Shown here: one piece after another, positions 1-64,000 of the stretch
Layout of the letters: each line of letters opens with the position of its first letter
Numbering within the stretch: position 1 is the first letter of the stretch
Source of the DNA: Bryobacterales bacterium
GTDB lineage: Bacteria; Acidobacteriota; Terriglobia; Bryobacterales; UBA6623
Length of the DNA: 64,000 bases
Assembly: GCA_965226245.1 (NCBI GenBank)
Contig: CBDDCL010000009.1
Coordinates: 9,624-73,623 of the forward strand
Direction of reading: 5' to 3'
The notes under the pieces: model-generated
Database searches by the model: none
Told to the model about the DNA's origin: nothing
The model's input: the letters and a program-made list of their open reading frames with translations, nothing else
Position numbers and translations under genes: made by a program

Positions 1-256
1 ACGAGAGTGGCAGAAGGAGTCGGGCTACCGACAGCAGGCGCGCGTTGAAAACAGCTTCTTTCGATACAAATCCGTGCTCGGAGGCGGATTGAAGGCGAGG
101 CACGGCAAGGCACAAAGGAGAGAAGTTGCGATCGGGTGTCACATCCTCAACCGGATGGCCGAGCTGGGTAGGCCGAAATCCTGCGCTGTGGTGTCCTGAA
201 CGAGAAGTTGGAAAAGCGCCCCCACTCGCGCCGCAGTTGAATCATGCAACAGCGCC
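1..256 (+). mobile_element. IS5-family (IS903 group) element, right end with transposase C-terminus (2-199)
   Basis: Frame from base 2 reads REWQKESGYRQQARVENSFFRYKSVLGGGLKAR...NRMAELGRPKS*; terminal ATCATGCAACAGCGCC (241-256) resembles an IS903-type IR. Confidence 0.8.
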
Positions 257-264
257 GTACATGA

Positions 265-843
265 CTAGAACCCAACAAAGATGCCGATGCTGGACTCGAG
301 AACATTCAGAGTATGATCCTCGACACCGCGTATAGAGTACATGCGCACATCGAAGCGAAGGCCGACAGGCGCCATCACCTCCAGATTCAACCCGCCCCCA
401 TAGTTAAAACTGAACTTCGTCCCGAAGCTGGAAGACCCGCTGCCTCCCGCACGAACGAGACCCCCACCGGCTGTCGCGTAAGGCCGGAATCTGGGTGCGG
501 GCAATTCCAGCCGCAGATTCGTACTGAAGAGAAAGGCATTGCCGTCGCTGTCAATGAAATTCGGACTGTACGCGACGGTGTGCTCCAATCCCAGTGGCGC
601 CGCAGAACGATACAGCCGCACTCCGAAGATTCCAAAGTCCTTGGGGTCAATCTGGAAGCCTGAAAGATCGTCCGGGGAGTTTATAGACGGCACTCCGATG
701 GCCCCGCCCACCCCGCCCACTCCTGAACTCAGAGTGAGGGTGCCCGGGTGCTGGAAGCCTCCAAACACTGTAAAGTCCTGAGCATGGAGCGTACCTGTGA
801 ACCCCGTCCACGCCACAATCAGAAATCCGAGGAAATATCTCAT
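265..843 (-). CDS. Outer membrane beta-barrel protein (OmpA/opacity-like)
   Basis: Signal peptide MRYFLGFLIVAW..LHAQ, PYATAGGG and NYGGG strands, C-terminal aromatic (IFVGF). Confidence 0.75.
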   Translation of the reverse strand: MRYFLGFLIVAWTGFTGTLHAQDFTVFGGFQHPGTLTLSSGVGGVGGAIGVPSINSPDDLSGFQIDPKDFGIFGVRLYRSAAPLGLEHTVAYSPNFIDSDGNAFLFSTNLRLELPAPRFRPYATAGGGLVRAGGSGSSSFGTKFSFNYGGGLNLEVMAPVGLRFDVRMYSIRGVEDHTLNVLESSIGIFVGF

Positions 844-975
844 CTGAAAATTATAATCAATCCATGTCGCCGTCCAACCGCCGCTGTACCAAAACAGGTG
901 AGACCCCTGCCTGACCCCGGCGGGCAAAGTAGGGGTAGACCCAACAGTCGTGCTCTGAGCCGCCATTTGGATCAT

Positions 976-1810
976 TCGAGCGGCAGCCGGTTGGCACCGG
1001 TCACCCAGATTTCCTTGCAGCGCAACTGCTCGCGCAGAGCTTCGAGGACGCAGATCTCATACGTGATCCGGTTGACGCGTTGCCGTCCCTGCGCGTCCTT
1101 CTCTATCACGGCCTCGCGCCAAAGTCCGCGCACGACGCCATCCAGCGGCACCTGTACCTCGACTGGGAACGTGCGTCCTTTGGTGCCGGCGTAACGCTTC
1201 ACGAGGTCGAGCGCCTGGATGGCCGGGCGATGGCGCTCGTTGTTGGAGCGGAAGTTCAGCACCTGAAGAACCTGTGGCACCATACGCCTGTAGTGGCTCT
1301 TGTAGGAATTCCGGATCACCGTGCGTAGGGTGGTGCGATAGGCCGGTCCCGTCGCCTTCCACTCCTTTACCAGATTGCGTAGGGTCTCCTCGCTGACAAC
1401 GGGGAACACGACCTCGCGCACGATCCCATCCGGTTTTTCGAGCGTGGCGTCGGCGACCTCGAACAGGAGGTTCTGCTTGCCGGTCACGCGCTTGATGTCG
1501 TCCAGCAATTCGCGGTCGACCTTGCGCTCGGCGCGCGCACCGATGTGGTGGATGGTTACAATCAGCAGCTCGACCAAGTCATCAATGAGGGTGCGGCCGC
1601 GTAGATGGGCGAAGGCCGCCAGCCAGGTAAGCCGGGCTGCCTCCGGATGCCGGCGCAGTTCATAAGGCGCTTCGATTGCGACACGCTGCCGGTAGCGCTC
1701 CAGTTCCTGCGGCAGCGCATGGTCAAACAGATCTGCTGGCAGTTCGAGCCGGCGAATCAGTTCCAACTTGGCCAACTCGTCCTGCACGCTGGCGAGGCTC
1801 GGCCGCCCGA
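976..1810 (-). pseudogene. tnpA: Tn3-family transposase internal fragment
   Basis: LIDDLVELL, FRSNN..HRP, RITYEICVLEALREQLRCKEIWVTGANR motifs; truncated at both ends. Confidence 0.85.
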
Positions 1811-1937
1811 GAAATTTCTAGAGACTCGCCGGGCGCTTCTCGCCTCGCACATCAATGCGTTTCTCGACGGTATCACTGTAACGGAAGAGTCTTTCGTGCC
1901 CGCCGTGATCGAGGATCTCATCAAGGAAGGTGAGAGC
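1811..1937 (+). pseudogene. Short remnant resembling the junction of a DUF262/GmrSD-type protein with an AlbA/Schlafen domain
   Basis: FLETRRALLASHINAFLDGITVTEE...IEDLIKEGES; recalled motif similarity only. Confidence 0.35.
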
Positions 1938-2228
1938 GGTGTCGCCAATTAAATCGGTACTGCAATACCGTTTCGCAACGCCCAAGCCCTAGAAGACCCG
2001 TCGGGTGCCGGATCGTTGCGTAACTGAGTTCCCTTTTTGCGCCACCCGTCCGCCGAGGGGCGCAGTGGGCTGTTCACCGGGGTTGCTGTGGTCCCGTGGG
2101 GCAGTGCGAAGTTCAAGCAGAAGTGTCTTGGAAATCAGGGGGAAATGCCGGAGGCCGGTGTTGGGTATCATTACGTAGTCCGTTATATGAGGGGATCCGT
2201 GATACGGTCGTTCGCCGATACGATCACT

Positions 2229-3152
2229 TCAAACAGGCACTCCTACTCCGTAATGCCGATTCTCGGAGAACTCCGTATAAACGCAATGATGCTTGAGAAA
2301 CGAGCCCAATGCATCAAGCGATATGTGTTGTCCTGCTACGTCTTTGGGAGAGAGCACGATGGTAAGTCGATCGGTGAATACCCTCTCAGAGCACGCTGCA
2401 ATAAAGGATCTCACGATCTCTCTGACAACTTCTTCCCTAGTCTGGGTGAGTCTTGAAAATCCAGTACCAAGTGCTGGCATAACGATGGGCTCTTTCAGAC
2501 CACGAGATCCGACGTACACCCACAGTTCCGCCAGGGAGACCCTCAACATATCGAAGCTACCTTTAGCCACCCCGTGTTCATTGATATCCGCAATTGCCAG
2601 GAAGTAAGCCCTGCGGTTCTTCCGATCAAGTCGGGCGGCCGTTCCTACCGGGTACTTTTTGGCTTTGCCTTCGCGCACGCCCTGCAATTGCTCAAAATCA
2701 ATGTTGCCCAAACCGACCAAGAGTTCATTGTCAAGCTGGGCCTCGTCAGCATAGTACCTCTTGGTGAATATCCCCTGAACGCTGTCCTCCGCAATCAGCT
2801 GGGGGGAGATCCGCGTGTCGAAAGTTGTGTTGCTTCCGACAATTAGAGCACCCGGAAACGAGAACACATCGCCAATAGCGATTTCGACGGTAACGTCGCG
2901 TCCGTTCAGCTTGTGAGCAACCGACATCTGCGGCCTACACTTCGCACATGCGATTATTACGCCGACCAAGGCGAACAACCACCAGTAGCCTCGTAGCGTA
3001 GCCGGAAGGGTCGTCTCCTTTAAAAAGAAGTCTGTGATTTCAACGACAAGCCAGAGGGGGCCAAAGGAACCTATGACAGCAGTGATGGCCCGAACCGAGA
3101 TTAGGTTCCTCACCCATGTCCACGCCATCAAATGAAACTGTACCAGCGTCAC
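2229..3152 (-). CDS. thsA: Thoeris ThsA, TM-macro type effector
   Basis: Two N-terminal TM helices then macro domain (GDVF, VGSNTTFD, SVQG.F, MPALGTGFSR); GTG start overlaps thsB stop. Confidence 0.85.
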   Translation of the reverse strand: MTLVQFHLMAWTWVRNLISVRAITAVIGSFGPLWLVVEITDFFLKETTLPATLRGYWWLFALVGVIIACAKCRPQMSVAHKLNGRDVTVEIAIGDVFSFPGALIVGSNTTFDTRISPQLIAEDSVQGIFTKRYYADEAQLDNELLVGLGNIDFEQLQGVREGKAKKYPVGTAARLDRKNRRAYFLAIADINEHGVAKGSFDMLRVSLAELWVYVGSRGLKEPIVMPALGTGFSRLTQTREEVVREIVRSFIAACSERVFTDRLTIVLSPKDVAGQHISLDALGSFLKHHCVYTEFSENRHYGVGVPV

Positions 3153-3652
3153 AGTCCGAGGCCTGAGTAGACGTCAGCCTTGTAGTAGTACGGTCCAGTC
3201 TCCAGTCTCTTCCGGCGCTGCTCGTGAGACTCCGGCCAATTATCGAGGGCATGCTGCATGATTGCTGCGTTGAAGCTAACATGGATGGCGAGCTCATCCC
3301 TGAGCACCGGAGGACATCGGTCATGGTCCATGGAGCGCCTTCCGTTGAGGTTCACGGCAATGATCGGAAGATCCCGTTTGATTGCCTGCTCAATCTCCCA
3401 CCGCACAAACTTTTGTAGATACCGAGTGTGCTCACCTACCAGAAGAACGAATACCCTGGAATTGCGCATTCTCTCCGCCAGCTGGGCCTTGATGGAGGCT
3501 TCTTGGCTCGAATCCCGTGCGGTGTTCAGATCGTGAGCGTTATAGAAGTTGAACGCAATGCCGTCGTTTTGCTTCCAAGCTTGCATCAGCCGGTAGTAAA
3601 CCATGTCCGTATCCCCATCGAAGGAGACGAAGGACTTATTTCGATACGGCAT
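3149..3652 (-). CDS. thsB: Thoeris ThsB TIR-domain protein (DUF1863/MTH538-like)
   Basis: FVSFDGD, F.FYNAHDLN.ARD.S.E.SIK..L.ERM, VLLVGE.T, WEIEQA, PIIAVNLNG. Confidence 0.9.
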   Translation of the reverse strand: MPYRNKSFVSFDGDTDMVYYRLMQAWKQNDGIAFNFYNAHDLNTARDSSQEASIKAQLAERMRNSRVFVLLVGEHTRYLQKFVRWEIEQAIKRDLPIIAVNLNGRRSMDHDRCPPVLRDELAIHVSFNAAIMQHALDNWPESHEQRRKRLETGPYYYKADVYSGLGL

Positions 3653-3724
3653 ACTCAATCCTCTTCGGCGACGCTAACGCCCACGGCGCCTGGACCGACT
3701 CAGAGCTTATTTCATTATGTGTAA

Positions 3725-4254
3725 CCTGAATTATGCACTGCGGCGTGGACCTGAGGAGGGCTGAGCCGCAAGGGACCATTGGGAACCCCCGAAAACATGG
3801 GGTAAAAAGGTAGGCTGGCAAAGATCCCAGCTTCGCCAGCCAACCCCAAGGAGGTCACCCACATGGTTACCAGACGAAAACAGCATAGCTCCCAAAGGCC
3901 CGTCCAACAAGGCCCAGCCGTGACGGCCTCGCGACCCAATAAAATCGGGGCTTCGACGCCTTACCACTTCCGCGGCAAGAAGCCGACTCCCTACGGCGGC
4001 TTTCTGCCGGTGGTCGGGAGGGCGCTGATCTGAGAGCCTGGCTATGCGCTATGCATAAAATTTTATGCACTAGCCGTAACGCACTGGAAACACGTCACTT
4101 CCGAGCGAGGTTTTGACGACGCGGAATCTGGGCGGGAAGGGAAACCGGGGACGGAGAAGCCAAAAGACCAGTTGCCGAGCTACCACCTCACGACGACCGC
4201 CAACCCGCTACGAACGCAGCCACACTCGCAAAGTGAATCTGTGCATAATTCAGG
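3725..4254 (+). mobile_element. 530-bp non-autonomous IS1380-family derivative (MITE), copy 1
   Basis: Ends CCTGAATTATGCAC / GTGCATAATTCAGG as in full IS at 16407 and 44756; 5-bp TSD TGTAA (3720-3724, 4255-4259). Confidence 0.9.
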
Positions 4255-4284
4255 TGTAACCATACTTGTGGGGTATCCATTTCA

Positions 4285-4793
4285 CCAGGATTTCCTTTTT
4301 GGCCGTCCTGGAACGTATACGATAGCCGACTACCGGCTGCGATGCAACGGTTTTCGCACTGCTGCCAGATTCGGTACTCCTTTCGCTGCCGCTCCGGCGA
4401 AGCCAGAGGGCCCTTTAGCAACACCTCTCCCGCGCCGACCCTCCTCGTAGCCCGCCAAGCGGCTGTAGACCGACTGCCGCAACAGATCAGCGAACGTGAA
4501 CTGCTTGTTTGTGCCTTGTCGGGAGTCGCTGAGATGTTCGTCAATCAGTTCTCCGAGACCAAGTCGTTCGTCCAGTTCGCGAACCAAAATCAGGCCACCG
4601 TCGGAAGTGACGTGCGATCCCTGGAAATCGACTTTCAACAAGCCGTTGAAACTTAGCTGGAATGGCTTGGTTTGTTTTTCACCCATTGGGTGTCGGCCTC
4701 CCTGGCGTCCTCATCGGGCTCTAGCCCCTATGAATAAAGACGCTCAAGGCCGCCGGAAGGTCGGGATGTCAAACACCAAATTGAAAATGCGGG
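4285..4793 (-). mobile_element. Internally deleted IS1380-family element (second IS1380 type)
   Basis: IRs CCAGGATTTCC (4285) and GAAAATGCGGG (to 4793); transposase 5' part MGEKQTKPFQLSFNG matches 59321-60652; TTCA on both flanks. Confidence 0.8.
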
Positions 4794-5042
4794 TTCAAAG
4801 AGCTTGACGCCAGCACGCCACAGGACCGTGGCGTCTCGCGCGCGGTTCATGGCCGAAACGAAGGTCACAAACAGGCGCACCGATCGGTCCGGCGTGCCGA
4901 AAGCACGCAGTTGCTGCACGCATTTGACTCCCGGCATTCGCGACCATGCAGTGCCCGACGCCATGTCTCTCGCGGAGAGGTCAAGCCCGTCATCGTAGAA
5001 GTCGCGGGCGATCATCTCGGCCAGTCGGGCGGTGTCAGGCAT
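4794..5042 (-). pseudogene. Hypothetical protein N-terminal part, cut by IS1380 derivative
   Basis: MPDTARLAEM...RLFVTFVSAMNRARDATVLWRAGVKLFE runs into the IS end. Confidence 0.5.
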
Positions 5043-5158
5043 GTCTGGTCAGTCTACCCCATGGTGGTTGAAGCCAGCCGAGCGGGAACTTTAATACAGC
5101 ACGATAAAGTATGTTATCGTTCTATGTCTCAGGATCACCCCGTTTCGTCTTCTTGAAC

Positions 5159-5283
5159 CCCCTTTCCCTCGCCACGGATGATTCCAGATCGGTCCTCGCC
5201 GTCAAGGGTTCGCTGCGCCGCTTCGCGCCCTGGACGGCTGCGGGCCGATTCGGGAGACGTGGCTGTTTACGAGGGAAAGGGGA
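5159..5283 (-). promoter_or_regulatory. Long plasmid-type stem-loop containing a sigma70-like promoter (Frpo/ssi-like)
   Basis: CCCTTTCCCTCG...CGAGGGAAAGGG outer stem, CCGTCAAGGG...CCCTGGACGG inner stem; homologous copy, inverted, at about 41713-41836. Confidence 0.55.
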
Positions 5284-5807
5284 TGTCCCGGCGTCCGCCG
5301 GCCCAGATCAGCGAGTGCGCACGTCTAATCCGCGCCTCGAGTTCGATTGCCGGCACGGGTTTGATGTCCGTGTCACCCCCCGCGACAACTAGGGTGTACT
5401 CCGGCGCGTCTCCGTACTGCTTGGGAAAAGCCTCGCGCGCCCCGATCTGGTTCTTGACGCGTTCGCCGGGTGGATATCCAGCGATGTCCAAGATGACGCT
5501 CTTGCGTCCCTCGTCGACGAGTGCAAGTTGCACAAAGGAAGGTATGAGCAACGTTTGCGTAACAACCACGGAACAATCCGGACCTCAATTCTGCACCCAG
5601 GAACAAAAGACACGATGGGTGAAAGAGCAGTAAGCGACGGGAGCAAGAAGCAAAAGCTTGGAACATGGAGCTGGATTATTCAATCGGGCACTGTCAAGTG
5701 AACGCATTACAAGCTGAGATAACCCTAAAATATCAGTAGCAAAAACCACCCCGGAATACTCGATGTGGTGGCTTGGTTCTTCGGAAACCAGTTCACCTGA
5801 CAATACC

Positions 5808-6500
5808 CTATTCGAGCATGACGTATTGCTCCAGGCGGGCGACCTCCTGCTCATCCACGTACTTGCCGATCTCCCGGCGGAACTGCTCCATGCTCTGGTA
5901 GGGCCGGTACTCCTTGAACTCATGGAGCAAACGCTCGCCCACGCCCGGGATGGCGAGGATCTCTTCATCGCTGGCGGTATTGAGGTTGATGGGCACGAAA
6001 ACATATTGCTCCAGGCGGGCGACCTCCTGCTCATCCACGTATTTGCCGATCTCCCGGCGGAATTGATCGATGGCCTGATAGGGACGGTATTCCTCGAACT
6101 CGTGAGCGATCCGGGGACCCACGCCCGGAACCAGCTGAAAGTCCTTTTTGGGAGTGGTATTGAGATTCATGGGGACAAACAGATTCACGTAAAGCTCCCC
6201 CTGCTGCTCCTGGCTGAGGGATTCGTTCAGCCGCGCCGCTAGCTCGGTCATGCTCAAGAAGGGGCGTTCCTCCAGAATCATTGCCACCAGGGTTTCATCC
6301 AGCTGGGGCAACGCCAGGAGTTCCTCTTCGCCGGCCTGGTTGGGGTTCAAAACGACGGCACTCTCCATCGGCTCTGGGGTCGGCTCGGCGACGGGAGCCT
6401 CGGCCGCCTCTTCGGTGACCGTTTCAGCGCAGCCCGCCAAGCCCCCGGCCAGGATAAGCGGCATGAACAGGGTGTGAATCAGTCTTTTTCTCGAGTTCAT
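5808..6500 (-). CDS. Lipoprotein with tandem helix-hairpin-helix (ComEA-like) domains
   Basis: Lipobox LAGC; NLNTA..EE..AIPGVG.R...EF.EYRPY units; 180-bp internal duplication. Confidence 0.8.
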   Translation of the reverse strand: MNSRKRLIHTLFMPLILAGGLAGCAETVTEEAAEAPVAEPTPEPMESAVVLNPNQAGEEELLALPQLDETLVAMILEERPFLSMTELAARLNESLSQEQQGELYVNLFVPMNLNTTPKKDFQLVPGVGPRIAHEFEEYRPYQAIDQFRREIGKYVDEQEVARLEQYVFVPINLNTASDEEILAIPGVGERLLHEFKEYRPYQSMEQFRREIGKYVDEQEVARLEQYVMLE

Positions 6501-6982
6501 TTTGTTTCTCCTGGGTCCTCAGGGGGACCTCCATTGAATCGATTCAGTCGCGGGTGCCGGTAGGTGTAGGTCAGCCCCACCAGCCCCAGAGTCATCATCA
6601 TCCCCGGTGCCAGGGTGGGTGTGGCTCCCATGATCGACTCCCCAAAAAGCTCCAGCCCTTTTCGGGAAGGATACATCTCCAGCTCGAACTCCACATTCCC
6701 CTGATAGTGCAGAACGCATCCCACCACCCCACTCAGGACGAATAGCAGCATGGCTCCCTGAAACACCCTCATCACCGCCGGTCCCGGCTTGAGCGTGGCC
6801 CAACATAACACGGCCAGGGCCAGGACGATGAGAACCAGAGGCACTCGTTGCCAGAAGCCGTCGGTATGCCCCATCAAGAGCAGTTCGGCGCCGGTGCCCA
6901 CCAGGCCGGTTAAAAGGATGGCCATCAAGAACCAACGAAGGGTACTCAGGGTTCTGGTTTCGCCGTGCTCATTCGCCGCCAA
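6497..6982 (-). CDS. Four-TM membrane protein
   Basis: Hydrophobic segments, ELLLMGH and P.LAPG motifs; stop overlaps the HhH lipoprotein start; TTG start inferred. Confidence 0.65.
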   Translation of the reverse strand: MAANEHGETRTLSTLRWFLMAILLTGLVGTGAELLLMGHTDGFWQRVPLVLIVLALAVLCWATLKPGPAVMRVFQGAMLLFVLSGVVGCVLHYQGNVEFELEMYPSRKGLELFGESIMGATPTLAPGMMMTLGLVGLTYTYRHPRLNRFNGGPPEDPGETK

Positions 6983-7129
6983 GGCTATTCTTTCTTTCTG
7001 CAATGGTGAGATCGGGATGCGCCGAATTATATCAGCTTCGTGAGAGGGCCGAGAGCGGCCGCCTAACCCTGCAACTCTTGACATCCCCCGGGAGATTTTA
7101 ATCGGTTGCAAAAAGCCCTGAAGGCAGCA

Positions 7130-7690
7130 ATGGTCCAAGACAGTGATCCTTACGATGTAGTAGTGGTCGGTGCGGGAGTGGTCGGCATCATTGTGGCGGC
7201 GAAGATTGCTCAAAAAGGAGTTCACCTGCGAACGAAAGGTCGACTTCGAGTGGCCCTGATGGAGAGAGGTCCCTACCTGAAGGGGACACCGCGACCGGGC
7301 TACGGTCATCCCCTGCGCCGGCGCATGTTCACCAATGTGATGAGTGAGTTTCGAGAGGGTCGCCGCTATCTGATGGAAGTTCCTCAGGGTCCAGGCGGAA
7401 CCTATGGCTATCCCATTCCCGCCGCATCGACCGTGGGGGGTGGTTCCCTTCACTACGGAGCCGAAACCCGGGATCCTCATTCCGTGGACTACCTGGCCTG
7501 GCAGGACGAGACGGGGGTCGATTGGACCGAAGCCAGAATGCAGTCCGCCGGCCAGGAAATCCACCGCATGTCAAGCATCCATGAACGACCCCGCCAGCTG
7601 GTGGGTCAATTCTGCCTGGAATTCGGTCAGGCGGGAAGGGATCTCGGTTTCGAGGTCCATCCCACCTACGTGGCCAAGCGCAACTGCTCT
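7130..7690 (+). pseudogene. GMC-family oxidoreductase N-terminal fragment
   Basis: YDVVVVGAGVVG FAD motif, ERGP, VGGGSLHYGA; truncated. Confidence 0.75.
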
Positions 7691-7779
7691 GTTTGTTCGT
7701 CCGCCACAACCTCTCCACCCGTCGGCACATCTCCTTGAGCCGTCCCTCGCAGGTCTGTGGTCGGTCTTCTGCCACGCCC

Positions 7780-7914
7780 GGCGAAGGGAGCTTACCCCAA
7801 CGACTTGCACAAAGGAACGGTTTTGCAATGATCCGGTGCCGAACGTGTTTTCAATGGCTTAGGCGTTGCGAAACGGTATTGCAAAACCAATGTGATTAGC
7901 GATACCTTTATGCA
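7780..7914. promoter_or_regulatory. Probable res site upstream of resolvase
   Basis: Dyads TTGCAC..TTGCAA and GTTGCGAAACGGTATTGCAA directly upstream of a serine recombinase. Confidence 0.55.
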
Positions 7915-8469
7915 ATGTTGATCGGTTACGCCCGCGTTTCCACAGACGATCAGGACACCGCTGCTCAAGTGGCCGCGTTGCAAGCGGCTGGGTGCGAACG
8001 CATCTTTCGCGACAAGGCTTCCGGGGGACGTTGGGACCGGCCCCAATTCCTCCGGCTCCTCAATCAACTTCGCGCCGGTGATGTGGTCGTTGTCTGGAAG
8101 CTGGATCGGCTGTCGCGCTCTCTGCGCGACGTGCTCACGATCATGGAGCAGCTCGGGGAAGCCGGAGCGGGATTCCGTAGCTTGACCGAGGCGATCGACA
8201 CGACCACTCCGGCCGGCCGGATGATGATGCAAATGGTGGGGGCCTTCGCGGAGTTCGAGCGCGCCATGCTGCGGGAACGCACCCAGGCCGGAGTCGATGC
8301 CGCCCGTCAGGAAGGCCGCGTCGGGGGACGCCGCCCCAAGCTCTCCCCGCAACAGCAATCCGAGATTCGAAAGATGGTTTCGGAAGGAGATAAGACCGCC
8401 GCCGCCGCTGCACGCCTCTTCAAGGTCCACCCAGCCACCGTCTCGCGGCTGCTCGAGCGAAAGCCCTAG
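7915..8469 (+). CDS. Serine recombinase (resolvase/invertase)
   Basis: IGYARVST, VVWKLDRLSRS, FAEFER, C-terminal HTH. Confidence 0.95.
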   Translation: MLIGYARVSTDDQDTAAQVAALQAAGCERIFRDKASGGRWDRPQFLRLLNQLRAGDVVVVWKLDRLSRSLRDVLTIMEQLGEAGAGFRSLTEAIDTTTPAGRMMMQMVGAFAEFERAMLRERTQAGVDAARQEGRVGGRRPKLSPQQQSEIRKMVSEGDKTAAAAARLFKVHPATVSRLLERKP

Positions 8470-8769
8470 ACGGCTTCGAACCACGTCACGGCCGCACTCG
8501 CCGAGGACCACCAAAAGATGACCGCACACATCACGAAATTGACCGCCGCCTACGACGCTCTGATCAACTCGTACAACGACTTGACCAACGCCTACAACGC
8601 TCTGAGGAGGGATTTAACAGAGCTCATTCGTTGATCCACGCCGAGGCCGAGCAGAAGCGGAAGGCAGGGCACCTGCGGAACCGCGTTAAGGGTCGAATCG
8701 AGAGCCTTATCCAAGGCAGAGCGCGCAGTCGCGGCCATGACTTCAGCCGGTAGTTTCGAGTGAGAGTTG

Positions 8770-9054
8770 TCATGCTCGCTCTTTGACCTCCCGTTCCTCT
8801 AACAACCGCGCCCCGCAGTCGGCGCACACGTCCGCAGGGGCCAGCTCGATTGTTGTGACGGCCTGCATGGTGAGGGTTCTGTCGTTTCCGCCGCAGGCGT
8901 CCAAGCGGCATTGCTCGCAGACGTAGGGGCCGCCGGTCGGCTTCGGGTTGCGCCATGCGCCGCCCCGTGCCAACGCCCAATACCTGGTCATGGTTCCTTC
9001 CGCATTTCCAGCCATGTCCAGGCTGCGTCCAACCGTCTTCTTTTTGACTGCCAT
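8770..9054 (-). CDS. Small hypothetical protein with two CxxC pairs
   Basis: CEQC and CADC motifs, ATG start. Confidence 0.5.
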   Translation of the reverse strand: MAVKKKTVGRSLDMAGNAEGTMTRYWALARGGAWRNPKPTGGPYVCEQCRLDACGGNDRTLTMQAVTTIELAPADVCADCGARLLEEREVKERA

Positions 9055-9183
9055 AGATGGCCGTATGATACACAGTTTTGTGAGACAGCAAAACAGGACG
9101 GTTTCGGTCGGGGTTTCAGCCCCGAAACCGGGCCCCCGGAAAACGTCTCGTCAAACGTTCGGGGGTCCGCCCGACGCAAGCAA

Positions 9184-9672
9184 TCAGAGCCGTGTGTCGT
9201 CCTTCAGCCACTGTGCAAGTGCCTTGTCGGGATCGGCGATCTCCTCAATCGAGCCGTACCAATAGGCCTCCCAGCCCGTCTCCGGCAGGCCGGTGAATAC
9301 CATCAGGTTCAGCGGATAGGCCTCGCTGTCGGTGCAGCGGCGAAAGTCGTCCCGGAACAGAAACACCGGCTTCTCCCCGGCGATCGCCATGCCCAGCTCC
9401 ACCATCACCCCCTCGTCCGGGGGGCAACCGTTGACCACCGCGAACAGTCCGTCGGCATCCCGTACGTCGTGAAGGTCGGCCTGTCCTATCCGGTATGCCC
9501 AACCGGGGCCTGCCCGGTCGATCTGGTTGTTGCGGGCGAACGGCTCCCATACCTGCACGCCCATCGCCTCCAGGGCCGCCACGAGCGCCGCCAGCGGCCC
9601 CTCGCGCTGCTGCGAGGAGAAGCCGTATGGGTTCGCCAGATACAGGGTCTTCTTGTCTGAGGTCATGTTCAT
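9184..9672 (-). CDS. Nucleoside 2-deoxyribosyltransferase family protein
   Basis: LYLANPYGFS, D.GVMVELGMA, NLMV motifs. Confidence 0.85.
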   Translation of the reverse strand: MNMTSDKKTLYLANPYGFSSQQREGPLAALVAALEAMGVQVWEPFARNNQIDRAGPGWAYRIGQADLHDVRDADGLFAVVNGCPPDEGVMVELGMAIAGEKPVFLFRDDFRRCTDSEAYPLNLMVFTGLPETGWEAYWYGSIEEIADPDKALAQWLKDDTRL

Positions 9673-9946
9673 GCACCTGCTTGTCTCGCCCGCCGCCCGT
9701 TCATGCCGAGGAAAATCTGGGGCGCCTTTTTCTTGAATGCTTCCGGGCAATGCACATCGCACGGGTCCGTCAGCAGCAACGCCTTCGACACCGCCCGCGA
9801 CGAAGCAAGCGGCCACCGCGCTCACCACAGGTGCAGCGTCGAGGGTTGCCCGAGACGGATCGACTTCTCCCGCGCCGCAGGCTTTGAGACTTCGGCTACC
9901 TCCGGCAGCCGCTTGTAGTCTTTGGAAATCATGTCTTTTCTTCCGT

Positions 9947-10348
9947 CTACGAACGGGGCGGAACGAGGATCTCACACCGGGGACCACTGGCGCGACTCAG
10001 CTTTCTGTCAATCGTCACCAGGGGACAATCGAGCACCTCGGCCAGCGCCACGTACCAAGCGTGGTAACTGGTCAGGTTGTTCCGCAATGCCCATACGCGG
10101 TCGGCAAACGGCGCGAAGGGAAACAACTCCAGGTCAAGCCGCAGCAGATCCCCGTGTGCGCTGTTGGCCTCAAGCCGGGAGATTTTGCCGGCTTGTTCCA
10201 GCCGGCGCAGGATGTTGCTCGCTTCGGCCAACGCCAGTTCCGGACTGGCCAAAGATCCCTCAGCGACGGCGGACTCCGCCCATTTCCCTTCCCGCCCCGA
10301 GTCGACCAAGACTGCGACAAGCACGGACGCATCGGCGACTACCGTCAC
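9947..10348 (-). CDS. vapC: VapC/PIN toxin; antitoxin reduced to C-terminal ILSARDADRT*
   Basis: VVADASVLV, PEL..AE..NILRR, Y.A.YVALAE, LVT.D. Confidence 0.85.
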   Translation of the reverse strand: MTVVADASVLVAVLVDSGREGKWAESAVAEGSLASPELALAEASNILRRLEQAGKISRLEANSAHGDLLRLDLELFPFAPFADRVWALRNNLTSYHAWYVALAEVLDCPLVTIDRKLSRASGPRCEILVPPRS

Positions 10349-10377
10349 GTCCGGTCCGCATCACGGGCGCTTAAAAT

Positions 10378-10779
10378 GGGGATTACAAATACTACTTGAC
10401 ATGACTATTGAAGCTTATTCTTCGGAAACGAAAGGCCAAGTAGAACCCCAGGGTTCTTGTACAGGCCTTCCAAATAATCCACTGTACGATCTACTTCTTC
10501 ACGGCGCTCCTGAGGTATTCTGGGAAAATCTCGAGTGTCATGGGAAGATCGACGCAGCAATTCAAAGAAAGTACGGGCTATCTGAGGATCAGGCTGTCCT
10601 CTTTCAAGAACGATTATCGTGATTACAACAGTTAGGCAAATTTCTGCGAGAGTCTCTCGAGAAAGGTCGCACGGGAAGTCAGGAATCTTATCATCCATCA
10701 TGAGCACACCACTCATTGTATGCCTATTGGGGTACGGCGTAAGGGCGGGACAGGCTGTCAAGCAGTATTTGTAATCCCC
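10378..10779. mobile_element. 402-bp TIR-bounded miniature cassette with one passenger ORF
   Basis: 24-bp TIRs GGGGATTACAAATACTRCTTGACA (10378-10401, 10756-10779; 1 mismatch); no transposase. Confidence 0.75.
10405..10701 (-). CDS. Hypothetical protein (about 98 aa) inside the TIR cassette
   Basis: MMDDKIPDF... ORF fills most of the element and stops just inside the left TIR. Confidence 0.5.
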   Translation of the reverse strand: MMDDKIPDFPCDLSRETLAEICLTVVITIIVLERGQPDPQIARTFFELLRRSSHDTRDFPRIPQERREEVDRTVDYLEGLYKNPGVLLGLSFPKNKLQ

Positions 10780-10869
10780 TAAAAATAGTCGACGCGACGG
10801 ATGGTTTCAGCCATAGGGTCCTCTCTTTGCGCGAGGCCATTGTACTGCAACCCGGTCTCGGGCATCAAT

Positions 10870-11495
10870 CCAGGATTTCCATTTTGGCCCTGGCACGGTG
10901 AAAGTATACACCCGCGCTGCCCCGAATACCACGTCTTTTCGCGCTGAACCCTGCACATGACCTCCGCCGGTAGACGCCAGGGCTGGTCCATCCGCTCACA
11001 AACGTTAATTGAGCGGGCTGAACGGCGCTCCGGCCGACACTGCTCCTTGCGAAACCTTTTGGAGCCGAAAACTGTTGATCCTCGCCCGGTCAACGCTACC
11101 CGCTTTGGCAGCGGCAGCGCCCAGATCCTGTGCAGCATGTCGCCGAACAGCCTGCGGTTCAAATGCCCTTCGGCCGGCAGCAGCCAGTTAATACCGCGCG
11201 TGCTTGACCAGCCGACCGCCGGTCTTCATCAACCTGTGTTGCAAGCTCGTCAGCGACCAACTCTTGATCCTGTTCGGCAGTCCGAGCCGCCGCCACAAGT
11301 TGCCCAGGTTGTAGGCCGGCACGCTCAGTTGTAGCCGTACCTCGTTCGCCCGGAACCGATGGCACGACAGCCTTGTCCAATGCGTGGCCTGTTTGCCTTC
11401 CTTGATCCACTGCTCCGCCGTGCCGCGCTTGTTGTAGAAGCGTACCACCGAGCGGCTTGGCAAGCTCATGCTCGTCACGATGAATCCGACCCGCG
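10870..11495 (-). mobile_element. IS1380-family right-end remnant with transposase C-terminus
   Basis: IR CCAGGATTTCCATTTTGG; FYNKRGTAEQWIKEGK, similar to 59094-59720. Confidence 0.9.
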
Positions 11496-11627
11496 CGACG
11501 AGATGCGGGACTCGATGAATTGGTCGATCGGGAAGCGGCGTTTCTGGCTGAACTCGAGGATCGTCAGTTTCTGGTTGGCGAGGTCCCGCGAACGAGTGGA
11601 GACGCGGAGGTAGGCGACGGTTTTCAA
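11492..11627 (-). pseudogene. Serine recombinase N-terminal fragment
   Basis: MKTVAYLRVSTRSRDLANQK...; fused to IS1380 remnant. Confidence 0.7.
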
Positions 11628-11789
11628 GGCGGGCGTCTAAGAAAAGGTCAAATGGGGTCTATTTAGGGGTGTTAAAGACTATAGTATCCGGAACATTGTA
11701 TAGTCAACTAACGTCGATCAAGACGGACATTATTATAGACACCTGGCGATGATCTTCCCGTCTCGGAAGCGAATTGGCAAGCAAGCAGA

Positions 11790-11975
11790 TCAGACGGATG
11801 GGGCGAGCGGAGGCTGTCACCAAGGAAGGCCTGGCCGCAACCCTGCTCCCAGGACGTCAGCCCGATCAAATGGGACAACGTCATTCTCTACGGCCAGTAG
11901 GTCCTCGATCGTGCCCGGGTCCGCTAAGGAACTGGTCCTTATGTTGTATTTCAACACGAATGTGGGCGCTACCCT
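11790..11975 (+). mobile_element. Tn3-family right-end remnant
   Basis: SPIKWDNVILYGQ tnpA terminus followed by an IR ending GGGCGCTACCCT, like the 40126-40740 element. Confidence 0.7.
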
Positions 11976-12110
11976 TACGTGGTCAAGCACTAGCGCTCGT
12001 TCTGCTCAAGATCCGTGCCAAAGTCCGCCGAGTTCTGCGGCGGAAACCAAAATAGCCCACCACCCTCGCGTGGTAGGCGGTCATCTTCATGAGCTAGGCT
12101 GAATGCGCCC

Positions 12111-14966
12111 ATGACGCCATACGAGTTCATCACCAAATGGCGCGCCTCCGAGCTGAAAGAGCGCTCGGCGTCGCAGGAGCACTTCATCGACCTGTGCCGG
12201 CTGCTCGGCGAGCCGACGCCGGCCGAGGCCGACCCGACCGGCGAGGCGTACTGCTTCGAGCGCGGCGCCCGCAAGGACACCGGCGGCGACGGATGGGCCG
12301 ACGTCTGGAAGCGCCACCACTTCGCCTGGGAGTACAAGGGCAAGCTGGCCGACCTTGATGCCGCGTTCGGCCAGCTCCGCCTCTATGCGCTCGCGCTGGA
12401 GAACCCGCCGCTGCTAATCGTCTCCGACATGCTGCGGTTCCGCATTCGCACCAACTGGACGAACAGCGTCAGCAAGACCTACGAATTAGGACTGGACGAC
12501 CTGGCCGACGCCACGGCACGCGATAGACTCAAGTGGGCGTTCTCGGACCCCGAGCGGTTGCGGCCGGGCGAGACGCGGCAATCGCTCACCGAGCGCGCGG
12601 CGGCGTCCTTCGCGACGGTCGCGCAGGCGTTGCGAGAGCGCAGCCACGACCCGCACGCGGTCGCACACTTTGTCAACCGGCTCGTCTTCTGCATGTTCGC
12701 CGACGACGTGGGCCTGCTGCCCGGCCACATGTTCACGCGGATGCTGGAGCAGGCGCGGCGCACACCGGCGCACTTCGCGGACTTGGCCGGCGACCTCTTC
12801 GGCGTGATGGCTCGCGGCGGCCGGATCGGCTTCGAGACCGTCGAGTGGTTCAACGGCGGACTCTTCGACGACGGCGCGGCGCTGCCGCTGGAGCAGTCCG
12901 ACATCGACGCCGTGCTTGCGGCGTCGCGGTTGGACTGGTCGGAGATCGACCCCTCGATCCTCGGCACGCTGTTCGAGCGCGGGCTCGACCCCGGCAAGCG
13001 CGTGCAGCTCGGGGCGCACTACACGGACCGCGACAAGATCATGCTGATCGTCGAGCCGGTGGTGATCCGCCCGTGGCTCGCCCAGTGGGAGACCGAGAAG
13101 GCCGAGATCGCCGCCGAGTTGGACCGCGCGGACGCGGCCAAGTCACCGACCACGCGCACGAAGCGGCGGAACGACGCCGAGCGGCGGTACCGGACGTTCC
13201 TCAACCGGCTGAGAGCGTTCACTGTGCTCGACCCGGCGTGCGGCTCGGGCAACTTCCTGTATCTGGCCTTGCAGGCGCTCAAAGACCTGGAGCACCGGGT
13301 GCAGTTCGAGGCCGAGGCGCTCGGCTTCCAGCGGGCGTTCCCAGAGGTCGGGCCGGCCAACGTCAAGGGCATCGAGATCAACCCCTACGCGGCGGAGTTG
13401 GCCCGCGTGTCGGTGTGGATCGGCGAGATCCAGTGGATGCGTCGCAACGGCTTCTCGGAGGCCCGCGACCCGATCCTGAAACCGCTCGACACCATCGAGC
13501 GCCGCGACGCGATCCTGACTCCCGACGGCGCGGAACCGGACTGGCCGAAGGCGGACGTGGTGATCGGCAATCCGCCGTTTCTGGGCGACAAGCTGCTGAT
13601 CCGCCATCTCGGAAACGACTACGTGGCACGCCTGCGGAAGACCTACTCCGGTCGGTTGCCCGCACAAGCCGATCTCGTCTGCTACTGGTTCGAGAAGGCT
13701 GCCAAGCAGATCCCGGCCGGCAGGGCGACACGAGCGGGTCTCGTTGCGACGAACTCGATTCGAGGCGGCGCGAACCGGCGGGCTTTGGATGCGGCAACCG
13801 AAGCAGGGCGAATCTTCGAGGCGTGGAGCGACGAACCGTGGGTCATCGACGGAGCCGCCGTGAGGGTGTCGCTGGTCTGCTTCTCGAGGGCCGACGACAA
13901 CTCCGTGTCCAGCGCTCATCTCGACGGACAGTCGGTCGACGAGATCTACGCGGACCTGACGGCACGCAGCGAGGGAACAGTCGGAATCGACCTCACCGCC
14001 GTCCGGCGTCTACCGGCCAACTCCGGTGTCGCTTTCATCGGCGATGCGAAGCATGGCACATTCGACGTTTCCGGCGACCAAGCGCGCGAGTGGCTGCGTC
14101 TGCCGGCAAACCCGAACGGCCGCACGAACGCGGATGTCCTGAAGCCGTGGCGAAACGGCATGGACCTGACCCGTCGCACCGCCGGCAAGTGGATCGTCGA
14201 TTTCGGTTGGCAGATGTCTGAGGCTGACGCGGCCCTGTACGAGGAGCCGTTCCGATGGGTGCAGGAGCATGTCTACCCGTTGCGCCGCCACAACCACCGC
14301 GCGGCCTACCGCAAGCACTGGTGGCGACACGGCGAGCCGAGACAGGGCATGTGGCGGGCGCTGAAGGGGCGTCGGCGGTACATTGCAACGCCGCGGGTCG
14401 CCAAGCACCGGCTGTTCGTCTGGTGCGACTCGCGGATCTGTCCCGATTCCTCACAGACCATCTTCGCTCGCGACGACGACACGACGTTCGGCATCCTACA
14501 CAGCCGGTTCCACGAGGTCTGGTCGCTACGGCTCGGGACGAGCCTGGAAGACCGACCCCGCTACACGCCGAGCACCACGTTCGAGACGTTCCCGTTCCCG
14601 CCCGGCCTGACGCCGAACGTTCCCGCCAGCGAGTACGCCTCCGACCCGCGCGCCGTGGCTGTAGCCCTGGAAGCCCGACGGTTGGTCGAGCTGCGTGACC
14701 GCTGGCTGAACCCGCCCGAATGGGTCGAGTGGGTAGACGAGCCGGTTCCCGGCTACCCGATGCGGCCCGTGCCCCGCGACGAGGCCGCGGCGAAGGCGCT
14801 CAAGAAGCGGACGCTGACGAACCTCTACAATGCCCGGCCGCAGTGGCTCGCGGATGCGCACGAGGCTCTTGACGCGGCCGTGGCCGCCGCGTACGGTTGG
14901 TCGGAGGACATCTCCGACGACGAGGTTCTGCGGGAGTTGCTGGCTCTGAACGGCGGCGACTTGTGA
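12111..14966 (+). CDS. Type IIL/IIG (MmeI-like) fused restriction endonuclease-N6 methyltransferase
   Basis: AD..W.YK nuclease motif, FNGGLF, GAHYT, LDPACGSGNFL, GNPPF, C-terminal TRD and RTLTNLYN. Confidence 0.9.
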   Translation: MTPYEFITKWRASELKERSASQEHFIDLCRLLGEPTPAEADPTGEAYCFERGARKDTGGDGWADVWKRHHFAWEYKGKLADLDAAFGQLRLYALALENPPLLIVSDMLRFRIRTNWTNSVSKTYELGLDDLADATARDRLKWAFSDPERLRPGETRQSLTERAAASFATVAQALRERSHDPHAVAHFVNRLVFCMFADDVGLLPGHMFTRMLEQARRTPAHFADLAGDLFGVMARGGRIGFETVEWFNGGLFDDGAALPLEQSDIDAVLAASRLDWSEIDPSILGTLFERGLDPGKRVQLGAHYTDRDKIMLIVEPVVIRPWLAQWETEKAEIAAELDRADAAKSPTTRTKRRNDAERRYRTFLNRLRAFTVLDPACGSGNFLYLALQALKDLEHRVQFEAEALGFQRAFPEVGPANVKGIEINPYAAELARVSVWIGEIQWMRRNGFSEARDPILKPLDTIERRDAILTPDGAEPDWPKADVVIGNPPFLGDKLLIRHLGNDYVARLRKTYSGRLPAQADLVCYWFEKAAKQIPAGRATRAGLVATNSIRGGANRRALDAATEAGRIFEAWSDEPWVIDGAAVRVSLVCFSRADDNSVSSAHLDGQSVDEIYADLTARSEGTVGIDLTAVRRLPANSGVAFIGDAKHGTFDVSGDQAREWLRLPANPNGRTNADVLKPWRNGMDLTRRTAGKWIVDFGWQMSEADAALYEEPFRWVQEHVYPLRRHNHRAAYRKHWWRHGEPRQGMWRALKGRRRYIATPRVAKHRLFVWCDSRICPDSSQTIFARDDDTTFGILHSRFHEVWSLRLGTSLEDRPRYTPSTTFETFPFPPGLTPNVPASEYASDPRAVAVALEARRLVELRDRWLNPPEWVEWVDEPVPGYPMRPVPRDEAAAKALKKRTLTNLYNARPQWLADAHEALDAAVAAAYGWSEDISDDEVLRELLALNGGDL

Positions 14967-15217
14967 GCGAGCATGTGGCAACGACGAGTGCCGGCCGTGG
15001 TGCGTTGGGGCGTGACCGGTCGCGGGCGCCCCTGTGAACCCGCACTACGCCACATGATCGGCGTCATGCCTCCTGGATGGGGCATCCAATGGTGACAAAC
15101 CGAACTCTCGGGAAGAGATCATCGCTCTGATGAGCGCCCGGTCGCGCAAGCGGACGAGGGACGGGTCCTCTGATTGCGTTCTGTGCTTGCGCTTCACAAT
15201 GCGGGCCGTCTCGATCC

Positions 15218-16381
15218 TCATGCTATTGCCTTCCGCTTTCTCTCATCCCAAGTCTCGATGAAAAACGCAACAAGGGTGTGGGAGGCGTGGACGGCGAGAC
15301 GTGCGTGCCGCGCCTGAAGCCGATAGGCCCGACGGCCACGCCCGTGAGCGGAGCCCGTGTGCGTGCGGAGAGATCCGATGCCGTCCACGACGGAGTTCAG
15401 GCCGGAGAGGACCTTCTTTACGTCGTCATCCCCAATGGAGGAAGGGTCAAGCCCCAAGTGCTTGCTGGCCATCTTCCAGAGAGGCTTCAGGCTTTGGTCC
15501 GCGGGCATTTCAACGCTGTTGTCTTCGATGTAGACCTTGAAGAGCGATTCGAGGATCGAACACGCAGCGGTAATGGCGGCCGGCGGGTCTTTCTCGACGT
15601 TCGCCAGCGCCCGCTCGAACTCCATGTCAACGCCGGCAAGATCGCGGTCCTTGAGAACCTGGTTCAAGGATTTGGTGGGCAGCGCGGTGGCGGCTCCGAG
15701 AATGAGGCCGCCCTGATGATAGGAAAGGCCAAACTGCGCCAGGACATCGTGAATCCGCTTTCGTCCAGCCTCCTGTTCTTCCTGTCGAAAAGTTTGATCC
15801 ACCTCCATGAACTCTTCCAAGATCTTGCCCAGTACGGCCGCCGGATTCGGGGCCTCGATGTGCATCCGCTTCAACCATGCCTGGCACTTGGTGACGCAAT
15901 TCCCCTCGGGCACTTCGCCGACAGCGCCCGCCTCGTAGAACAAGATCTCCAAAGCGCGGTGGTTATAGATGAAGGATCCAAGCACATCGCCGATGACGGA
16001 GCATACAGGGACAGGAAGAGGTTTGGCGGGTGCCGGAGGCGTTGCTCTCTCCGCCGCGTCGAGCGAGTCGAGCGTGCCTTCAATATCGGGGAGCAGAGCG
16101 TCGATCTCCGCGCTGGCGGCGAATACCGAGTAGGGGTTGTCGACTTCGATATCGAGGGCGTTCAGCCGAAACGCAACGGCTTCCGGAAGAATGGGGCTGG
16201 CCAATCGCTGGAGCTGAACGAGCAGGTAGCGGTAACCAAGAGTGACCGCCGTTTGTTCATCGGGGTCGTCGGACGGGCCGCAAAAGCGGTAGTTCCGGAC
16301 GTATGCGATGGTGCTTCGGATTTTTTCTCGCTTTGCGGCGTCGATGCTGGGTGCTCTGCGAGCTTCTGCGTTGCTTGCCAT
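15218..16381 (-). CDS. Abortive infection family protein (Abi_C)
   Basis: DP.AAIT.A.S.LES..K and LRT..GSAHGRG motifs; N-terminus abuts an IS1380 end. Confidence 0.8.
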   Translation of the reverse strand: MASNAEARRAPSIDAAKREKIRSTIAYVRNYRFCGPSDDPDEQTAVTLGYRYLLVQLQRLASPILPEAVAFRLNALDIEVDNPYSVFAASAEIDALLPDIEGTLDSLDAAERATPPAPAKPLPVPVCSVIGDVLGSFIYNHRALEILFYEAGAVGEVPEGNCVTKCQAWLKRMHIEAPNPAAVLGKILEEFMEVDQTFRQEEQEAGRKRIHDVLAQFGLSYHQGGLILGAATALPTKSLNQVLKDRDLAGVDMEFERALANVEKDPPAAITAACSILESLFKVYIEDNSVEMPADQSLKPLWKMASKHLGLDPSSIGDDDVKKVLSGLNSVVDGIGSLRTHTGSAHGRGRRAYRLQARHARLAVHASHTLVAFFIETWDERKRKAIA

Positions 16382-16406
16382 TCGGGATGCCGGTAATAGA
16401 GTGGCA

Positions 16407-18206
16407 CCTGAATTATGCACCGATTCGGCGTAGCCATCGCCGATGGAGTTGTGGCGGTAGCGGCAGTCGTGTCAACTCAGTAATCTGGCAAGTCGTCTTT
16501 TCTGCGGTTTCCCTCCCTGTCTGAGCCGCCTGCCCATTCCGGCGGGGCAAAAGCGGGCCGGCAAGCGGCGTGTTCCCAGTACGTTGCGGCGAGTGCATGA
16601 AATTTTATGCACACAGTGCCCCTCAACTCAGCGCACCCTCCACCACCGGCGCGAAGCTCGATCCCGGTGGCCCCATCCCCCGCAGCCGCCGCATCAGCCG
16701 CTCCAACAGGCCCTTTTCCTGATACTGATCGCTGTAGCTGACACCCGTTCTGCCGGCGTGCCGCCAGATCTTGGCCGCCACGAACAGAAAGCGCAGCCGC
16801 GCCGTCGCCAGGGTGGTGTGCCGCAGCGTCTCCACGCTGGCTTGGGCTTCGCGGTTGAACAGCAGCAGCCAGCAGTTGAGGTTGTAGGCCAGCATGGCCA
16901 GCTGAAAGTGATTGCGGTTCATGTCAAAGCGGCGCGAGGGATGGGCCGCCAGCCCGGCGTCGTTGTTGGCCTCCTTGATGAGGTTCTCGGCTGCGGCGCG
17001 CTGATTGTAAAACCACGCCACCGCCGCGATCGGCTCGGCCAGGTTGGTGACAAACACGCGGTAGCTGTAAGCGCTGGTGGCGAACAACTGGTATTGCTCG
17101 GCCGCGCCGGCCGCGGGCTCGTTTTCGTAACGCAGCGCCAGGAAACGGCAGGCCCGCGCCCAGCCTTGCGGCTGGTAGAGGAATTCGCATTCCGCGTCCG
17201 CGTCGGAGCGGGGCGAGGGTTTCCATTCTGCTTGCTGCAAGCGCTCGACCAGGCGCCGCGTTTTGCGCGCCACGATGACGAACTGACAAGCCGCCTTTTC
17301 ATAGGCCTCCACCGCCTCCCAGCAATAAAAGCCGGAATCGGCCCGCGCCAAGATTTTCTTCACGCCGGCCGGCAAAGCCCGGAAAGCGCTCTCGAGGTGG
17401 GCGGCGATCTGTCGGCCCGTGGGCCGGTCGCCGCCGCGCAACCCGCCCATCAGGTATTCGCGCGTCTCGGCCAGGAAAGTCAGTATCGGCTGGTAGCTGC
17501 GCTTGCCCTTGTTCTTGGGGTTGTAACTCTTGCGCCCTCCCATCTGGTGGCCGTAGAGCGTGTGCACGGTGGTGTCGGTGTCCAGCGTCACCGTCTCCAA
17601 TTTCACGTGGGCCGCGGCCCAGACTCGTTCCCGCAGCTGGCGCTGAATGGAAAGGATCTGCTGCGCCACGTTGAGATGCAGCGAGGCCAGAAAGCGCCAC
17701 AGTGTGGATTGCGGCGGCAGCCGTGGCACTCTTAAGATGCCGGTCAGGATGGGATCGCGGGCGATGAAGCGCAGTTGGTGGAGCCGCGCAAAGCCGACAT
17801 AGAGGCCCAGCACGAGGGCCAGCACGAACTGGTAGAGGCTCATCACACGGGTGATCCGTTGGGTCGTGATGGTTTCTTCCAGCAGCGCTTGGAAGCCAAG
17901 TTTTTCGAGCAGGGTGGCGACGGGTAGCAAGCCGCCGTAGGGAGTCAGATTCTTGCCGCGGAAGTGATAGGGCGTGGAAGCCCCGATTTTATTGGGCCGC
18001 GGGGCCCTTACCCCCGGGCCTTGTTTGACGGGCCTTGGGGAGCTATGCTGTTTTCGATTGGTAACCATTTGGGTGACCTCCTTGGGGTGGGTTGGCGAAG
18101 CTGGAATCTTTGCCAGCCTACCTTTTTACCCCATGTTTTCGGGGGTCTCCCAATGGTCCCTCGCGGCTCAGCCCTCCTCAGCTGCACCCGCAGTGCATAA
18201 TTCAGG
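16407..18206 (-). mobile_element. IS1380-family insertion sequence (1800 bp)
   Basis: IRs CCTGAATTATGCAC; flanks TGGCA/TAGTA give no TSD. Confidence 0.92.
16623..18068 (-). CDS. IS1380-family DDE transposase
   Basis: TLDTDTT, RADSGFY, FYNQRAAAENLIKE. Confidence 0.93.
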   Translation of the reverse strand: MVTNRKQHSSPRPVKQGPGVRAPRPNKIGASTPYHFRGKNLTPYGGLLPVATLLEKLGFQALLEETITTQRITRVMSLYQFVLALVLGLYVGFARLHQLRFIARDPILTGILRVPRLPPQSTLWRFLASLHLNVAQQILSIQRQLRERVWAAAHVKLETVTLDTDTTVHTLYGHQMGGRKSYNPKNKGKRSYQPILTFLAETREYLMGGLRGGDRPTGRQIAAHLESAFRALPAGVKKILARADSGFYCWEAVEAYEKAACQFVIVARKTRRLVERLQQAEWKPSPRSDADAECEFLYQPQGWARACRFLALRYENEPAAGAAEQYQLFATSAYSYRVFVTNLAEPIAAVAWFYNQRAAAENLIKEANNDAGLAAHPSRRFDMNRNHFQLAMLAYNLNCWLLLFNREAQASVETLRHTTLATARLRFLFVAAKIWRHAGRTGVSYSDQYQEKGLLERLMRRLRGMGPPGSSFAPVVEGALS

Positions 18207-18340
18207 TAGTACAGCGCATAAATTCCAGGTCCATCGATCCCCGCGATGTCGTCTAGCGGCCTCTGTTCTTGTTCCTCGAAGTGCGCGACAGTGCCAGCCA
18301 TGAGATTCTCGTAGGTCAGCGGATCCCACAGGTCAGGCAT
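18207..18340 (-). pseudogene. Eco29kI-like GIY-YIG restriction endonuclease N-terminus, truncated by IS
   Basis: WDPL.YENL...GPGIYALYY; preceded by a possible MTase C-terminal remnant. Confidence 0.6.
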
Positions 18341-18419
18341 TACGCGTGCGCCTCAGTTCCACGATGGCCTCGTACAACGCCCGGCCGTTTGTCTTCCCGG
18401 CGCGGACGCTCCAGGAGGG

Positions 18420-18821
18420 GGACGCGGTTTATGAGGGAAAGGGCGGTTCGGCCCGTGCGGACGCGCCGAAAGGTTCCCCTTTCGGCTATACCAGCCGCCT
18501 AAGCCGCAACGGAGGGGCGGTGTCACCCGCAGGACCGTAGCGCAGCGTAGGAACCGCGCCAGCGGCTTAACTCGCCTCTCGGCGAAGGCTATCCGGGGTT
18601 TTGGGTTGGGTTTTGTTGTTGTCCCGTTTCTCCCGTTCCGCCGCGGTTTGCCGTAAGTCTTTTTTTTAGTGAGTTATCCACAGGATCGTCGCTCCTACTA
18701 CTTGTTCTTTAACTACTTGTTCTTTACTACTTGTAAGGGTGACCCGTAACAGCGAAGAATTTGGGGTCAAGGTGACCCGTAACAGCGAAAACCAGTGCCG
18801 CAGGGGTGACCCGTAACAGCG
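18420..18821 (-). other. Plasmid origin module 1 (iterons, AT-rich repeats, DnaA box, hairpins)
   Basis: GGTGACCCGTAACAGCG x3 (18738, 18771, 18805); TTATCCACA 18674-18682; directly downstream of repA. Confidence 0.8.
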
Positions 18822-18988
18822 TGGAAAACTGCCACAAAGCACTGGAACTTGTGGAAAAACTTCGCGGCGGTCACGCTTGCATCGAGCCGCAGGAGCGCTC
18901 TGCAGCGGCTCCGCCACGCGCCGGAGGAGGACATGGGCGGCGCTTGAAGGGCCGTCAGGGGTCGCTCCTTGCGGCGGAAACGGGGAGA

Positions 18989-19966
18989 CTAGCGACCTAG
19001 CTGGCCTTGATTGAGCGGTGCGATCATAGGGGTCGAGGGATGCAGAATCAGCGCCCCTTTGGCCGTCATGTAGTTTAACTCTGGCCAGGCCAGCTTGATC
19101 TTCTTCAACTCGCGCAGAACCTTGCGGCGAAAGGCTTGGACGGTGACCTTATCGTTGTCCCTGGTTGGCTCTACTCCGAACTGGCGGTACACCTGCCGCC
19201 AGGAGAGCCGCAGGGGGCTCTTTAGCGTGAAGGTGCGGTAGGCCACCCAGAGGTAGAGGTCGAGACCCAGGGAGGAGCGTTTGAGGGCCTTGAGCGTGTT
19301 CATATCGAGCGGCACAGGGTGGCGGATGATCTCGTTAAAGAACTTCTCGCTCAGTTCGATCTTGCTCTTCCACAACGTACGCTCGTCGGGGCGTTTGGGG
19401 TTCCACCAGAACTCGGTGCGGTCGGCGATCAACGCAGTGACGCTGGCATCCCCGCGCTCATCCTCGTAGGCCAGCGAGACCGTGCAACGGAAGAGCCGCC
19501 GCATCTGATTGCGGAGCCGGGTTTGCTCCCCTCGAGCGCCGCCGCTGGTGCTGTTGATTCCGAGTTTTCGCATGAACTCCGAGAGCGAGGCTCCCAGTAC
19601 GAGCTCGCGCTTTTGCGTCCGCACCGCTTCGGTGCACACCCAGGCCATCAAGAGGCGCGGCAAGTTGCCGAACGGTAGTTTACTAATCGAGGTGGCGGAC
19701 ATAACTAAGGTGTACGGGCCGTTGCGGCGGATGTACTGCGCCCGGTTGCCGGGGTTGCTGCGGGGCAGGCTGCACAGCGCCATCATCCGCGCCATGAAGC
19801 CGAGATCAGCGTCCGCTTCGCTGGCCCCAACCAACTGGTTCACCTGATCGGCCTGGGTGAAGTGGTGCACCGCCTGAGGCGAGGCTTCGCGGAGCTTTTT
19901 GACCGGACCGCCCAGATCGGCCAAGGCTTCACCGATCGGAACCAAGCCGTCCCGTTTGCGCGCCAT
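18989..19966 (-). CDS. repA: Plasmid replication initiator RepA (IncW-like RepA_C family)
   Basis: ALCSLPRSNP, RRNG, LPFG.LPRLLMAWVCTEAVRT, PVPLDM..L.ALKRS.LGLDLY.W. Confidence 0.9.
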   Translation of the reverse strand: MARKRDGLVPIGEALADLGGPVKKLREASPQAVHHFTQADQVNQLVGASEADADLGFMARMMALCSLPRSNPGNRAQYIRRNGPYTLVMSATSISKLPFGNLPRLLMAWVCTEAVRTQKRELVLGASLSEFMRKLGINSTSGGARGEQTRLRNQMRRLFRCTVSLAYEDERGDASVTALIADRTEFWWNPKRPDERTLWKSKIELSEKFFNEIIRHPVPLDMNTLKALKRSSLGLDLYLWVAYRTFTLKSPLRLSWRQVYRQFGVEPTRDNDKVTVQAFRRKVLRELKKIKLAWPELNYMTAKGALILHPSTPMIAPLNQGQLGR

Positions 19967-20101
19967 GCCCTATTCTCACATGTTCCCGTGACAGAAGGGG
20001 CACGCGTTCAGCGCCGCGGAGAGTAAAAAGGGGGCATCTGCAAATGGGATCGAGATCGCCATGGGGAGTCGCGGTTGTCGAGTCCCGCCGGAAGGGCGGG
20101 G

Positions 20102-20521
20102 ATGGGGACCGGCGAAGAGCCTCTACGGCGGAGGTTCTGCCGGGGGGCCGGCTGTGGCGTGGTGTTCTGGATCTGCCGTCATTGTGACCGGGGGCACCAA
20201 TACTGCGGCGAGCGCTGCCGGCGGAAAGCGCGGCGGCGCCAACGGCGGGACGCCAACCGGCGGCACCAGCAAAGCCGGGAGGGACGGCTCGATCACCGCG
20301 ACCGGCAACGGGCCTACCGGGAACGCCGCGGCCTGCGGCGCGTGACGGATCATACTTCCCCCGCAGCCTACGATGCGGGCAGTATCGGGGTAGCGGAGCT
20401 TTCCCGGTCCGAAAACGGACCGGAAAGCTTCCGCGGGGGGGCTCGATATGCCGACTGCCCAGAATTCGAACCCGTCTGTATCATCTGCGGCCGCACCCGC
20501 AAGGAAATCCTCACTTCGTGA
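20102..20521 (+). CDS. Cys-rich hypothetical protein of the type seen upstream of IS21-like istA; probable IS remnant
   Basis: IC.HCDRG.QYCGE.C, R.HQQS.EGR..H.DRQR.YR; TGT-starting end-like sequence at 19981; no istA/istB. Confidence 0.5.
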   Translation: MGTGEEPLRRRFCRGAGCGVVFWICRHCDRGHQYCGERCRRKARRRQRRDANRRHQQSREGRLDHRDRQRAYRERRGLRRVTDHTSPAAYDAGSIGVAELSRSENGPESFRGGARYADCPEFEPVCIICGRTRKEILTS

Positions 20522-20552
20522 GGGGTGCTGACAACCAAGAGAGGGAGAAACC

Positions 20553-20747
20553 GTGATTCAAAAAAAGGAAGAGAACGGCGAGAAGTACGTCACGGCCACA
20601 ACCGAGGCTGAATTTCACGCTGCGTTGAACCGGGGGTTCGCGGTTGAGGTGACGCCGGAGCTCGCGGATGAAATCGGAGTACCGATGAATGAGGACGTGG
20701 GCACCGTGGCGGAGATCGACCAGGCGCGTTACGACCGTCACGACTAG
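20553..20747 (+). CDS. Small hypothetical protein
   Basis: GTG start after GGGAG RBS, in operon with ardC. Confidence 0.6.
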   Translation: MIQKKEENGEKYVTATTEAEFHAALNRGFAVEVTPELADEIGVPMNEDVGTVAEIDQARYDRHD

Positions 20748-20762
20748 GAATGGAGGCGCCCG

Positions 20763-21851
20763 ATGACTAAGAAATCCTTTTGGCGGCGCGGGGAAGACTA
20801 CGCGCAGAAAGTCTCCAGCGAAATCATTGACCAGATCAAGGCCGGAGTTGCGCCGTGGCAGAAGCCGTGGAAGCCGGGAGAACAGATCAGCGCCGAAAAC
20901 TTCTCAACCGGCCAGAAGTACAGCGGCGGCAACAGCCTTTACCTGATGAGCCGCGCGATCCGCGACGGACGGGGAGACAACCGTTGGGGAACCTACAACC
21001 AGATTCGGGAAGCGGGCGGGCAGGTCCGCAAGGGCGAGAAAGGGACGCAGGTTCTATTCTTCACGGATCGCAACAGCAGGGTTGCGAAGGACGAGAAAGG
21101 GCAGACGATGAAGAACAAGGAAGGCAAGACGATCTACGAAGAACAAAAGCGCGAGACGCCCATCTGTAAGCAGTACACGGTTTTTAACGTGGAGCAAGCC
21201 GAGGGCTTGGAATTGAAACCGCGAGAAGGCCAAGTACGGCCCGAATGGGACGCTCATCGAGACGCCGAGAAAGTGATCGCGGCCAGCGGGCCGACCGTCG
21301 AGCACGTCGCCGGAGATCGCGCCTACTATCGCATGGCCGAGGACAAGGTAGTGCTCCCGGAGCCGTCCCAATTCCCCACCCGCAACGGCTACTACCAGAC
21401 GGCGCTTCACGAGTGCGGCCATGCAACCGGCCACCCGGATCGCATGAACCGCGAAACGCTCAAAGAGGGATTAGCCAACGGCTTTGGATCGCCGGAATAC
21501 GCCCGCGAAGAATTGCGGGCCGAGATCAGCGCCATGATGACCGGGGAGCGCGTGGGCGTGGGACATGACCCGCAGCGCGGCGCGGCCTATGTCGAGAACT
21601 GGGTGAAGGTGCTTGAAAAAGACCCGCATGAGATTCATAGAGCGGCGCGAGACGCGCAGAAGATGACCGATCACCTCATGGATCGCGCCATCGACCGCGA
21701 GGTTGCCAAGCCGAGCAAGGAAAAGACGCGGGCCGAGTTGACCCAGGAATACTCTCATGCTCGCGGGCCGCGGATCAGCCAGACGCCAAAACAATCGCCG
21801 GAAAAACAACCCGCTCAAGCCCAACAGCACGACGCAGGGCCGAGCCGTTAA
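20763..21851 (+). CDS. ardC: ArdC-like antirestriction/ssDNA-binding protein with zincin domain
   Basis: APWQKPW, Y.G.N, W.TY.Q, VRKGEKGT, VFNVEQ, HECGHATG, YAREELRAE. Confidence 0.9.
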   Translation: MTKKSFWRRGEDYAQKVSSEIIDQIKAGVAPWQKPWKPGEQISAENFSTGQKYSGGNSLYLMSRAIRDGRGDNRWGTYNQIREAGGQVRKGEKGTQVLFFTDRNSRVAKDEKGQTMKNKEGKTIYEEQKRETPICKQYTVFNVEQAEGLELKPREGQVRPEWDAHRDAEKVIAASGPTVEHVAGDRAYYRMAEDKVVLPEPSQFPTRNGYYQTALHECGHATGHPDRMNRETLKEGLANGFGSPEYAREELRAEISAMMTGERVGVGHDPQRGAAYVENWVKVLEKDPHEIHRAARDAQKMTDHLMDRAIDREVAKPSKEKTRAELTQEYSHARGPRISQTPKQSPEKQPAQAQQHDAGPSR

Positions 21852-21860
21852 GGAGCCACC

Positions 21861-22754
21861 GTGTTTGATCCGCGAGACTTTACCAGCGATCCCCGGACCC
21901 GGCCCGAAGCTCGCCCCAGGCGCGACCACGCGAAAGAGCGCGAGGACCGCGAGCGCGACGGCCACCGGCGCGAATACGATCCCCGCGGGACGAAGCGGCA
22001 GAGCTTCCAGGACCGCACGGATCGAGCGATAGCCGATGTGGGAATGTATCGCAACGTCGCCTACCGCGACCTGGCGGATGCTCACTTTGAGGGACACCCC
22101 TACGCGGCGCGGCGGGCCGTCGATCAGATGGTCCGGGCCGGTCACGTCCGGGAGCATAACGCCGAGGGACCGCAAGGCGGCAGCTACAAAGTGCTGACGC
22201 TCACCGAGCGCGGAGTGGAGCGGGCGGAGCGCGTAGCCCGCGACCAGGGGCTTGATTCCCAACAGAAGGCATGGAGCGGGCTTGTGAAGCCCGGCGAGCT
22301 TCAACATGACGTGGCTGTATTTCGCGCCGCGAGGATCGAGCAGATGAAGCTACTCGAACAAGGAGCCACTATCAAGCGCGTTCGGATTGACGCCGAACTC
22401 AAGCGCGAGGTCGCCAGCGCTACGGAAAGCGCGAGGGCGCGAGGCGGAAAGGAAGCGGCGGACGCCGCCCGCTTGGAAGCGGCGGACGCTCTAGGTCTCG
22501 CCGTCAAAGATTCTCGCGTGGAGTACCCCGACGCGCAGCTTGAATATCTGGATGTTGAAGGCCGCAGCGGGCGCGTCAATGTCGAGGTTGCGACCGAGCA
22601 TTACAGCGCCAAAAGTATCGCCGCGAAAGCCGCAGCCGGGTTTGCCATGCATGGCAGCAACGGGCGGGCGGCGGCGCGGATCGCCCGATCCCTCGGCCAA
22701 GACGAGGGCGGCGGCGGCGGCGGCTCACGAGATAAAGGGTCCATCGAACTCTAA
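21861..22754 (+). CDS. Winged-helix + PD-(D/E)xK-like protein; candidate Replic_Relax/MOBC-type relaxase
   Basis: LTLTERG, LQHDVAVF, YPDAQLEY..VNVEV....Y....I.AK. Confidence 0.55.
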   Translation: MFDPRDFTSDPRTRPEARPRRDHAKEREDRERDGHRREYDPRGTKRQSFQDRTDRAIADVGMYRNVAYRDLADAHFEGHPYAARRAVDQMVRAGHVREHNAEGPQGGSYKVLTLTERGVERAERVARDQGLDSQQKAWSGLVKPGELQHDVAVFRAARIEQMKLLEQGATIKRVRIDAELKREVASATESARARGGKEAADAARLEAADALGLAVKDSRVEYPDAQLEYLDVEGRSGRVNVEVATEHYSAKSIAAKAAAGFAMHGSNGRAAARIARSLGQDEGGGGGGSRDKGSIEL

Positions 22755-22769
22755 ACAGGAGATTCGCAA

Positions 22770-23114
22770 ATGCAGCCGTGGAAAATCAGTGTTGGCTTCA
22801 CGGTCATCATAATTGCCATCGCGGGAATGATTGGCGGAGAGCACTTCGCTTTTGTCGAACCTTATTTCCAAATCCTCGCCGTCGATTATGGGATGAGCCT
22901 AGCGTGGTATGGCGGAGCCGCCATCGTTTCCGTTATGGCTGTTATCTACGGTTCCGCCCGCGCTTTCGGCTTGGCGGACCTCGGCCTCAAGGTCGATCTG
23001 ATGGAGCGCTCTATTCGGCGCGGCGGCGGGAAGGGACACACCGAGCTTGCCGACAAGTTAGGACAAGAGGACCGGGGACAATTCCCCGGAGTAAGGACAA
23101 GGAGAGAGACATGA
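22770..23114 (+). CDS. Small two-TM protein at start of tra operon
   Basis: AGGAG RBS, two hydrophobic helices, stop overlaps virB2 start. Confidence 0.65.
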   Translation: MQPWKISVGFTVIIIAIAGMIGGEHFAFVEPYFQILAVDYGMSLAWYGGAAIVSVMAVIYGSARAFGLADLGLKVDLMERSIRRGGGKGHTELADKLGQEDRGQFPGVRTRRET

Positions 23115-23455
23115 AAAACAGACATTTGACCACTATATCTAGTGGTCGTTCAGCTGACAGAGGTACTACATATTGTAGGCGACACGGCGGGCGCGTCGTT
23201 CTTTTACTGAGCATCTTCGCGCTTTCAGCGGGAGACCTCATGGCGCAAGGCACGAGTCCATGGCTCGAAGCCATCACCGTGCTTCAGGACGCTTTCACCG
23301 GACCCATTGCGCGAGGACTGAGCTTGATTGCCGTTGTCGTGGGCGGGCTGATGTTTGCCTTCGGGGAAGGCGGCAGCAAGAAAGCCTTGGCCGGAATCAT
23401 CTTCGGCCTGGGAATGGCTATGGGCGCGGCCAACTTTCTTGATTGGCTCTTCTGA
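23111..23455 (+). CDS. virB2: VirB2/TrbC pilin
   Basis: SPW..A...L...FTGPIARGLSLIAVVVGGLMFAFGEG. Confidence 0.9.
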   Translation: MKNRHLTTISSGRSADRGTTYCRRHGGRVVLLLSIFALSAGDLMAQGTSPWLEAITVLQDAFTGPIARGLSLIAVVVGGLMFAFGEGGSKKALAGIIFGLGMAMGAANFLDWLF

Positions 23456-23751
23456 TGGAGCGCGGGAGAATATGGCGCGGATACCCGACGCTTTCCAAAC
23501 CGCTCACCATCATGGGCGTCGAGCGCCGTTGGTTCCTGTTGAGCGCTACGTTGGGAATGGCGCTTTGGAACGCCATCAACTCCCTTATGGCGGGCGCGTT
23601 TAGCTTTGGGGTGCTCTATGCAATCGGGTTTTGGGCTTGGAAGCAAGACCCCAACATGCTTGAAATCTTGCGGGCGTCCGCGCAGTTTCGCGCCCGCTAC
23701 GATCCCGGCAAGTGGGCGAAGGCACCTTGGACCCTTCTCATTCGGAGATAG
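23455..23751 (+). CDS. virB3: VirB3/TrbD
   Basis: L.KPLTIMGVERR, KQDP, YDPGK; lies between virB2 and virB4. Confidence 0.85.
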   Translation: MERGRIWRGYPTLSKPLTIMGVERRWFLLSATLGMALWNAINSLMAGAFSFGVLYAIGFWAWKQDPNMLEILRASAQFRARYDPGKWAKAPWTLLIRR

Positions 23752-23754
23752 CGC

Positions 23755-26178
23755 GTGAATATCAACAACGAACTTGCGGACTACGAAGCGGCGGGAGCGC
23801 TGGCTGACGAACTGCCATGGTGGGGCTGGCTCGAAGATGGCCGGTCCTGCTTGACGCGGGCCGGAGAGCTTATGTCGATCGCACGGCTCACGCCTAGCGT
23901 TCTGGACGGTCAGACACCCGAACAACTAGACCGTGTAGTGGACCGCTGGCAGCGCATGTTGAGCGGAGTCGATTCGCGGACCCGGCTGTACTTCTATTTA
24001 CTTCGCCGTCCAATCCAATTCGAGGACCACGACGAGGACAAGGGATCGAGCGTTGCCGCCCTTGGACGGCGCAAGCGGCGAGCGTTCCTTGAGAAACGAG
24101 TACAGAGCGTTAGCGCCTATGTCGCATGGGCGCATGATCCGGGCCTATCCGCCGTGACCACTCAAAAGACAGGCGGGCCGTGGTGGATGAGCTACGCGAA
24201 AAACTGGATGGCGCGGCGGCGCAATCAACATGAATCGGTTTATCTTGAATCCTCTATCCAAGAGGCGGCGGGGAGCTTCCGGCAACTGGTCGAAGCAAGC
24301 CGAGCGCTGGTCGATGACCTCACAGCGGTACGAGTGCTTGACGCGGCGCAAGGATCGCTCGTCTTGAACGAACTCATCAACCGGCCCGGTTCCTTTTGGG
24401 ACGGCGCGACCGGCAGCGGAATGAATTGGAGGCTGGCCGTCTCCGAACTCGAAGCGGAGCGGCGCAATCTTCGCCTAGACGGGGAGCCAGTGATTCTCTA
24501 CTCGCTTCTCTCGCCACCCGGAGCGGCCAAGGCGAATCTTCTACAGGCGCTTTACCGGCTCGATGCAACCATGACGGTCACTCTCGAATGGCGTCCGCAA
24601 AACCTCGATGCGGCCCGCCGTAAAATCCGGGGAGCGCAGCGCCATTACTTCTCGAAGCGCTACTCAATGTCCGCCGCTGTTCAAGAAACGGAAGGCACCG
24701 CGACGGCAATGGTGGACACGGCGGCGGAGGCGGAATCGGAGCGCCTAGGCGATGCCCTGGTCGAGTTGGAGACGGACGGAATCGCCTACGGCGATCTTGC
24801 CTTGACGGTGGCGCTCCATGGGCCGCTATCGCTCACCGAGAGCCTAGACGGAGATATCCGGCGCATCTTCACCAGCCACGACGCCAAGGTGATACGCGAG
24901 GGTTACGGGCAGCTTCCGGCGTGGTTTTCGCGGATGCCCGCGCAACCGCGACGGCGGCAATGCCGATCCGTGTTTTTATCGGCGGGCGCGGTTGCTTCCA
25001 TGGCTCCGATCTTCGGTCCTCCGGTGGGAACACCGCGCAGCGGTCACTTGAAGAAAGCGGCCCTGGCCGTGCTTGAAACCCAATGGAGAACCCCCTACTA
25101 CTACGATCTGTTCAAAGGAGACGTGGGACATACGCTGGTGCTTGGCGCGACCGGCGCGGGCAAATCCTTCACGCTCAACTTCCTTCTAGTTCAAGCGCTC
25201 CAATACGATCCGCGTATCCTCATTCTCGATCTAGGCGGCTCCTACCGCTGGCTGACCCAGTTTCTAGGCGGAGGCTACATGGAGCTATCGCCGGAAGGTG
25301 ACGCGGGCGGCGGCTTCCGTTTGCGGCCCTTCTCCCTTCCAGCGGGGGAGCGCACCTTTGGATTCCTTGCCGGGTGGATTGCGCGGCTGTTGCGAATCGG
25401 CGGCTGGAAACTCGGCGGGGAAGACCCTAGCGAGATTCGCGCCCGCGTCGAAGATATCTATGCCTTCGCACCCGCACGGCGGACCCTTGGAGTGCTGGTC
25501 CGTTCGCTTCCCTCAAAGATGTGGCCCGCTATGGGGCGCTGGCATGGCAACGGCGCATGGGGTCGATACTTCGATAACGCGGCGGACGGCGAAGACCTCA
25601 ACTTCGAGGACTGGCAAGTAATCGACATGGCGGGCGCGGCGGAGCATGAGGACTTGTGCGAAGCGGCGCTGTTCTACCTTCTGGAACGGTTGCGGCTGTC
25701 TTTGGAGAACCCCGACGAGACGGCCAGAGTAAAGCTAATGGTGGTCGATGAAGCGTGGCGCTACTTGCAAGACCCGGCGGTACTTTCCTATCTTGCCGAA
25801 GCCGCGAAGACATGGCGCAAGAAGAACGCGGCGCTCGTTATCGCCACACAAAGCGCCGTGGACGTGACCGGAACCGCGGGGGCGGAAGCCCTGCTTGAAT
25901 CCATGCCGACCAAGCTGTTTCTAGCCAACCCGGAGTTGCCGGACAAAGCCGCCGAAACCTTCCGGCTCAACCCTTCCGAAGTCAATACCATTCGAGGCTT
26001 GATCCCCAAGCGCGAGCTTTATCTACGCCGCACCGACGCGGCGGGTATCTTGCGGCTCGAAGTCGATCCGGCGAGCTACTGGCTTTACACCTCGTCGCCC
26101 GTCGATGCTCACAAGCGGGCCGAAGCAGTCCGCAAATACGGCCTCGTTGAGGCCATTGAACACTTATCTAGGAGGTAG
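23755..26178 (+). CDS. virB4: VirB4 ATPase
   Basis: VGHTLVLGATGAGKS, VVDEAW, KTWRKKN, ATQS. Confidence 0.95.
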   Translation: MNINNELADYEAAGALADELPWWGWLEDGRSCLTRAGELMSIARLTPSVLDGQTPEQLDRVVDRWQRMLSGVDSRTRLYFYLLRRPIQFEDHDEDKGSSVAALGRRKRRAFLEKRVQSVSAYVAWAHDPGLSAVTTQKTGGPWWMSYAKNWMARRRNQHESVYLESSIQEAAGSFRQLVEASRALVDDLTAVRVLDAAQGSLVLNELINRPGSFWDGATGSGMNWRLAVSELEAERRNLRLDGEPVILYSLLSPPGAAKANLLQALYRLDATMTVTLEWRPQNLDAARRKIRGAQRHYFSKRYSMSAAVQETEGTATAMVDTAAEAESERLGDALVELETDGIAYGDLALTVALHGPLSLTESLDGDIRRIFTSHDAKVIREGYGQLPAWFSRMPAQPRRRQCRSVFLSAGAVASMAPIFGPPVGTPRSGHLKKAALAVLETQWRTPYYYDLFKGDVGHTLVLGATGAGKSFTLNFLLVQALQYDPRILILDLGGSYRWLTQFLGGGYMELSPEGDAGGGFRLRPFSLPAGERTFGFLAGWIARLLRIGGWKLGGEDPSEIRARVEDIYAFAPARRTLGVLVRSLPSKMWPAMGRWHGNGAWGRYFDNAADGEDLNFEDWQVIDMAGAAEHEDLCEAALFYLLERLRLSLENPDETARVKLMVVDEAWRYLQDPAVLSYLAEAAKTWRKKNAALVIATQSAVDVTGTAGAEALLESMPTKLFLANPELPDKAAETFRLNPSEVNTIRGLIPKRELYLRRTDAAGILRLEVDPASYWLYTSSPVDAHKRAEAVRKYGLVEAIEHLSRR

Positions 26179-26181
26179 CTC

Positions 26182-27060
26182 ATGTTGAAAATCCTTACAC
26201 TCGTTACGGCGGCGCTCGTGGCGCTCACTATTCCGCTGGACGCTCAGGAGAGCGGGCCGCAGCGAGAAATCATCGAAGCCGAGGCGGACGGCGCGGTAAT
26301 TCACCGCGTCGGCGGGCAAGATAAGATTGTCAGAATCCGCGCCAAGACCCGCCACACTACCGTTATCGTGCTTCCCGCCACGGAAAACGTGCTGGATTTT
26401 GTGGTCGGAGATTCCGAATACTGGCACCTAACCGGAGCCGCGAATCTCGCGTTCCTCAAGCCCATTGCCGAGGGCGTCACTACCAACGTGGCGCTCGTTT
26501 GCGAGTCCGGGCGCATCTACTCATTCCTTGTCACCGAGCAAAGCAAGGGCCAGCCGCATCTTGTCGTCCGCATCGACCAAGAGGCCGAGGCAGACCCGCG
26601 AATCTCGCCGGGTAAACATGAACCGGCTTTTGTCGCTCGCGGGCGGGTTGTCGCCTATCAGCAAATGGCGGAGACGGCCATCGAGAGGGCTAGAGCAGCG
26701 CAGATCGAAGCAGACAGCCGCATTGCGGACGCGACGGCGCTTGCGGCGGGCGAGAGTGAATCGTTCCAAGCGGAGTATCCTACGCGGCTCAAGTTCCCTT
26801 ACCGGCTCGATGACAAGGCTATCAAGTGGCCGTTTTTAGTCGAGGGAATGTGGCACGACGGGAAATTTACCTACCTTCGCTCCAACGCCCAAGAGTCGCC
26901 CGCGCTGTACGAACACAAGGACGGGAAACCTTCACTCGTGGCCTACGATCTTGGCGAGGACGGGCTGTATATCGCCCGTCACGTTTTAGGTGACGGCTGG
27001 TTGCAAATCGGTAAAGAGAAAGCACGGTGGCGCTTCACCGTGCCGGAGATCGCGCCGTGA
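26182..27060 (+). CDS. virB9: VirB9/TrbG
   Basis: Signal peptide, VVGD.EYW, FLKP, TN......SGRIYSF, HDGKFTY, E.PALYE. Confidence 0.88.
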   Translation: MLKILTLVTAALVALTIPLDAQESGPQREIIEAEADGAVIHRVGGQDKIVRIRAKTRHTTVIVLPATENVLDFVVGDSEYWHLTGAANLAFLKPIAEGVTTNVALVCESGRIYSFLVTEQSKGQPHLVVRIDQEAEADPRISPGKHEPAFVARGRVVAYQQMAETAIERARAAQIEADSRIADATALAAGESESFQAEYPTRLKFPYRLDDKAIKWPFLVEGMWHDGKFTYLRSNAQESPALYEHKDGKPSLVAYDLGEDGLYIARHVLGDGWLQIGKEKARWRFTVPEIAP

Positions 27061-28406
27061 TCGAGTGGAAACGGCTCTACACGAAACCGGCAGGATCGCT
27101 ACCCGGTGGCGTCATCACTCAATGGGGTGTGGGAGTTCTCACTGTTGGGGTGTTGATGTTTCTCACCTACTGGATTTTGACGAACGGAGAGCTAGAGCAG
27201 CTTGCCGAAATAACCGAGCAGACCGCGACCGCGCCACGCAGCTATACCGATCAGATGGCATCGCGGGTGGATGAAGAAACCATGAGGGCCGACACCAAGC
27301 GGGCGGCGGCGGATCGAGACTTACTGACGCGACAACAACAGCAAGCCAATACCGCAGGAGTGCGGGCGGGCCAAGTCACCGCCCAAGAAGCCGCCGTACT
27401 TGCCGGGCCGAGTCCCGACACCGGGCAACCCTACACCGAGCAAGAATGGGATCTTCGGGAGCGCTTGCGCCTGGAAGCCGTCGAGCGGCGGAGCCGTTCA
27501 CTTCGCAGTTCACCTGTTGCACAGACCTACCGCAAACTGGACGGCGGCGGCGGGAGCGTGGCGGAGCGCACCGTGAACGATCCTATTGCAACCGCCAAAG
27601 CCGAAGGCGCGGCGGCGCTGCAAACGGCGCTGAGCACCATTGGAACCGTTACTAGCGGCCTCGAAGATCAGATTGCGGCGGAGGCGCAGGCGGATCAAGA
27701 CTTCATCGCGGCGCTTCGCGGTACGCCCGCCACGCCGGAAGACAGCCCGCTTATTGCCGCCGCGACTTCCGGCAGCTCCACGGCGCAAGACTACTCGGCT
27801 CCGGCGCGAGTCGAGACAGCCAAAGACCCGCCCGGTTGGGAGCGCATCTATGAAGGCTCATTTTTAGAAGCGGCGCTGGTAACACAGCTTTCCGGCGACT
27901 TTCCCGGCCCGGTGCTGGCCGTGGTTGCCTTGCCCTTCTACTCGGCAGACCGGCTACACGTCTTGATTCCGCGAGGGGCGCGGGTTATCGGTACGGCTCA
28001 GGCCGTGGGGAACCAAGATCAAACACGGCTGGCCGTAGGGTTTCACCGCTTGATCTTCCCTGATGGTCGTTGGGTTTCACTCCAATTTCGCGGCCTCAAT
28101 CAGCTTGGCGAGGGAGCCTTGAAGGATCAAGTGAACCGCCACTACTTTTCGATGTTCGCCGCAGTCGGAGCGGTAGGCGTCCTCAGCGGCCTCACGGCGG
28201 CGGGCGGCAATCCCTACGAAGGCGGAGGGGCGGGCATGAGGTCCGGGGCAGGGCAAGGACTCGGCCAAGCCGCTACGCGCATCCTAGATCGTTTCTTGAA
28301 TCGTATGCCCACAATCACAATTCGGGCTGGACACCGGCTCCGCGTTTGGCTCACGTCAGACGTGCTGGTACCCCGGCCCACGAAGACCAAAGGAGAGAGA
28401 AAATGA
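27057..28406 (+). CDS. virB10: VirB10/TrbI
   Basis: TM anchor; EG..LEA.L, GPV, LIP.G, RLIFPDG, D.VNRHY, PTITIRAG. Confidence 0.92.
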   Translation: MIEWKRLYTKPAGSLPGGVITQWGVGVLTVGVLMFLTYWILTNGELEQLAEITEQTATAPRSYTDQMASRVDEETMRADTKRAAADRDLLTRQQQQANTAGVRAGQVTAQEAAVLAGPSPDTGQPYTEQEWDLRERLRLEAVERRSRSLRSSPVAQTYRKLDGGGGSVAERTVNDPIATAKAEGAAALQTALSTIGTVTSGLEDQIAAEAQADQDFIAALRGTPATPEDSPLIAAATSGSSTAQDYSAPARVETAKDPPGWERIYEGSFLEAALVTQLSGDFPGPVLAVVALPFYSADRLHVLIPRGARVIGTAQAVGNQDQTRLAVGFHRLIFPDGRWVSLQFRGLNQLGEGALKDQVNRHYFSMFAAVGAVGVLSGLTAAGGNPYEGGGAGMRSGAGQGLGQAATRILDRFLNRMPTITIRAGHRLRVWLTSDVLVPRPTKTKGERK

Positions 28407-29299
28407 AACACCGAATCTTGACCGCAGTAGTTGTTATCCCACTGTTTATCACCCTGAGCACGACGCCCGCCTATGCCATCCTTGGCTCGATCCTAGCGGG
28501 TATCCAGCGGGCGCAAATGATTATCAATCAGGGCGTCCAAATCTACAACGACACCATGGAGAAGATCACGTTTGACGGGCAGTTGACCGAGATGATAGAT
28601 CAGGCGTCCCACCTGAAACAGCAAGCGCTTGGAACCGTGGGAGCGCTCACCGATCCCTTCACCACATTGGCATCCGCACCGACGCAGTTTATCGGACTCG
28701 GCTTGAGTTGGAAGAATGACTTTACCGGCATCGCCCAGGGCATTGCGTCCAACGTCGCGGACATGGGCGAGAGCGGCAAGAGCTTCCGCGAATCGTGGAA
28801 AGACCGGCTCACCGCCGCCGATACCGTGTCCGAGACGGACATTCTCAATCTGTTCCAGAACAGCAGCCCGGAGATCGCGGAGCGGGCTTCGCGTGGTTTT
28901 CTCACGGCGCGGGAGGAAGGCGACAAGCGCCTAGTGCTCGGTCACACGATGAGCGACACGGCCTCAAATCTCATGGTCGCGGCGAAGGACGCCGTAAAGT
29001 CGTACAAGGGCTTGCAGGACAACACCAACGTATCCAACACCGCACTAGCCCAATCGCAAATCGCCGGAACGGTGACGCAAGGCAACCTCACCGCTGCCAT
29101 GGCTCAGTTGATGGCATATTACGCGGCGAAGGACGCGGCGGAGACTTACGAAGCCGAGATCAACAGGCGCGCAGCACTGTCTAACCGGGTTGCCCGGAAC
29201 CAGCAAGCCGAGATCGTCTACGACGCGCATATCGCCGGGATCGTAGCTCAACGCCAAGCAGTCCGAGAAGGGATGCTCTTTCCTCTTCCCGGTCAATAA
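28403..29299 (+). CDS. Secreted helical protein, probable VirB5/TrbJ equivalent
   Basis: Signal peptide (PAYA), Gln/Ala-rich helices, position before virB6. Confidence 0.6.
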   Translation: MKHRILTAVVVIPLFITLSTTPAYAILGSILAGIQRAQMIINQGVQIYNDTMEKITFDGQLTEMIDQASHLKQQALGTVGALTDPFTTLASAPTQFIGLGLSWKNDFTGIAQGIASNVADMGESGKSFRESWKDRLTAADTVSETDILNLFQNSSPEIAERASRGFLTAREEGDKRLVLGHTMSDTASNLMVAAKDAVKSYKGLQDNTNVSNTALAQSQIAGTVTQGNLTAAMAQLMAYYAAKDAAETYEAEINRRAALSNRVARNQQAEIVYDAHIAGIVAQRQAVREGMLFPLPGQ

Positions 29300-29313
29300 T
29301 CCGGTGGTAGTTA

Positions 29314-30315
29314 ATGCAAATCCAACTCGATCCCGGCATCCCGACCAATCTCTCCGAAGAAGAACTGAGGAACTTCAAATCGTTCCTCGATATCGCCCTA
29401 GAATCACTCACGGCCTCGGCGGGCGCGGAGATATTCACCTTGGGAAATCAACTGCTCGGCGCTCTTGCCCTCATCGTCTTGGTTATGAGTGGATTGAAGA
29501 TCGCCTTTGGCGGCGGGTTCCAGCCGTGGGAAGTCATTCGCGTCATCATTGGCATTTGGATTCCATGGGTGATGTTGCAGTTCTACACGACCAACATTCC
29601 GGGCATGGTCCACGACTTCCCACACATGATCGCGGCGGGCGGCAACTGGCTTAACTTGCTACTCGTTGACGACTCTGTTTCCTCGGTTCAAGAAGAACTC
29701 ACCAACCTGTTTATGGAGCTTTCCAAGAATCAAGAAGCGGCGGTGGACTCAGGGGATATCATCGACATTTTGACCTCCGGCTTTCAAGCCGCGATGACGA
29801 CGGTTACAGGGTTTTTCATTGTCATCTTCATGGCGCTGATGATGCTCGTGCTCTCCGCTGTTGTCTACGCTCAAGTGATCTGGGCGCAGATCGCCCTTGC
29901 CATCCTCATCATTCTGGGTCCGGTCTTCATTCCGTTTCTCGTCTTCGATCCGCTGTCATTCCTGTTCTGGGGCTGGTTCCGGGCGATGATTACCTATTCG
30001 CTCTACGCCGTGATTGCCGGAGCCGTGTTGCGCGTATTCTCCGCCGTGGGAATCGCTTTCGTCACAAGCATGGGTAGTGCCGATCTCGATATCAATAGCC
30101 TCATGGACGTGGGTTTGTGGCTGCTCGCGGTCGTGCCTTTCTTTACCGCCGGAATACTGGCAAGCCTCAAGTGCGGGGAACTCGCTTCGATGCTCGTCAC
30201 CGGAGGCGGAGCGGGCGGGAGCGGACTCATGGGTATGGTGAGCACAGCGAGCATGGCGGTAGCCAGCGGAGGCACAGCGGCGGCGGCCAAGGCGGGCGCG
30301 GGAGGCGTCAAATGA
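29314..30315 (+). CDS. virB6: VirB6/TrbL
   Basis: Polytopic membrane protein, LGPVFIPF....PL.FLFWGW, Gly/Ala-rich tail. Confidence 0.9.
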   Translation: MQIQLDPGIPTNLSEEELRNFKSFLDIALESLTASAGAEIFTLGNQLLGALALIVLVMSGLKIAFGGGFQPWEVIRVIIGIWIPWVMLQFYTTNIPGMVHDFPHMIAAGGNWLNLLLVDDSVSSVQEELTNLFMELSKNQEAAVDSGDIIDILTSGFQAAMTTVTGFFIVIFMALMMLVLSAVVYAQVIWAQIALAILIILGPVFIPFLVFDPLSFLFWGWFRAMITYSLYAVIAGAVLRVFSAVGIAFVTSMGSADLDINSLMDVGLWLLAVVPFFTAGILASLKCGELASMLVTGGGAGGSGLMGMVSTASMAVASGGTAAAAKAGAGGVK

Positions 30316-30986
30316 AGAAGAAGCCCGAAATCAAAGACGCCGGAGCCGAGTACGCCGAGATATGGGGCGAGGCAATCCACAGCAACCGTCATCTACGGAT
30401 GACCTCCGCTGGACTCGCTATCGCAGTGCTGTTGCTCATCGTCGTTGTGTTCCGCATTGTCTCGGTCGAACCGCCGCGCCCCATCGTTGTGAGGGTTGAT
30501 GAAGTGGGACGGGCCGAGGCCGTGTCCTACGAAGCGATGGAGGCCCAGGCGGACCCGCTGGACCCCACCACCAAATATTTCCTCAACCGCTTTATCTATG
30601 ACTTCTACTCGCGGCGGCGGGCCACCGTTGCGGAGAACTGGTCTCGCAGCTTGCGGTTCCTCAGCACCGAACTTGCCAATGCCTCGTTCCGCGCCGAGAG
30701 TCAAAATGTCGCCCTTCTCGCGGCGGGCGGAGCGCGTGATGAATTGCAAGTCTCCCGCGTCATCTTGAGGATTCAACCCAACCCTCAGCAGCCGCACAGC
30801 GCCACGGCCGATTTTGACCTCGTGCGAATGGAGATGGCAAGAGAAGTGAGTCGGGAGCGCTGGACGCTCTCGCTTCAATTCCTATTCCTCGAAGAAATCC
30901 CCCCGGACTTGATCGTGTCCAACCCCATGGGAATCATCATCAACTACTTGCAAGGCGACCGCGCCACCGTCACCGGAGATCAATAG
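30312..30986 (+). CDS. virB8: VirB8/TrbF
   Basis: One TM, VVRVDEVG, YFL..F, NP.G..I motif. Confidence 0.88.
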   Translation: MKKKPEIKDAGAEYAEIWGEAIHSNRHLRMTSAGLAIAVLLLIVVVFRIVSVEPPRPIVVRVDEVGRAEAVSYEAMEAQADPLDPTTKYFLNRFIYDFYSRRRATVAENWSRSLRFLSTELANASFRAESQNVALLAAGGARDELQVSRVILRIQPNPQQPHSATADFDLVRMEMAREVSRERWTLSLQFLFLEEIPPDLIVSNPMGIIINYLQGDRATVTGDQ

Positions 30987-31928
30987 ATGATCGCGCACTT
31001 GCGGGGAAGAGATCGCAAGCTGGAAACTCTCGGCTGGACCGGCCAGGACGCGGAATGGATCGCGCTGGTTTGCCTTCACAGTGGCGTCTTCACGCGGGCG
31101 CAGTTCTGTCACTACTTCGATGCAGATCGCAAGCGGGCGCTTCGCTTTGTCAAGACCTTGACCGAGCGGCGGCAGGCTGTTGAAACGGATGTGATTGCCT
31201 TTAACGGGGGAGGCAAGACATGCCGTATTTCGAGCCACACGATCTACCGGGCGCTAGGAGTTGAGAACATCCGTCACCGGCGAAAGGCCAGCAAGCCGGT
31301 CGTCATACGGCGGCTTTTGTCGCTGGATTTTGTGCTGGAACATCCGGGTATGAACTGGCTCCCCGCCGAGGCGGAGAAGGTCGAGTATTTTGAAAAGCTC
31401 GGCTTGTCGAAAAGGCTCATTCCGCGCCGCATTTACTACGGTACGGTCGGCAACCAGAAGCGCTACTTTGCCCTCAAACTGCCCCTTGCCGTGGACCCTG
31501 AAATCGTCACTTTTGTCTACATCGATCCGGGTCACCAGACGGCTCGGGAGTTGTACTCGTGGGGAGCCGCACATGGGCCGCTTTGGGAGGCGCTTCGCAA
31601 GAAGGGACGGCAGGTTCGGGTGATCGGAATTGCGGTTGAAAATGCCACCGTGGATCGGACGGCGCGGGTGCTTGAAACATGGGCGGCGGCGGATCCAGGG
31701 ACAAACCATGAAGGGCTGACGGCGAAGCAGGAGATCAAGGCGATAGACGAAGCGATGACCCGCAAGGACCGCGAATTTCTAGCCCGGTACGGAGGATTCT
31801 CCAAAGCTGCTAGACGGTCTGTGGAACTCCAACGCCGCCCGGAAACCAAGCTCACAGAAGGAGTCTCGATTGACGACTATTCGACATGGCGGGCCGTGCG
31901 CTTTGCGGATCGAGATGAGGTCGGCTGA
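30987..31928 (+). CDS. Hypothetical protein (N-terminal wHTH-like) between virB8 and coupling protein
   Basis: Abuts virB8 stop; V.LHSGVF.R.QF, IYRALG.ENIRHRR, RLLSLDFVL. Confidence 0.75.
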   Translation: MIAHLRGRDRKLETLGWTGQDAEWIALVCLHSGVFTRAQFCHYFDADRKRALRFVKTLTERRQAVETDVIAFNGGGKTCRISSHTIYRALGVENIRHRRKASKPVVIRRLLSLDFVLEHPGMNWLPAEAEKVEYFEKLGLSKRLIPRRIYYGTVGNQKRYFALKLPLAVDPEIVTFVYIDPGHQTARELYSWGAAHGPLWEALRKKGRQVRVIGIAVENATVDRTARVLETWAAADPGTNHEGLTAKQEIKAIDEAMTRKDREFLARYGGFSKAARRSVELQRRPETKLTEGVSIDDYSTWRAVRFADRDEVG

Positions 31929-31943
31929 AAGACAGGGGAAATC

Positions 31944-32154
31944 GGTGGTTTTTATTGCCACCAAAGGCCGCTGGTACCATGCCACGCGCTCAGAGGGGGG
32001 GGTGTGGCATGGGTTTTGGCTTTGGTGCACCACAGCCGTATTCGTCTATCTGACTCATTCCGCTGTGGTTAGCCAATTTGAAAAGGCCATCATGCGTCCC
32101 AAGGGCCGCATGATGGCTAGGACGAGAGCGACCCCCCCCCAAAAGTGGGGGGTC
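31944..32154. other. Hairpin-rich intergenic region, candidate oriT
   Basis: Inverted repeats at 31977-32012, 32029-32069, 32086-32117 and 32130-32154. Confidence 0.4.
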
Positions 32155-32265
32155 ATGCGGACACGGATAGACGGCATTTGTGGCATGCCTCTATCCGGTC
32201 CTATGACGGGTCGCTCTCGTCCTCATTTATCCCTGCGGGAAGGCTGAAAACAAGGAGACGAACCT

Positions 32266-34692
32266 ATGATGCCATGGCGCGAGATTGGCCCGTACTTGAG
32301 GGAGCTTTGGCAACGGCCCGCTGGCCCGATGAACTGGAAAAACCCGATCCGGGTTTTCGCCGTCGTGGGCTGGCTGGTCGTGCAAGGTTTCGTGCTGTTG
32401 GGGTGGGCCGGGTTTCGCGTGTTTCAAGGTTTCCTTCTGTTGGCGTGGGCCGGGTTTCGCGTCGGGCAATTCGTCGCAGGGCTTCCGCCGCTGCTACTCT
32501 TTTTCTTCGCCGCTGTGGGGTGGGCCGGATGGAGCTTTGTACACCGTCCCTTCCCGCCGCTTGACGAGCATCCGATCCTCGTTCTGGTGGAATACCACAC
32601 CCCTAATTTCTTCGATGCTCTGGTCGTCTGGTACTACGTTACGCCCTTCGCTGTCGTCATGCTGACCGGCTTTATTTCCGTCACCATCTGGAGGGTTTGG
32701 CTGGAAGGGCGGCGGAGCGATTTCGCATCCTTCGCCAAGCTCCCGCCGTGGCCGCTTGATCCCAAACAAAAGGCCCCGGCCATCGTCATCGGGGAGGTCC
32801 ATCACCCGGTCGAAGCGCGCGAGGTTTTCAATCCCTCATGGCTCACCATCCCGGAGCGCGGACTGTATACCGGCGTGGCGATCTTCGGAGCCGTGGGATC
32901 AGGGAAAACCTCGGCTTGCATGAACCCGTTTGCCCGCCAACTTCTCGGCTGGCAAGCGGGCAGTCAGCAGAAGCGGGCGGCGGCCCTCGTGCTAGAAGTC
33001 AAGGGAGATTTCTGTCACGACATCCGCCAAATTCTAGTCGAGGCGGGCCGTGGACAAGACTACATCGAGCTTGGCATGAACGCCCGCTCTCAATGGAATC
33101 CGCTCTCGGCTTGGTGGCTCGATTCGTACTCGCTGGCCTACACCGTTTCGAGCCTTCTCAATCAGCTATTCGGCAAGGGCAAAGAACCCTTTTGGCAGCA
33201 AGCCTATACCAATCTGGTCCGCTGGATCATCGAGCTTTACCGCGTGTTCCCGGATCGTTGGGTGACGTTGCAACAGGTCTACCGCTGCGCCATCGACCCG
33301 GAGCTATTCGCGGCCAAGATCGAGGAAGCCAAGAAGCTGAGCGATGACCTCAACACAGGAACCATTTTCATCAAGGAACACGTACTACAAGCCCAAAAGT
33401 TAAACCTTGCCGAATGGAACTGGGTCGATGCACCGGACATGAAGGATAACGTACAAGCCGTCTACACGCGCCCGCTCAAAGAGAAGCTAGACGAGCTCAA
33501 CATCCCGCATGAGATCGTTTGGGAACCCGGACCCGGCGAAGACACGAGAGAGCGCATGGAGGCCGTCAACCGCTGGTTTGTCCACGACTGGCAAAACCTA
33601 GACAACAAGATCAAGTCTTCGATTGTGGAGGGGGTTTCAGTGTTCCTTGCCATGTTCGATATGCCGGACGTGGCGAAGGTGTTTTGTCCCGTCGCGCCGC
33701 TTACCTCTGACGATCCTCAAGCCATCATCCTGCAAGCCGCGATCAAGCGAGCCAGGGCGGACAAGGACGCGAAGAAAGCCAAGCAGCCGGAGCCGGAAGC
33801 GGAGCCAGAGCCAGAGGCGCAACCGGAGCCGGAGGCCCAGGCGGAGCCAAAGCCAAAGGCCGCACCGTGGGAACTGGTGCAGCCCGTCATTACTGACAGC
33901 GACCAACCCACCGCCCCCGGCCCGCCGCATATCAAACCGACAGCCCCGATCACGCAGCACCTACCGCCGCTCTTTGAATTGATCGAGCAGGGCAAGGTGC
34001 TGGCCTTGAATATGCCCGCTGGTATCAACCCGGCGCTGTCCCGCGCCGTGGGCGTGATGCTCAAGAACGCTTGGCTACAGGCGCTTCTCATGCGACCGGC
34101 CAAGATGAAGGCGAACCCGGGCAGCTACTTCCGGCCCGCCGTCTTTATCTGTGACGAATATCAAGCCTTCGCTTCGGTGGGCGAGGAAGACCCATCAGGC
34201 GATGAAAAATCCTTTGCGCTGACCCGCCAATGCCGCTGCATCCCGATTGTCGCCACGCAATCTATTTCCTCGTTGCGGGCCGTGTTGGGAAGCTCGGAAG
34301 CGTGGCGCTCGCTGTTGCAGACACTCCGTACACGAATCTTCCTATCTCTCAGCGACGACGCCAGCGCCAAGATTGCGTCGGAGTTGTGCGGCCAGGTGGC
34401 GAAGATCAAGGAATCCTACACCATCAGCGAGACTTCTAAACGCTCGGAAGTCTCCCCGCTCTCAGGCCGGGCCGGAGGCGGAGGCGGGAGCATGGGCGCG
34501 ACCAAATCATTCCGGGAGCAGCGCGAGGCCGTGTTTCACCCGCGAGACTTCGCCTTGCTCTCGAACTGTCAAGCGATCTGTCTGCCCTATGACGGGGCGC
34601 AGTCGCTTGAGCCGCGCCGCGTTTACCTGAAACCACACTATCTACCAGCCGAACACTCCTATTGGAGAGCGAAGGAGGCGGGCCAAATATGA
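32266..34692 (+). CDS. virD4: Type IV coupling protein (VirD4/TraG-like)
   Basis: N-terminal TMs, GAVGSGKT, LEVKGDF, WNPL, CDEYQ, ATQS.SSL. Confidence 0.9.
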   Translation: MMPWREIGPYLRELWQRPAGPMNWKNPIRVFAVVGWLVVQGFVLLGWAGFRVFQGFLLLAWAGFRVGQFVAGLPPLLLFFFAAVGWAGWSFVHRPFPPLDEHPILVLVEYHTPNFFDALVVWYYVTPFAVVMLTGFISVTIWRVWLEGRRSDFASFAKLPPWPLDPKQKAPAIVIGEVHHPVEAREVFNPSWLTIPERGLYTGVAIFGAVGSGKTSACMNPFARQLLGWQAGSQQKRAAALVLEVKGDFCHDIRQILVEAGRGQDYIELGMNARSQWNPLSAWWLDSYSLAYTVSSLLNQLFGKGKEPFWQQAYTNLVRWIIELYRVFPDRWVTLQQVYRCAIDPELFAAKIEEAKKLSDDLNTGTIFIKEHVLQAQKLNLAEWNWVDAPDMKDNVQAVYTRPLKEKLDELNIPHEIVWEPGPGEDTRERMEAVNRWFVHDWQNLDNKIKSSIVEGVSVFLAMFDMPDVAKVFCPVAPLTSDDPQAIILQAAIKRARADKDAKKAKQPEPEAEPEPEAQPEPEAQAEPKPKAAPWELVQPVITDSDQPTAPGPPHIKPTAPITQHLPPLFELIEQGKVLALNMPAGINPALSRAVGVMLKNAWLQALLMRPAKMKANPGSYFRPAVFICDEYQAFASVGEEDPSGDEKSFALTRQCRCIPIVATQSISSLRAVLGSSEAWRSLLQTLRTRIFLSLSDDASAKIASELCGQVAKIKESYTISETSKRSEVSPLSGRAGGGGGSMGATKSFREQREAVFHPRDFALLSNCQAICLPYDGAQSLEPRRVYLKPHYLPAEHSYWRAKEAGQI

Positions 34693-35693
34693 GCACCGCG
34701 AGCGGACTGGAACATCTCAAACCGTTTCTACCGGGTTTGGAAAGCGCCCTGGAAGATTCCGAAGTGAGCGAGATTATGATTAACGGTCCCGGTAATGTAT
34801 GGGTCGAGCGGGCCGGACGGCTTGCCGTACACGCCGCGCCGGACCTGGACGAAGCGGCGCTGTTACGGGCCGCTATCCATATCGCCCGTCCTTTGGGACT
34901 GGACCCGTCAACCTCTCCCATTGTTGATGCCCGGCTCGATGACGGATCGCGGGTTGCTATCTGCGTTCCGCCCGCCAGTCCTCAAGTCGCTATCACCGTG
35001 CGGCGCTTTGGCAAGCGGGCGTTCTCGGCGGATGACCTCGTGAAGCAAGGCGCACTCCCCGAAAACGTGCGGGCCGAAGCAGAGCGGGTGTTGCGGTCCC
35101 GGCGCAACATCCTGGTTTCAGGCGGAACCGGATCGGGCAAGACCACGTTGCTCAATGCCCTCATTGAACTTCTCCCCGATGACGAGCGGATAGTTGCTAT
35201 CGAGGACACGCTGGAGCTTCGCATCGAGCGGTCCAATTGCGTCCGCTTCGAGGCTCGCGGTTTGCAGGAAGGAGCGGTCACGATCCGCGATTTAGTCCGC
35301 CACGCGCTACGTCACCGCCCGGATCACATCGTCGTGGGCGAGGTTCGCGGCGGAGAGGCGGCGGACCTGCTGCAAGCCCTCAACACCGGCCACGGCGGAT
35401 CACTGACGACCGTACACGCCAACAACGCCGAGAGCGCCCTATCCCGGATCGCCAGTTGTGCCATGCAGGGCGGCGGGTCGCTTCCATGGGAAGTCACCTG
35501 TAGAGGCGTAGTGGACGGAATCGCCATGGTGATTCACATGACGCGCCACGAGGGACGGCGATTCGTGGAGGAAGCCCTGTTCGTCCAGGGCTACGAAACT
35601 GCTGAAAACCGCTGGTTCGTTCATCCTGTTTGGCCACTGCCGAGGGATACAGACCCGCCGGGGGAGCCTTCTCAGGCCGGGCCGGGCTCGTGA
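34689..35693 (+). CDS. virB11: VirB11/TrbB secretion ATPase
   Basis: SEIMING, SGGTGSGKTT, IEDTLEL, RPD.IVVGEVRG, NTGH.GS.TTVHAN. Confidence 0.93.
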   Translation: MSTASGLEHLKPFLPGLESALEDSEVSEIMINGPGNVWVERAGRLAVHAAPDLDEAALLRAAIHIARPLGLDPSTSPIVDARLDDGSRVAICVPPASPQVAITVRRFGKRAFSADDLVKQGALPENVRAEAERVLRSRRNILVSGGTGSGKTTLLNALIELLPDDERIVAIEDTLELRIERSNCVRFEARGLQEGAVTIRDLVRHALRHRPDHIVVGEVRGGEAADLLQALNTGHGGSLTTVHANNAESALSRIASCAMQGGGSLPWEVTCRGVVDGIAMVIHMTRHEGRRFVEEALFVQGYETAENRWFVHPVWPLPRDTDPPGEPSQAGPGS

Positions 35694-35801
35694 GGCCGGT
35701 CCGCAAAACCTCGCCCTATAGGCCAAACAGTGACATTGGAATCAAGTTATAGTAACATTGTATACGACGTGATTCCAACGTTGTTTCGATATGGTAATCT
35801 C

Positions 35802-36479
35802 ATGATCCTCACTGTTGGCGGTATCAAAGGGGGCAGCGGCAAAACCACCGTCGCCACAAACCTCGCTTGCATTGCCGCAACTCAAAATGCCGACATCTTG
35901 CTCGTGGACGCCGACGACCAGGAAACCGCATCCGATTTTACTGCGGTCCGCAAGGAAGACTACCCGGACGCGCCCCGCTATACGTGCACCAAGCTCACCG
36001 GCAAGGCCGTCCGCACCGAAATCCTCGAACTGGCTCCAAAATACGACCACATCATCGTGGACACTGGCGGTCGTGACACGACCAGCCAGCGTGCTGCTTT
36101 GGCTGTTTCCCAACTTTTGCTTGTTCCCTTTGTTCCCCGCAGCTTCGATATCTGGACCCTAAACAAAGTCGCCATGCTCGTTGAAGAACTACGCTCCGTG
36201 AATCCCACGCTTGCCGCCTATGTATTTCTCAACCGGGCCGATCCGCAAAGGCAGGGACCCGAGAATACTGAAGCAGCCGACATGCTCGGCGAGATCGACG
36301 GGCTCACCTATCTCCATGCTCCACTCGGCAGCCGCAAGGCCTTCGGCCACGCCGCCGCCCAAGGCCTTGCCGTCACCGAACTCACCGGCCACAGCAACAA
36401 TCCCAAAGCCGCCGCCGAGATTATGATCTTGTTTCAACATTGTTTTACAGTTGATTCAACGTTACAAATTGCAAGGTAG
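35802..36479 (+). CDS. parA: ParA (type Ib) partition ATPase
   Basis: KGGSGKTT, VDADDQ, IVDTGG; no N-terminal HTH. Confidence 0.92.
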   Translation: MILTVGGIKGGSGKTTVATNLACIAATQNADILLVDADDQETASDFTAVRKEDYPDAPRYTCTKLTGKAVRTEILELAPKYDHIIVDTGGRDTTSQRAALAVSQLLLVPFVPRSFDIWTLNKVAMLVEELRSVNPTLAAYVFLNRADPQRQGPENTEAADMLGEIDGLTYLHAPLGSRKAFGHAAAQGLAVTELTGHSNNPKAAAEIMILFQHCFTVDSTLQIAR

Positions 36480-36485
36480 GTTCTC

Positions 36486-36767
36486 ATGGCTTTACGACGC
36501 AAACCGCAATCTGAATCCAAAAAATCGGCCGTCGCCTACGAGCGCCACGTTGAAGCCCTGATCAACAAGGGTGGCTCCGTTTCCCCTAACCACGAGGAAG
36601 GGGGGGGCATCAGGCCCCAGCTCGTCCAGCTCCGTCTGCCTCGTGCTCTTGTCCAGCGCATCGACAAGGTGCGCAAGCACCGCCTTGTCGTGCCGTCCCG
36701 TCATATGTGGCTGCTCGAAGCACTCCTTGAGAAGCTGGAAACCGAGGAACACCAGAAAGTCTCCTGA
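36486..36767 (+). CDS. Ribbon-helix-helix partition partner (ParG-like)
   Basis: VQLRLP..L..RID....SR..W..EA; follows parA. Confidence 0.75.
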   Translation: MALRRKPQSESKKSAVAYERHVEALINKGGSVSPNHEEGGGIRPQLVQLRLPRALVQRIDKVRKHRLVVPSRHMWLLEALLEKLETEEHQKVS

Positions 36768-37057
36768 TGCCTAAATCTGTTCTCGTCCAGGTCGTGCGGC
36801 TCAGCATCAGCTTCGAGACAGAAGTCCATGAGCGCGTGACCGATCTCGCAGACGCCCATGATGTTTCAACCGCCTGGACCATTCGCAAAGCTGCCAACGC
36901 CTATTTGGAGGATCACCACCACCCCGTCAAGCCCATCAGAAACGCTCGACGTTCCGTACACTCGGGAGCAAACTTCACCTGGGGGTACGATCTCTACAGT
37001 CTGCAGCTGCTCTGTGAAACGGAGACGGGAATGTCCTTTGTGCCACCCTCCGACTAG
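36767..37057 (+). CDS. CopG-like RHH protein, possibly with a rearranged C-terminus
   Basis: RLSISF.......V..LA....VS.AW.IR.A...YL. Confidence 0.6.
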   Translation: MPKSVLVQVVRLSISFETEVHERVTDLADAHDVSTAWTIRKAANAYLEDHHHPVKPIRNARRSVHSGANFTWGYDLYSLQLLCETETGMSFVPPSD

Positions 37058-37233
37058 CTACGGTGGGCCGCCCGGTAGATGAGATGTGCGCATCACACCA
37101 ATATCACCTTCTCCGCGCGGGACAAGATTCCAAATGACCGGCGAGGATTCCCAAAGGACAGTGCAATAATCGTGTGAGCAACCAATGCTGCACAGACACG
37201 GAACACAGCAACTCCGACCGTGAGAGGCAACCC

Positions 37234-39582
37234 ATGGCACCGCAGGATCTGCTCAGCAGCCGGGCCGTCTTCTTTGCTTACCCTTCTAGTCACTTGTCTG
37301 TCCGCGAGACCATCGAACACGCCTGCGGTGATCTGAAGAGCCGGACGGGCCACGCTGGAGTCCGTACCTGGGGGGAAGACGAAGTCGTGGGACGTTTCGT
37401 GGCGACGGATGTTCTCGCTCGAATTTCTGCATCGGACTGCCTAATCGCGGACGTAACGTATCTAAACTTCAACGTTACGTTTGAGATCGGCTACGCAATT
37501 GCGCAGGGCAAATCAATCGCGCTGACCAGGTTTGCTGGAGTCGGTACGCAACCAGAATTCACTGAGGCCGGCGTCTTCGACACGATCGGCTACCATGCAT
37601 ACGAAAACAGGCAGCAGCTGCTCGACTTTCTCCTGACAACCTCCGAACCACATCCTCTCTTCAGCGCGCCGCTGGAGCCGAACCGCAAAGCTCCCGTCTA
37701 TTTGATGGAGGCCAAATTCAAGACGGACCCTGTTACGCGTATGATCGCGCGCATAAAGAAGGCTCGACTCTTCTTCCGAAGCTTCGACCCTATTGAACAA
37801 CCTCGTCTCAGCACGCCCGAGGCTATTCGCCAAGTCTCGCAGTCTTATGGGGTACTCGTCCACCTCCTTTCTGCGACCGTCGCCGACCACGTTGTCCACA
37901 ATAATCGGGCAGCCTTTATCGCCGGTCTCGCTCTTGGAAGCGAAAAAGTCCTCACGATCTTGCAACATGGGGATGACCCAGTCCCGCTTGACTACCGGGA
38001 CCTCGTGACTCGGTTCCACTCGCTTGACCAGATTGACGATGCCATCGCTGAATTCGCTCCTCGCGTCACGGAAGCGTGGCAAACAGGCCGAGAGCTGCCG
38101 ACTGGCTCGCCAGCGACCTCTCTTGAGCAACTCAATCTCGGAGCCTCGTCAGCAGAAAACGAGTTGCGCGACTTGTCATGCTACTTTCTCCGAACCGACG
38201 CATATCAAAGAGCGCAGCGCGGCGACGTGAGGTTGGTGGTCGGTCGAAAGGGATCCGGCAAGACTGCGGTGTTTGCGCAAACCAGAGATAATCTCAGGCG
38301 CAACAAACAGAACATCATTCTGGACTTGAGACCAGAGGGTTACAAGTTGCTGAAATTCAAGGAGGACGTACTAAGGCTTCTGGAGCAGGGGACCTTTTAC
38401 CACACAATCACGGCGTTTTGGGAATACGTGCTCCTGTTGGAGGTCTGCCACAAGCTCCTCGAGAAGGACCGGGAACGGCACAAACGCAATTCGACCTTGT
38501 TCGAGCCGTACCGAGTGATTGCGGACCTTTACGAAGCGGACCGGTTTATCAGCGAGGGTGACTTCCCGGAACGGATGTCGAGACTGATTGATTTGATCCG
38601 GACGAGGCACACCGGCAAATACGGCTCTCATCCCAAGCCAAGATTGTCCGAACCTGAGATAACTGAACTGCTGTACGACCACGACGTCGCAACTCTTAGG
38701 GATCAGGTAACGAACTACCTAAAGCGAAAAGAGAGCGTCTGGATACTGTTTGACAATCTCGACAAGGGGTGGCCGACACATGGACTCGATCATGAGGATG
38801 TGCTCATCCTTCGAGCACTTCTGGAGGCCACCCGCAAGCTTGAACGTCACCTGCATCGCAATGAGATCGACGCCCACACATTGGTCTTCATTCGTAATGA
38901 CGTATATGAACTACTCGTAGAGGAAAGCCCGGATCGCGGGAAGGAAACGAAGGCGATCCTCGACTGGACCGATCGAGACCTACTACGCGAAATCATACGG
39001 AGGCGTCTTGTCTTCAGTGGGCTATCCGATAAGCTCTCGGCTGGTGAAGCGTGGCTGGCCATCTGCACGAGCCATATCAAAGGAGAAGAAAGCTCTGAGT
39101 ATCTAATTGATCGCTGTCTGATGCGGCCACGATGCCTGATCGACATTATCAATTACTGCAAGAGCTTCGCAGTCAATCTGCGACATCAACGTATCGAGGC
39201 CGAAGACATAGAGAAGGGGTTGAACGCTTACTCGACTGACCTTGTTTTCGAGGTTGGACTCGAGATGCGCGACATCCTGCCAGAGGCTGAAGATCTTCTG
39301 TACGAGTTCATCGAAAGCCCACACCAGATTCCTGAGGATCGTTTGGCGCAAACACTTGGACAGTACAAAGAACAGCTGCGGGGGGCACTTCTCGAGAACC
39401 TTCTTTGGTACGGTTTCTTGGGTGTCGTGCGATTAACTGGAGAGATCGACTACATATACACGGTGAACTACGACATGAACATGCTGAACGCGATTGTAGC
39501 CAAGCTGAGGGATACGGGCCTTGTCTACTGCATCAATCCCGCTTTCTGGTCAGGCCTCCAAGTTTCCATTCCTCATGACTGA
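37234..39582 (+). CDS. NDT/TIR-like domains fused to P-loop ATPase (Sll1717-like); candidate defence protein
   Basis: FFAYPS, IADVT.LNFNVTFEIGYAIA; Walker A GRKGSGKT; Walker B ILFDNLDKGW; RPR motif. Confidence 0.8.
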   Translation: MAPQDLLSSRAVFFAYPSSHLSVRETIEHACGDLKSRTGHAGVRTWGEDEVVGRFVATDVLARISASDCLIADVTYLNFNVTFEIGYAIAQGKSIALTRFAGVGTQPEFTEAGVFDTIGYHAYENRQQLLDFLLTTSEPHPLFSAPLEPNRKAPVYLMEAKFKTDPVTRMIARIKKARLFFRSFDPIEQPRLSTPEAIRQVSQSYGVLVHLLSATVADHVVHNNRAAFIAGLALGSEKVLTILQHGDDPVPLDYRDLVTRFHSLDQIDDAIAEFAPRVTEAWQTGRELPTGSPATSLEQLNLGASSAENELRDLSCYFLRTDAYQRAQRGDVRLVVGRKGSGKTAVFAQTRDNLRRNKQNIILDLRPEGYKLLKFKEDVLRLLEQGTFYHTITAFWEYVLLLEVCHKLLEKDRERHKRNSTLFEPYRVIADLYEADRFISEGDFPERMSRLIDLIRTRHTGKYGSHPKPRLSEPEITELLYDHDVATLRDQVTNYLKRKESVWILFDNLDKGWPTHGLDHEDVLILRALLEATRKLERHLHRNEIDAHTLVFIRNDVYELLVEESPDRGKETKAILDWTDRDLLREIIRRRLVFSGLSDKLSAGEAWLAICTSHIKGEESSEYLIDRCLMRPRCLIDIINYCKSFAVNLRHQRIEAEDIEKGLNAYSTDLVFEVGLEMRDILPEAEDLLYEFIESPHQIPEDRLAQTLGQYKEQLRGALLENLLWYGFLGVVRLTGEIDYIYTVNYDMNMLNAIVAKLRDTGLVYCINPAFWSGLQVSIPHD

Positions 39583-39599
39583 GTGGTGCTTCCGCAACG

Positions 39600-39790
39600 G
39601 AGTGTGACCTGTTGTCTCACGGACGTTGACACGGCCCTGGGCGGCCAGATGCGCGTCCGTGGTCAGATTGCCGCCTGTGCCAACGGCATTGAGGAGATCG
39701 AACAAGATGTCTGCATGACAGCGGTATTCGAGCCCCTTGTTTTTGTGAATTGTCATCAGTGGCACCGATTGAAGACCCGCGTACACGTCG
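39600..39790 (-). pseudogene. Fused remnants of a VapC toxin and a UvrD-like helicase C-terminus
   Basis: GTGGNLTTDAHLAA and PLMTIHK.KGLEY motifs. Confidence 0.55.
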
Positions 39791-39880
39791 AGCCAGGCCG
39801 ATCGGGCAGTCATCAAGCGGTTTCTGTTGCTCGACGATTGGCGCCGCCGCATTACCGGAGTTCGAGGCGCAGAGAAGTGC

Positions 39881-40120
39881 TTATGCTTGCAGCAAGCGCC
39901 GCAACAGCAATGCCTGCATGTCACGCCGCCCATCAGCAATCACAAGCACGTAGACATTATCTCCCATCACCCGGTAGATGATACGGTAAGGCTTGAAGAA
40001 GATCTCACGGTACTCCCGAATCCCAATGTCCAGCAATTCCTTCGGGGAGTTTCCGCGCTGGGGATGCTCGGATAGGCTGTGGAACGCCTTTTCTATCTGC
40101 TCCAGCACGTTTGGGAACAT
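39881..40120 (-). pseudogene. RelE/ParE toxin, N-terminus cut by a Tn3 element
   Basis: P.RG..PKEL...GIREYRE.FFKPYRIIYRV, DGRRDMQ.LL.RRLL. Confidence 0.75.
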
Positions 40121-40125
40121 CCCTC

Positions 40126-40740
40126 AGGGTAGCGCCCAGAATCGTGCGAATTTATACGCTAAGCCTTTCGCTTCGCACGAGACTGCGGTTGAGCTGGTAC
40201 TCGCCGTAGAGGAGGACGTTGTCTCACCCGATCGGGCTGATATGGGACAGTAACTTGAAGTTGAGATCGTCCGCATCCGAGCCCGCCTCGCTCAAAACAC
40301 GATCGATCTCCCGAATCTGCCACTAGATGATAGCTGCGAGGATGAGAAGCAGGCAGCTCGCCGCGCCGGTTTGGCGTTCGAAGTCGCGCTGATCCAGTCG
40401 GCCCAGTCGGCCGTAGTGGACGCACCGGGCGAGGGCGTGTAGCTGTTCTCCCTTGAGGAGCTCGCGTCGGATCCGCGTGCGAAGCGTCGGCTGGCTCAGG
40501 TAGTCGAGGATGAACTCGGTCTTGAAGACGCGGCCGAGCTCGCGCGTCGCTCGGTAGAAGCGATTCTTCGGCCCATGGCCTACCAGACGCTTGAGTGCGA
40601 CAGACGCGGTGGTCTGGCCGCTCGCGAACGCCGCGAACGCCGCGAAGAACTGTCCGATCCTGTCCCAGTGCTCTGTGATCCAATCGAGGTGACTCGAAAC
40701 CTCTTAGCGTATAAATTCGCACGATTCTGGGCGCTACCCT
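40126..40740 (-). mobile_element. 615-bp Tn3-family deletion derivative with tnpA C-terminal remnant
   Basis: Perfect 38-bp TIRs AGGGTAGCGCCCAGAATCGTGCGAATTTATACGCTAAG; RELGRVFKT.FILDY...KGE.LHALAR inside; no TSD. Confidence 0.9.
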
Positions 40741-40960
40741 TGATCCTCTTGCCCTCGAAGCCCGCGATTGCACCCACGACCGGCCCACAGCGTCTCGTGG
40801 AGTAGCCCCAGGATCGCCCAGGAGCGACCGAAGGCGAGCCGGGCACCCTCACTAGTCGGACCAACCGTGCAACGCCTCTGAGGGCCGCAGGGGCAGCGCG
40901 GGTGTATACTTTCACCGTGCCAGGGCCAAAATGGAAATCCTGGGTGAAGGAGGTGATTCG

Positions 40961-41203
40961 ATGAGCATGGAAGCTGTGAGCGCTTTTCTAGGATGGTGCA
41001 CGATCATTAATGTAGGGATTCTCATCTGGTGGTTTCTGTTCGTCACTCTGGCGCACGATTTTACCTATCGCTGCCATCGAAAGCTCGTCAACATCTCGGT
41101 TGAGACGTTCGATGCGATCCATTACGGCGGCATGGCAGTCTTCAAGTTTGGCGTACTGTTGTTCAATCTGGTGCCGTATCTGGCCTTGAAGATCGTCGGC
41201 TGA
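40961..41203 (+). CDS. Small membrane protein (DUF6868-like)
   Basis: FLGWCTIIN.GIL..W, FDAIHY.GMA.FK....LFNLVPYLAL; GGAGG RBS. Confidence 0.75.
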   Translation: MSMEAVSAFLGWCTIINVGILIWWFLFVTLAHDFTYRCHRKLVNISVETFDAIHYGGMAVFKFGVLLFNLVPYLALKIVG

Positions 41204-41267
41204 GGCGGATTTGATTTATGTAGGGGCGGGACTACAATCCAGGGATCTGGCCACGGACGTTTCAGGG

Positions 41268-41836
41268 TTATCCACAGATCGCTGTGATTCGGGGCAGTTA
41301 TCCACGGGCAAACACCTATACTCCGCTTCGAGCAAACACCTATATTTTCTCCCAAAATCTTCGAGCAAACACCTATACACTCATGTAGTTAAAGAACAAG
41401 TAGTAAGAGCGACGAACCTGTGGATAAACTCGCTGAAGAAAAACGGCCCGAAAAGGCAAAATCAAAACCTTCCTTATAGGTAAAGAACTGAAGACAAAGG
41501 ACTTACACCATACCGCGGCGGAACGGGCAAGCGGACCGACAACAAAACCAGAATCAAAACCCCCGGATAGCCTACGCCGAGAGGCGAGTCAAGCCGCCGG
41601 CGCGGCTCCTACGCTACGCTACGGCCCTGCGGGTGACAGCGCCCCTCGGCTGCGGCTCAAGGCGGCTGGTATGACCGAAAGCTCCCTTTCGGCCCGTCCA
41701 CACGGCCCGAATCCCCCTTTTCCCTCATAAACAGCCATCCCTTCGGATCGGCCCGCAGCAGTCCAGGGCGCGAAGCGGCAAAGCGAACCCTTGACGGCGA
41801 GGACCGATCTGGAATCATCCAGGGCGAGGGAAAAGG
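41268..41836 (+). other. Plasmid origin module 2 without rep, followed by a hairpin promoter
   Basis: DnaA boxes at 41268, 41298 (1 mismatch), 41419; GCAAACACCTATA x3 (41308, 41332, 41365); backbone homologous to 18420-18735. Confidence 0.75.
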
Positions 41837-41949
41837 AGCTTCTTGCTGTGTCTATCAATAGATATATTTATATTTCTTTGTACTGCCACAGAGCTTCTTC
41901 GAGTCCAGCAAAGCGGCTCGCCTGTCAAGTGGCGAAGCCGTTGTACTCG

Positions 41950-43376
41950 ATGTTGGAGGACCGGCTGGAGCAGGTGCGGGAGATCGACGGAGAGCTGGCT
42001 TACGAGAAGATGAGGCGGGCAGTGGAGAAGGCCAGCCAAGAGAAGGCTAGGCAGGCTAGGCAAGTGGAGAGGGCTAGGCTAGTGTAGTGTCCATGAAATA
42101 AATGGACAGTTATTTCTTCTTCCGTTTTCTGGGCCGCGGGCTGCTGCAGCCGGGCTGAATCTGCTCCAAGGTGCGTCGGCAGCGCGAAAGTTTCTCCGTG
42201 ATCGACTCCACCGTCGCCGTCCAAACGAAGGGTTTCGGCTCCTGGTTCCAGACCCTCAGGAATTCCTCAATGCAGTCCTTGAGCTCCCCCACGCTGCCGA
42301 ATGCCCCGCGCCGGATCGCCTTCTGAGTCAGTTCGCCGAACCAACGCTCGACCAGGTTCAGCCAACTGGAACTGGTCGGCACAAAGTGCGTCTCAAAGCG
42401 CGGGTGGCGCTGCAACCAGCCCCGCACCTTCTCGTGTTTATGCGTCCCATAGTTGTCCAGGATTAAATGCAGCGGCACGTCGCCGGGGAACTCCTTGTCG
42501 AGCGTGCGCAAGAACTTCAGAAACTCCTGATGCCGGTGGCGCGGAAAGCATTGGCCAATCACTTTGCCCTGCAAGGTCTCCAGGGCGGCGAATAGTGTCG
42601 TCGTGCCGTTGCGCTTGTAGTCATGGGTCATGGTCCCGCAGCGCCCCTTCTTGAGCGGCAAGCCCGGCTGCGTCCGATCCAGAGCCTGAATCTGACATCT
42701 TCTCGTCCACGCACAACACGACCGCCTGTTGGGGCGGATTCAAGTACAGCCCGACCACGTCGGTCAATTTGTCCAGGAACTTCGGATCGCGCGACAGCTT
42801 AAAGGTCTTCACACGGTGGGGCTTGAGGTTGTGGGCTCGCCAGATGTTGTGGATGGTGGACTTGCTGACTCCCTGGTTTTTGGCCAGCGTGCGGCAACTC
42901 CAATGCGTCATTCCCTTGGGCTTGGTTTGCAGGGTGGCGTCCACAATGGCGCTGATCTTGTCGATGTCATAGGTGGGCTTGCGCCCGCGTCCGGGGGAAA
43001 TCTCCCACAGACCGTCGAGTCGCTGTTGGTCAAAGCGCTGACGCCACAGAATGACGGTTTTGCGGTTGACAGACAACTGCTTGGCGATGGCGACATCGGA
43101 GAGACCCTGGCTCGAAGCCAGCACGATTCGGCAGCGTAGCGCCACCTGCTGAGGGGTGCCATGGGCGCCGATCCATTGCCGCAGCAGCTGCTGCTCGGAG
43201 GGCGAAAGTTCGCAGGGGGAAGCCATACCCCAGGATGCGATAAACCAGGCGACTTGTCCAGTTATTTGTCGGACACTACACTAGAGTGGGATAGGCAAGA
43301 GACGGCAAGGCAAAGCAGGGACCGCCGTGGGCCGGAACGCAGGGGGCCGGAACGGGACTTTGGCCCCAGCCGCTAG
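41950..43376 (+). pseudogene. 74-aa ORF ending RDFGPSR, interrupted by IS630
   Basis: Removing the IS and one TA restores MLEDRLEQV...RARL/EWDRQETARQ...RDFGPSR* in frame. Confidence 0.65.
42082..43281 (-). mobile_element. IS630-family element (1200 bp) with frameshifted transposase
   Basis: IRs GTGTAGTGTCC...AAATAA, TA duplication, HTH + DDE (DEK, DNY, SSWLN.VERWF); frameshift at VDEK near 42697. Confidence 0.92.
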
Positions 43377-43828
43377 GTTTCTCTCGGTGGTTTTGTCCTA
43401 GGGGGGCGGGCGTGGGAGAATGTTGGATGTGTCCGAGGAGCCGGAACCAATGTCAAAACAGGAAGAGACCCAAAACGGCGTGAGGGATGCCAACCGCGCG
43501 ATTCGCCGTGTTCTCGCTGATGAAGTTCCCTCGATTGATTGTTCCTTTGGAGATGATGACCCGCCTGCGAGGGTTCGTGGCATCATCACCGCTGCCTTGC
43601 CGCCCAGCAGTGGCGGAGCCGCTAAGCGAGTTATGAAACGCCTTGGCATCAAAGCAACGGACGGACTGCCAATGTCACCCTACGACTGCGCCTACAACAC
43701 TCAGATAATTGGCGTGGGAGGAGCGTTCGTTGGGTCTGACAGGCAAGAGACGGCAAGGCAAAGCAGGGACCGCCGTGGGCCGGAACGCGGGGGGCCGCAG
43801 CGGGACTTTGGCCCCAGCCGCTAGGTTT
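43293..43828 (+). repeat. 88-bp direct repeats (43293-43380, 43741-43828) encoding a shared C-terminal tail
   Basis: AGGCAAGAGACGGCAAGG...GACTTTGGCCCCAGCCGCTAGGTTT with few mismatches. Confidence 0.92.
43450..43824 (+). CDS. Hypothetical protein (124 aa) with RDFGPSR tail
   Basis: GAGGAG RBS; TTGTCC-N17-GAGAAT promoter-like motif at 43393-43421. Confidence 0.65.
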   Translation: MSKQEETQNGVRDANRAIRRVLADEVPSIDCSFGDDDPPARVRGIITAALPPSSGGAAKRVMKRLGIKATDGLPMSPYDCAYNTQIIGVGGAFVGSDRQETARQSRDRRGPERGGPQRDFGPSR

Positions 43829-43912
43829 GGTCTTGCTCAGGGGGCGTGGGAGAATGGGCAGAACGGATTGGGAGGAAAGGGAGCGACGAAACCATGGAAG
43901 ATGGAGGGCGGG

Positions 43913-44197
43913 ATGGACGTGCAAGAAGCCGTACAAATGGCGAAAGAATACATAAACAAAATTTTTGAGACTGAAAACATCCAGTGGGTAGGTCTCGAAG
44001 AGATTGTATTTGATGACGCGAGCGATAGCTGGAAAGTGACCATTGGCTTCTCTCGGGCATGGGGCCTCGTGCCCACCGTGTCGGCAGCCGTCGGAGACAG
44101 GAGCGCGCGAGTATTCAAGGTTGTTCAAATTGATGACCATACAGGTCGTATCGTATCCCTGACCGATCGCGCTCTGCTCAACGCGAATTTGAGATGA
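43913..44197 (+). CDS. Small hypothetical protein, putative partner of the PIN protein
   Basis: GGAGG RBS; MDV.EAV..AK.Y, GLEE..FD, W.VTIGFSR; stop overlaps PIN start. Confidence 0.75.
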   Translation: MDVQEAVQMAKEYINKIFETENIQWVGLEEIVFDDASDSWKVTIGFSRAWGLVPTVSAAVGDRSARVFKVVQIDDHTGRIVSLTDRALLNANLR

Positions 44198-44646
44198 TGC
44201 GCCGGACGGGAACGTTCATCGATGCGAATCTACTTGTGGTGCTTGTCGTTGGATTAGTAGATCGAAAGTTGGTTGGTAAACGTCGCCGAACGAGGACCTT
44301 TACGCCGGAAAATTACGACCGTCTTCTCGTGGAGATCGGGGATCTCCCAATATTTGTTACGCCGAATACACTTACCGAAGCGTCCAATCTGCTTGAGGAC
44401 CCCAAAGACACTCGATTTCTTGACCAGCTCCGGGTCCTCATCGAAATAAGCAAGGAGATTGTCGTCGACAGTTCCACCGCCGCGCAGAACAGCGATTTCA
44501 CACGGCTTGGACTAGCCGACACCGCGCTTCTGGAGGTCATCTCGGCGGAACGGCCACTGTTCACCGTGGATTCCGCGCTTTACAGAGCTGCTCTGTCAAA
44601 GGGAGAGGCGAGCGCGGTCAACTTCACGTATCTCCAGAACTTGTAG
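44194..44646 (+). CDS. PIN-domain protein
   Basis: IDANLLV, TPN.LTEASNL, RLGLADT, T.D..LY. Confidence 0.8.
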   Translation: MMRRTGTFIDANLLVVLVVGLVDRKLVGKRRRTRTFTPENYDRLLVEIGDLPIFVTPNTLTEASNLLEDPKDTRFLDQLRVLIEISKEIVVDSSTAAQNSDFTRLGLADTALLEVISAERPLFTVDSALYRAALSKGEASAVNFTYLQNL

Positions 44647-44659
44647 CCGGTCGACGAAA

Positions 44660-44755
44660 AGGCAACTCTCTGTACTACAGCGACAACCTGGACATTCTCC
44701 AACGTTACATTCAGGACGAGAATGTTGACCTGGTCTTCAAGAGCAACCACCTACA
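44660..44755 (+). pseudogene. N4/N6 DNA methyltransferase N-terminal remnant
   Basis: LYYSDNLDILQRYIQDENVDLV-FKSN with the DPP motif missing; interrupted by IS1380. Confidence 0.55.
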
Positions 44756-46556
44756 CCTGAATTATGCACTGCGGGGTGCACCGGAGGAGGGCTGAGCCGC
44801 CAGGGGCCATTTGGGGGACCCCCGAAAACATGGGGTAATAAGGTAGGCTGGCAAAGATTTCAGCTTCGCCAGTCAACCCCAAGGAGGTCACCCAAATGGT
44901 TACCAAGCGAAAACAGCATAGCTCCCGAAGGCCCGTCAAACAAGGCCGGGGCGCGAGGGCCCCGCGGCCCAATAAAATCGGGGCTGCCACGCCTTATCAC
45001 TTCCGCGGCAAGAATCTGACTCCCTACGGCGGCTTGCTGCCCGTCGCCACCCTGCTCGAAAAACTCGGCTTCCAGGCGCTGCTGGAAGAAACCATCACGA
45101 ACAAACGAATCACCCGTGTGATGAGCCTCTACCAGTTTGTGCTGGCCCTCGTGCTGGGCCTCTATGTCGGCTTTGCGCGGCTGAACCAACTCCGCTTCAT
45201 CGCCCGCGACCCCATCTTGACCGGCATCTTGCAAGTGACGCGTCTGCCGCCGCAGTCCACGCTGTGGCGCTTTCTGGCCTCGCTGCACCTCAACGTGGCG
45301 AAGCAGATCCTTTCCATTCAGCGCCAGCTGCGGGAACGAGTCTGGGCCGCGGCCCAGGTGAAATTGGAGACGGTGACGCTGGACACCGACACCACCGTGC
45401 ACACGCTCTACGGCCGCCAGATGGGCGGGCGCAAGAGTTACAACCCCAAGAACAAGGGCAAGCGCAGCTACCAGCCGATACTGACTTTCCTGGCCGAGAC
45501 GCGCGAATACCTGATGGGCGGGTTGCGCAACGGCGACCGGCCCACGGGCCGGCAGATCGCCGCCCACCTCGAGAGCGCCTTTCGGGCTTTGCCGCACGGC
45601 GTGAAGAAAATCCTGGCGCGGGCCGATTCCGGGTTTTATTGCTGGGAGGCGGTGGAGGCCTATGAAAAGGCGGCTTGTCAGTTCGTCATCGTGGCGCGCA
45701 AGACCAGGCGGCTGGTCGAGCAGTTGCAGCAAGCGGCCTGGAAGCCCTCGCCCCACAGCGATGCGGATGCGGAATGCGAATTCCTCTACCAGCCGCAGGG
45801 CTGGGCGCGGGCCTGTCGTTTCCTGGCGCTGCGTTACGAAAACGAACCCGCGGCCGGCGCGGCCGAGCAATACCAGCTGTTTGCCACCAGCGCTTACACC
45901 TACCGCGTGTTTGTCACCAACCTGGCCGAACCGATCGCGGCGGTGGTGTGGTTTTACAATCAGCGCGCCGCAGCCGAGAACCTCATCAAGGAGGCCAACA
46001 ACGACGCCGGGCTGGCGGCCCATCCCTCGCGCCGCTTTGACATGAACCGCAATCACTTTCAGCTGGCCATGCTGGCCTACAACCTCAACTGCTGGCTGCT
46101 GCTGTTCAACCGCGAAGCCCAAGCCAGCGTGGAGACACTGCGGCACACCACCCTGGCGACGGCGCGGCTACGCTTTCTGTTCGTGGCGGCCAAGATCTGG
46201 CGGCACGCCGGCAGAACGGGTGTCAGCTACAGCGATCATTATGAGGAAAAGGGCCTGTTTGAACGGCTGATGCGGCGGCTGCGGGCGATGGGGCAACCGG
46301 GATCGAGCTTCGCGCCGGTGGTGGAGGGTGCGCTGAGTTGAGGGGCGCTCCATGCATAAAATTTCATGCACTCGCCGCAACGTACTGGGAACACGCCGCT
46401 TGCCCGCCCGCTTTTGCCCGCCGGGATTGGCAGGCGGCTCAAACAGGGAGGGAAACAGAGGAAAAGACGACTTGCTAAATCACTGAGTTGACACGACTGC
46501 CGCTACCGCCACAACTCCATCGGCGATGGCTACGCCGAATCTGTGCATAATTCAGG
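44756..46556 (+). mobile_element. IS1380-family insertion sequence (1801 bp)
   Basis: IRs CCTGAATTATGCAC; 4-bp TSD TACA; isoform of 16407-18206. Confidence 0.93.
44896..46341 (+). CDS. IS1380-family DDE transposase
   Basis: 481 aa, near-identical to 16623-18068. Confidence 0.93.
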   Translation: MVTKRKQHSSRRPVKQGRGARAPRPNKIGAATPYHFRGKNLTPYGGLLPVATLLEKLGFQALLEETITNKRITRVMSLYQFVLALVLGLYVGFARLNQLRFIARDPILTGILQVTRLPPQSTLWRFLASLHLNVAKQILSIQRQLRERVWAAAQVKLETVTLDTDTTVHTLYGRQMGGRKSYNPKNKGKRSYQPILTFLAETREYLMGGLRNGDRPTGRQIAAHLESAFRALPHGVKKILARADSGFYCWEAVEAYEKAACQFVIVARKTRRLVEQLQQAAWKPSPHSDADAECEFLYQPQGWARACRFLALRYENEPAAGAAEQYQLFATSAYTYRVFVTNLAEPIAAVVWFYNQRAAAENLIKEANNDAGLAAHPSRRFDMNRNHFQLAMLAYNLNCWLLLFNREAQASVETLRHTTLATARLRFLFVAAKIWRHAGRTGVSYSDHYEEKGLFERLMRRLRAMGQPGSSFAPVVEGALS

Positions 46557-46997
46557 TACAAGCAATCTCATTGATGCCGAAGGTCGAATGAGAAGGCTAT
46601 ACCAGCCTCAACGAAACGTTCCAACCACGTCTTCCTTTGGGCATCGGTAAACCTTGGCCGACAAGGCAGGATTTAGACCTTTGGGAAGGCGCCGGTGAGC
46701 AGCCTTGGTCGCGGTCGGCCCAGCAGCGAATTAATCCAGTTTCGCTCGAAATCAGTCGATGAGCACGGCCAGGCGCTATTGTAGTGCGCCAATAGTACCG
46801 CAACGTATAGATCTTGGTTGGGGAAGAGGGAAGCCCGTTGAAACGGGCTGACAACCTTCAGCGGCACGGTTTACCAGTCGTAAAACGACTGGCCTGGAAA
46901 CACCAAGCCGCGTGAACGCGGCTCAAATGGTCCGTATCACGCCGCTAACAGGCACGGAAGCGATTCACCATACGTTACGGTCTGATTGGCGCGCTAC

Positions 46998-47386
46998 ACT
47001 AGGATACCAAGGCGACCTGGGCTACTCATCGGTATGCGGCAACCTGTGGGGCAAGCTCTACCACGAGCACGGTCGCGGTAAGCTGGATTGGAAAGACCAC
47101 CGCACCGAGGCAGTGTAGCCGGAGGAGTGGAACCGCTACAAAGATCCTCGCCGTCGGTGACCGCATCTGGACAGCGGTCAACGGCACGCTCTGCACCGCG
47201 ATAAAGGATCCCGGGGGAGAACGCGCTGGCAAGATCGCTTTTCAGATCCACAGCGGCCCGCCCGAGACGGTTCGCTACCGCAATCCGACCCTGACCCGTC
47301 AGCCGAAGCTTACGCTGGCTGACTTGAACGAGCAGGAATTGAATTCACGTTTGACCGAACCTCTTGACCAAAAAAATAAGCATGCA
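46998..47386 (+). pseudogene. DUF1080 (3-keto-disaccharide hydrolase-like) C-terminal remnant
   Basis: GYQ.D.G..WG.LY.EHGRG, WN.Y.I.A.G, G.IA.Q.HSG; internal stop. Confidence 0.65.
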
Positions 47387-48943
47387 ATGCGACGACTAGC
47401 CGGCCTCATCCTTCTCTCTTGTATTTGTGTCGCGCGGGCATCGGCCCAAAGTGAAGATGACTGGCCGACATTCGGTCATGACCCGCAACGCAGCGGTTGG
47501 GCCAAGGGCGAACGCTCGCTCAGTCCGGGAAGTGTCTCGAAGCTCGAGTTGAAGTGGAAGACCAACGTCGAGAACAAAGGCCGACTGCTCTTTTCGCTTA
47601 CCGCGCCCATCGTGGCTCTCAATGTGCCGACGGCCAACGGTGTTGCTGATGTCGCCTATACCGCCGGAACCGAGGGCGGCGTTTTCGCGATCGATTCGAA
47701 GACAGGCAAAATTCTCTGGGAGTGGAAACCCCGCACGTACGTCAACCCCAGCGAACTCGGTCTGCAAGGCAGCCTCTACTGCCCGAACACCGTCAGCGCC
47801 ACGCCGACCTTCGACCGCCGCACGAACATCCTCTACACCATCGCCATCGACGGCGCGCTCTACGGGCTCGACATGGGCAGCGGCGAGGTCCGCTTCGGGC
47901 CCGTCCAATTCGTTGCGGCCTACTCGAAAGGCTGGAGCCTCAACCTCGTCGGAGACACCATCTACACAACGCTCGCGCAAGGCTGTGGTGGCGCGTTGTC
48001 GGGCATCTATTCGATGGACATCAGCGACCGCCATCACCCCGTCGTGCGCCAGCTTCTGCTCGGCAATACCACCACCGGCGGCATCTGGGGACGCGGCGGT
48101 CCTATTATCGGCGAAGACGGCCGCGTCTACGGCTCGACGGCCGACGGGCCCTTCGACCCGGCGGCGGGAGACTATTCAAACGCCGTCGTCGCGGCTTCGC
48201 TCGACACGCTTGATCTGGTTGATTACTTCGTGCCCAACAATTGGTTCGAGCTTTGGCGCGAGGACCTTGACTACGGCGGGGCAAGCCCGGCCTGGTTCGG
48301 TTGGCGAGACTACAACGTGCTCGCCAGCGGCGCGAAGGAGGGTGTCCTTTATTTACATGACGCCTCTTCGTTGGGCGGCAAAGATCATCAGACGCCTTTG
48401 ATGGACGGCATTCGCCTCGGCAACGACGAAAAAGCGTCTACCTCGCGCGGCATTTGGGGCGGGATCTCGACTTGGCGTGCCGACGACGGCGAAAGGTGGA
48501 TCTACGTCCCTGTGTACGGTCCGGTGTCGAAGGCAGCGCCGAAGTTCCCCGTCACGCACGGCGAGGTCACCGACGGCAGCGTGATGGCGTTCAAGATCGT
48601 TGCTGATGGCGCAACCGGAAAGCCCGTCGCCGAAGCCGCCTGGGTCTCGGAAAACTACCGGGTGCCCGATCCGGTTGCCATCGCTAATGGACTGGTGTTT
48701 GTTCTGGAGACAGGCGAAAATCCCGACCAGAGCGGTCAGGCACGGACGAAGGCCGCCGGAGCGCGTCTGACCCAAACGAACAACGCGGTGCTGCACGCGC
48801 TCGATGCCCGCACCGGAAAGCCCCTCTACAACAGCGGCGACGCCATGAGCACCTTCGTGCACTTCAGCGGGTTGGCGATTGCAGGCAGCCGGATCTACAC
48901 GGTGGATTATGATTCCAACGTGTATTGTTTCGGTTTGAGGTAA
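47387..48943 (+). CDS. Secreted PQQ-binding-like beta-propeller protein
   Basis: Signal peptide, WPTFGHDPQRSGW, LKWK, A.D..TGK..W repeats. Confidence 0.85.
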   Translation: MRRLAGLILLSCICVARASAQSEDDWPTFGHDPQRSGWAKGERSLSPGSVSKLELKWKTNVENKGRLLFSLTAPIVALNVPTANGVADVAYTAGTEGGVFAIDSKTGKILWEWKPRTYVNPSELGLQGSLYCPNTVSATPTFDRRTNILYTIAIDGALYGLDMGSGEVRFGPVQFVAAYSKGWSLNLVGDTIYTTLAQGCGGALSGIYSMDISDRHHPVVRQLLLGNTTTGGIWGRGGPIIGEDGRVYGSTADGPFDPAAGDYSNAVVAASLDTLDLVDYFVPNNWFELWREDLDYGGASPAWFGWRDYNVLASGAKEGVLYLHDASSLGGKDHQTPLMDGIRLGNDEKASTSRGIWGGISTWRADDGERWIYVPVYGPVSKAAPKFPVTHGEVTDGSVMAFKIVADGATGKPVAEAAWVSENYRVPDPVAIANGLVFVLETGENPDQSGQARTKAAGARLTQTNNAVLHALDARTGKPLYNSGDAMSTFVHFSGLAIAGSRIYTVDYDSNVYCFGLR

Positions 48944-48979
48944 AGGTCGACAGGAGATATGAAAGATCCGGGGTGTATA

Positions 48980-50770
48980 ATGTCCACGCCTATGGCCAAT
49001 CCCGTACCATCGCGACGAAACTTCCTTGGTCAGGTTGGCGCTACGTCGCTCTTGCTTTCGGCTTGTTCGCAAAATGCGCCCGCCTCTCAAAAGCCGAACA
49101 TCGTCCTCGTCATCACCGATGACCAAGGCTACGGCGATCTTGGCTGCCACGGCAACCCGGTCATCAACACGCCCAACATGGACCAGTTCCACGCCGAGAG
49201 CGTGCGCTTCACCGACTTCCATGTCGACCCGCTCTGCGCGCCCACCCGCGCGGGGCTGCTGACCGGACGCTATGCCTACCGCTGCGGCGTTACAGCCGCC
49301 TTTGCCGGACGCTCAATCCTCCGGCCTGAAGAGAGGACCCTAGCCGAGATCCTGAAACAGAACGGTTATGCGACTGGCCTGTTCGGCAAGTGGCACCTTG
49401 GCGACAACTTCCCCTTCCGACCCAATGAGCGCGGGTTCGACGAAACCGTCGTCTGCTGGAGCGGCGGTGCCACCCAAGCCGCCGATGCTTGGGGCAACGA
49501 CTACTTCGACGATCGGTATTCTCACAACAACGTCGTCGAGCAATACCAGGGCTACTGCACCGACGTGTTCTTCCGGGAAGGCCTCGAGTGGATCGAGAAA
49601 CACCGCGACTCGCCGTTCTTCGCCTACTTCCCGCTCAACGCCCCCCACGCGCCGTACTTTGTCGACGAGCGCTACAGCAGGCCCTACCTCGAAAGAGGCG
49701 TCCCCGAGAGGATGGCCGCCTTCTACGGGATGATCGAGAACATCGACGAGAACCTCGGCGCCTTCCGCTCGAGGCTCGACGAGTTGGACCTCACCGACAA
49801 CACTATCTTCATCTTCATGACCGACAACGGCACCGCCGCGGGCCTCTCCGACGCAGGGGAATGGAAGGGGCACCCGGCGGGGATGCGCGCCAGAAAAGGT
49901 TCGAAATACGACGGCGGTCATCGTGTCCCGTTCTTCATACAATGGCCGGCCGGCGGCATCGGCGGTGGCCTTGACATAGAGCGTTTGACCACCAACATCG
50001 ACGTCACGCCGACGCTGATCGAGCTCGCCGGGCTCAAGTTGCCTAAGCCGATCGAGTTTGACGGTCGCAGCCTCGTGCCTCTGCTGCGCAACGAGCACGG
50101 ATGGGCGGACGGCCGCATCCATTTCACGCAGCATTCGCAGTTCACCTATGAGGGCGTGCGGCAGATGGACAAGCCCAAGCCGTTCCTCAATAGTTGCGTG
50201 CTCGATGAACAGTGGCGACTCGTCGACGGCAAGGAGCTCTACGACATCAAGACCGACCTGGGGCAAGCAAACGACGTCTCTGCCGAACACCCGGAAGAAG
50301 TGGAGCGCTTGCGAAGGGCGTACGATGCCTGGTGGAGAGAAGTTTCCGAACCTGCGACCGAGTACGTCGAGATCCCGATCGGCGCGGACGGCGGGAACCC
50401 ATCTCGACTGACCAGCTTCGACTGGCGCCCCAAGGGCGGGCCGCCGAACCAGGCCGTGATGCAGAACCCTGAAGAGGTGCGCAACTACGAGGGCGACAGC
50501 TTTTGGGCGGTGAACGTGGCGAAGTCCGGCAAGTACTCCTTCACTTTGATGGAGCGGCCTCCCGAAGCCGAGTACGCCATCGAGGGGGCCGAGGCGCGGC
50601 TGAAGATCGGCCCGTTCGAGGGACGACAGTCGATTCCGGACGGGGCGCGTTCTGTGCGGTTCGAAGCGGAGCTTGAAGAGGGCTCAGCGAAGCTTTGGAC
50701 CTGGTTCGACCGGGCTGACGGTTCGACGCGCGGAGCATACTACTGCGACGTCGAACGACTTCCCGGGTAG
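48980..50770 (+). CDS. Arylsulfatase (formylglycine-dependent) with Tat/lipoprotein signal
   Basis: RRNFL, PNIVLVITDDQGYGD, CAPTRAGLLTG, GKWHLG. Confidence 0.92.
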   Translation: MSTPMANPVPSRRNFLGQVGATSLLLSACSQNAPASQKPNIVLVITDDQGYGDLGCHGNPVINTPNMDQFHAESVRFTDFHVDPLCAPTRAGLLTGRYAYRCGVTAAFAGRSILRPEERTLAEILKQNGYATGLFGKWHLGDNFPFRPNERGFDETVVCWSGGATQAADAWGNDYFDDRYSHNNVVEQYQGYCTDVFFREGLEWIEKHRDSPFFAYFPLNAPHAPYFVDERYSRPYLERGVPERMAAFYGMIENIDENLGAFRSRLDELDLTDNTIFIFMTDNGTAAGLSDAGEWKGHPAGMRARKGSKYDGGHRVPFFIQWPAGGIGGGLDIERLTTNIDVTPTLIELAGLKLPKPIEFDGRSLVPLLRNEHGWADGRIHFTQHSQFTYEGVRQMDKPKPFLNSCVLDEQWRLVDGKELYDIKTDLGQANDVSAEHPEEVERLRRAYDAWWREVSEPATEYVEIPIGADGGNPSRLTSFDWRPKGGPPNQAVMQNPEEVRNYEGDSFWAVNVAKSGKYSFTLMERPPEAEYAIEGAEARLKIGPFEGRQSIPDGARSVRFEAELEEGSAKLWTWFDRADGSTRGAYYCDVERLPG

Positions 50771-50794
50771 GGGTGAGGCATGCCTCACCCCTAC
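50767..50794. repeat. 28-bp perfect palindrome, GTAG-family REP-like
   Basis: GTAGGGGTGAGGCATGCCTCACCCCTAC overlapping the sulfatase stop. Confidence 0.7.
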
Positions 50795-51635
50795 GCCTTT
50801 AACAGCAACCTTCCGACCATCTGCTCTCAAAGGGTCATCTTGATGCAGTGTTCGAGGCCATGGATCTCGGCGAGATTGCAGTGAGCTATCGCACCCATCT
50901 GCCGGGACCTCCCGGTCTCAATCAACAATGGGAAGAGCGGTTTAGGGAGAAGACGAGTGTCCCGTCAGGTTCGATACGGACGTTACAACCAGGGCGATAA
51001 GCGACTACGGTTAGTCGAGACGACCCGTTACTCAGTTAAGCCGGGCTCGGCCTCAGCACGCAGCACCCCACCGCTGCTCGGGACATCCAATCTTTGACTA
51101 ACCGACTCTGTCCTGCGGGAGCCCCAAAACATTCATACGATTCTAGAGGGAATGACAGGACTGAGCACCCTCGCCCAAGTACACTTGGTTTTCCTCCACG
51201 CTCGACTGTTGGAATTATCGAGTATCGTCAATCGATCAGTGCCGGGGGGGCTCGCACCGGGCTGCTAGATCCTGAGTAACGTTAGGACCTTATCTGGAGG
51301 AACCCGGCGGGACAAGCTGCGAGCAAGGTCGACGATCGTGATCGCCGGGTTGCTTTGGATAAGGGCGTTTGAAGGAAGCCGCTGGGGCGGCGGACGCGTT
51401 CAGTCTGCGTCCAAGCTATGGGATTTGAATCGAGTTTCTTGGCCTCGGGGCAGGCGTTTGGAGTTGGCAAGACCGACGGACGAGCTGGAACGCCGCGTTG
51501 CTGGCGGTGGCCGAGGCTCGCAAGAGTGCTGTTTGGCGGAGATTCCGGCAGGTTCGGCGCTCGGATCCGAGTGGCAGACGCACTCCCGGCGCGCGCGTCG
51601 AAGGACACGCTGGCGTGACCGGCAGTTGGGTGGAG

Positions 51636-52805
51636 TTAGGACGTGTCAAAGTACTCCTGCTCCAGCTGCCAGGCGTCGAGTCGCTCGACCACGACCATCG
51701 CACCGCCACAGCTTGGACACGTCCAAGTGGCTGGAAGGCAAGTCGGGCCGGACGCCGAGGGTTTGGCTGTCGTCGCTTGGTTGGTTTCCAGTAGTTGTTG
51801 ACATAGCGGCAACAACGCCCCACGTTTGCGGGCGGCGAGGAAGCCGAAGAAGCGGATACGAATGAAGCCGCGCGGCAGCACGTGCTGCAGGAACCTCCGA
51901 AGGAACTCTTCGGCCGTGAGCGTCATCAGCCGTCGCTTGCTGCCGCGGGCGTAGTCTTTCCAGCGAAAGGTGACCTTGCCTTGGGCGAAAGCAACCAAGC
52001 GATGATTGGAGATCGCGACCCGGTGGGTGTAGCGGGCTAAGTAGTTGAGGACATACCGCGGCCCGCCGAAGGGAGGCTTGGCGTAAACGACCCAGTCTTG
52101 GCGGAACAGCGATCGCACAAACGCGCGGAAGGCCTTCTGCTGCGTCAAGGGCTTCAGCGCGCCGGGAAGACAGAGTTCGCCATTGCGATAAGCGCGCTTG
52201 AGAGCGGCGACGAACTTGCCGCGAAAGACGCGGCTGAGCGCCTTCACCGGCAGAAAGAATCGATACCGTGGACGAACCCAGGCTTTGTGATCGGGCGAGA
52301 GACCACCCGCCGGAATCACACAGTGGAGGTGTGGATGGTGCATCAGATTCTGTCCCCAGCTATGCAGCACGCTGAGGAAGCCGATCTGGGCGCCGAGGTG
52401 CTTGGGATCAGCGGCGATTTCCAAAAGGCTGTCCGCACTGGCACGGAACAACAGGCCATAGAGAAGTCGCTTGTTGTGGAACATCAACTCCGCCAGCTGC
52501 CGCGGAACAGTGAAGACCACATGCACGTAGGAAACCGGCAGCAGCTCTTTCTCACGAGCGGCGAGCCATTTGTCCCGCGCGCCGGTCTGGCACTTGGGGC
52601 AATGGCGGTTGCGGCATGAGTTATACGAGATGGCCGCGGTGAAGCCACAGCGAGTGCAGCGGTCGCGATGTCCGCCCAGCGCCGCCGTACGACAGCGTTC
52701 GATGGCTGAGAGCACTTTCAAGTGCAGCCCGTTCAGCCGCGATCGATGTTGACGGATGAAGTCTTCGCCTGCCGCGCGAATGATATCGGCTACAACAGGA
52801 GTCAT
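51636..52805 (-). CDS. IS91-family rolling-circle (Y2) transposase
   Basis: CRT..LGGH, SCRNRHCPKCQ, HVVFTVP, HPHLH, YLARYTHR, EFLRRFLQHVLP.GF. Confidence 0.93.
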   Translation of the reverse strand: MTPVVADIIRAAGEDFIRQHRSRLNGLHLKVLSAIERCRTAALGGHRDRCTRCGFTAAISYNSCRNRHCPKCQTGARDKWLAAREKELLPVSYVHVVFTVPRQLAELMFHNKRLLYGLLFRASADSLLEIAADPKHLGAQIGFLSVLHSWGQNLMHHPHLHCVIPAGGLSPDHKAWVRPRYRFFLPVKALSRVFRGKFVAALKRAYRNGELCLPGALKPLTQQKAFRAFVRSLFRQDWVVYAKPPFGGPRYVLNYLARYTHRVAISNHRLVAFAQGKVTFRWKDYARGSKRRLMTLTAEEFLRRFLQHVLPRGFIRIRFFGFLAARKRGALLPLCQQLLETNQATTAKPSASGPTCLPATWTCPSCGGAMVVVERLDAWQLEQEYFDTS

Positions 52806-52807
52806 AC

Positions 52808-53833
52808 GTGGGCGGATTGTTGATTCTCATAAGTATGATGACGGGAACGGTGGCGTTCCTCTCACTCATTCGACCGCGACCGCGTTTCTGGTTGCCAACC
52901 CGCAACCGAGCAGCCGTTGTGTGGGTTGCGTCATTCGTACTGTTTGCCGTCGGTGGGTCATTACTTCCAGTCCCCACGCCAGAAACGCAGCCGGAAGAGT
53001 CGGCGTTGCGAGGAGTAACAGATACAGAGGTCGCCTCAGAAGCCACGGGAGTCGTGGCCGACCGAGAGGAAGATCCCGATGCGATGAATATTGGAAACAA
53101 TGAGCAGGAAACACCTTGTATCCCGAGGAAGCTCTCGGAGGCATCAATGGAACTCGTGCGATTGTACGATCAACTCCATACATTCAAAGACGACACCGCA
53201 TTCCTCGATATGGGGTTCTCGCAGGCAGGCCCGTACTATGCCTGGATGGAGGCGGTGGAAGCGCATCAGGACGCCAACCCAGGATGGGTGCTGTTCGATG
53301 AGCTGGGGTTCGCCGCCAACGAGGTGCTGATGCTCGGCATGAACTACATCTACGAAGATCCCGGCGCGTCCGCCCTGTCGGCGATTGAGTTCTTTGAAAC
53401 AAAAATCCAAGCTGGCTTAGCTCTTACCAGATGCGCTGAGCCGAGGACGGCGGTGCAGGACATCGCCCGTACGAGCGCCGAGGCCCGGCGAGCCTATGTC
53501 AACCCACTGGCCCAGCCGCCTGCGGGGGCCGACGATATCGACGAGCGGGTTCTCAATCCCTGCATCGCCGCTGGGATCGCACGCAATCCCGAGCTGGACG
53601 GCGTCACGCCCTGGGAGATCCGCAACATCTATCCGGAGATCTACGATCCGCTCGTGGCCCAGGTGCGGGCGCAGGCCGCGCCGATACTGGTGGAGTTCGG
53701 CGACGACGCGCGCGCCAGGAACATCCTTCTCGACAGGTTCCGTGACGACTGTATCCGGGGCGCGCACGGGGAGACGGAACCCGTGGACTGGTCTGAGGCC
53801 AAAGTCCGCGAGTTGTTGTCGATCCCGCAATGA
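52808..53833 (+). CDS. Membrane-anchored hypothetical protein
   Basis: Two N-terminal TM segments, 341-aa open frame; start uncertain. Confidence 0.55.
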   Translation: MGGLLILISMMTGTVAFLSLIRPRPRFWLPTRNRAAVVWVASFVLFAVGGSLLPVPTPETQPEESALRGVTDTEVASEATGVVADREEDPDAMNIGNNEQETPCIPRKLSEASMELVRLYDQLHTFKDDTAFLDMGFSQAGPYYAWMEAVEAHQDANPGWVLFDELGFAANEVLMLGMNYIYEDPGASALSAIEFFETKIQAGLALTRCAEPRTAVQDIARTSAEARRAYVNPLAQPPAGADDIDERVLNPCIAAGIARNPELDGVTPWEIRNIYPEIYDPLVAQVRAQAAPILVEFGDDARARNILLDRFRDDCIRGAHGETEPVDWSEAKVRELLSIPQ

Positions 53834-54002
53834 CATGAGCCACCCGTTACTGGCTCGGGCCAAAGTCCCGCTTCGGGCCGCGCTGCCGTTCCCGCGCTAG
53901 CGACTCGGCCCGAAGTCGCGGTCGTAGTCTCGTCCATGTGTCGCTCCGGTGTGATGCCCATCTGACGCGCCAGGTCGCCGCTGGCGAATGCTCGCGAAGG
54001 CG

Positions 54003-54227
54003 CGTTCGGCCTACGGTCAGGACAACGTGCTGGGCAGGTGGCTGGTCTATGCGGCTTCTGGCCATGGTGGCAACAAGCTGCTTCGGAAACGCGATCCGAG
54101 GAACTTCCGGTTTTCTATCCTTGAACGTGTGTCGCCGGACATGAGTGAGGGTGACGTGATCCGGCTGGAGGCAACTTGGAAAGAACGCCTTCACACTCGA
54201 TCGCCGCATGGGCTGAATGATAATTGA
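54003..54227 (+). pseudogene. GIY-YIG nuclease family C-terminal remnant
   Basis: SAYG..N..GRW..YA.SGHGGNK.L, F.FSILE, E..WK..L.TR..GLN.N. Confidence 0.65.
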
Positions 54228-54245
54228 AGGGTAGCGCCCAGATTT

Positions 54246-54661
54246 GGGTCACCTCACGAAACGGAAAAAATCGTACGCTAAGGCCGATTGAGCGGCGGGC
54301 GGGGCCGGAACTCGCCCTGTTCAACTTGCTTGTTCAGCCGCCAGCTATGGTCCAAAACATTGTCGGTAAAGAACTTGATCGACTGGGACATGCTCGAGTT
54401 GGCGTTCCGGGTTCGGGTCGAAGCTGCTCACCCGAACGTAGCCGATGCGGTGACCGTGCATGGCGTTCTCCTGAACCCAGTCTGTCAGGAAGAACTCTAT
54501 AACCCTGGACGGGATGTGTCCATCAATCCAAAATAGAACTCTATTCTGACGCCTCAGCACCCCGTCCCTGACGTTAGGCTAGGGTTTACTCCAACCCGAC
54601 GCTTCCCAAGGCGGCGAGAGTCGCTTAGCGTACGATTATTTCCGTTTCGTGAGGTGACCCC
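54246..54661 (-). mobile_element. Tn21-subgroup miniature element (TIME-like) with res region and tnpR stub
   Basis: TIRs GGGTCACCTCACGAAACGGAAA..ATCGTACGCTAAG; MHGHRIGYVRVSSFD stub; abuts another Tn3 end fragment at 54228-54245. Confidence 0.85.
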
Positions 54662-54685
54662 CATAAGCCCGATCCTTCGCCTAAA

Positions 54686-55581
54686 TGTATATGACCGTTG
54701 CCTGGGATGCTCCGGGCGGCCCCTGGGTTGCGCTGTCTCATGAGTACGTCCATCGCGTCTTTGCCGGTAGAACTCTGCCGCTTTGGCTGTCGGAAGGCCT
54801 GGCGGAATACTTGTCGCGCGTCCCCAACGCGGCCACCAGCCCCACCCTGGGACCCGCTGATCCGCCAATGCCGGTTCCCTACTTCGCCGGAAGGCTCACC
54901 GACAACCCCTGGCTGCCGTGGCCTGAAATCTGGTCCGCCGAACGCGAGTCGGCCACCGCGGATCACCCCAACTTCCGGCCGCAAAGCTGGCTGCTTGTTC
55001 ACCTGCTTGTCTCCGAAGGACTCGACCTGACCCAACTGAACCCCGCGACAGTGCAAGCACGTCTGACCCGGCGAAGCCCCGAAAAAATCGAAGCCCAGTT
55101 GCGCGCTGCCCTCGAGAAGCCCCTGTCAAACCGCTACCTGAACCTTCATGACAAATGGCGCCCCGCTCCTCCACCGTCGAACAGCCCTCGGCGGTTCGAT
55201 CCTGCTGACGCCGGCGCCTCAACCCAGCCGCGTGAGCTGGCGCCAGGCGAATTGCGCTTCGTCCTCGCCGACCTGCAGCGCGAAACCCAGCCACCCGAAG
55301 CCGTCCGTCTCGAACTCGAAGCCCTCAAGCGAGAATTCCCCAACCGTCCCGAGCCCAGCGAATCCCTCGGCGCGCTGGAGATGGACCAGCACAACTACGA
55401 CCCAGCCGAGCAGCACCTAGCCGACGCCGTCAAGAAGGGCTCCCGCAATCCAAGAACCCACTACCGCTACAGCCTTATGTTGATGCGCCCCCAACCCAGT
55501 CCCCAGCGGGCGGCTCTCGCGGTCAAGCATGCCCAGACCGCGCGCCAGCTCGACCCGGCACAGCCCGTCTATCTGCTCTAA
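54686..55581 (+). pseudogene. Internal fragment of an HExxH + TPR protein
   Basis: HEYVH, PLWL.EGLAEY, TPR helices; truncated at both ends. Confidence 0.7.
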
Positions 55582-56700
55582 AAACGAAAGATCGACATCA
55601 CTGCCGGGCGTGGCGTTCCAGCGGTCCGCGGTGGCGTCAATCCAAAGTCCGGCGGCCAGCTCGATTGCCTTCAACAAGCGCGGGCGCTTGACCTCCGGCC
55701 AGTAGCCGCTCAAATCCTCAAGCTCGGCGTAGGCGTCAATCAGCAGCGGCAGGATTGCTTCGGGATGACCGGGCCGGTACTCCTCGCGGGCCTTCATGAG
55801 AAGCCGGCTCGCGGCCGCCGCTCCGGGGACGCGTCCCCAGGAGGTGTCGATGCCTTCGAAAAGATCTCTCTCGGCTGGCTCGCCGGCGATGTGGGCGAAG
55901 AACGCTGGAGCGTTGCCTTTGCGTTGCGAGGCGCCCATGGCCTGGCTTTGGTGCAGGCTGCGGCTCTCGCCCGCGATCTCCGCGTAGGATTTGCCGAGCA
56001 CAGGATCGTACTGGCCAACGTTGATCCGAAGGCGGTCTTTCCTGGCTGCTGCGGCCTCCATCATTCGGCGGGTGAAGGTCGGAATGTTCCAGTAGAGACG
56101 TTTCGCCTTCCAGGGTTTGAGCCCTTGCTGGATTTGATCGGGGAATTGGCTGGGATCGCCGGCTGCTTCAAAGGCGACGATCGAAAGCTTGCCGATTGCC
56201 GTGTGCTGTCCATGACCGCCGCTGAGCACGGGTGAAAACCGCGAGACGACCACGTCGGGCCGGAAGCGGCGGATGACGCGGACCATGTCGCTGAGCACTT
56301 GCTCGCGGCCCCATTTCTCGAGTGCTTCCTCGGGATTCTTCGAGAAGCCGAAGTCGATTGCTCGGGTAAAGAACTGTTCGCCTCCGTCAATGCGGCGGGC
56401 GGCCAGCAATTCCTGGGTGCGAATCAAACCCATCAGCTCGGCCTGCTCGGCGCCGATCAGGTTCTGCCCGCCTTCTCCGCGAGTAGCGGAGAGGTAGGCC
56501 GTGCGCATATCGCGGCCGCGCGCAAAGTAGGCGATGACGGCGGTGTTTTCGTCGTCGGGATGGGCGCCCAGCATGAGCAGGCTCCCCAGAGTGTTGAGCT
56601 GGTCGAGTGTTTGTGCAAGTTCGGCGGCGCCGGTGAGCGGGGTGGGCGGCGGGGCTTGGGCGCTGAGAGGGAGGCTGACGAGGGCGCAGAGCAGCAGCAT
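55579..56700 (-). pseudogene. PIG-L/LmbE family deacetylase, C-terminally truncated
   Basis: GAHPDDE, TRGEGGQN, R..DFGFSK, RFRPDV, GHGQH. Confidence 0.85.
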
Positions 56701-56824
56701 GCGGGCGGGCCGAGCGCCGGAATGAGTCCCGGCGCGGCAAGCTGAGAGCTTGTGCCGCGATGGAATTCGCCGGCGGGCGGGGTTTTCTCGCTTGCACGCA
56801 GAGTCGCGCCGGCCGCGCGTCAGG

Positions 56825-57286
56825 TCACGGTTTTCGCTCATAAACTCCAATGTAACTGGTCTCAGCGATTACATGGCCTCGAAGGGCAGTGTCTAGCATG
56901 CGGCGTCTGACTCCCGGGGCCAAGCCGAGCGATGGTGTGTTCAAGGCGAACAGCTTGAAGAAATAGCGATGCGGCCCATTTCCAGGAGGTGGGCAGAGGC
57001 CTCCGTATCCAGGCTGCCCAAAGTCGTTGGTGCCGCTCAGGCCGGCCTGACCTGGCTCGAACGACTCGTCCAATCCTTGAACCGACACCGGGATATCGTA
57101 CAGCAGCCAATGATTCCAAGTCCCGATTGGGGCGTCAGGGTCGTCCACGATCAGGGCGAGGCTTTGGGTCCCCTGGGGCTCGCCGCTCCACGATAGGGCC
57201 GGAGAACGGTTCCCTCCATCGCAGGTGTAGCGCGCCGGTACGGTCTCCCCGTCGGCAAACGCTTCGATGTGCAGTGTCAGGGCTAT
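56825..57286 (-). CDS. YbhB/YbcL (PEBP) family protein; apparent ATA start
   Basis: YTCDG.N.SP.L.W, DDPDAP, HW, GYGG.CPP.G.GPHRY.F. Confidence 0.85.
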   Translation of the reverse strand: MALTLHIEAFADGETVPARYTCDGGNRSPALSWSGEPQGTQSLALIVDDPDAPIGTWNHWLLYDIPVSVQGLDESFEPGQAGLSGTNDFGQPGYGGLCPPPGNGPHRYFFKLFALNTPSLGLAPGVRRRMLDTALRGHVIAETSYIGVYERKP

Positions 57287-57351
57287 GGTCGCCCCCTCCT
57301 CTAGGTCTAGGACGCTAACATCAGGAAGCCCACATGCCGCCGAACGCTCAT

Positions 57352-59079
57352 CTAGTTCGCTGGCTCGGCTCGGCTCACGTCCACAAACGAAGCACCCCGG
57401 ACAACCCCGCCGTACTCCACCAAAGCTTCCAAGTTCGCGGGACCCGCCTCGAGCCGCACCGCCCGAAACTGGCACGACTCGTCGCCTGCCTCCACCGCTT
57501 CGCTCAGGCCCGCGCCACCGACATTCAGCCTGGCTCGGCCCGCCTCAGGCAGCGGTCCGGCGAAACGCAACGTCATGTCGAACTCGCCCGGCTCCTCGAT
57601 TTCAACCGCCCAGTAGCCGAGGCCATCCGGCAGCGCGCGCTGCTGGCCCTCGCCGCGCCAATCAAAGCGCGCCAGCGTCGCGGACTCTTCATGAGGCGTT
57701 CCGAGGTGGATCCGCACCGGGTCAAAACCGCGCGTGGAAGATACGTCGCGGAACCATTCCTCGTAGCCGCGGCGCATTTCCTCCACAATCTCGGGATGCG
57801 CCTCGGCAAGATTGTTCGTCTCGCCGGGGTCGGCCGGCATGTCGTATAGCTCAAACTTCGCGTCTTCCGGAAACGGGTCGGTGTGTTTGCCCAGCGGCTG
57901 GACGATTTTCCAGCGCTGATTCCGGGCGAACACGTTGCGGTTCTTCTGGGGCGCATCGCCGCGGTGGTTCTGCAGGTAGATCGTGCGGTCCGGCCAGTCC
58001 TCGGGGGAAATACCGCCTGTGAGCAGAGGCATGAGGCTCACGCCATCGAACTTCGATTCCGGGGCCGCAATTCCAGACGCTTCCAGCAGCGTCGGCACGA
58101 CGTCCATATGGGCCGCGATTCGGTCGATCTTGCGGCCAGCCTCGAACTCACCGGGCCAGCGAATCAGGAACGGCACGCGCGTGCCGCCATCGTAGGCGCT
58201 CGCCTTGCGTCCCTTGAGACCGGCGGTATAGGTCTGCTGCGTCGGTCCGTTGTCGGTCAAGAAGATCACGATCGTGTTTTCGGCGAGACCAAGCTCGTCC
58301 AATTTGGCCAGCAGCCGCTCCAAGTTTTCATCGAACTCGGTGATCATCCCGTAGACCCGTGCCGTGTTCTCGGGAAGCCCCATCTCGCGGTAGGGCGCAA
58401 TGTACTCCTCGTCCACATCAAACGGCGAGTGTGGCGTGTTGGTCGCCAGGTAGCCGAAGAACGGCCGATCGCGATTCTCTTCCACGAACTCGATCAGAGC
58501 GTCGGTGAAGATTTTCGTGCAATAGCCGTGATACTTCTTTGACTCGCCGTTGTGTTCGAGCACTGGGTCCCAATAAGTATTGCCCGGAGGACCGGCGGGC
58601 TGGCCGATACCGCCGCCTCGGTGCACGAGCACTTCTTGAAACCCTTGATCGCTCGGCCTCAACGGGTAGTTGTCCCCGAGATGCCACTTGCCGAAGATGC
58701 CGGTCTTGTAGCCTTCGGCGGCGAGCAGCTCAGCCAGAGTGACGGCTGCGGGATCGAGGAAGGTTCGCCCGAGGTGCGTGTCGATGACGCCATTTCGATA
58801 GCCATGAACTCCCGTCAACAGCGCCGCGCGCGTCGGGGCGCACTTGGACTCGACGTAGAACTGCGTAAATTCCGTGCTCTCGGCGGCAAGCCGGTCGAGC
58901 GTAGGCGTCCTAATGTAGGGGTTCCCGTGGAAGCCGACTTGGGCCCATCCCTGGTCGTCGGTCATGACCAGCATGATGTTCGGTCTTTCTGGGTCTGGGG
59001 GAGCCTCCGAACAACCGCCCGCGAAGCAAAGGAACGCTGCAACGCACGCAATCTTGAGTTTCCACTTTGATCCCAGCAC
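57352..59079 (-). CDS. Arylsulfatase lipoprotein
   Basis: PNIMLVMTDDQG, CAPTRAALLTG, GKWHLG; lipobox-like AGGC; start approximate. Confidence 0.9.
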   Translation of the reverse strand: MLGSKWKLKIACVAAFLCFAGGCSEAPPDPERPNIMLVMTDDQGWAQVGFHGNPYIRTPTLDRLAAESTEFTQFYVESKCAPTRAALLTGVHGYRNGVIDTHLGRTFLDPAAVTLAELLAAEGYKTGIFGKWHLGDNYPLRPSDQGFQEVLVHRGGGIGQPAGPPGNTYWDPVLEHNGESKKYHGYCTKIFTDALIEFVEENRDRPFFGYLATNTPHSPFDVDEEYIAPYREMGLPENTARVYGMITEFDENLERLLAKLDELGLAENTIVIFLTDNGPTQQTYTAGLKGRKASAYDGGTRVPFLIRWPGEFEAGRKIDRIAAHMDVVPTLLEASGIAAPESKFDGVSLMPLLTGGISPEDWPDRTIYLQNHRGDAPQKNRNVFARNQRWKIVQPLGKHTDPFPEDAKFELYDMPADPGETNNLAEAHPEIVEEMRRGYEEWFRDVSSTRGFDPVRIHLGTPHEESATLARFDWRGEGQQRALPDGLGYWAVEIEEPGEFDMTLRFAGPLPEAGRARLNVGGAGLSEAVEAGDESCQFRAVRLEAGPANLEALVEYGGVVRGASFVDVSRAEPAN

Positions 59080-59093
59080 GGCCACAGTATACA

Positions 59094-60759
59094 CCAGGAT
59101 TTCCATTTTGGCCCTGGCACGGTCACAGTGTACACCCGCGCTGCCCCGAATACGACGTCTTTCCGCGCTGAACCCTGCACATCACCTCCGGCGGCAGGCC
59201 CCAAAGCCCGTCCGTCCGCTCACAGACGTTGATGGAGCGGGCTGAACGGCACACCGGCCGACACTGCTCCCTGCGAAGCCTTTTCGGAGCTAAAAACTGT
59301 TGATCCTCGTCCAGGTAACGCTACCCGCTCGGCAGCGGCAGCGCCCAGATCCTGTGCAGCATGTCACCGAACAGCCGCCGGTTCAGATGCCCCTCGGCCA
59401 GCAGCAACCAGTAGTAGCGCGCGTGCTTGACCAGCCGGCCGCCGGTCTTCATCAGCCGCTGCTGCAAGCTCGTGAGCGACCAACTCTTGATCCTGTTCGG
59501 CAGTCCGAGCCGCCGCCACAAGTTGCCCAGGTTGTAGGCCAGCACGCTGAGTTGCAGTCGCACTTCGTTGGCCCGAAAGCGATGGCACGAAAGCCGCGTC
59601 CAGTGCGTGGCCTGTTTGCCTTCTTTAATCCATTGCTCGGCCGTGCCGCGCTTGTTGTAGAAGCGCACCACCGACCGGCTTGGCAAGCTCATGTTGGTCA
59701 CGATAAATCCGACCCGCGGGAACAGCTCACCGAGATGATGCTCGACCTTGGCCACGATGCGTCGCGGCTTGGACCAACTCTCCGCCTGATAGCGGAAGCT
59801 CTTGTAGCGCACCAAGGGCTTGCGACCCGGCCTGCCCGGCGGGCGAAACAAGATGTCTTCGATCGCCAATTCCAAGCTCTTGTTGGCCGGAATGCGAATG
59901 GCGTACTGCACTCCGCGTTCCTCCGAAAACTCATAAATCTCCGGCTTGGCAAAGACCGCATCGCCCCGGAAGGTGACCTGTTTGCCCGCAGCCTGTTGGC
60001 GCTTGATCTCGGGCAGCAGCAACTCCTTCCAGTCCTCAGCGCTGTGCACGTTGCCTGGACGCAGCTTCGCCGCCAGGCAATCCCCATGCTGGTTGAACAA
60101 CAACAGCGGGTGGTAGCAGACCGACTCGAAATGGCCGTTGTAGGCGCTGCCCTCTTGCTGGCCGTGGACAGGGCTTTCGGTCGAATCCATGTCGAGCACG
60201 ACGCGCTCGGAGTCGTCTTGCGTCTCGGCTTGCGCCACCAGCTCGCGGTTCACAGCCATCAGCCCCAGCAAGTTCTCCTCGCTCGCCAGCATCTCCGTCT
60301 CGAAGCTCTGCAGTCGCGAGGTCAGTGCCCCGCCGCGATCCCAGTTCCTCTTCGAGCCGATCAAGCGAAACGTCGGGTCAGCCGACACTCGGACGGCGTC
60401 ATTGAGGTCCTCGTAGCCTGCCAGCCGAGAGTAGACTGACTGCCGCAGCAGATCGGCCAGCGGGAACTTCTTGTTCAAGCCTTGCCGTGGGTCACTGAGG
60501 TGTTCGTCGATCAGCTTCCCGAGTCCGAGTCGCTCGTCCAGCTCGCGGACCAGGATCAGCCCGCCGTCGGAAGTGACACGCGATCCTTGGAAATCGACTT
60601 TCAATAAGCCGTTGAAGCTTAGCTGGAACGGTTTGTTTTCTTTTTCACCCATTGGGTGTTGATCTCCTCAGCGCCTTGAGTGCTTTCCAACCCGCATCAA
60701 TAAAGGCGTCCGAGGCCACCCGATGGTTAGCAGAATCGAAACTAAAGTGGGAATCCGGG
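59094..60759 (-). mobile_element. IS1380-family IS (second type, 1666 bp)
   Basis: IRs CCAGGATTTCCATTTTGG / CCCGGATTCCCACTTTAG. Confidence 0.9.
59321..60652 (-). CDS. IS1380-family DDE transposase
   Basis: TSDGG, LDMDST, RGDA.F, FYNKRGTAEQWIKEGK. Confidence 0.93.
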   Translation of the reverse strand: MGEKENKPFQLSFNGLLKVDFQGSRVTSDGGLILVRELDERLGLGKLIDEHLSDPRQGLNKKFPLADLLRQSVYSRLAGYEDLNDAVRVSADPTFRLIGSKRNWDRGGALTSRLQSFETEMLASEENLLGLMAVNRELVAQAETQDDSERVVLDMDSTESPVHGQQEGSAYNGHFESVCYHPLLLFNQHGDCLAAKLRPGNVHSAEDWKELLLPEIKRQQAAGKQVTFRGDAVFAKPEIYEFSEERGVQYAIRIPANKSLELAIEDILFRPPGRPGRKPLVRYKSFRYQAESWSKPRRIVAKVEHHLGELFPRVGFIVTNMSLPSRSVVRFYNKRGTAEQWIKEGKQATHWTRLSCHRFRANEVRLQLSVLAYNLGNLWRRLGLPNRIKSWSLTSLQQRLMKTGGRLVKHARYYWLLLAEGHLNRRLFGDMLHRIWALPLPSG

Positions 60760-61092
60760 CTAAAGCGCATCACCATAAGCCCGATCCTTCGCCTAAAACG
60801 CATCACCATACAAGTAGTTAAAGAACAAGTAGTTAAAGAACAAGTAGTAGGAGCGGCTACGGCTGTGGATAAATCACTGAAGAGAAAACACCCAAGAGAG
60901 GGGCTAACGCCCCTCCCGAAAAGAAAAACCCAAAACCTTCCTTATAGGTAAAGAACTGAAAACAAAAGGCTTACACCATACCGCGGCGGAACGGGCAAGC
61001 GGACCGACAATAAAACCCAACCCAAAACCCCGGATAGCCTCCGCCAAGCGGCGAGTCATGCCCGCTGCGCTACGGCCCTACGGGTGACAGAC
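60760..61092 (+). other. Plasmid origin module 3 without rep; iteron array split by the IS1380 unit
   Basis: CGCATCACCATA at 60766 and 60799; CAAGTAGTTAAAGAA repeats; DnaA box TGTGGATAA 60864-60872; backbone homologous to modules 1 and 2. Confidence 0.75.
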
Positions 61093-61166
61093 GCCCTGTA
61101 AAGGGCGAGCGGAGCGTTCTGGCACTCACGGTGCACCGGGGAACGGCCCGCTTATTTTGCAAGGGG

Positions 61167-61894
61167 TCATAAGCCAGCCGGAAACCGAAATCGGATGCCC
61201 GCTTCAATAAGGTCAGCATCGATCTCCGCCCTCCGATTTGAGCGAAAGCGATAGCCAAAGCGGAACTCCACACGCTTGGAGACCCGAACCGAGAGGCCTC
61301 CCATGAGCTGATAAGCGAACCGGGAATCCTCGGATAATCCGAGTGTGAGAGGACCGGCACCACCACCAAATACGGGACAGAAGGAGGCGGAGGGGACGCA
61401 TTCGTTCTCATAGGTGATCGTGAGGTTTTCGTCGTGGAAGAAGGCTCCCAGACCGAAACCGGCATAGGGACTCACTCTCCATTTGGGATGGCGGTAGTAG
61501 ACATTACCCATGAAGGACTGGGTCTTGAGTTCTCTGTCGAGACCTATGACGGGCGTGATGATGGTGGCATCTGGTTGGGAGACTTGTCCGTCTGGCCCGG
61601 AGAAGGTGGGGGGCGGGATGTTCCGAGAGGAACTTTCGATACGATTGCCGATACCGGCTTTCTGGTATCCCCATTCAATCTCGGTCGAGAAACCTCTTTG
61701 AAGGCGTACCCGAAAGCCGCTGTAAAACCAGGGCCAGCCTTAAAACCGGAGCGCCTGAAAACGGCTGATCCAGCAAAATCGAGATAGAACTCACCGTCTT
61801 TGTCAACATCCTGTGCACTCAGAGAGCCACACAACAAGGGCAAGGCGACGAGTAGAGTGAGAAAATATTGTTGCAGCAAGGTACAAATTGACAT
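61167..61894 (-). pseudogene. Outer membrane beta-barrel (opacity-like) protein, frameshifted
   Basis: Signal peptide + GF.AAFGYAF in one frame; PYAGFGLG, FAYQLMGG, EAGIRFRF in another. Confidence 0.65.
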
Positions 61895-62015
61895 CGGAAC
61901 ACACGCGACCGCTACCTGTCCCCAACTAATTGCCCCCGATAGACCAGCAATCACGGCGGCCACGGTGATTAGCATCTTACACATCGCGCCATCCCGGAGA
62001 ACTACCGGGCTTACA

Positions 62016-62545
62016 CCTGAATTATGCACTGCGGCGTGGACCTGAGGAGGGCTGAGCCGCAAGGGACCATTGGGGACCCCCGAAAACATGGGGTAAAAAG
62101 GTCGGCTGGCAAAGATCCCAGCTTCGCCAGCCAACCCCAAGGAGGTCACCCAAATGGTTACCAGACGAAAACAGCATAGCTCCCAAAGGCCCGTCCAACA
62201 AGGCCCAGCCGTGACGGCCTCGCGGCCCAATAAAATCGGGGCTTCGACGCCTTACAACTTCCGCGGCAAGAAGCCGACTCCCTACGGCGGCTTGCTGCCG
62301 GTGGTCGGGAGGGCGCTGATCTGAGAGCCTGGCTATGCGCTATGCATAAAATTTTATGCACTAGCCGTAACGCACTGGAAACACGTCACTTCCGAGCGAG
62401 GTTTTGACGACGCGGATTCTGGGCGGGAAGGGAAACCGGGAACGGAGAAGCCAAAAGACCAGTTGCCGAGCTACCACCTCACGACGACCGCCAACCCGCT
62501 ACGAACGCAGCCACACTCGCAAAGTGAATCTGTGCATAATTCAGG
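62016..62545 (+). mobile_element. 530-bp IS1380-derived MITE, copy 2
   Basis: Near-identical to 3725-4254; flanks TTACA/TCCTA give no TSD. Confidence 0.9.
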
Positions 62546-62645
62546 TCCTAACAACCCCTGTCTGTTCCTGATAAGCTTGTGTTCGGTGAATAGTAAACAT
62601 GCACAGAAACCGCGAAAGGTGCCAAATCGCTATATGTTTATCCAC

Positions 62646-62913
62646 TGCTGTCCAAATTAGCTCAGACGATACCCTTTTGGACGGGTTAAGTCCTTGGTTT
62701 TCAATGTCAGGCTATGCTCACCTAAAACCAGGTTCCCCCGGCTAGCTCATGCTGTCCAAATTAAGCAGCTCTCCGCAGGAACTCTTCGGTGAGGCTCCGA
62801 CTGCCCCAGAAAGCCTGTTTAAGGGGCTTTCGGTGCCCGACCCCAGGGCACACTCCACGGCGACTCGGCCTGCATGCTGTCCAAATTGCCGTAGCGAGAA
62901 TCTAATTTGGACA
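62646..62913. repeat. Repeated TGCTGTCCAAATT motif (3 direct, 1 inverted core)
   Basis: Direct at 62646, 62750, 62875; inverted AATTTGGACA at 62904. Confidence 0.6.
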
Positions 62914-63002
62914 AGAGTGATGTTTATCGGCGGCGAGTCTTCGCCACTTTTTACTCGCTTGTTTGATCTTCTTTCTGCTTTCGAGAACTTGGAAGCCTTC
63001 CT

Positions 63003-64000
63003 TTACCACACAACCTTCAAACCAAACTGAATCTCTCGAGACGGGCGCGCACTAAGCGCCTTGCCAAAGTTCACGCTGACCACGTTTGAAGATGAACCGG
63101 CCTCAAATTGAGCGTGGTTGAAGGCATTGAAGAACTCCGTCCGAAATTGGATTCTCACATCTTCTCCCACGCGAAAATCCCTGTGAATTCCGATATCCCA
63201 GTTGATGACGCCCGGACCGTAAATCACTCCCACACCGGAATTGCCATAAAAACCCGGTTGGGCTGATTCAAAGGCAGACGGGTCTATGACCTGGAAGCCG
63301 TTCTTCCTTAAATCCTGGTTCGGTCCAAAGCGGATATCATCGCGGAGACGGTTGGCGCGAACGCCGCGCGCTGGATAACCCGTTCGATTGGGAGCAGTCA
63401 CCGTGATGGGGGTTCCTGTAGCGAAGTTGCCAATGGCAGTGATGCCCCAGTCTGCCACCACGTGTCTCAAGAAGGGTGGAGCATCCGACAGAAAGGGCTT
63501 ATTCTCTCCAAAGGGCAGTTCCCAAAGAGCGCTCACCACAAGGCGGTGGGGGATATCATAGGCGGCCGGCCCCCGATCGAGGTGGCGACCCTCCCTCCTT
63601 TGGTGAAGAGCACTGGTCGTAGCAAGCCCATTGCCGAGAGCCTTTGACCAGGTGTAGTTGGTGAGGAAGTTCAGGCCCTGGGTGTACTGGCGATTAAACT
63701 TCACATTTAGCGCGTGATAACTGGAATTGGCTGCGTTCGCCAGGAAAGTAATGCCACTTCTAAACTGAGGATAAGGGATTGCGGATAGGTCGCACGCTAA
63801 TGAATCTGGCACGGAGCAGTCATTCGCATCCCATTGGCTGTTCAACTTGTGGGCTTGGTTTCCGAAGTAAGCGACTTCAAGAACTTGGCCGCGTCCCAGC
63901 TCGCGCTGGATGGCTAAGGTCCACTGCTCCACATAGCCAGTGCGCCAGCCCTGGTCGAGGGCAAACAAAGCCCCCCGGTAATCATCGAGAAACTCGCGTG
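63003..64000 (-). CDS. TonB-dependent receptor (Oar-like) C-terminal part; continues beyond window
   Basis: QW.L.IQRE, SSYHAL, NYTWSK, D.PHR, GPG..NWD, QFRTEFFNAFNH, R.IQFGLK. Confidence 0.88.
   Translation of the reverse strand, partial: REFLDDYRGALFALDQGWRTGYVEQWTLAIQRELGRGQVLEVAYFGNQAHKLNSQWDANDCSVPDSLACDLSAIPYPQFRSGITFLANAANSSYHALNVKFNRQYTQGLNFLTNYTWSKALGNGLATTSALHQRREGRHLDRGPAAYDIPHRLVVSALWELPFGENKPFLSDAPPFLRHVVADWGITAIGNFATGTPITVTAPNRTGYPARGVRANRLRDDIRFGPNQDLRKNGFQVIDPSAFESAQPGFYGNSGVGVIYGPGVINWDIGIHRDFRVGEDVRIQFRTEFFNAFNHAQFEAGSSSNVVSVNFGKALSARPSREIQFGLKVVW

Follow-up and report, generated by a model that had tools for sequence, protein, structure and literature searches.

How could a conjugative element initiate the transfer of its DNA when none of the classical relaxases is encoded nearby? 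The question is raised by positions 20763-35693 of a 64,000-nucleotide stretch (hereafter the window) of contig C9 of a Bryobacterales bacterium, a soil/sponge-type acidobacterium. Two metatranscriptome libraries and two other sponge-type runs contain unitig-sized pieces, at least 90% alike to this stretch, in every one of its 30 bins; these pieces are contigs, and as such are no proof of transcription, ends or nicks. A preliminary description had proposed a non-HUH or two-component relaxosome for the locus, a view supported below by the absence of a relaxase, the motifs of one candidate (orfA), the fold of the other (orfB) and the gene order, with nicking as the proposed activity. The reading that we favor, with moderate confidence, is that these genes make up the transfer module of a conjugative element of plasmid type without a classical relaxase, in which orfA and orfB, highly diverged MOBC/Replic_Relax paralogues combining a winged helix-turn-helix (wHTH) with a PD-(D/E)XK-like domain, act on the orfB-virD4 spacer as oriT.

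Gene calls rely on Pfam and NCBIfam profile searches of the window ORFs (Table 1). The module runs in the order ArdC, orfA, a small membrane protein, VirB2-3-4-9-10-(5)-6-8, orfB, VirD4 and VirB11. The virB and virD4 genes of this series are intact and, except for the VirB5-like one, profile-supported. As announced in the preliminary description, the virB-virD4-virB11 series is uninterrupted and tightly packed, orfB directly abuts virB8 beside a hairpin cluster and virD4, and neither VirB1 (lytic transglycosylase) nor VirB7 is recognizable, the module ORFs being without match to either family in a general Pfam scan. Homologues of VirB3, B4, B6, B8, B9, B10, B11 and VirD4 in one locus, with VirB5 by position only, qualify the channel as MPF_T-like; within MPF_T, an acidobacterial T4SS has been placed at a basal position (PMC3548315). 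The closest relative of VirD4 among PLSDB plasmids is 29% identical and lies in an uninformative context. The pilin gene likely starts near 23108, as judged from sequence conservation: within the frame 22778-23455 only residues 141-225 are conserved on contig C1, and the N-terminal extension overlapping orf114 is not. The latter small gene does not figure in the list of the preliminary description. On contig C1, an ArdC paralogue adjoins an orfA paralogue.

Table 1. Features of the transfer module and its surroundings (positions in the window; values are profile E-values unless stated otherwise).
Feature	Position	Strand	Evidence or remark
Transposase genes	16623-18068, 42110-43226, 44896-46341, 51636-52805, 59321-60652		profile matches
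RepA_C plasmid replication initiator, upstream of module	18989-19966	-	PF04796 1.6e-31
ArdC-like protein (ssDNA-binding ArdcN domain and zincin metallopeptidase), first module gene	20763-21851	+	PF08401 7.8e-35; PF18818 3.7e-38
orfA	21861-22754	+	candidate MOBC/Replic_Relax-like nickase
orf114, small putative membrane protein (two helices predicted)	22770-23114	+	45% identity at equivalent place on contig C1
VirB2/TrbC pilin	23108-23455 (start inferred)	+	PF04956 8.3e-15 (frame 22778-23455, its residues 139-224)
VirB3	23443-23751	+	7e-8
VirB4	23755-26178	+	TIGR00929 2.2e-75, under that model's cut-off
VirB9	26182-27060	+	CagX 6.3e-25
VirB10	27027-28406	+	TrbI 3.1e-39
VirB5-like ORF	28403-29299	+	position and signal-peptide-like N-terminus only; no family match at E<=10 in profile search
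VirB6	29314-30315	+	TrbL 4.7e-16
VirB8	30117-30986	+	2.5e-15
orfB	30987-31928	+	ATG directly after VirB8 stop codon
Structured spacer, candidate oriT	31929-32265	+	337 bp between orfB and virD4
Spacer, left part	31959-32027		nested inverted repeats around a G8 loop
Spacer, middle	32086-32117		conserved block and hairpin
Spacer, right part	32119-32134 / 32208-32223		16-bp perfect inverted repeat around two hairpins
Conserved ATCCCTGCGGGAAGG	about 32232-32246		followed by virD4 ribosome-binding site
VirD4-type coupling protein, 808 aa	32266-34692	+	TrwB_AAD_bind PF10412 1e-10; TraG-D_C PF12696 2.3e-8
VirB11 ATPase	34662-35693	+	T2SSE PF00437 2.7e-49; TIGR02788 4e-66
ParA ATPase and two small ribbon-helix-helix (RHH)-like proteins	35730-37057	+	NF041546 2.3e-42; RHH_1 0.0064 for 36767-37057

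Five transposase genes surround the module in the window, in keeping with the earlier remark on IS-disrupted flanks. This abundance of insertion sequences, together with the fragmentary state of most other copies of the module in the genome, could suggest a T4SS that is not, or no longer, conjugative and therefore needs no relaxase, be it a protein secretion apparatus, a DNA release or uptake machine, or a decaying relic. Such an explanation appears very remote, given that the genes of the module on contig C9 are all intact and tightly coupled, that conjugative plasmids normally come with ArdC, RepA_C, ParA and a VirD4 coupling protein, and that many genera of the phylum have conserved the same module.

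Where, then, is the relaxase? Profile scans revealed none among the 51 ORFs of the window (20 + 31) or among the 18 ORFs on the remainder of the contig. The whole assembly (15 contigs, 7.84 Mb, 95.4% complete) yielded no match at E<=0.01 to PF03432, PF08751, PF03389, PF07514, PF01076 or PF02486, which cover the HUH families MOBP, MOBQ, MOBF and MOBV as well as MOBH and MOBT, or to the accessory MobC family PF05713; control searches with the relaxase profiles matched in named genomes. Hence the claim that no HUH relaxase accompanies this T4SS holds at the level of Pfam profiles, and a canonical enzyme encoded outside the window, which would have told against the idea, was sought in the contig and the whole assembly and not found. 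The same genome does carry a bona fide Replic_Relax gene (contig C12, 343-1425; PF13814 at 1.8e-14), which adjoins a gene for a TraG/TraD-like ATPase.

The first candidate, orfA, is composed of a disordered N-terminus, a wHTH (residues about 49-128) and an alpha/beta C-terminal domain (AF2 model pLDDT 85.3). In a family alignment reaching down to 25% identity (A2), H149-D150, E179, P223-D224, E242 and Y248 are invariant. We compared this family with an alignment of 21 PF13814 proteins of the same phylum (A3), in which H...PD...ExD...K is invariant or near-invariant. With hhalign, orfA matched A3 over its full length (probability 89%, E 2e-6), its H, PD, E and K falling opposite those of A3 and upholding the earlier observation that a wHTH and HD, PD and E...K residues recall Replic_Relax/MOBC; as a control, orfA against orfB gave only 7%. 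H149, P223-D224 and E242 are invariant and the K aligned, the D of ExD is replaced, and a helical insert of about 35 residues (177-210) separates the first strand from the PD. PF13814 is also the top Pfam family among orfA relatives (3 of 31 match at E<=1, the best at 1.2e-4, below threshold), and in a language-model atlas the cluster nearest to orfA that has a Pfam family is 50% PF13814.

The second candidate, orfB, likewise joins a wHTH (about 9-92) to an alpha/beta domain in a Replic_Relax-like fold (AF2 model pLDDT 90.2). Its best structural match in BFVD is gp146 of phage G (E 1e-4, probability 1.00, TM 0.47/0.53) along the full length (270 columns), a PF13814 protein at 89 bits that is annotated as a homologue of SPO1 gp27.3 and filed in PHROGs under 'replication initiation by nicking'. 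Near-invariant residues are D114, K131, R148, R159, D180 and H196 (alignment A1). When orfB is set against the Replic_Relax motifs, nothing corresponds to PD, the place of E is taken by Y178, which is not invariant, and only D180 is kept; none of 33 orfB relatives matched PF13814 at E<=1. Against A3, hhalign gave 45% (E 2.3e-4) for full-length orfB, 46% for its N-terminal half and 24% (E 8.5e-4) for the C-terminal domain alone. The corresponding values for orfA were 96% for the N-terminal half and 0.2%, not significant, for the C-terminal domain. Because the C-terminal domains alone are weak or not significant, much of the full-length Replic_Relax signal must come from the wHTH part. Rows for PDB nucleases in the orfB search, namely 1xmx (E 0.041), the small subunit of R.BspD6I (0.068), the Cas4-family protein ACE1 (0.10) and FokI (0.20), were set aside as too weak.

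Sequence searches with either protein were otherwise silent. Nothing was retrieved from Pfam at E<=0.01 or from NCBIfam at E<=0.1, and PF13814 was not matched even at E<=10, its gathering score not being reached. PHROGs contained nothing for orfB or for five relatives, and nothing at E<=0.01 for orfA (a single chance-level row, phrog_436, E 0.062). Neither phmmer against PDB sequences (nothing below E 0.5) nor tblastn against 72,556 PLSDB plasmids found a relative; pairwise BLASTP among orfA, orfB and the Replic_Relax protein of contig C12 detected no similarity, and when A1 or A2 was aligned by hhalign with gp146 as a lone sequence, the result was insignificant (0.2-0.3%). No name or Pfam domain is attached to any of the best 120 matches listed for orfA, or to those listed for orfB, and a literature search at the level of listings and abstracts brought up no description of an acidobacterial orfA/orfB pair. 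A predicted complex of orfA (residues 45-280) with orfB scored 0.00 and was counted neither way.

In fold searches of the PDB with both models (Foldseek, VIA), wHTH regulators filled the lists. The wHTH of orfA aligned with MarR-type chains at VIA Z 9.8 (rmsd 5.0, 97 aligned) and that of orfB at Z 7.8 (rmsd 3.7, 83 aligned), and the only significant solved-structure matches were regulators of the MarR/PadR type. Both proteins could thus be wHTH regulators or maintenance factors, with the spacer serving as a transcriptional or RNA control element, or as a single-strand replication signal, for virD4-virB11, and with the relaxase being an unrecognized gene or mobilization occurring in trans. The failure of the C-terminal domains to show significant homology to nucleases by profile alone is consistent with this explanation, as are the position of the spacer in the 5' leader of virD4, its termination by a terminator-like stem with a T-rich tail, and the presence of pieces of the stretch in metatranscriptome libraries, which is not proof of transcription. 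Nevertheless, we hold it to be decidedly unlikely: an invariant H/PD/E set in orfA is unexpected for a plain repressor, orfB matches gp146 over the full length and hence beyond the wHTH, the searches described above left no other candidate relaxase in the module or contig and no match to six relaxase Pfams in the assembly, and the properties of the spacer itself argue otherwise.

Within this spacer there are 18 inverted-repeat pairs, one of which is perfect over 16 bp, and its predicted single-stranded fold (-91.9 kcal/mol) is far more stable than those of 100 shuffled sequences (-53.8 +/- 3.4; z = -11.2), none of which was as good. A 13-bp stem is kept in all 20 elements aligned (A4), with compensatory changes at three stem pairs and at one pair of a small 3' hairpin; one stem pair is AU in 10, UA in 6 and GC in 4 elements, another GC in 15 and UA in 5. 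The core of the stem, AGCGACC/GGTCGCT, does not vary in sequence over the whole range of 27-100% protein identity. An invariant core combined with compensatory changes is typical of a DNA hairpin recognized by a protein, and no Rfam family was matched at E<=1 between 19900 and 37300, which speaks against an RNA control element. In 23 of 30 loci, with orfB identity as low as 27%, the pattern AGCGAC...GTCGCT is present downstream of the orfB gene; upstream of it, the count is 2 of 30 (background: 138 loose-pattern hits in 7.84 Mb). A conserved ATCCCTGC block follows 3' of the inverted repeat. It may resemble ATCCTG, the core of the MOBP nick region. In the left half of the spacer, a repeated word of 5-6 nt varies between paralogous elements, and the wHTH of orfB, whose N-terminus is otherwise conserved, is variable in two patches, residues 45-52, where the recognition helix begins, and residues 63-71 in the wing; the most variable windows of the protein overall lie in its C-terminal third. 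Comparison of word and recognition-helix residues provides one supporting pair, C9/C6, while G385/C1 and G309/G250 have the word in common and differ in these residues, so that co-variation between helix and word is suggestive only.

The distribution of both genes bears on whether they form a pair. Among 401 genomes sampled across the phylum, orfA was found in 37, orfB in 47 and both in 35. Of 58 places harboring orfA, 26 are followed by orfB at a distance of no more than 300 bp, and in a further 18 orfB lies 0.3-11.4 kb downstream (one at 308 bp, 17 at 8-11.4 kb). Distant relatives display the order VirB8-small ORF-orfA-orfB-inverted repeat-(RHH ORF)-VirD4-VirB11, the two genes being adjacent there, whereas T4SS genes separate them in the module studied here. 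This conserved neighborhood strengthens the two-component idea.

A simpler arrangement would make orfB alone the relaxase, as a Replic_Relax derivative with an active site re-wired around D114, D180, H196 and R/K residues; orfA would then be an auxiliary or unrelated nuclease, for instance with an anti-defense or establishment function traveling with ArdC, beside which it lies in the window, at a distance from the repeat. In the phylum loci orfB usually adjoins VirD4 (upstream of it in 19 of 30) besides the conserved repeat (23 of 30), and it is about three times more common than orfA (2842 versus 906 clusters at 90% identity; 1833 orfB clusters at 50%). The genome under study carries eight full or near-full copies of orfB and two of orfA; orfB sits between VirB8 and VirD4 on contigs C9, C12 and C1, and also on C6/C15 with a truncated VirB8, has VirD4 as its only neighbor of the two on C8 and C2, and has neither on C14. 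Moreover, 12 of the 47 orfB genomes are devoid of orfA, and one of these harbors an integrase-orfB-repeat-cargo island, typical of mobilizable islands, that lacks both orfA and a coupling protein. These orfB-only genomes and this island are better explained by an orfB that works by itself than by an obligate pair. On the other hand, the catalytic site of Replic_Relax is defined by PD and E residues that orfB has lost, the Y178 standing in for E varies, and an unrelated function is hard to reconcile with the invariant nuclease-like signature of orfA, its position immediately before orfB in 26 of 58 places and the co-occurrence of orfB in 35 of 37 orfA genomes. On balance we find this arrangement unlikely.

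We return to the favored reading, in which we regard it as fairly probable that the pair and the spacer form a relaxosome and its oriT. If so, orfA, judged by its residues, would be the cutter with slightly better than even prospects, cutting by orfB is possible yet doubtful, and a catalysis needing both would be rather improbable. The winged helix of orfB would bind the spacer by recognizing two features, the repeated words peculiar to each element and the inverted repeat AGCGACC/GGTCGCT, which is invariant. As a candidate oriT-recognition subunit or re-wired relaxase, orfB may present the neighboring VirD4 first with the site and, after processing, with the DNA. Metal-dependent strand cleavage would be carried out by orfA through its H/PD/E/K signature, probably near the conserved block 3' of the repeat. 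The MPF_T-like VirB2-11 channel would then export the strand, and ArdC could protect it in the recipient. In a more specific version, which we advance tentatively, the relaxase is split: two paralogues share its job, with a catalytically re-wired or dead orfB in charge of origin recognition, element specificity and coupling-protein docking, and orfA in charge of cleavage. Were this true, thousands of elements in Acidobacteriota and neighboring phyla would rely on a heteromeric non-HUH conjugation initiator, and the specificity words would diversify between co-resident elements, thereby avoiding cross-talk.

To our knowledge, MOBC is the least understood of the relaxase families. Its members (TraX of Enterococcus faecalis pAD1, MobC of CloDF13; PF13814) combine an N-terminal wHTH, as also seen in the proteins described here, with a restriction-endonuclease-like domain, which the latter probably have too; orfA resembles them by its aligned H, PD, E and K, orfB by its place beside a VirD4-type coupling protein and a repeat-bearing spacer. 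PMC5357655 describes PF13814 relaxases that CONJscan identifies as MobC and that are paired with VirD4. According to PMC12857230, MOBC oriTs contain repeats, the binding site may be separate from the nick site, and the relaxases are reported to leave no covalent intermediate. This last point weighs against the favored reading, as strand piloting would call for an explanation even in the known family. Our structure searches surfaced no solved MOBC structure. The present system differs in having two paralogues instead of one protein, neither of which attains the PF13814 threshold, in the missing PD and E of orfB, in the insert and the lost D of orfA, and in its acidobacterial host and MPF_T-like channel. 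Relaxases of phage DNA translocation operons (0305phi8-36 orf200, SPO1 gp27.3, phage G gp146) provide a second parallel through gp146. The phage family of SPO1 gp27.3 has been tied to CloDF13 MobC, and a relaxase-like gene adjoins a VirD4-like gene in 0305phi8-36, as noted in PMC3357382. Nonetheless, sequence identity is only about 10%, and the phage proteins are single genes without a T4SS channel. The Replic_Relax gene of contig C12 has the same nickase-beside-ATPase layout within the same genome, but possesses a complete H/PD/ExD set and lies outside the VirB operon.

Neither family has a Pfam or NCBIfam entry, and elements of this type would pass for relaxase-less (MOBless) under the Pfam relaxase profiles used here; in consequence, estimates of gene flow within Acidobacteriota, a phylum dominant in soil, are probably too low. 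Profiles based on A1 and A2 could extend relaxase typing tools, and a two-paralogue version acting on a sharply defined, covarying DNA site offers a concrete system for learning how a restriction-endonuclease-like enzyme starts and pilots transfer.

Classical relaxosomes (TraI/TraJ of RP4, TrwC/TrwA of R388, NikB/NikA of R64) likewise assign oriT-binding specificity and nicking to separate factors, as we propose here, and share an inverted repeat with a conserved block a few bases further on and small RHH-type proteins encoded nearby. They differ in their HUH protein, which is lacking here, and in that the two partners in our case would be paralogues from a single nuclease family. Downstream of virB11, the ParA ATPase and its RHH-like companions are candidates for a partition system and/or relaxosome accessory proteins; ParA and the first of the two small ORFs are found together again on contig C10.

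The T4SS element studied here is one of many MPF_T-like conjugative elements that make up a large Acidobacteriota lineage, as yet without a name. Its putative DNA-processing module consists of a pair of very divergent MOBC/Replic_Relax-like proteins (orfA and orfB) and of a conserved, covarying hairpin site. The preliminary description had reported an intact T4SS module with no HUH relaxase and two uncharacterised ORFs, which gene annotation and relaxase scans show to be real, and had proposed a non-HUH or two-component relaxosome in an MPF_T-like lineage. That proposal is supported; the putative nickase and oriT functions are inferred from homology, from motifs, from the order of the genes and from the hairpin site.

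The window sits on a 77.9-kb contig (C9) of a 7.84-Mb assembly of 15 contigs that is 95.4% complete. Module genes, all on the + strand, were named by Pfam and NCBIfam; they abut or overlap, with the stop codon of VirB8 immediately preceding the ATG of orfB, and the five transposase genes found in the window by Pfam scan all lie outside the module. The same databases identify ParA and two small RHH-like ORFs downstream of VirB11, and a RepA_C replication gene upstream of the module on the opposite strand.

Features of the T4SS module, in window positions
Feature	Position	Strand	Basis
ArdC	20763-21851	+	Pfam/NCBIfam
orfA	21861-22754	+	
TrbC/VirB2 domain	end of frame 22778-23455	+	Pfam/NCBIfam
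VirB3	23443-23751	+	Pfam/NCBIfam
VirB4	23755-26178	+	Pfam/NCBIfam
VirB9	26182-27060	+	Pfam/NCBIfam
VirB10	27027-28406	+	Pfam/NCBIfam
VirB6	29314-30315	+	Pfam/NCBIfam
VirB8	30117-30986	+	Pfam/NCBIfam
orfB	30987-31928	+	
Spacer (candidate oriT)	31929-32265		
VirD4	32266-34692	+	Pfam/NCBIfam
VirB11	34662-35693	+	Pfam/NCBIfam

For ORF 28403-29299, a search relaxed to E<=10 returned no family, and only its position and signal-peptide-like start suggest VirB5. Between orfA and virB2, gene 22770-23114 encodes a small protein with two predicted membrane helices. Its counterpart in the C1 module is 45% identical, whereas the overlapping upstream part of the VirB2 frame is not conserved there, so VirB2 probably starts near 23108. 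VirD4 is long (808 aa), with an acidic proline-rich repeat insert at residues about 501-534 (weak Trypan_PARP match), and shares only 29% identity with its best relative in PLSDB.

Relaxase families gave no match among the 51 window ORFs scanned or the 18 ORFs of contig C9 outside the window. Throughout the assembly, PF03432, PF08751, PF03389, PF07514, PF01076, PF02486 and the accessory MobC profile PF05713 had no match at E<=0.01; controls for each relaxase or MobC profile gave matches in named genomes. A canonical relaxase outside the window was thus looked for and not found in this 95%-complete assembly, and the absence of an HUH or canonical relaxase holds for the window, the rest of C9 and the assembly alike. 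PF13814 (Replic_Relax, the MOBC relaxase family) had one above-threshold match, on contig C12 beside a TraG-like ATPase, and five sub-threshold ones, none of them at orfA or orfB. The C12 gene, at the contig start, is a bona fide Replic_Relax gene (PF13814, 1.8e-14) adjoining a TraG/TraD-like P-loop ATPase, and forms with it (C12:343-2811, locus L001) a second, separate MOBC-type pair of the same genome.

In orfA, a wHTH and H, PD, E and K residues had been seen as recalling Replic_Relax; H, PD and E prove invariant and all four motifs align in register, although the C-terminal part alone matches PF13814 at just 0.2%, over 28 columns around the H motif. Across a family alignment spanning down to 25% identity, R64, G118, G140, H149, D150, G168, E179, A208, P223, D224, E242, Y248 and G260 are invariant, and in a reference alignment built from 21 PF13814 members of this phylum H, PD and E-x-D are invariant or near-invariant. 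Full-length orfA aligned with this reference in hhalign at 89% probability (E 2e-6, 193 columns), so that H149, PD, E242 and the next K each stand opposite their Replic_Relax equivalents; the N-terminal part alone reached 96%, and the control of orfA against orfB 7%, through the wHTH only. The first strand of orfA is separated from PD by a long helical insertion (177-210) that may break the local C-terminal alignment; even so, homology of the nuclease domain to Replic_Relax is not established by profile alone. Two independent hints point the same way: within the orfA family, PF13814 is hit more often than any other Pfam family (3 of 31 sequences, best 1.2e-4), and it makes up 50% of the nearest Pfam-bearing atlas cluster (score 0.89).

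The link of orfB to the same family comes through its fold. Against PF13814, hhalign gave 45% (E 2.3e-4) for the full-length protein and 24% (E 8.5e-4) for its C-terminal part. In BFVD, the structure most like the orfB model is that of Bacillus phage G gp146 (E 1e-4, probability 1.00; TM 0.47/0.53 over 270 aligned columns, the full length). This phage protein is annotated as the SPO1 gp27.3 homologue, reaches 89 bits against PF13814 and falls into the PHROG 'replication initiation by nicking'. One study ties the SPO1 gp27.3/phage G gp146 family to CloDF13 MobC by HHpred, also with the C-terminal domain alone, and notes a VirD4-like gene adjoining the phage relaxase-like gene (PMC3357382); PF13814 relaxases are recognised as MobC by CONJscan, according to another (PMC5357655). 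When orfB is aligned to Replic_Relax, PD has no counterpart, Y178 occupies the E position and D180 alone matches the D of ExD; the near-invariant polar residues of orfB are D114, K131, R148, R159, D180 and H196. Given the gp146 fold match and the absent PD and E, orfB is therefore regarded as a family member by fold whose active site has been lost or re-wired.

Both proteins have many relatives: those of orfB at E<=0.001 number 2842 when clustered at 90% and 1833 at 50%, and those of orfA 906 at 90%. No Pfam domain or name occurs among the 120 matches listed for each; the nearest 30 atlas clusters of orfB are all 'hypothetical protein', and the nearest clusters of both are from Acidobacteriota. 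AlphaFold2 models built on alignments of 33 (orfB) and 31 (orfA) sequences reached pLDDT 90.2 and pTM 0.81 for orfB, and 85.3 and 0.77 for orfA, in which residues 1-45 and 281-297 are disordered. Each model has an N-terminal winged helix, the best VIA match being a MarR-type chain (orfB: Z 7.8, rmsd 3.7, 83 aligned; orfA: Z 9.8, rmsd 5.0, 97 aligned), and PDB searches with both were saturated by wHTH matches. The predicted order of the C-terminal alpha/beta domain, helix-strands-helix-strand in both, would suit a PD-(D/E)XK core.

Among 401 genomes sampled evenly across the phylum, orfA was found in 37 and orfB in 47, with both in 35; orfA stands without orfB in two (fragments in one, E 5e-4 in the other) and orfB without orfA in 12. 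Dropping second fragments of the same gene reduced the orfA rows from 69 to 58 and the orfB rows from 95 to 78; only five candidates were scored per genome, and place counts are lower bounds, as some copies were missed. Among the 58 orfA places, orfB lies on the same strand within 300 bp downstream in 26, 308 bp downstream in one and 8-11.4 kb downstream, as in the window, in 17; eight are arranged otherwise, and in six the contig has no orfB on the strand of orfA. The last six include the copy on contig C1, which by tblastn does have orfB 8.3 kb downstream of orfA. Three annotated distant relatives read VirB3/4-VirB9-VirB10-...-VirB8-small ORF-orfA-orfB-spacer, with methylase and SSB genes between VirB8 and orfA in one; in two of them the spacer is followed by a small RHH-like ORF, VirD4 and VirB11, and in the third neither VirD4 nor VirB11 was found by Pfam. 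Ancestrally, therefore, orfA and orfB stood side by side just ahead of the spacer and coupling protein, and in the window's lineage orfA has been relocated to the operon head, beside ArdC.

That orfB alone is the relaxase is a serious rival to this two-protein reading, mainly because of one genome, G088, in which the orfA query used here gave no match. There, a tyrosine integrase is directly followed by orfB, with the conserved repeat 176 bp on and then type I restriction-modification cargo, and no coupling protein. This integrase-orfB-inverted repeat island (locus L106, G088:C1:4019000-4038999, positions 9172-19650) also carries an ImmA/IrrE-like peptidase and DUF4411, and looks like a mobilisable defence island with orfB as its only transfer gene.

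The spacer holds 18 inverted-repeat pairs and folds as ssDNA at -91.9 kcal/mol, against -53.8 +/- 3.4 for shuffled sequences (z = -11.2); Rfam gave no family match. It was aligned across 20 elements, nine from this genome and eleven from others (39-83% orfB identity); four loci that lack the 3' motif, and any with less than 37% identity, were left out. A 13-bp stem, GACGNNAGCGACC / GGTCGCTNNCGTC, is kept in 20/20 elements, with compensatory changes at three stem pairs and at one pair of a small 3' hairpin (AU 10, UA 6, GC 4; GC 15, UA 5; and two pairs with a single double change). The stem core AGCGACC / GGTCGCT is invariant and persists in distant relatives, two of which have perfect repeats of 23 and 16 bp. 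Over 30 best-per-genome orfB loci, the loose pattern AGCGAC-N15-140-GTCGCT occurs downstream of orfB in 23 (45.8 kb in all) and upstream of or within it in two (65 kb in all), against a genome background of 138 in 7.84 Mb, or one in roughly 57 kb. In 19 of the 30 loci, VirD4 was detected on the downstream side of orfB. More than ten chromosomal matches to the loose pattern on C15 have an equal span of 66-67 nt (e.g. 1192261-1192327, 1442045-1442111 and 3024837-3024903), which points to a family of dispersed hairpin repeats with no relation to the T4SS.

Located 8-12 nt 3' of the stem, ATCCCTGCGGGAAGG (window about 32232-32246) is nearly invariant down to about 40% orfB identity and recognisable in more distant loci as TCCCTG or TCTGCGGGA. 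It resembles ATCCTG, the nick-region core of MOBP origins (RP4 / T-DNA border), yet no MOBP relaxase is in the genome. In the left half of the spacer, two nested inverted repeats surround a G-rich loop, and their arms share one 5-6-nt word: GCCAC on C9, C6 and C2, GGTAC on C12, GTTAC on C8, GTGAC on C15, GGAAC on C1 and in genome G385, and GTTCC in G393. Mean column entropy over ten close orfB paralogues and orthologues is 0.32 for the N-terminal 43 residues, which are nearly fixed, 1.29 for residues 45-52 (recognition helix start) and 1.48 for 63-71 (wing); the highest values (1.7) fall in windows of the C-terminal third. Elements C9 and C6 have in common the word GCCAC and the same residues 45-53, but two same-word pairs differ in these residues; covariation of recognition residues with the word is suggestive only.

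According to tblastn of the module proteins against their own genome, a second, nearly full module lies on C1, a partial one on C12 and many fragments elsewhere. Full or near-full copies of orfB number eight (C9, C6, C8, C12, C15, C2, C14, C1), besides fragments, and full copies of orfA two (C9, C1), besides a fragment on C13. The order VirB8-orfB-VirD4 is found at C9, C12 and C1, and with a truncated VirB8 at C6 and C15; orfB has only VirD4 alongside at C8 and C2, and neither gene at the near-full C14 copy. RepA_C-type tblastn matches, some only fragments, occur on all 14 small contigs C1-C14 (24-117 kb), four of them on one contig, and many of these contigs bear pieces of the same T4SS; they could represent many related plasmids or a single replicon set broken up by IS elements. 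Public runs from sponge-type metagenomes of several studies are rich in pieces of 30987-33000, both near-identical and 90-99% similar, which are broken into roughly 100-400-nt unitigs, as expected of a multi-copy, diversified family.

Elsewhere in the window, a Thoeris-type defence pair lies at 2229-3658 on the - strand (ThsA Macro domain, 2.2e-45; ThsB TIR, 1e-21), and 12111-16420 holds an MmeI-like type IIL restriction-modification enzyme (951 aa) followed by an opposite-strand Abi_C abortive-infection protein. An 802-aa Sll1717-family P-loop ATPase (37174-39582, + strand; NF047389, 2.4e-91), with an N-terminus weakly like nucleoside 2-deoxyribosyltransferase, and a separate deoxyribosyltransferase-like gene (9184-9987, - strand) are both probably defence-related.

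Follow-up and report, generated by a model that had tools for sequence, protein, structure and literature searches.

The direct repeat that gives two small open reading frames, ORF A and ORF B, a common Arg-rich C-terminus is, as the best explanation of the locus as a whole, probably the 3' end of a MobA/VirD2-type relaxase gene plus the short spacer found natively behind its stop codon. Both frames lie in the window, the whole stretch of 64,000 nucleotides analyzed here. Judged by sequence homology, a family of ~460-aa MobA/VirD2-type relaxases (PF03432) has the tail as its native C-terminus. The repeat appears to be present twice because plasmid backbones of this genome recombined and decayed. 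The last six residues of the tail, D-x-G-P-S-R-COOH, follow an Arg-rich disordered stretch and, in the protein alignments, look selected. They are also kept on the antirestriction-type protein ArdC and so may be an export signal.

The anatomy, homologies and conservation of the tail locus are established by the comparisons that follow. The features of the locus are, with strand in brackets:

41200-41840 (no strand): repeated plasmid-backbone piece with three 22-nt iteron-like repeats at 41300-41378 (direct repeat family D2, blastn)
41947-42081 (+): 5' piece of ORF A, a relaxase remnant matching residues 382-429 of relaxase P0165 (tblastn)
42082-43283 (-): IS630-type insertion sequence of 1,202 bp (one TA counted) that splits the remnant (terminal inverted repeats, DDE_3, HTH)
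43284-43376 (+): 3' piece of ORF A with tail copy 1, ending RDFGPSR* (matches P0165 up to residue 459)
43377-43422 (+): degenerate copy of the spacer that follows the relaxase stop, carrying insertions of 8 nt and 4 nt when compared with copy 2 (alignments)
43450-43737 (+): body of ORF B, a small conserved protein, the longest frame starting from 43420 (relatives P0327-P0330)
43738-43824 (+): tail copy 2, where ORF B runs on in frame into the relaxase 3' end (repeat and relative comparison)
43825-43877 (+): conserved post-relaxase spacer with a promoter-like TTGGTC-N17-GAGAAT, then a GGGAGG ribosome-site-like leader (cross-genome alignment)
43889-44646 (+): a pair of small overlapping genes downstream of the spacer, 43889-44197 and 44194-44646 (ORF list)

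The repeat is 91 nt long (43290-43380 and 43738-43828, 96% identity in a repeat search of the window), and a 24-nt core of it is present in two copies in the window, where 100 shuffles predict 0.00. A weaker repeat (71% identity) pairs 43385-43422 with 43819-43856. ORF A and ORF B are in frame with the repeat copies and end in DRQETARQSRDRRGPER[R/G]GP[E/Q]RDFGPSR*, a shared tail of ~28-29 residues of which 8 are Arg. The first-pass annotation had proposed a common Arg-rich tail encoded on two frames by direct repeats, and this is real. It had also taken the tail for a C-terminal feature of the protein, which the comparisons bear out: among the tail copies the codons vary and the amino acids are constant, which argues for a protein-level C-terminal motif, more than repeated DNA.

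A search with the tail region returned 85 proteins of 73-235 aa, 81 of which are C-terminal pieces of relaxases (80 by sequence signature, P0058 by eye). A search for longer relatives returned 168 proteins; among the 120 listed, 118 carry PF03432 and 101 end exactly in DxGPSR. ORF A shows C-terminal homology to these full-length PF03432 proteins (P0086-P0205). The tailed relaxase has its nearest named relatives in Acidobacteriota assemblies, and a scan of metagenome contigs with the relaxase alignment gave distant relatives only (<=64% identity). A scan of genome contigs detected 57 loci, and the D.GPSR end was seen only in the Acidobacteriota loci L001, L004, L005 and L039. GPSR-type ends in L038, L040 and L048 are without the Asp, look like chance, and were set aside.

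The tail is carried by two relaxase clades. Clades 1 and 2 are 29% identical over 115 core residues and their last 10 residues are 10/10 identical. Intact clade-2 relaxases from several genomes (515-568 aa) all end in D[SHQF]GPSR. The tail DNA of the two clades is 88-93% identical over 28-35 nt. The decapeptide identity between the clades could reflect DNA exchange, not selection.

By its matches, ORF A is a 74-codon 3' remnant of a relaxase gene and does not amount to a separate gene. Its matches to P0165 are confined to residues 382-459 (tblastn; 48 residues at 73% identity, 44 at 68%). The N-terminal parts of the relaxase are absent, among them the nuclease domain, whose catalytic Tyr and His-rich metal site mark membership of PF03432. 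No PF03432 match and no clade-2 relaxase match was found in the whole genome. The short relatives P0002 and P0003, which are uninterrupted, carry the sequence of the ORF A 5' piece. The earlier description of an orphan, cassette-like gene was to be given up if the frame proved to be relaxase debris, and that is what it proved to be.

The element that interrupts ORF A had been called an IS630, and this is confirmed by its inverted repeats, its domains and the frame restored on its removal. The IS630 family is defined by a DDE_3 transposase with an N-terminal HTH, terminal inverted repeats and a TA target duplication. The element has i) a transposase in two frames (42621-43226 and 42110-42661) with DDE_3 (E=1.5e-20), HTH_23 (E=4.9e-13) and also HTH_32 domains; ii) 30-nt terminal inverted repeats (42079-42108 and 43255-43284) that are 87% complementary; and iii) TA at both junctions. 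When 42082-43283 was removed in a script and one TA kept, a single open 74-codon frame was obtained from 41950 to the tail.

On its 5' side the remnant abuts the backbone piece at 41200-41840. Copies of this piece (76-96%, blastn) are found on 11 other contigs, and some of them (e.g. C8 and C13) adjoin RepA genes when their coordinates are compared with RepA tblastn matches. The interval first assigned to the tailed frames, 41713-43860, needs correction in its 5' part, since 41713-41949 is non-coding backbone. Copy 1 of the repeat would be the leftover of a relaxase gene whose first ~380 codons were swapped for this replication-origin-like backbone piece and whose remainder was split by the IS630-type element.

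Copy 2 would be the same relaxase 3' end joined in frame to the small conserved gene ORF B. The relatives of ORF B, P0327 (94% identity), P0328, P0329 (46%) and P0330, are 103-108 aa long with other C-termini. Because relatives without the tail exist (P0327 and P0329), the tail of ORF B is a secondary in-frame graft; it stands in for about the last 5-8 native residues. The same fusion is present in P0001 (124 aa), which stands for 30 clustered sequences. In 76 other genomes of the family the ORF B body was not found, no Pfam family was assigned to ORF B, P0001, P0327 or P0329, and the top score of a protein atlas search with the body (0.84) was below the usable level. RNA-library contigs cover portions of the body, one ending at 43708, ahead of the graft, and also span the spacer and the two downstream genes; the four sequencing runs are represented by contigs, and RNA-library contigs are no demonstration of transcription. 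The downstream genes (43889-44197 and 44194-44646) have no Pfam family and no paralogue in the genome.

The proposal that the tail is grafted onto cargo can be kept for one genuine case, ORF B, and not for ORF A, which is debris. Its broader form, in which recombination has put a swappable export tag on many cargo genes and produced a cassette-like family of delivered, possibly anti-defence, proteins, is decidedly unlikely. It would account for a clean graft that keeps nearly the whole of ORF B and recurs in P0001, for the tail on two relaxase clades and ArdC, for the different genes that follow tail plus spacer in different genomes, and for the resolvase-tail fusions that exist (P0068 and five others). 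However, only P0001 and P0068 among the 85 short tailed proteins have non-relaxase N-termini. The other resolvase fusions hold just ~64 N-terminal resolvase residues joined to relaxase sequence and so look like debris, and the ORF B body is missing from all the other family genomes. A census of 77 related genomes gave 82 pattern matches, 76 of them with a stop codon: 21 ArdC, 32 relaxases or their remnants (one being the ORF B graft), 7 short-repeat copies and 16 unclassified, with 18 matches for a reversed-pattern control. No further cargo families with the tail were found in this census and, with 81/85 short tailed proteins being relaxase pieces, the diverse family of swappable cargo is not supported.

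Similar ends had been reported elsewhere in the window. The one on ArdC is described below; two more are on the minus strand:

53847-53940 (-): two tandem tail ends in different frames, with stops at 53897 (...DRDFGPSR*) and 53847 (...KRDFGPSQ*), 50 nt apart, beside a truncated resolvase N-terminus

The minus-strand copies exist; they are debris, and no coding-like frame lies above them. The 120-aa frame at these ends has no Pfam family, and the census gave no relaxase match at a site of the 53520 type. The end near 8750 (RSRGHDFSR*) also exists but is without the G-P-S core and was counted as no match. No other gene in the window has a DxGPSR-type end, which is a further point against a widely distributed tag. 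As for tail copies on other contigs, that of C4 is debris, a clade-2 relaxase remnant by tblastn; that of C15 was called debris by eye from the end alone, with no tblastn match; and that of C10 was placed in no class. The C4 and C15 copies, too, have no coding-like frame above them.

The second kind of protein with the hexapeptide belongs to the T4SS region of the window, where two features concern the tail:

20763-21851 (+): ArdC, with N-terminal ssDNA-binding and metallopeptidase domains and a ~65-residue extension ending HDAGPSR* (Pfam)
32266-34692 (+): VirD4-type coupling protein, the presumed receptor of the tail (PF10412, PF12696)

Both domains that define ArdC are above cut-off (PF08401, E=7.8e-35, 120 bits; PF18818, E=3.7e-38, 131 bits), and the gene is directly upstream of the T4SS genes. 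The similar end that had been pointed out, QQHDAGPSR* at 21851, is a conserved one: among the 120 best relatives of ArdC (57-97% identical), 80 terminate in [DE]xGPSR and 15 more in near variants. The 24 residues ahead of the motif are poorly conserved in these relatives, and residues 333-362 of ArdC have a pLDDT <50 with no secondary structure predicted. In the alignment used for the model (A3), rows were picked largely for GPSR ends; its invariant last columns are therefore a selection effect, the unbiased figure being 80/120.

The T4SS cluster begins with the tailed ArdC gene in 18/18 loci examined, which come from 13 other genomes. The same neighbour gene and VirB2 come after it in all 18, VirB4 in 17, VirD4 in 16 and VirB11 in 15. 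A P0165-type relaxase was found within 20 kb downstream of ArdC in 0/18 loci. Because of this, and because the genome has no relaxase, a tailed relaxase and a tailed ArdC in one element are seen directly only as remnants (G000, G027 and G075). Among the contigs examined, none has an intact tailed relaxase together with this T4SS.

The spacer at 43825-43877 is conserved as well. Behind relaxase stop codons of four other genomes, at five loci in all (G012, G024, G027 twice, and G073), the same ~45-nt spacer is found, and the genes after it differ. A sigma70-like motif had been proposed after each repeat. Its hexamers match the sigma-70 consensus at 8/12 positions (compared by the author) and neither proposed promoter was picked up by a consensus scan, but the spacer that carries the motif is the one conserved in the four other genomes.

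This conservation ~45 nt beyond the stop codon bears on another explanation, that what is conserved is a stretch of DNA (recombination site, transfer origin or promoter of the next gene) that overlaps the end of the relaxase gene, with the peptide incidental. L081 and L083 keep only the last 7 codons plus the spacer, with a RepA gene ~36 nt downstream (tblastn on L173, the same G027 site as L083), and several tail remnants adjoin RepA genes or fragments. The summed contig depth over 43761-43862 is ~100x that of the ORF B body in the four runs, and many contigs diverge at or after 43877. Since the DNA junction of tail and spacer is found again where no more than 7 codons remain, part of the spread has been at the DNA level. 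As an account of the tail itself, however, a DNA element is very improbable. The amino acids are constant while the codons vary (Arg CGG/CGA/CGC, Gly GGC/GGG/GGA, Pro CCC/CCG/CCA); ArdC has the motif with different codons, different downstream sequence and no spacer; and clade-2 relaxases vary in the x residue and the stop codon. The repeat region folds no better than shuffled sequence (RNA z=+1.38, DNA z=-0.44), the locus has no inverted repeats besides the pair of IS ends, and an Rfam scan gave no match near threshold, its single sub-threshold chance match being inside the IS. On the same folding and inverted-repeat results, an integron-type cassette bounded by attC sites was rejected.

D-x-G-P-S-R is considered to be under selection because relaxase clades of 29% identity share it, 80/120 ArdC relatives have it, the ArdC codons are different, and the ArdC genes that carry it head the T4SS cluster in 18/18 loci. 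From these patterns, the best reading of the motif would be a coupling-protein export signal. Its most likely function would be recognition of the terminal D-x-G-P-S-R by a VirD4-type coupling protein, and relaxase and ArdC would then pass through the conjugation channel; ORF B may be taken along with them, whether by accident or because of some advantage. Substrates of VirB/D4 systems have known Arg-rich C-terminal signals, one of them being the last 48 residues of the relaxase MobA (PMC10025392, available part). The tail resembles such signals in that i) it is at the extreme C-terminus (101/120 listed relaxases, 80/120 best ArdC relatives); and ii) it is Arg-rich, positive and unstructured, the last 25 residues having a charge of +3 in ORF B and +1 in ArdC. 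Its carriers, relaxases and the ArdC that heads the T4SS cluster, may be substrates of the same T4SS. The tail had been proposed as a T4SS export tag, and the relaxase on which it sits is the canonical T4SS substrate. About residues 497-530 of the VirD4-type protein form an insert of acidic Pro/Glu repeats. A complex prediction of VirD4 residues 160-808 with the last 60 residues of the relaxase alignment scored 0.00; run without controls, it gives no answer and counts neither way.

A fuller proposal is put forward tentatively, as possible and somewhat short of an even chance. D-x-G-P-S-R would serve one lineage of conjugative elements as a short export signal that can pass from protein to protein, read by the coupling protein on two relaxase clades and on ArdC; ArdC would enter the recipient with the DNA, and neighbours such as ORF B would occasionally capture the signal, a first step to new injected proteins. 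Such capture would come about because the signal is at the very end of the relaxase gene, beside a recombination-prone spacer. In the literature searched in part, no description of the hexapeptide was found, a weak negative as the motif itself was not among the search terms.

It is unlikely that DxGPSR-COOH is functional but serves another purpose, as a protease tag or as a docking peptide for a shared partner on transferred ssDNA. Its strict position at the free C-terminus of two proteins that handle the transferred strand, and the predicted disorder of the tail, suit such a role. R388 ArdC works when made in the recipient, where, and not in the donor, it is required (PMC7213743, available part). 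On the other hand, neither a partner nor a protease has been identified, and the Arg-rich context, the relaxase carrier and the ArdC heading the T4SS cluster agree better with known T4SS signals, as described in the accessible portion of PMC10025392. The recipient requirement of R388 ArdC was counted against the export reading (PMC7213743, in the portion available), and the accessible text of that paper makes no mention of ArdC translocation.

Most export signals of T4SSs are either entire domains or loosely defined patterns of charge. If the export reading is true, a six-residue terminal motif on relaxases and ArdC would be easy to test and would serve as a search key for transferred proteins in uncultured bacteria. 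It would bear on whether some ArdC proteins travel with the DNA or are made in the recipient, and the ORF B graft would be a snapshot of the capture of a relaxase signal, as has been suggested for how Bartonella effectors arose. Should the motif turn out not to direct export, there is nothing unusual about the locus, which is then mobilization-gene debris in an IS-rich plasmid.

The closest parallel is with the Agrobacterium VirB/D4 substrates (VirF, VirE2, VirE3 and the last 48 residues of MobA), in which a short, positive, unstructured extreme C-terminus is found on a relaxase and accessory proteins; in published cases these signals are portable to reporters (PMC10025392, in its available part). 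The candidate signal described here differs from those of that source in its sharply defined terminal hexapeptide and its different bacterial group, the Acidobacteriota. A second parallel is the BID domain and charged tail of Bartonella VbhT, a relaxase-derived signal on an unrelated small protein of a conjugative plasmid, comparable to the candidate signal on ORF B; BID-toxin fusions arose repeatedly (PMC5675462, as far as its accessible text goes). Whereas BID is a folded domain of ~100 residues, only 29 disordered residues were moved here, onto ORF B, which has no known activity.

The ArdC of the window has the same two domains as R388 ArdC, but the latter is 297 aa long with no C-terminal extension. 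The RP4 primase TraC1 shares the ArdC N-terminal domain and is, according to the discussion, transferred to recipients (both points from the available part of PMC7213743). In the best 25 plasmid-database matches to the window ArdC, the alignment ends at query residues 306-354 and never reaches the motif. The tailed family also resembles the MobA/VirD2-type relaxases of small mobilizable plasmids with MobC: its N-terminal nuclease domain is PF03432, and it is 33-50% identical to annotated relaxases adjoining mobC genes. No plasmid-database record covers 80% of the tailed relaxase query, and all are <60% identical. Unlike the relaxases of those plasmids, this clade has a C-terminal half and tail of its own, of which the window keeps a remnant only.

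The window holds a direct repeat of 91 nt (43290-43380 and 43738-43828, 96% identical) whose 24-nt core occurs twice, with no occurrence expected. Both copies are in frame and give ORF A (41950-43376, IS630-type insert removed) and ORF B (43450-43824) the same Arg-rich end, ...DRQETARQSRDRRGPER(R/G)GP(E/Q)RDFGPSR*. ORF A is interrupted by an insertion whose inverted ends are 30 nt long and whose transposase, with DDE_3 and HTH domains, lies in two pieces; excision of 42082-43283 by script (TA at either side) restores a single open frame of 74 codons. Thus the first-pass annotation was right in reporting two ORFs that share an Arg-rich tail from direct repeats, the first split by an insertion sequence. 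ORF A had also been taken for an orphan small gene; instead it matches solely residues 382-459 of the full-length relaxase P0165 and, by this comparison, is a gene remnant rather than a gene. Three other short scraps are all the further relaxase sequence in the genome, and a domain search found PF03432 (MobA/VirD2 relaxase nuclease domain) nowhere in it.

A search of a large protein collection with the C-terminal 40 residues of ORF B returned 85 proteins of 73-235 aa, 80 of which carry ORF A's pre-tail sequence (...EERLEQVREIDGE.AYEKM...), as does P0058 by eye. A second search, aimed at longer proteins and queried with P0044 from among these 85, returned 168 proteins. Among the 120 listed, mostly 400-490 aa long, 118 have PF03432 and 101 end in DxGPSR; 5 have near variants, and 14 have other ends, mostly frameshifted read-throughs. 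The tail is therefore native to a family of relaxases, as their C-terminus. In some metagenome proteins a resolvase N-terminus is fused to the C-terminal region of the relaxase (P0004, P0005, P0047, P0068, P0071, P0082), in others ArdC to the C-terminus of VirB4 (P0210, P0312); such joins point either to these elements being rearranged often or to chimeric assembly.

The contig holding the window (as its bases 9624-73623) is 77.9 kb long and by its gene content looks like a conjugative plasmid:

18989-19966, minus strand: RepA
20763-21851: ArdC
32266-34692: VirD4-type coupling protein
on the same contig: VirB2, VirB4, VirB9, VirB10 and VirB6
on the same contig: VirB11 and a ParA/VirC1-like ATPase

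RepA, ArdC, the entire T4SS cluster, the relaxase remnant and ORF B lie between two inverted DDE_Tnp_1_4 transposase genes of 481 aa each (16623-18068, minus; 44896-46341, plus), which looks like a composite-transposon arrangement. Defence-type genes are found at 12111-14966, 15218-16420 (minus), 37174-39582 and 9184-9987 (minus); the set includes an MmeI-like restriction-modification enzyme, an Abi_C protein, an 802-aa AAA/STAND-like protein with a weak nucleoside 2-deoxyribosyltransferase match, and a second protein with that domain. Upstream of ORF A, a backbone piece (41200-41840) with three 22-nt iteron-like repeats (41300-41378) recurs on 11 other contigs at 76-96% identity. Since coordinate comparison places some copies beside RepA genes, it is probably a replication-origin region, here without its RepA. 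The assembly consists of fourteen contigs of 24-117 kb and one of 7.1 Mb, all with ~60% G+C. Small contigs C1-C14 carry many RepA genes or fragments and partial T4SS sets, often several on one contig; these plasmids look as if they had undergone heavy recombination, and may be unable to transfer themselves by the PF03432 relaxase type.

The ORF B body was compared with the full set of 1.84 billion representative proteins, which yielded as relatives P0327 (108 aa, 94% identical), which has another C-terminus, P0329 (103 aa, 46% identical), with its own short acidic C-terminus, and the shorter P0328 and P0330. Since P0327 and P0329 have different C-termini of their own, the relaxase tail on ORF B takes the place of a native end of roughly 5-8 residues. 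P0001 (124 aa), which stands for a cluster of 30 member sequences, has the same fusion. The body belongs to no Pfam family, was found in 0 of 76 further genomes from the family to which this one belongs, and has a third-position G+C of 0.56 versus 0.70-0.74 in the T4SS genes. RNA-library contigs, which are not evidence of transcription, contain a 93%-identical relative of the body, the match ending at 43708, before the graft.

The likeness of the two tail copies extends beyond the stop codon. After copy 2 comes a spacer of ~45 nt (43825-43877) that starts TTTGGTCTTGCTCAGGGGGCGTG and continues (A/G)GAGAATGGGC. It also follows relaxase stops at five loci in four other genomes (G012, G024, G027 twice, G073), where the downstream genes differ; at two of the five the tail is reduced to its last seven codons. 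Summed over the contigs of four sequencing runs, depth across tail plus spacer is ~100 times that across the ORF B body; after 43877 many contigs part from the window sequence. The promoter-like hexamers proposed for this segment are conserved, but they are weak matches that a consensus promoter scan did not pick out. We read the spacer as the putative leader of whichever gene comes after the relaxase, and as a putative junction at which recombination is frequent. Two small genes 3' of it (43889-44197 and 44194-44646) overlap by 4 nt in a toxin-antitoxin-like layout; neither matches a Pfam family, and the genome holds no paralogue of either.

Three results say that the motif is more than debris: a second relaxase clade, ArdC and codon variation. 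Clade 2 of the relaxases includes intact proteins of 515-568 aa in several genomes (PF03432 E about 1e-7). It is just 29% identical to P0165, of clade 1, over 115 core residues, with no alignable sequence in the C-terminal half, yet up to 10 of the last 10 residues are identical between the clades (end across clade 2: D[SHQFYT]GPSR). The similar end reported on ArdC was borne out: among the 120 top-ranked relatives of this protein (57-97% identical), 80 terminate in [DE]xGPSR; 15 have near variants (GPGR, GLSR, GPDR etc.) and the remaining 25 are truncated, frameshifted or fused. The 24 residues ahead of the motif are conserved much less. The motif ends an extension of ~65 residues, predicted to be disordered (pLDDT below 50 at residues 333-362 of a structure model), that R388 ArdC (297 aa; PMC7213743) does not have; the 25 best plasmid-database alignments end at residues 306-354, before the motif. 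Among copies the amino acids are constant while the codons vary, and the ArdC copy has its own codon choice and another stop context. At every one of 18 loci, drawn from 13 other genomes, the same neighbour gene and VirB2 come after tailed ArdC, with VirB4 following in 17, VirD4 in 16 and VirB11 in 15, the missing genes reflecting a contig end or rearrangement.

A degenerate DNA pattern for DxGPSR-stop, run on 77 genomes of the family, gave 82 matches versus 18 with the reversed pattern; the window's genome tops the census with 8 versus 0. All 82 sites were classed, 14 of them from pattern matches and ArdC-locus data. ArdC or its remnants account for 21, relaxases or remnants of the two clades for 32 (23 recognised by tblastn and 9 by visual inspection of the end; the ORF B graft included), short repeat copies without a frame for 7, and ends in TGG, not a stop, for 6; the 16 unclassified sites have short or non-coding-looking frames and about equal the control in number. 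Hence a diverse family of tagged cargo, as had been proposed, is not supported at this depth. Within the window no other gene bears the end. The minus-strand ends at 53847 and 53897 adjoin the N-terminus of a truncated resolvase and have no frame above them that looks coding. Elsewhere in this genome, tblastn identifies the C4 copy as the remnant of a clade-2 relaxase, the C15 copy has the same end and no tblastn match and was classed by eye, and the C10 copy fits no class. Two of the unclassified frames, which match neither ArdC nor relaxases, L174 (G024:C596, 80 aa, ...PEPDVGPSR) and L176 (G054:C134, 85 aa, ...DRDSGPSR), are possible further carriers. In G016 one 21-mer ending DPGPSR-stop occurs at six sites (one being L074) in a frame of 12 codons; this is a dispersed short repeat rather than a gene that bears the tail.

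The favoured interpretation makes DxGPSR-COOH, on an Arg-rich disordered tail, the handle for this lineage's coupling protein, which would take up relaxase and ArdC by it; the window would then hold a dead relaxase gene and a single capture of its tail by a neighbour. The anatomy alone is very probable; an export function of the motif is an evenly balanced proposition on the analyses described, and the statement as a whole, anatomy and handle, is somewhat favoured. Against this interpretation, the ArdC of R388 works when it is produced in the recipient (PMC7213743), intact tailed relaxase and this T4SS were not seen together on one contig among those examined, and the tail clearly spreads partly at the DNA level. 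The VirD4-type protein has an acidic Pro/Glu repeat insert (residues ~497-530; Trypan_PARP model match, E=0.0036); that such an acidic patch would suit an Arg-rich tail as a natural partner is only an idea.

What makes the DxGPSR motif moderately interesting is its sharp definition and the ease of testing it. The hexapeptide was not met in a literature search whose terms did not include the motif itself. Short Arg-rich signals at the C-terminus are known from VirB/D4 substrates, among them the last 48 residues of the relaxase MobA (PMC10025392); the DxGPSR tail resembles these in being Arg-rich, C-terminal and borne by a relaxase. Capture of relaxase-derived signals by other plasmid proteins is described in PMC5675462. 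The signal principle is thus known, and the specific motif seems new.

Follow-up and report, generated by a model that had tools for sequence, protein, structure and literature searches.

Within the window (the whole stretch of DNA that was analysed, 64,000 nt from a Bryobacterales bacterium), the 6,074-bp block at 54686-60759 is very probably a unit in which an IS1380-family insertion sequence (IS) took along the DNA adjoining its right end (IRR), by one-ended transposition into a RepA_C-type plasmid replication origin. The single-IS transposition unit proposed in the initial annotation is supported by the left IS end (IRL) forming the unit edge, by the cargo beyond IRR, by a target duplication (TSD) round the entire unit and by the in-phase repeat array at the insertion site. 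The locus is a clear example of a known mechanism and does not add a new one; new are the mosaic cargo, the 41-nt remnant of an older IS and a second unit on another contig (C7) of the same genome. One-ended gene capture by IS1380-family elements is hereby documented for a non-proteobacterial host and for cargo other than antibiotic resistance, which supports the view of the mechanism as a general route for metabolic genes (here a sulfatase gene) onto plasmids.

Unit boundaries and the interrupted origin

The following features were assigned (window positions, strand):

54245-54661, no strand: putative Tn3-type miniature element (TIME-like), 417 bp, with 38-bp terminal inverted repeats and no TSD
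54662-54685, +: surviving left part of the 33-bp iteron array (spacer and start of predicted iteron 2), ending in the left CTAAA
54686-60759, -: transposition unit (TMo), 6,074 bp, in which the IS is followed past IRR by 4,408 bp of cargo
54686-55584, +: cargo segment A, interior part of an HExxH peptidase/TPR-like gene that is truncated on either side
55585-56850, -: first part of cargo segment B, a gene for a PIG-L family deacetylase that breaks off at about codon 423
56825-57289, -: cargo segment B, part 2, PBP/YbhB family gene with putative start (PF01161, 5.8e-41)
57352-59106, -: sulfatase open reading frame, Cys-type, with CAPTR motif and lipoprotein-like signal
59053-59093, +: IRR', degenerate IRR end of an older IS1380-family element, in tandem with the present IRR and adjoining the sulfatase gene
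59094-60759, -: IS1380-family IS, 1,666 bp, IRR at 59094 and IRL at 60759 (PF13701, NF033539, alignment of copies)
59321-60652, -: tnpA, 443 aa, the frame running from 60652 to 59321
60760-60810, +: right part of the array (TSD copy at 60760-60764, rest of predicted iteron 2, spacer, intact iteron 3)
60810-61096, +: conserved origin module, with 15-bp AT-rich repeats (2.6 copies) at 60810-60848 plus a conserved sequence of about 230 bp
60864-60872, +: DnaA-box-like site TGTGGATAA within the conserved origin module

The ends of the IS proper (59094 and 60759) were set by alignment with seven other full-length copies; its flanks are unlike (ATACA and CTAAA), and the IS is therefore devoid of a TSD of its own. 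The CTAAA pair at 54681-54685 and 60760-60764 encloses the whole 6,074-bp block, which bears out the earlier observation of a duplication bracketing the unit. The right boundary at 60759 corresponds exactly to the IRL terminus common to the eight aligned full-length copies, whereas the cargo is located past IRR, from 59093 down to 54686. The 25-nt sequence CCATAAGCCCGATCCTTCGCCTAAA is present at 54661-54685 and 60773-60797 and at no third site in the 7.84-Mb genome; the scripted join of 54661-54685 with 60765-60772 resulted in a 33-nt unit that equals the next unit (60773-60805) in 32 of 33 positions. The initial annotation had described a clean 33-bp repeat after deletion of the block and one CTAAA; the restored repeat is indeed in phase, but contains one mismatch. 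The unusual clarity of the boundaries results from the target being a phased repeat.

The distal end at 54686 agrees with IRR in 6 of 14 positions, the number given previously, and in 6 of 20; these are chance-level values, since 10% and 38% of the cargo positions, respectively, score as well. The inner cargo breakpoint at 55585 agrees in 4 of 14 positions (equalled by 45% of the cargo positions). As both sites show only background likeness to IRR, a surrogate IRR cannot be recognised. Surrogate ends described in the literature are likewise weak, and in consequence the chance-level distal end detracts little from the mechanistic reading.

The target had been interpreted as an iteron array, and the position of its repeats agrees with this: they are placed where paralogous RepA_C origins carry 32-34-bp arrays of about 2.5 copies. 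Uninterrupted arrays of this repeat length (2.5-2.6 copies, TRF) were located at the same position in 6 of 11 paralogous origins of the genome, with units of 33-34 bp, and in 5 of 11 origins of relatives; by eye, two to three repeat copies were discernible in all 11 origins of the relatives. The spacer GATCCTTCG is common to the repeat units of the window and of genome G005, 21 of 33 positions being equal. At least 10 contigs of the genome carry RepA_C-type origins, as do 25 of 77 family genomes; a repA-like frame lies just upstream of 9 of the 11 paralogous origin modules in the genome, and both upstream frames tested were assigned to RepA_C (PF04796) at about 1e-29. About 20 repA copies reside on small, plasmid-like contigs. 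Rfam gave no match on 54000-62800, and the conserved origin module is therefore not a known RNA.

With repA and the first predicted iteron missing and the second split by the unit, the origin at the insertion locus is a relic. The TIME-like element has taken the place of repA, of the DnaA boxes and of the first iteron. A 99.3% identical copy (C7:30924-31340; 37-38-nt inverted ends beginning GGGGTCACC, start GGGG) is present in the genome, and there are additional ones. Beyond its terminal CCCC the C7 copy gives way to other DNA; the 25-nt piece at 54661-54685 is thus not part of the element. A TIME is a short non-coding element with Tn3-family inverted repeats of ~38 bp and a 5-bp TSD. The inverted repeat of the element is presumably of Tn3 likeness; Tn3-family transposase fragments were observed on small contigs of the genome.

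The insertion sequence, its further copies and the mosaic cargo

Judged by its profile matches, the transposase is intact and belongs to the IS1380 family (PF13701: 1.3e-117, positions 3-433 of 435; NF033539 equivalog: 368 bits at a cut-off of 180). The designation as ISEcp1-style, as originally chosen, is appropriate for the geometry and the 5-bp TSD round the whole unit; the transposase itself, however, is nearer to those of IS1247/ISPme1-type elements (about 50% versus 24% amino acid identity to ISEcp1), and the nucleotide matches of the IS carry the annotations ISPme1, ISKpn23 and IS1247. A consensus scan, the scope of which excludes the promoter type of the host phylum, revealed no sigma-70-type outward promoter at the IRR end; a relaxed scan, likewise not fitted to this promoter type, gave only two 8/12 matches.

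The genome contains 21 IRL and 17 IRR ends of the family. Four of the eight full-length copies have no TSD, while 5-bp TSDs flank the copies at C5:19097-20762 (CTTAA) and C7:25858-27522 (TCAAG; insertion confirmed by an uninterrupted paralogue). Comparison of all 21 IRL ends with paralogues yielded seven with a paralogue reaching the junction: one new unit (C7:6166), one simple insertion (C7:27522), two mutual duplicates and three uninformative ends (C3:41060, C8:8319, C13:69155). The second unit (C7:1140-6166, 5,027 bp) is enclosed by the TSD TTCAA, and its target, the 3' end of repA, is present without interruption on contig C8 (...GAACTATTCAACGGCTCC...); its distal end agrees with IRR in 4 of 14 positions. 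Both units mapped so far have entered replication modules, i.e. an iteron in the window and repA on C7.

The 4.4 kb past IRR had been annotated as a sulfatase gene, ybhB and two truncated genes, which was confirmed by profile and relative alignments. Segment A (298 aa) aligns from residues ~66-157 to ~330-451 of 523-623-aa frames in six relatives. The PIG-L segment is 84% identical at nucleotide level to C15:3914430-3916142, the match beginning abruptly at 55585; the frame of this chromosomal paralogue comprises 885 codons. Residues 63-216 of the YbhB product match relatives. The ATG of the sulfatase reading frame is situated inside IRR, and its codons 1-18 come from IS-derived sequence. According to these alignments the cargo is a mosaic (peptidase fragment; truncated PIG-L gene with ybhB; sulfatase gene), which suggests repeated captures; second unit and layered cargo would together represent a record of such events. 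The intact cargo genes are all co-oriented with tnpA and point out of IRR, an arrangement in which they may be expressed by read-out. The cargo is indeed metabolic and not of the resistance type, as stated in the initial annotation, but such cargo is already known for the IS1380 family.

IRR' is identical to nucleotides 1-41 of the IS in 30 of 41 positions without gaps. The genome background reached a maximum of 25 of 41, and, besides its own site, all 18 matches of at least 27 positions were IS1380-type IRR ends.

The search for parental loci of the cargo retrieved the chromosomal PIG-L/ybhB paralogue, whereas 41 related genomes yielded no donor locus in which the IS adjoins an intact cargo copy. 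For the cargo DNA, the best matches among these were 84% for PIG-L/ybhB (own chromosome, G002) and 75% for the sulfatase gene (G011); in the genome contig collection, the matches listed for the sulfatase protein were exclusively relatives of 37-60% identity.

Order of events and alternative readings

The cargo was probably gathered stepwise. An older IS1380-type element would have landed in the first codons of the sulfatase gene, IRR' being its surviving end, and the present IS would have come to sit 41 nt inside this remnant; a first unit, ending at 55585 in the PIG-L gene, would then have landed in the peptidase gene, and a second event would have extended 899 bp further, to 54686. In such transpositions the transposase would take IRL and an arbitrary distal point in place of IRR. 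The resulting unit would have entered the second iteron of the RepA_C-type origin with duplication of the pentamer CTAAA, and the putative Tn3-type miniature element would have removed the first iteron. Both this order and the IS generation that moved the unit are what we infer from the arrangement. It is rather doubtful that the modules are more than passive, in the sense that the IS end completes a working hybrid sulfatase and that preferential landing silences surplus origins; if so, the IS end would provide the captured lipoprotein sulfatase with a start codon, a charged N-terminus and perhaps a promoter, and the modules would silence surplus origins in multi-origin cointegrates.

A 5-bp TSD might also have arisen by another route, either from a composite transposon that lost its second IS at 54686 or from movement of the unit by the older IS, the present one having come in later by nested insertion or recombination. 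The IRR' remnant is evidence of two IS generations at this spot, and the numbers of IRL and IRR ends in the genome make recombination between copies plausible. However, IS sequence was not found at or left of 54686, an exact loss preserving both TSD and array phase is improbable, and the right boundary coincides to the base with the IRL of the present IS; the version with the older IS would, moreover, likewise amount to a unit moved by one IS of this family. This route is consequently regarded as unlikely, and one-ended transposition by an IS1380-family element is preferred.

It is more unlikely still that cargo, IS and origin were misjoined during assembly via their repeats (IS, TIME) and that no such single molecule exists. 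The region is repeat-dense and of very high depth, and among the joints listed for four public runs (X15, X17, X18, X19) no contig independently bridges the right junction (60759/60760), nor does any extend across IRR by 31 letters in both directions; stretches of the window that lack a listed contig carry no weight. For the left junction, in contrast, runs X15 and X19 each provide a 1,032-nt contig that spans 54632-55663 with no differences. One of these runs may represent the source strain; the inner cargo junction near 55585 is located inside the same contigs. Furthermore, a misjoin would not generate a matching 5-bp duplication together with an in-phase 33-nt repeat. Contigs of X17 begin to match at 54685 and at 55583, respectively, fit only to the right of these points and otherwise continue into unlike DNA; by this comparison, the window sequence parts from natural DNA found elsewhere at both cargo breakpoints. 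The empty-site allele was sought and not found: neither the unit nor the array recurs in the 7.84-Mb genome, the joint 54685-to-60760 is absent among the joints listed for the four runs, and the exact 25-nt piece gave 0 matches in metagenome contigs.

That rearrangement deprived the IS of its TSD and that the distant CTAAA agrees by chance is close to refuted: the window does contain 17 copies of CTAAA, 6 of them in 54000-61000, and four other IS copies are without TSD, but the unique 25-nt repeat, foreign to the C7 copy of the TIME-like element, ends exactly in CTAAA and restores the array in phase at 32 of 33 positions.

Relation to known transposition units and origins

In two publications, TMos of ISPme1 and IS1247a from Paracoccus are described as one IS moving together with DNA of variable length beyond its 3' end (PMC3281130, PMC9330008); the cargo of these TMos goes beyond resistance genes, TMos affect plasmid structure (PMC3281130, PMC9330008), and the direct repeat of IS1247 is given as 5 (Table 2, PMC3281130). 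The unit of the window shares with them the single IS, the cargo beyond the 3' end (IRR) and the 5-bp direct repeats; it differs in its host, an acidobacterium (Bryobacterales-like) instead of an alphaproteobacterium. For ISPme1 a strong outward promoter is reported, whereas the sigma-70-type scans detected none here.

Similar to the ISEcp1 units of blaCTX-M, blaCMY-2 and others, the present unit belongs to the NF033539 family, has the order IRL, IRR, cargo and arbitrary end, is surrounded as a whole by a 5-bp TSD and carries cargo co-oriented with tnpA. It deviates from ISEcp1 in the low transposase identity and in its cargo, which comprises the sulfatase gene, ybhB and fragments of genes but lacks a resistance gene; the weak likeness to IRR that is reported for alternative ends of ISEcp1 units does not exceed chance level here.

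The paralogues of the interrupted locus resemble iteron-regulated RepA_C origins in having repA, DnaA-box-like sites and a set of three direct repeats spaced at about 33 bp, and the likeness extends to AT-rich repeats and to another DnaA-box-like site beyond the array; the window locus departs from intact origins of this type by the losses described above, its iterons being predicted ones. Homologues of RepA bear the annotation 'replication protein RepA' on 1,100 PLSDB records, at less than 60% identity.

Boundaries and design of the IS1380-associated unit

The 6,074 bp between two copies of CTAAA (54681-54685 and 60760-60764) comprise an IS1380-family insertion sequence (IS; 59094-60759) and 4,408 bp of cargo beyond its IRR end, and this block was very probably moved as a unit by one-ended transposition of the IS. 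The IS ends at 59094 (IRR, CCAGGATTTCCATTTTGG) and 60759 (IRL, CCCGGATTCCCACTTTAG) were set by alignment to seven further full-length copies and are identical at 14 of their first 20 positions. As the initial annotation had claimed, the IS lacks a target duplication of its own (its immediate flanks, ATACA and CTAAA, differ) and CTAAA surrounds the whole block. The 25-nt string with the left CTAAA at its end has a second copy at 60773-60797 and no other in the genome; joined by script, 54661-54685 and 60765-60772 gave a sequence 32/33 identical to the next repeat unit (60773-60805), which bears out the proposal that removal of the block and one CTAAA restores a 33-bp repeat. The transposase gene is as follows:

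59321-60652, minus strand: tnpA, 443-aa frame (PF13701, 1.3e-117, almost full profile)

Its product scored 368 bits against the NCBIfam IS1380 equivalog (cut-off 180) and, among PLSDB entries, showed about 50% identity to those annotated as IS1247 family and 24% to ISEcp1; the nucleotide matches of the IS carry the annotations ISPme1, ISKpn23 and IS1247. According to PMC9330008, ISPme1 mobilises DNA adjacent to its 3' end and possesses a strong outward promoter, and ISEcp1 forms similar structures by misrecognition of its terminus. The unit fits this published design in all tested structural features except the likeness of its surrogate end: the distal ends resembled the IRR no more than expected by chance. 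With corrections, the initial annotation's reading as an ISEcp1-style unit is supported. Cargo other than resistance genes is already known for this element type. In contrast to the outward promoter reported there for ISPme1, scans of the window IS revealed no convincing sigma-70-type promoter for the cargo.

In the comparison of the window with contigs of four public sequencing runs (X15, X17, X18, X19), 1,032-nt contigs of both X15 and X19 spanned the left and inner unit junctions with 0 differences; one of these two runs may be the source strain itself. No contig bridging the right junction was among the matches listed from the public runs, and the empty-site allele, the search for which had been suggested as a check, was found neither in the genome nor in the listed joints of the four runs nor in metagenome contigs (exact 25-nt search).

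The target within a RepA_C-type origin module

The window covers positions 9624-73623 of contig C9 in a 7.84-Mb genome made up of a 7.12-Mb contig and 14 smaller ones (24-117 kb), with a G+C content of about 60% throughout. To the right of the unit lies a 290-bp module (60804-61096), of which 76-83% identical copies sit on at least 10 other small contigs. It also occurs in 25 of the 77 family genomes, in some cases on large (multi-Mb) contigs. Copies in the same genome lie on C2, C3, C6, C7, C8, C13, C14 (three) and at C9:51005. Every aligned copy contains AT-rich 15-bp repeats (here ACAAGTAGTTAAAGA, 2.6 times) and a TGTGGATAA site, the DnaA-box consensus in reverse-complement orientation; upstream of both, each copy carries private direct repeats. 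In 6 of this genome's 11 copies, Tandem Repeats Finder (TRF) detected 33-34-bp repeats, 2.5-2.6 units long, that run up to the AT-rich repeats. In 5 of the 11 relatives it detected arrays with 32-34-bp units, and by eye all 11 showed two to three repeat copies. A conserved frame directly upstream (9 of 11 copies of this genome) proved to be RepA_C in both cases tested (PF04796, ~1e-29), with homologues in 1,100 PLSDB records annotated as replication protein RepA. Because private repeats, AT-rich repeats and upstream repA-like frames occur together in the paralogous modules, the earlier reading of the direct-repeat target as a putative iteron array is sound. The array of relative G005 (locus L115) has the spacer GATCCTTCG in common with that of the window, agrees with it at 21 of 33 positions and is uninterrupted. 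Across this origin family the backbone is conserved and the 33-34-bp iterons are private.

No repA adjoins the window locus. Where the first iteron and all sequence upstream of it would lie, there is instead the following element:

54245-54661: TIME-like Tn3-type miniature element, 417 bp, 38-bp GGGG-type inverted ends, 99% identical to a copy on C7

TIMEs are described in PMC4133298. The 417-bp element shows no target duplication of its own, and the window origin, left with a single intact iteron, is a relic. The C7 copy adjoins a repA fragment (C7:31340-31594). Some 20 repA copies or fragments are spread over the 14 small contigs, several on each; these contigs may represent a many-replicon plasmid set, compatible through iteron divergence, or integrated plasmids.

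Cargo genes, older IS end and probable layered capture

The initial annotation of the cargo as a sulfatase, ybhB and two truncated genes agrees with the domains and gene ends found:

57352-59106, minus strand: sulfatase ORF, 584 codons (PF00884, 3.7e-61; CAPTR motif; lipoprotein-like signal)
next after the sulfatase, minus strand: PBP/YbhB gene (PF01161)
55585-56850, minus strand: PIG-L family gene, cut at about codon 423
plus strand: peptidase-gene fragment with HExxH motif, 298 codons

The intact cargo genes are all oriented like tnpA and point away from the IRR. The sulfatase protein has its best matches in relatives G019 (79% identity) and G011 (76%), compared with 52% for that of the own chromosome; among the matches listed, its relatives (37-60% identity) occur in Acidobacteria, Bryobacterales and Planctomycetes MAGs, which lends weak support to the acidobacterial (Bryobacterales) placement of the genome.

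The 41 nt directly outside the IRR (59053-59093) match IS nucleotides 1-41 without gaps at 30 of 41 positions (background maximum across the genome, 25), and all 18 other places scoring at least 27 are IRR ends of the IS1380-type family. This stretch is, judged by its sequence, a remnant of an older IS1380-type end, the present IS lying 41 nt inside it. The remnant adjoins sulfatase codon 19, and at the corresponding place the N-termini of the G011 and G019 sulfatases are short and unrelated; codons 1-18, with the ATG at 59106, are therefore IS-derived. With its ATG inside the IRR and its frame running on through the 41-nt remnant, the ORF places this predicted N-terminus (…SKWKLK) ahead of the native signal peptide.

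The junction 55584/55585, preceded by CTCTAAAAA, cuts two genes together. The chromosomal PIG-L paralogue, an 885-codon frame, is 84% identical at the nucleotide level, with a sharp onset of the identity at 55585. The peptidase fragment corresponds to interior stretches of frames of 523-623 codons in six relatives and is therefore cut at both ends. We infer a nested-capture history, in which an earlier unit would have had its end at 55585 inside the peptidase gene and a later event would have extended the capture 899 bp beyond that point. Contigs of run X17 match the window rightwards alone from 54685 (10 differences in 233 nt) and from 55583 (7 differences in 260 nt) and run into unlike DNA past both points; natural DNA from elsewhere thus bears out the two breakpoints as real. 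A donor locus, with the IS beside intact cargo, was not found in 41 relatives.

A second unit and neighbouring elements

The genome contains 21 IRL and 17 IRR ends of the IS family. Two of the eight full-length copies have simple 5-bp duplications (CTTAA, TCAAG), two lie in cargo-bearing units and the other four have no target duplication. When the 21 IRL flanks were screened for paralogues across the junction, the IS at C7:4502-6166 proved to have a flank 98% identical to a repA 3' end on C8, where the target GAACTATTCAACGGCTCC is unbroken (~C8:13053); its left half on C7, with the last letters TTCAA, lies at 1135-1139, 5,027 bp off, which defines the following:

C7:1140-6166 (locus L126): second single-IS unit, 5,027 bp, target duplication TTCAA, in a repA 3' end

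The cargo of this unit comprises three TPR-repeat genes co-oriented with tnpA, and its distal end shares 4 of 14 positions with the IRR. Two such units make one-ended movement a recurrent event in the genome. Replication modules were the targets of both mapped units; since the screen can see an insertion only where the target DNA is repeated or has a paralogue, their shared type of target is little guide to target preference.

Two further elements lie in the window:

51636-52805, minus strand: IS91-family transposase gene (Y2_Tnp and zinc-binding domain), 1.4 kb left of the TIME-like element
62014-62546: 533-bp element without ORF, inverted ends ACCTGAATTATGCAC

A 7-kb stretch was partly present in sponge- and marine-metagenome-labelled runs (shares 0.14-0.32) and in four coded organisms (0.44-0.77); the shares may be caused by the IS and other repeats. 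A 1.9-kb query (61101-63000) gave 122 BLAST matches in the genome, and among those listed nearly all were the 533-bp element, its copies being 90-98% identical. In contigs of X15 and X19, an IS IRL end is directly joined to this element.
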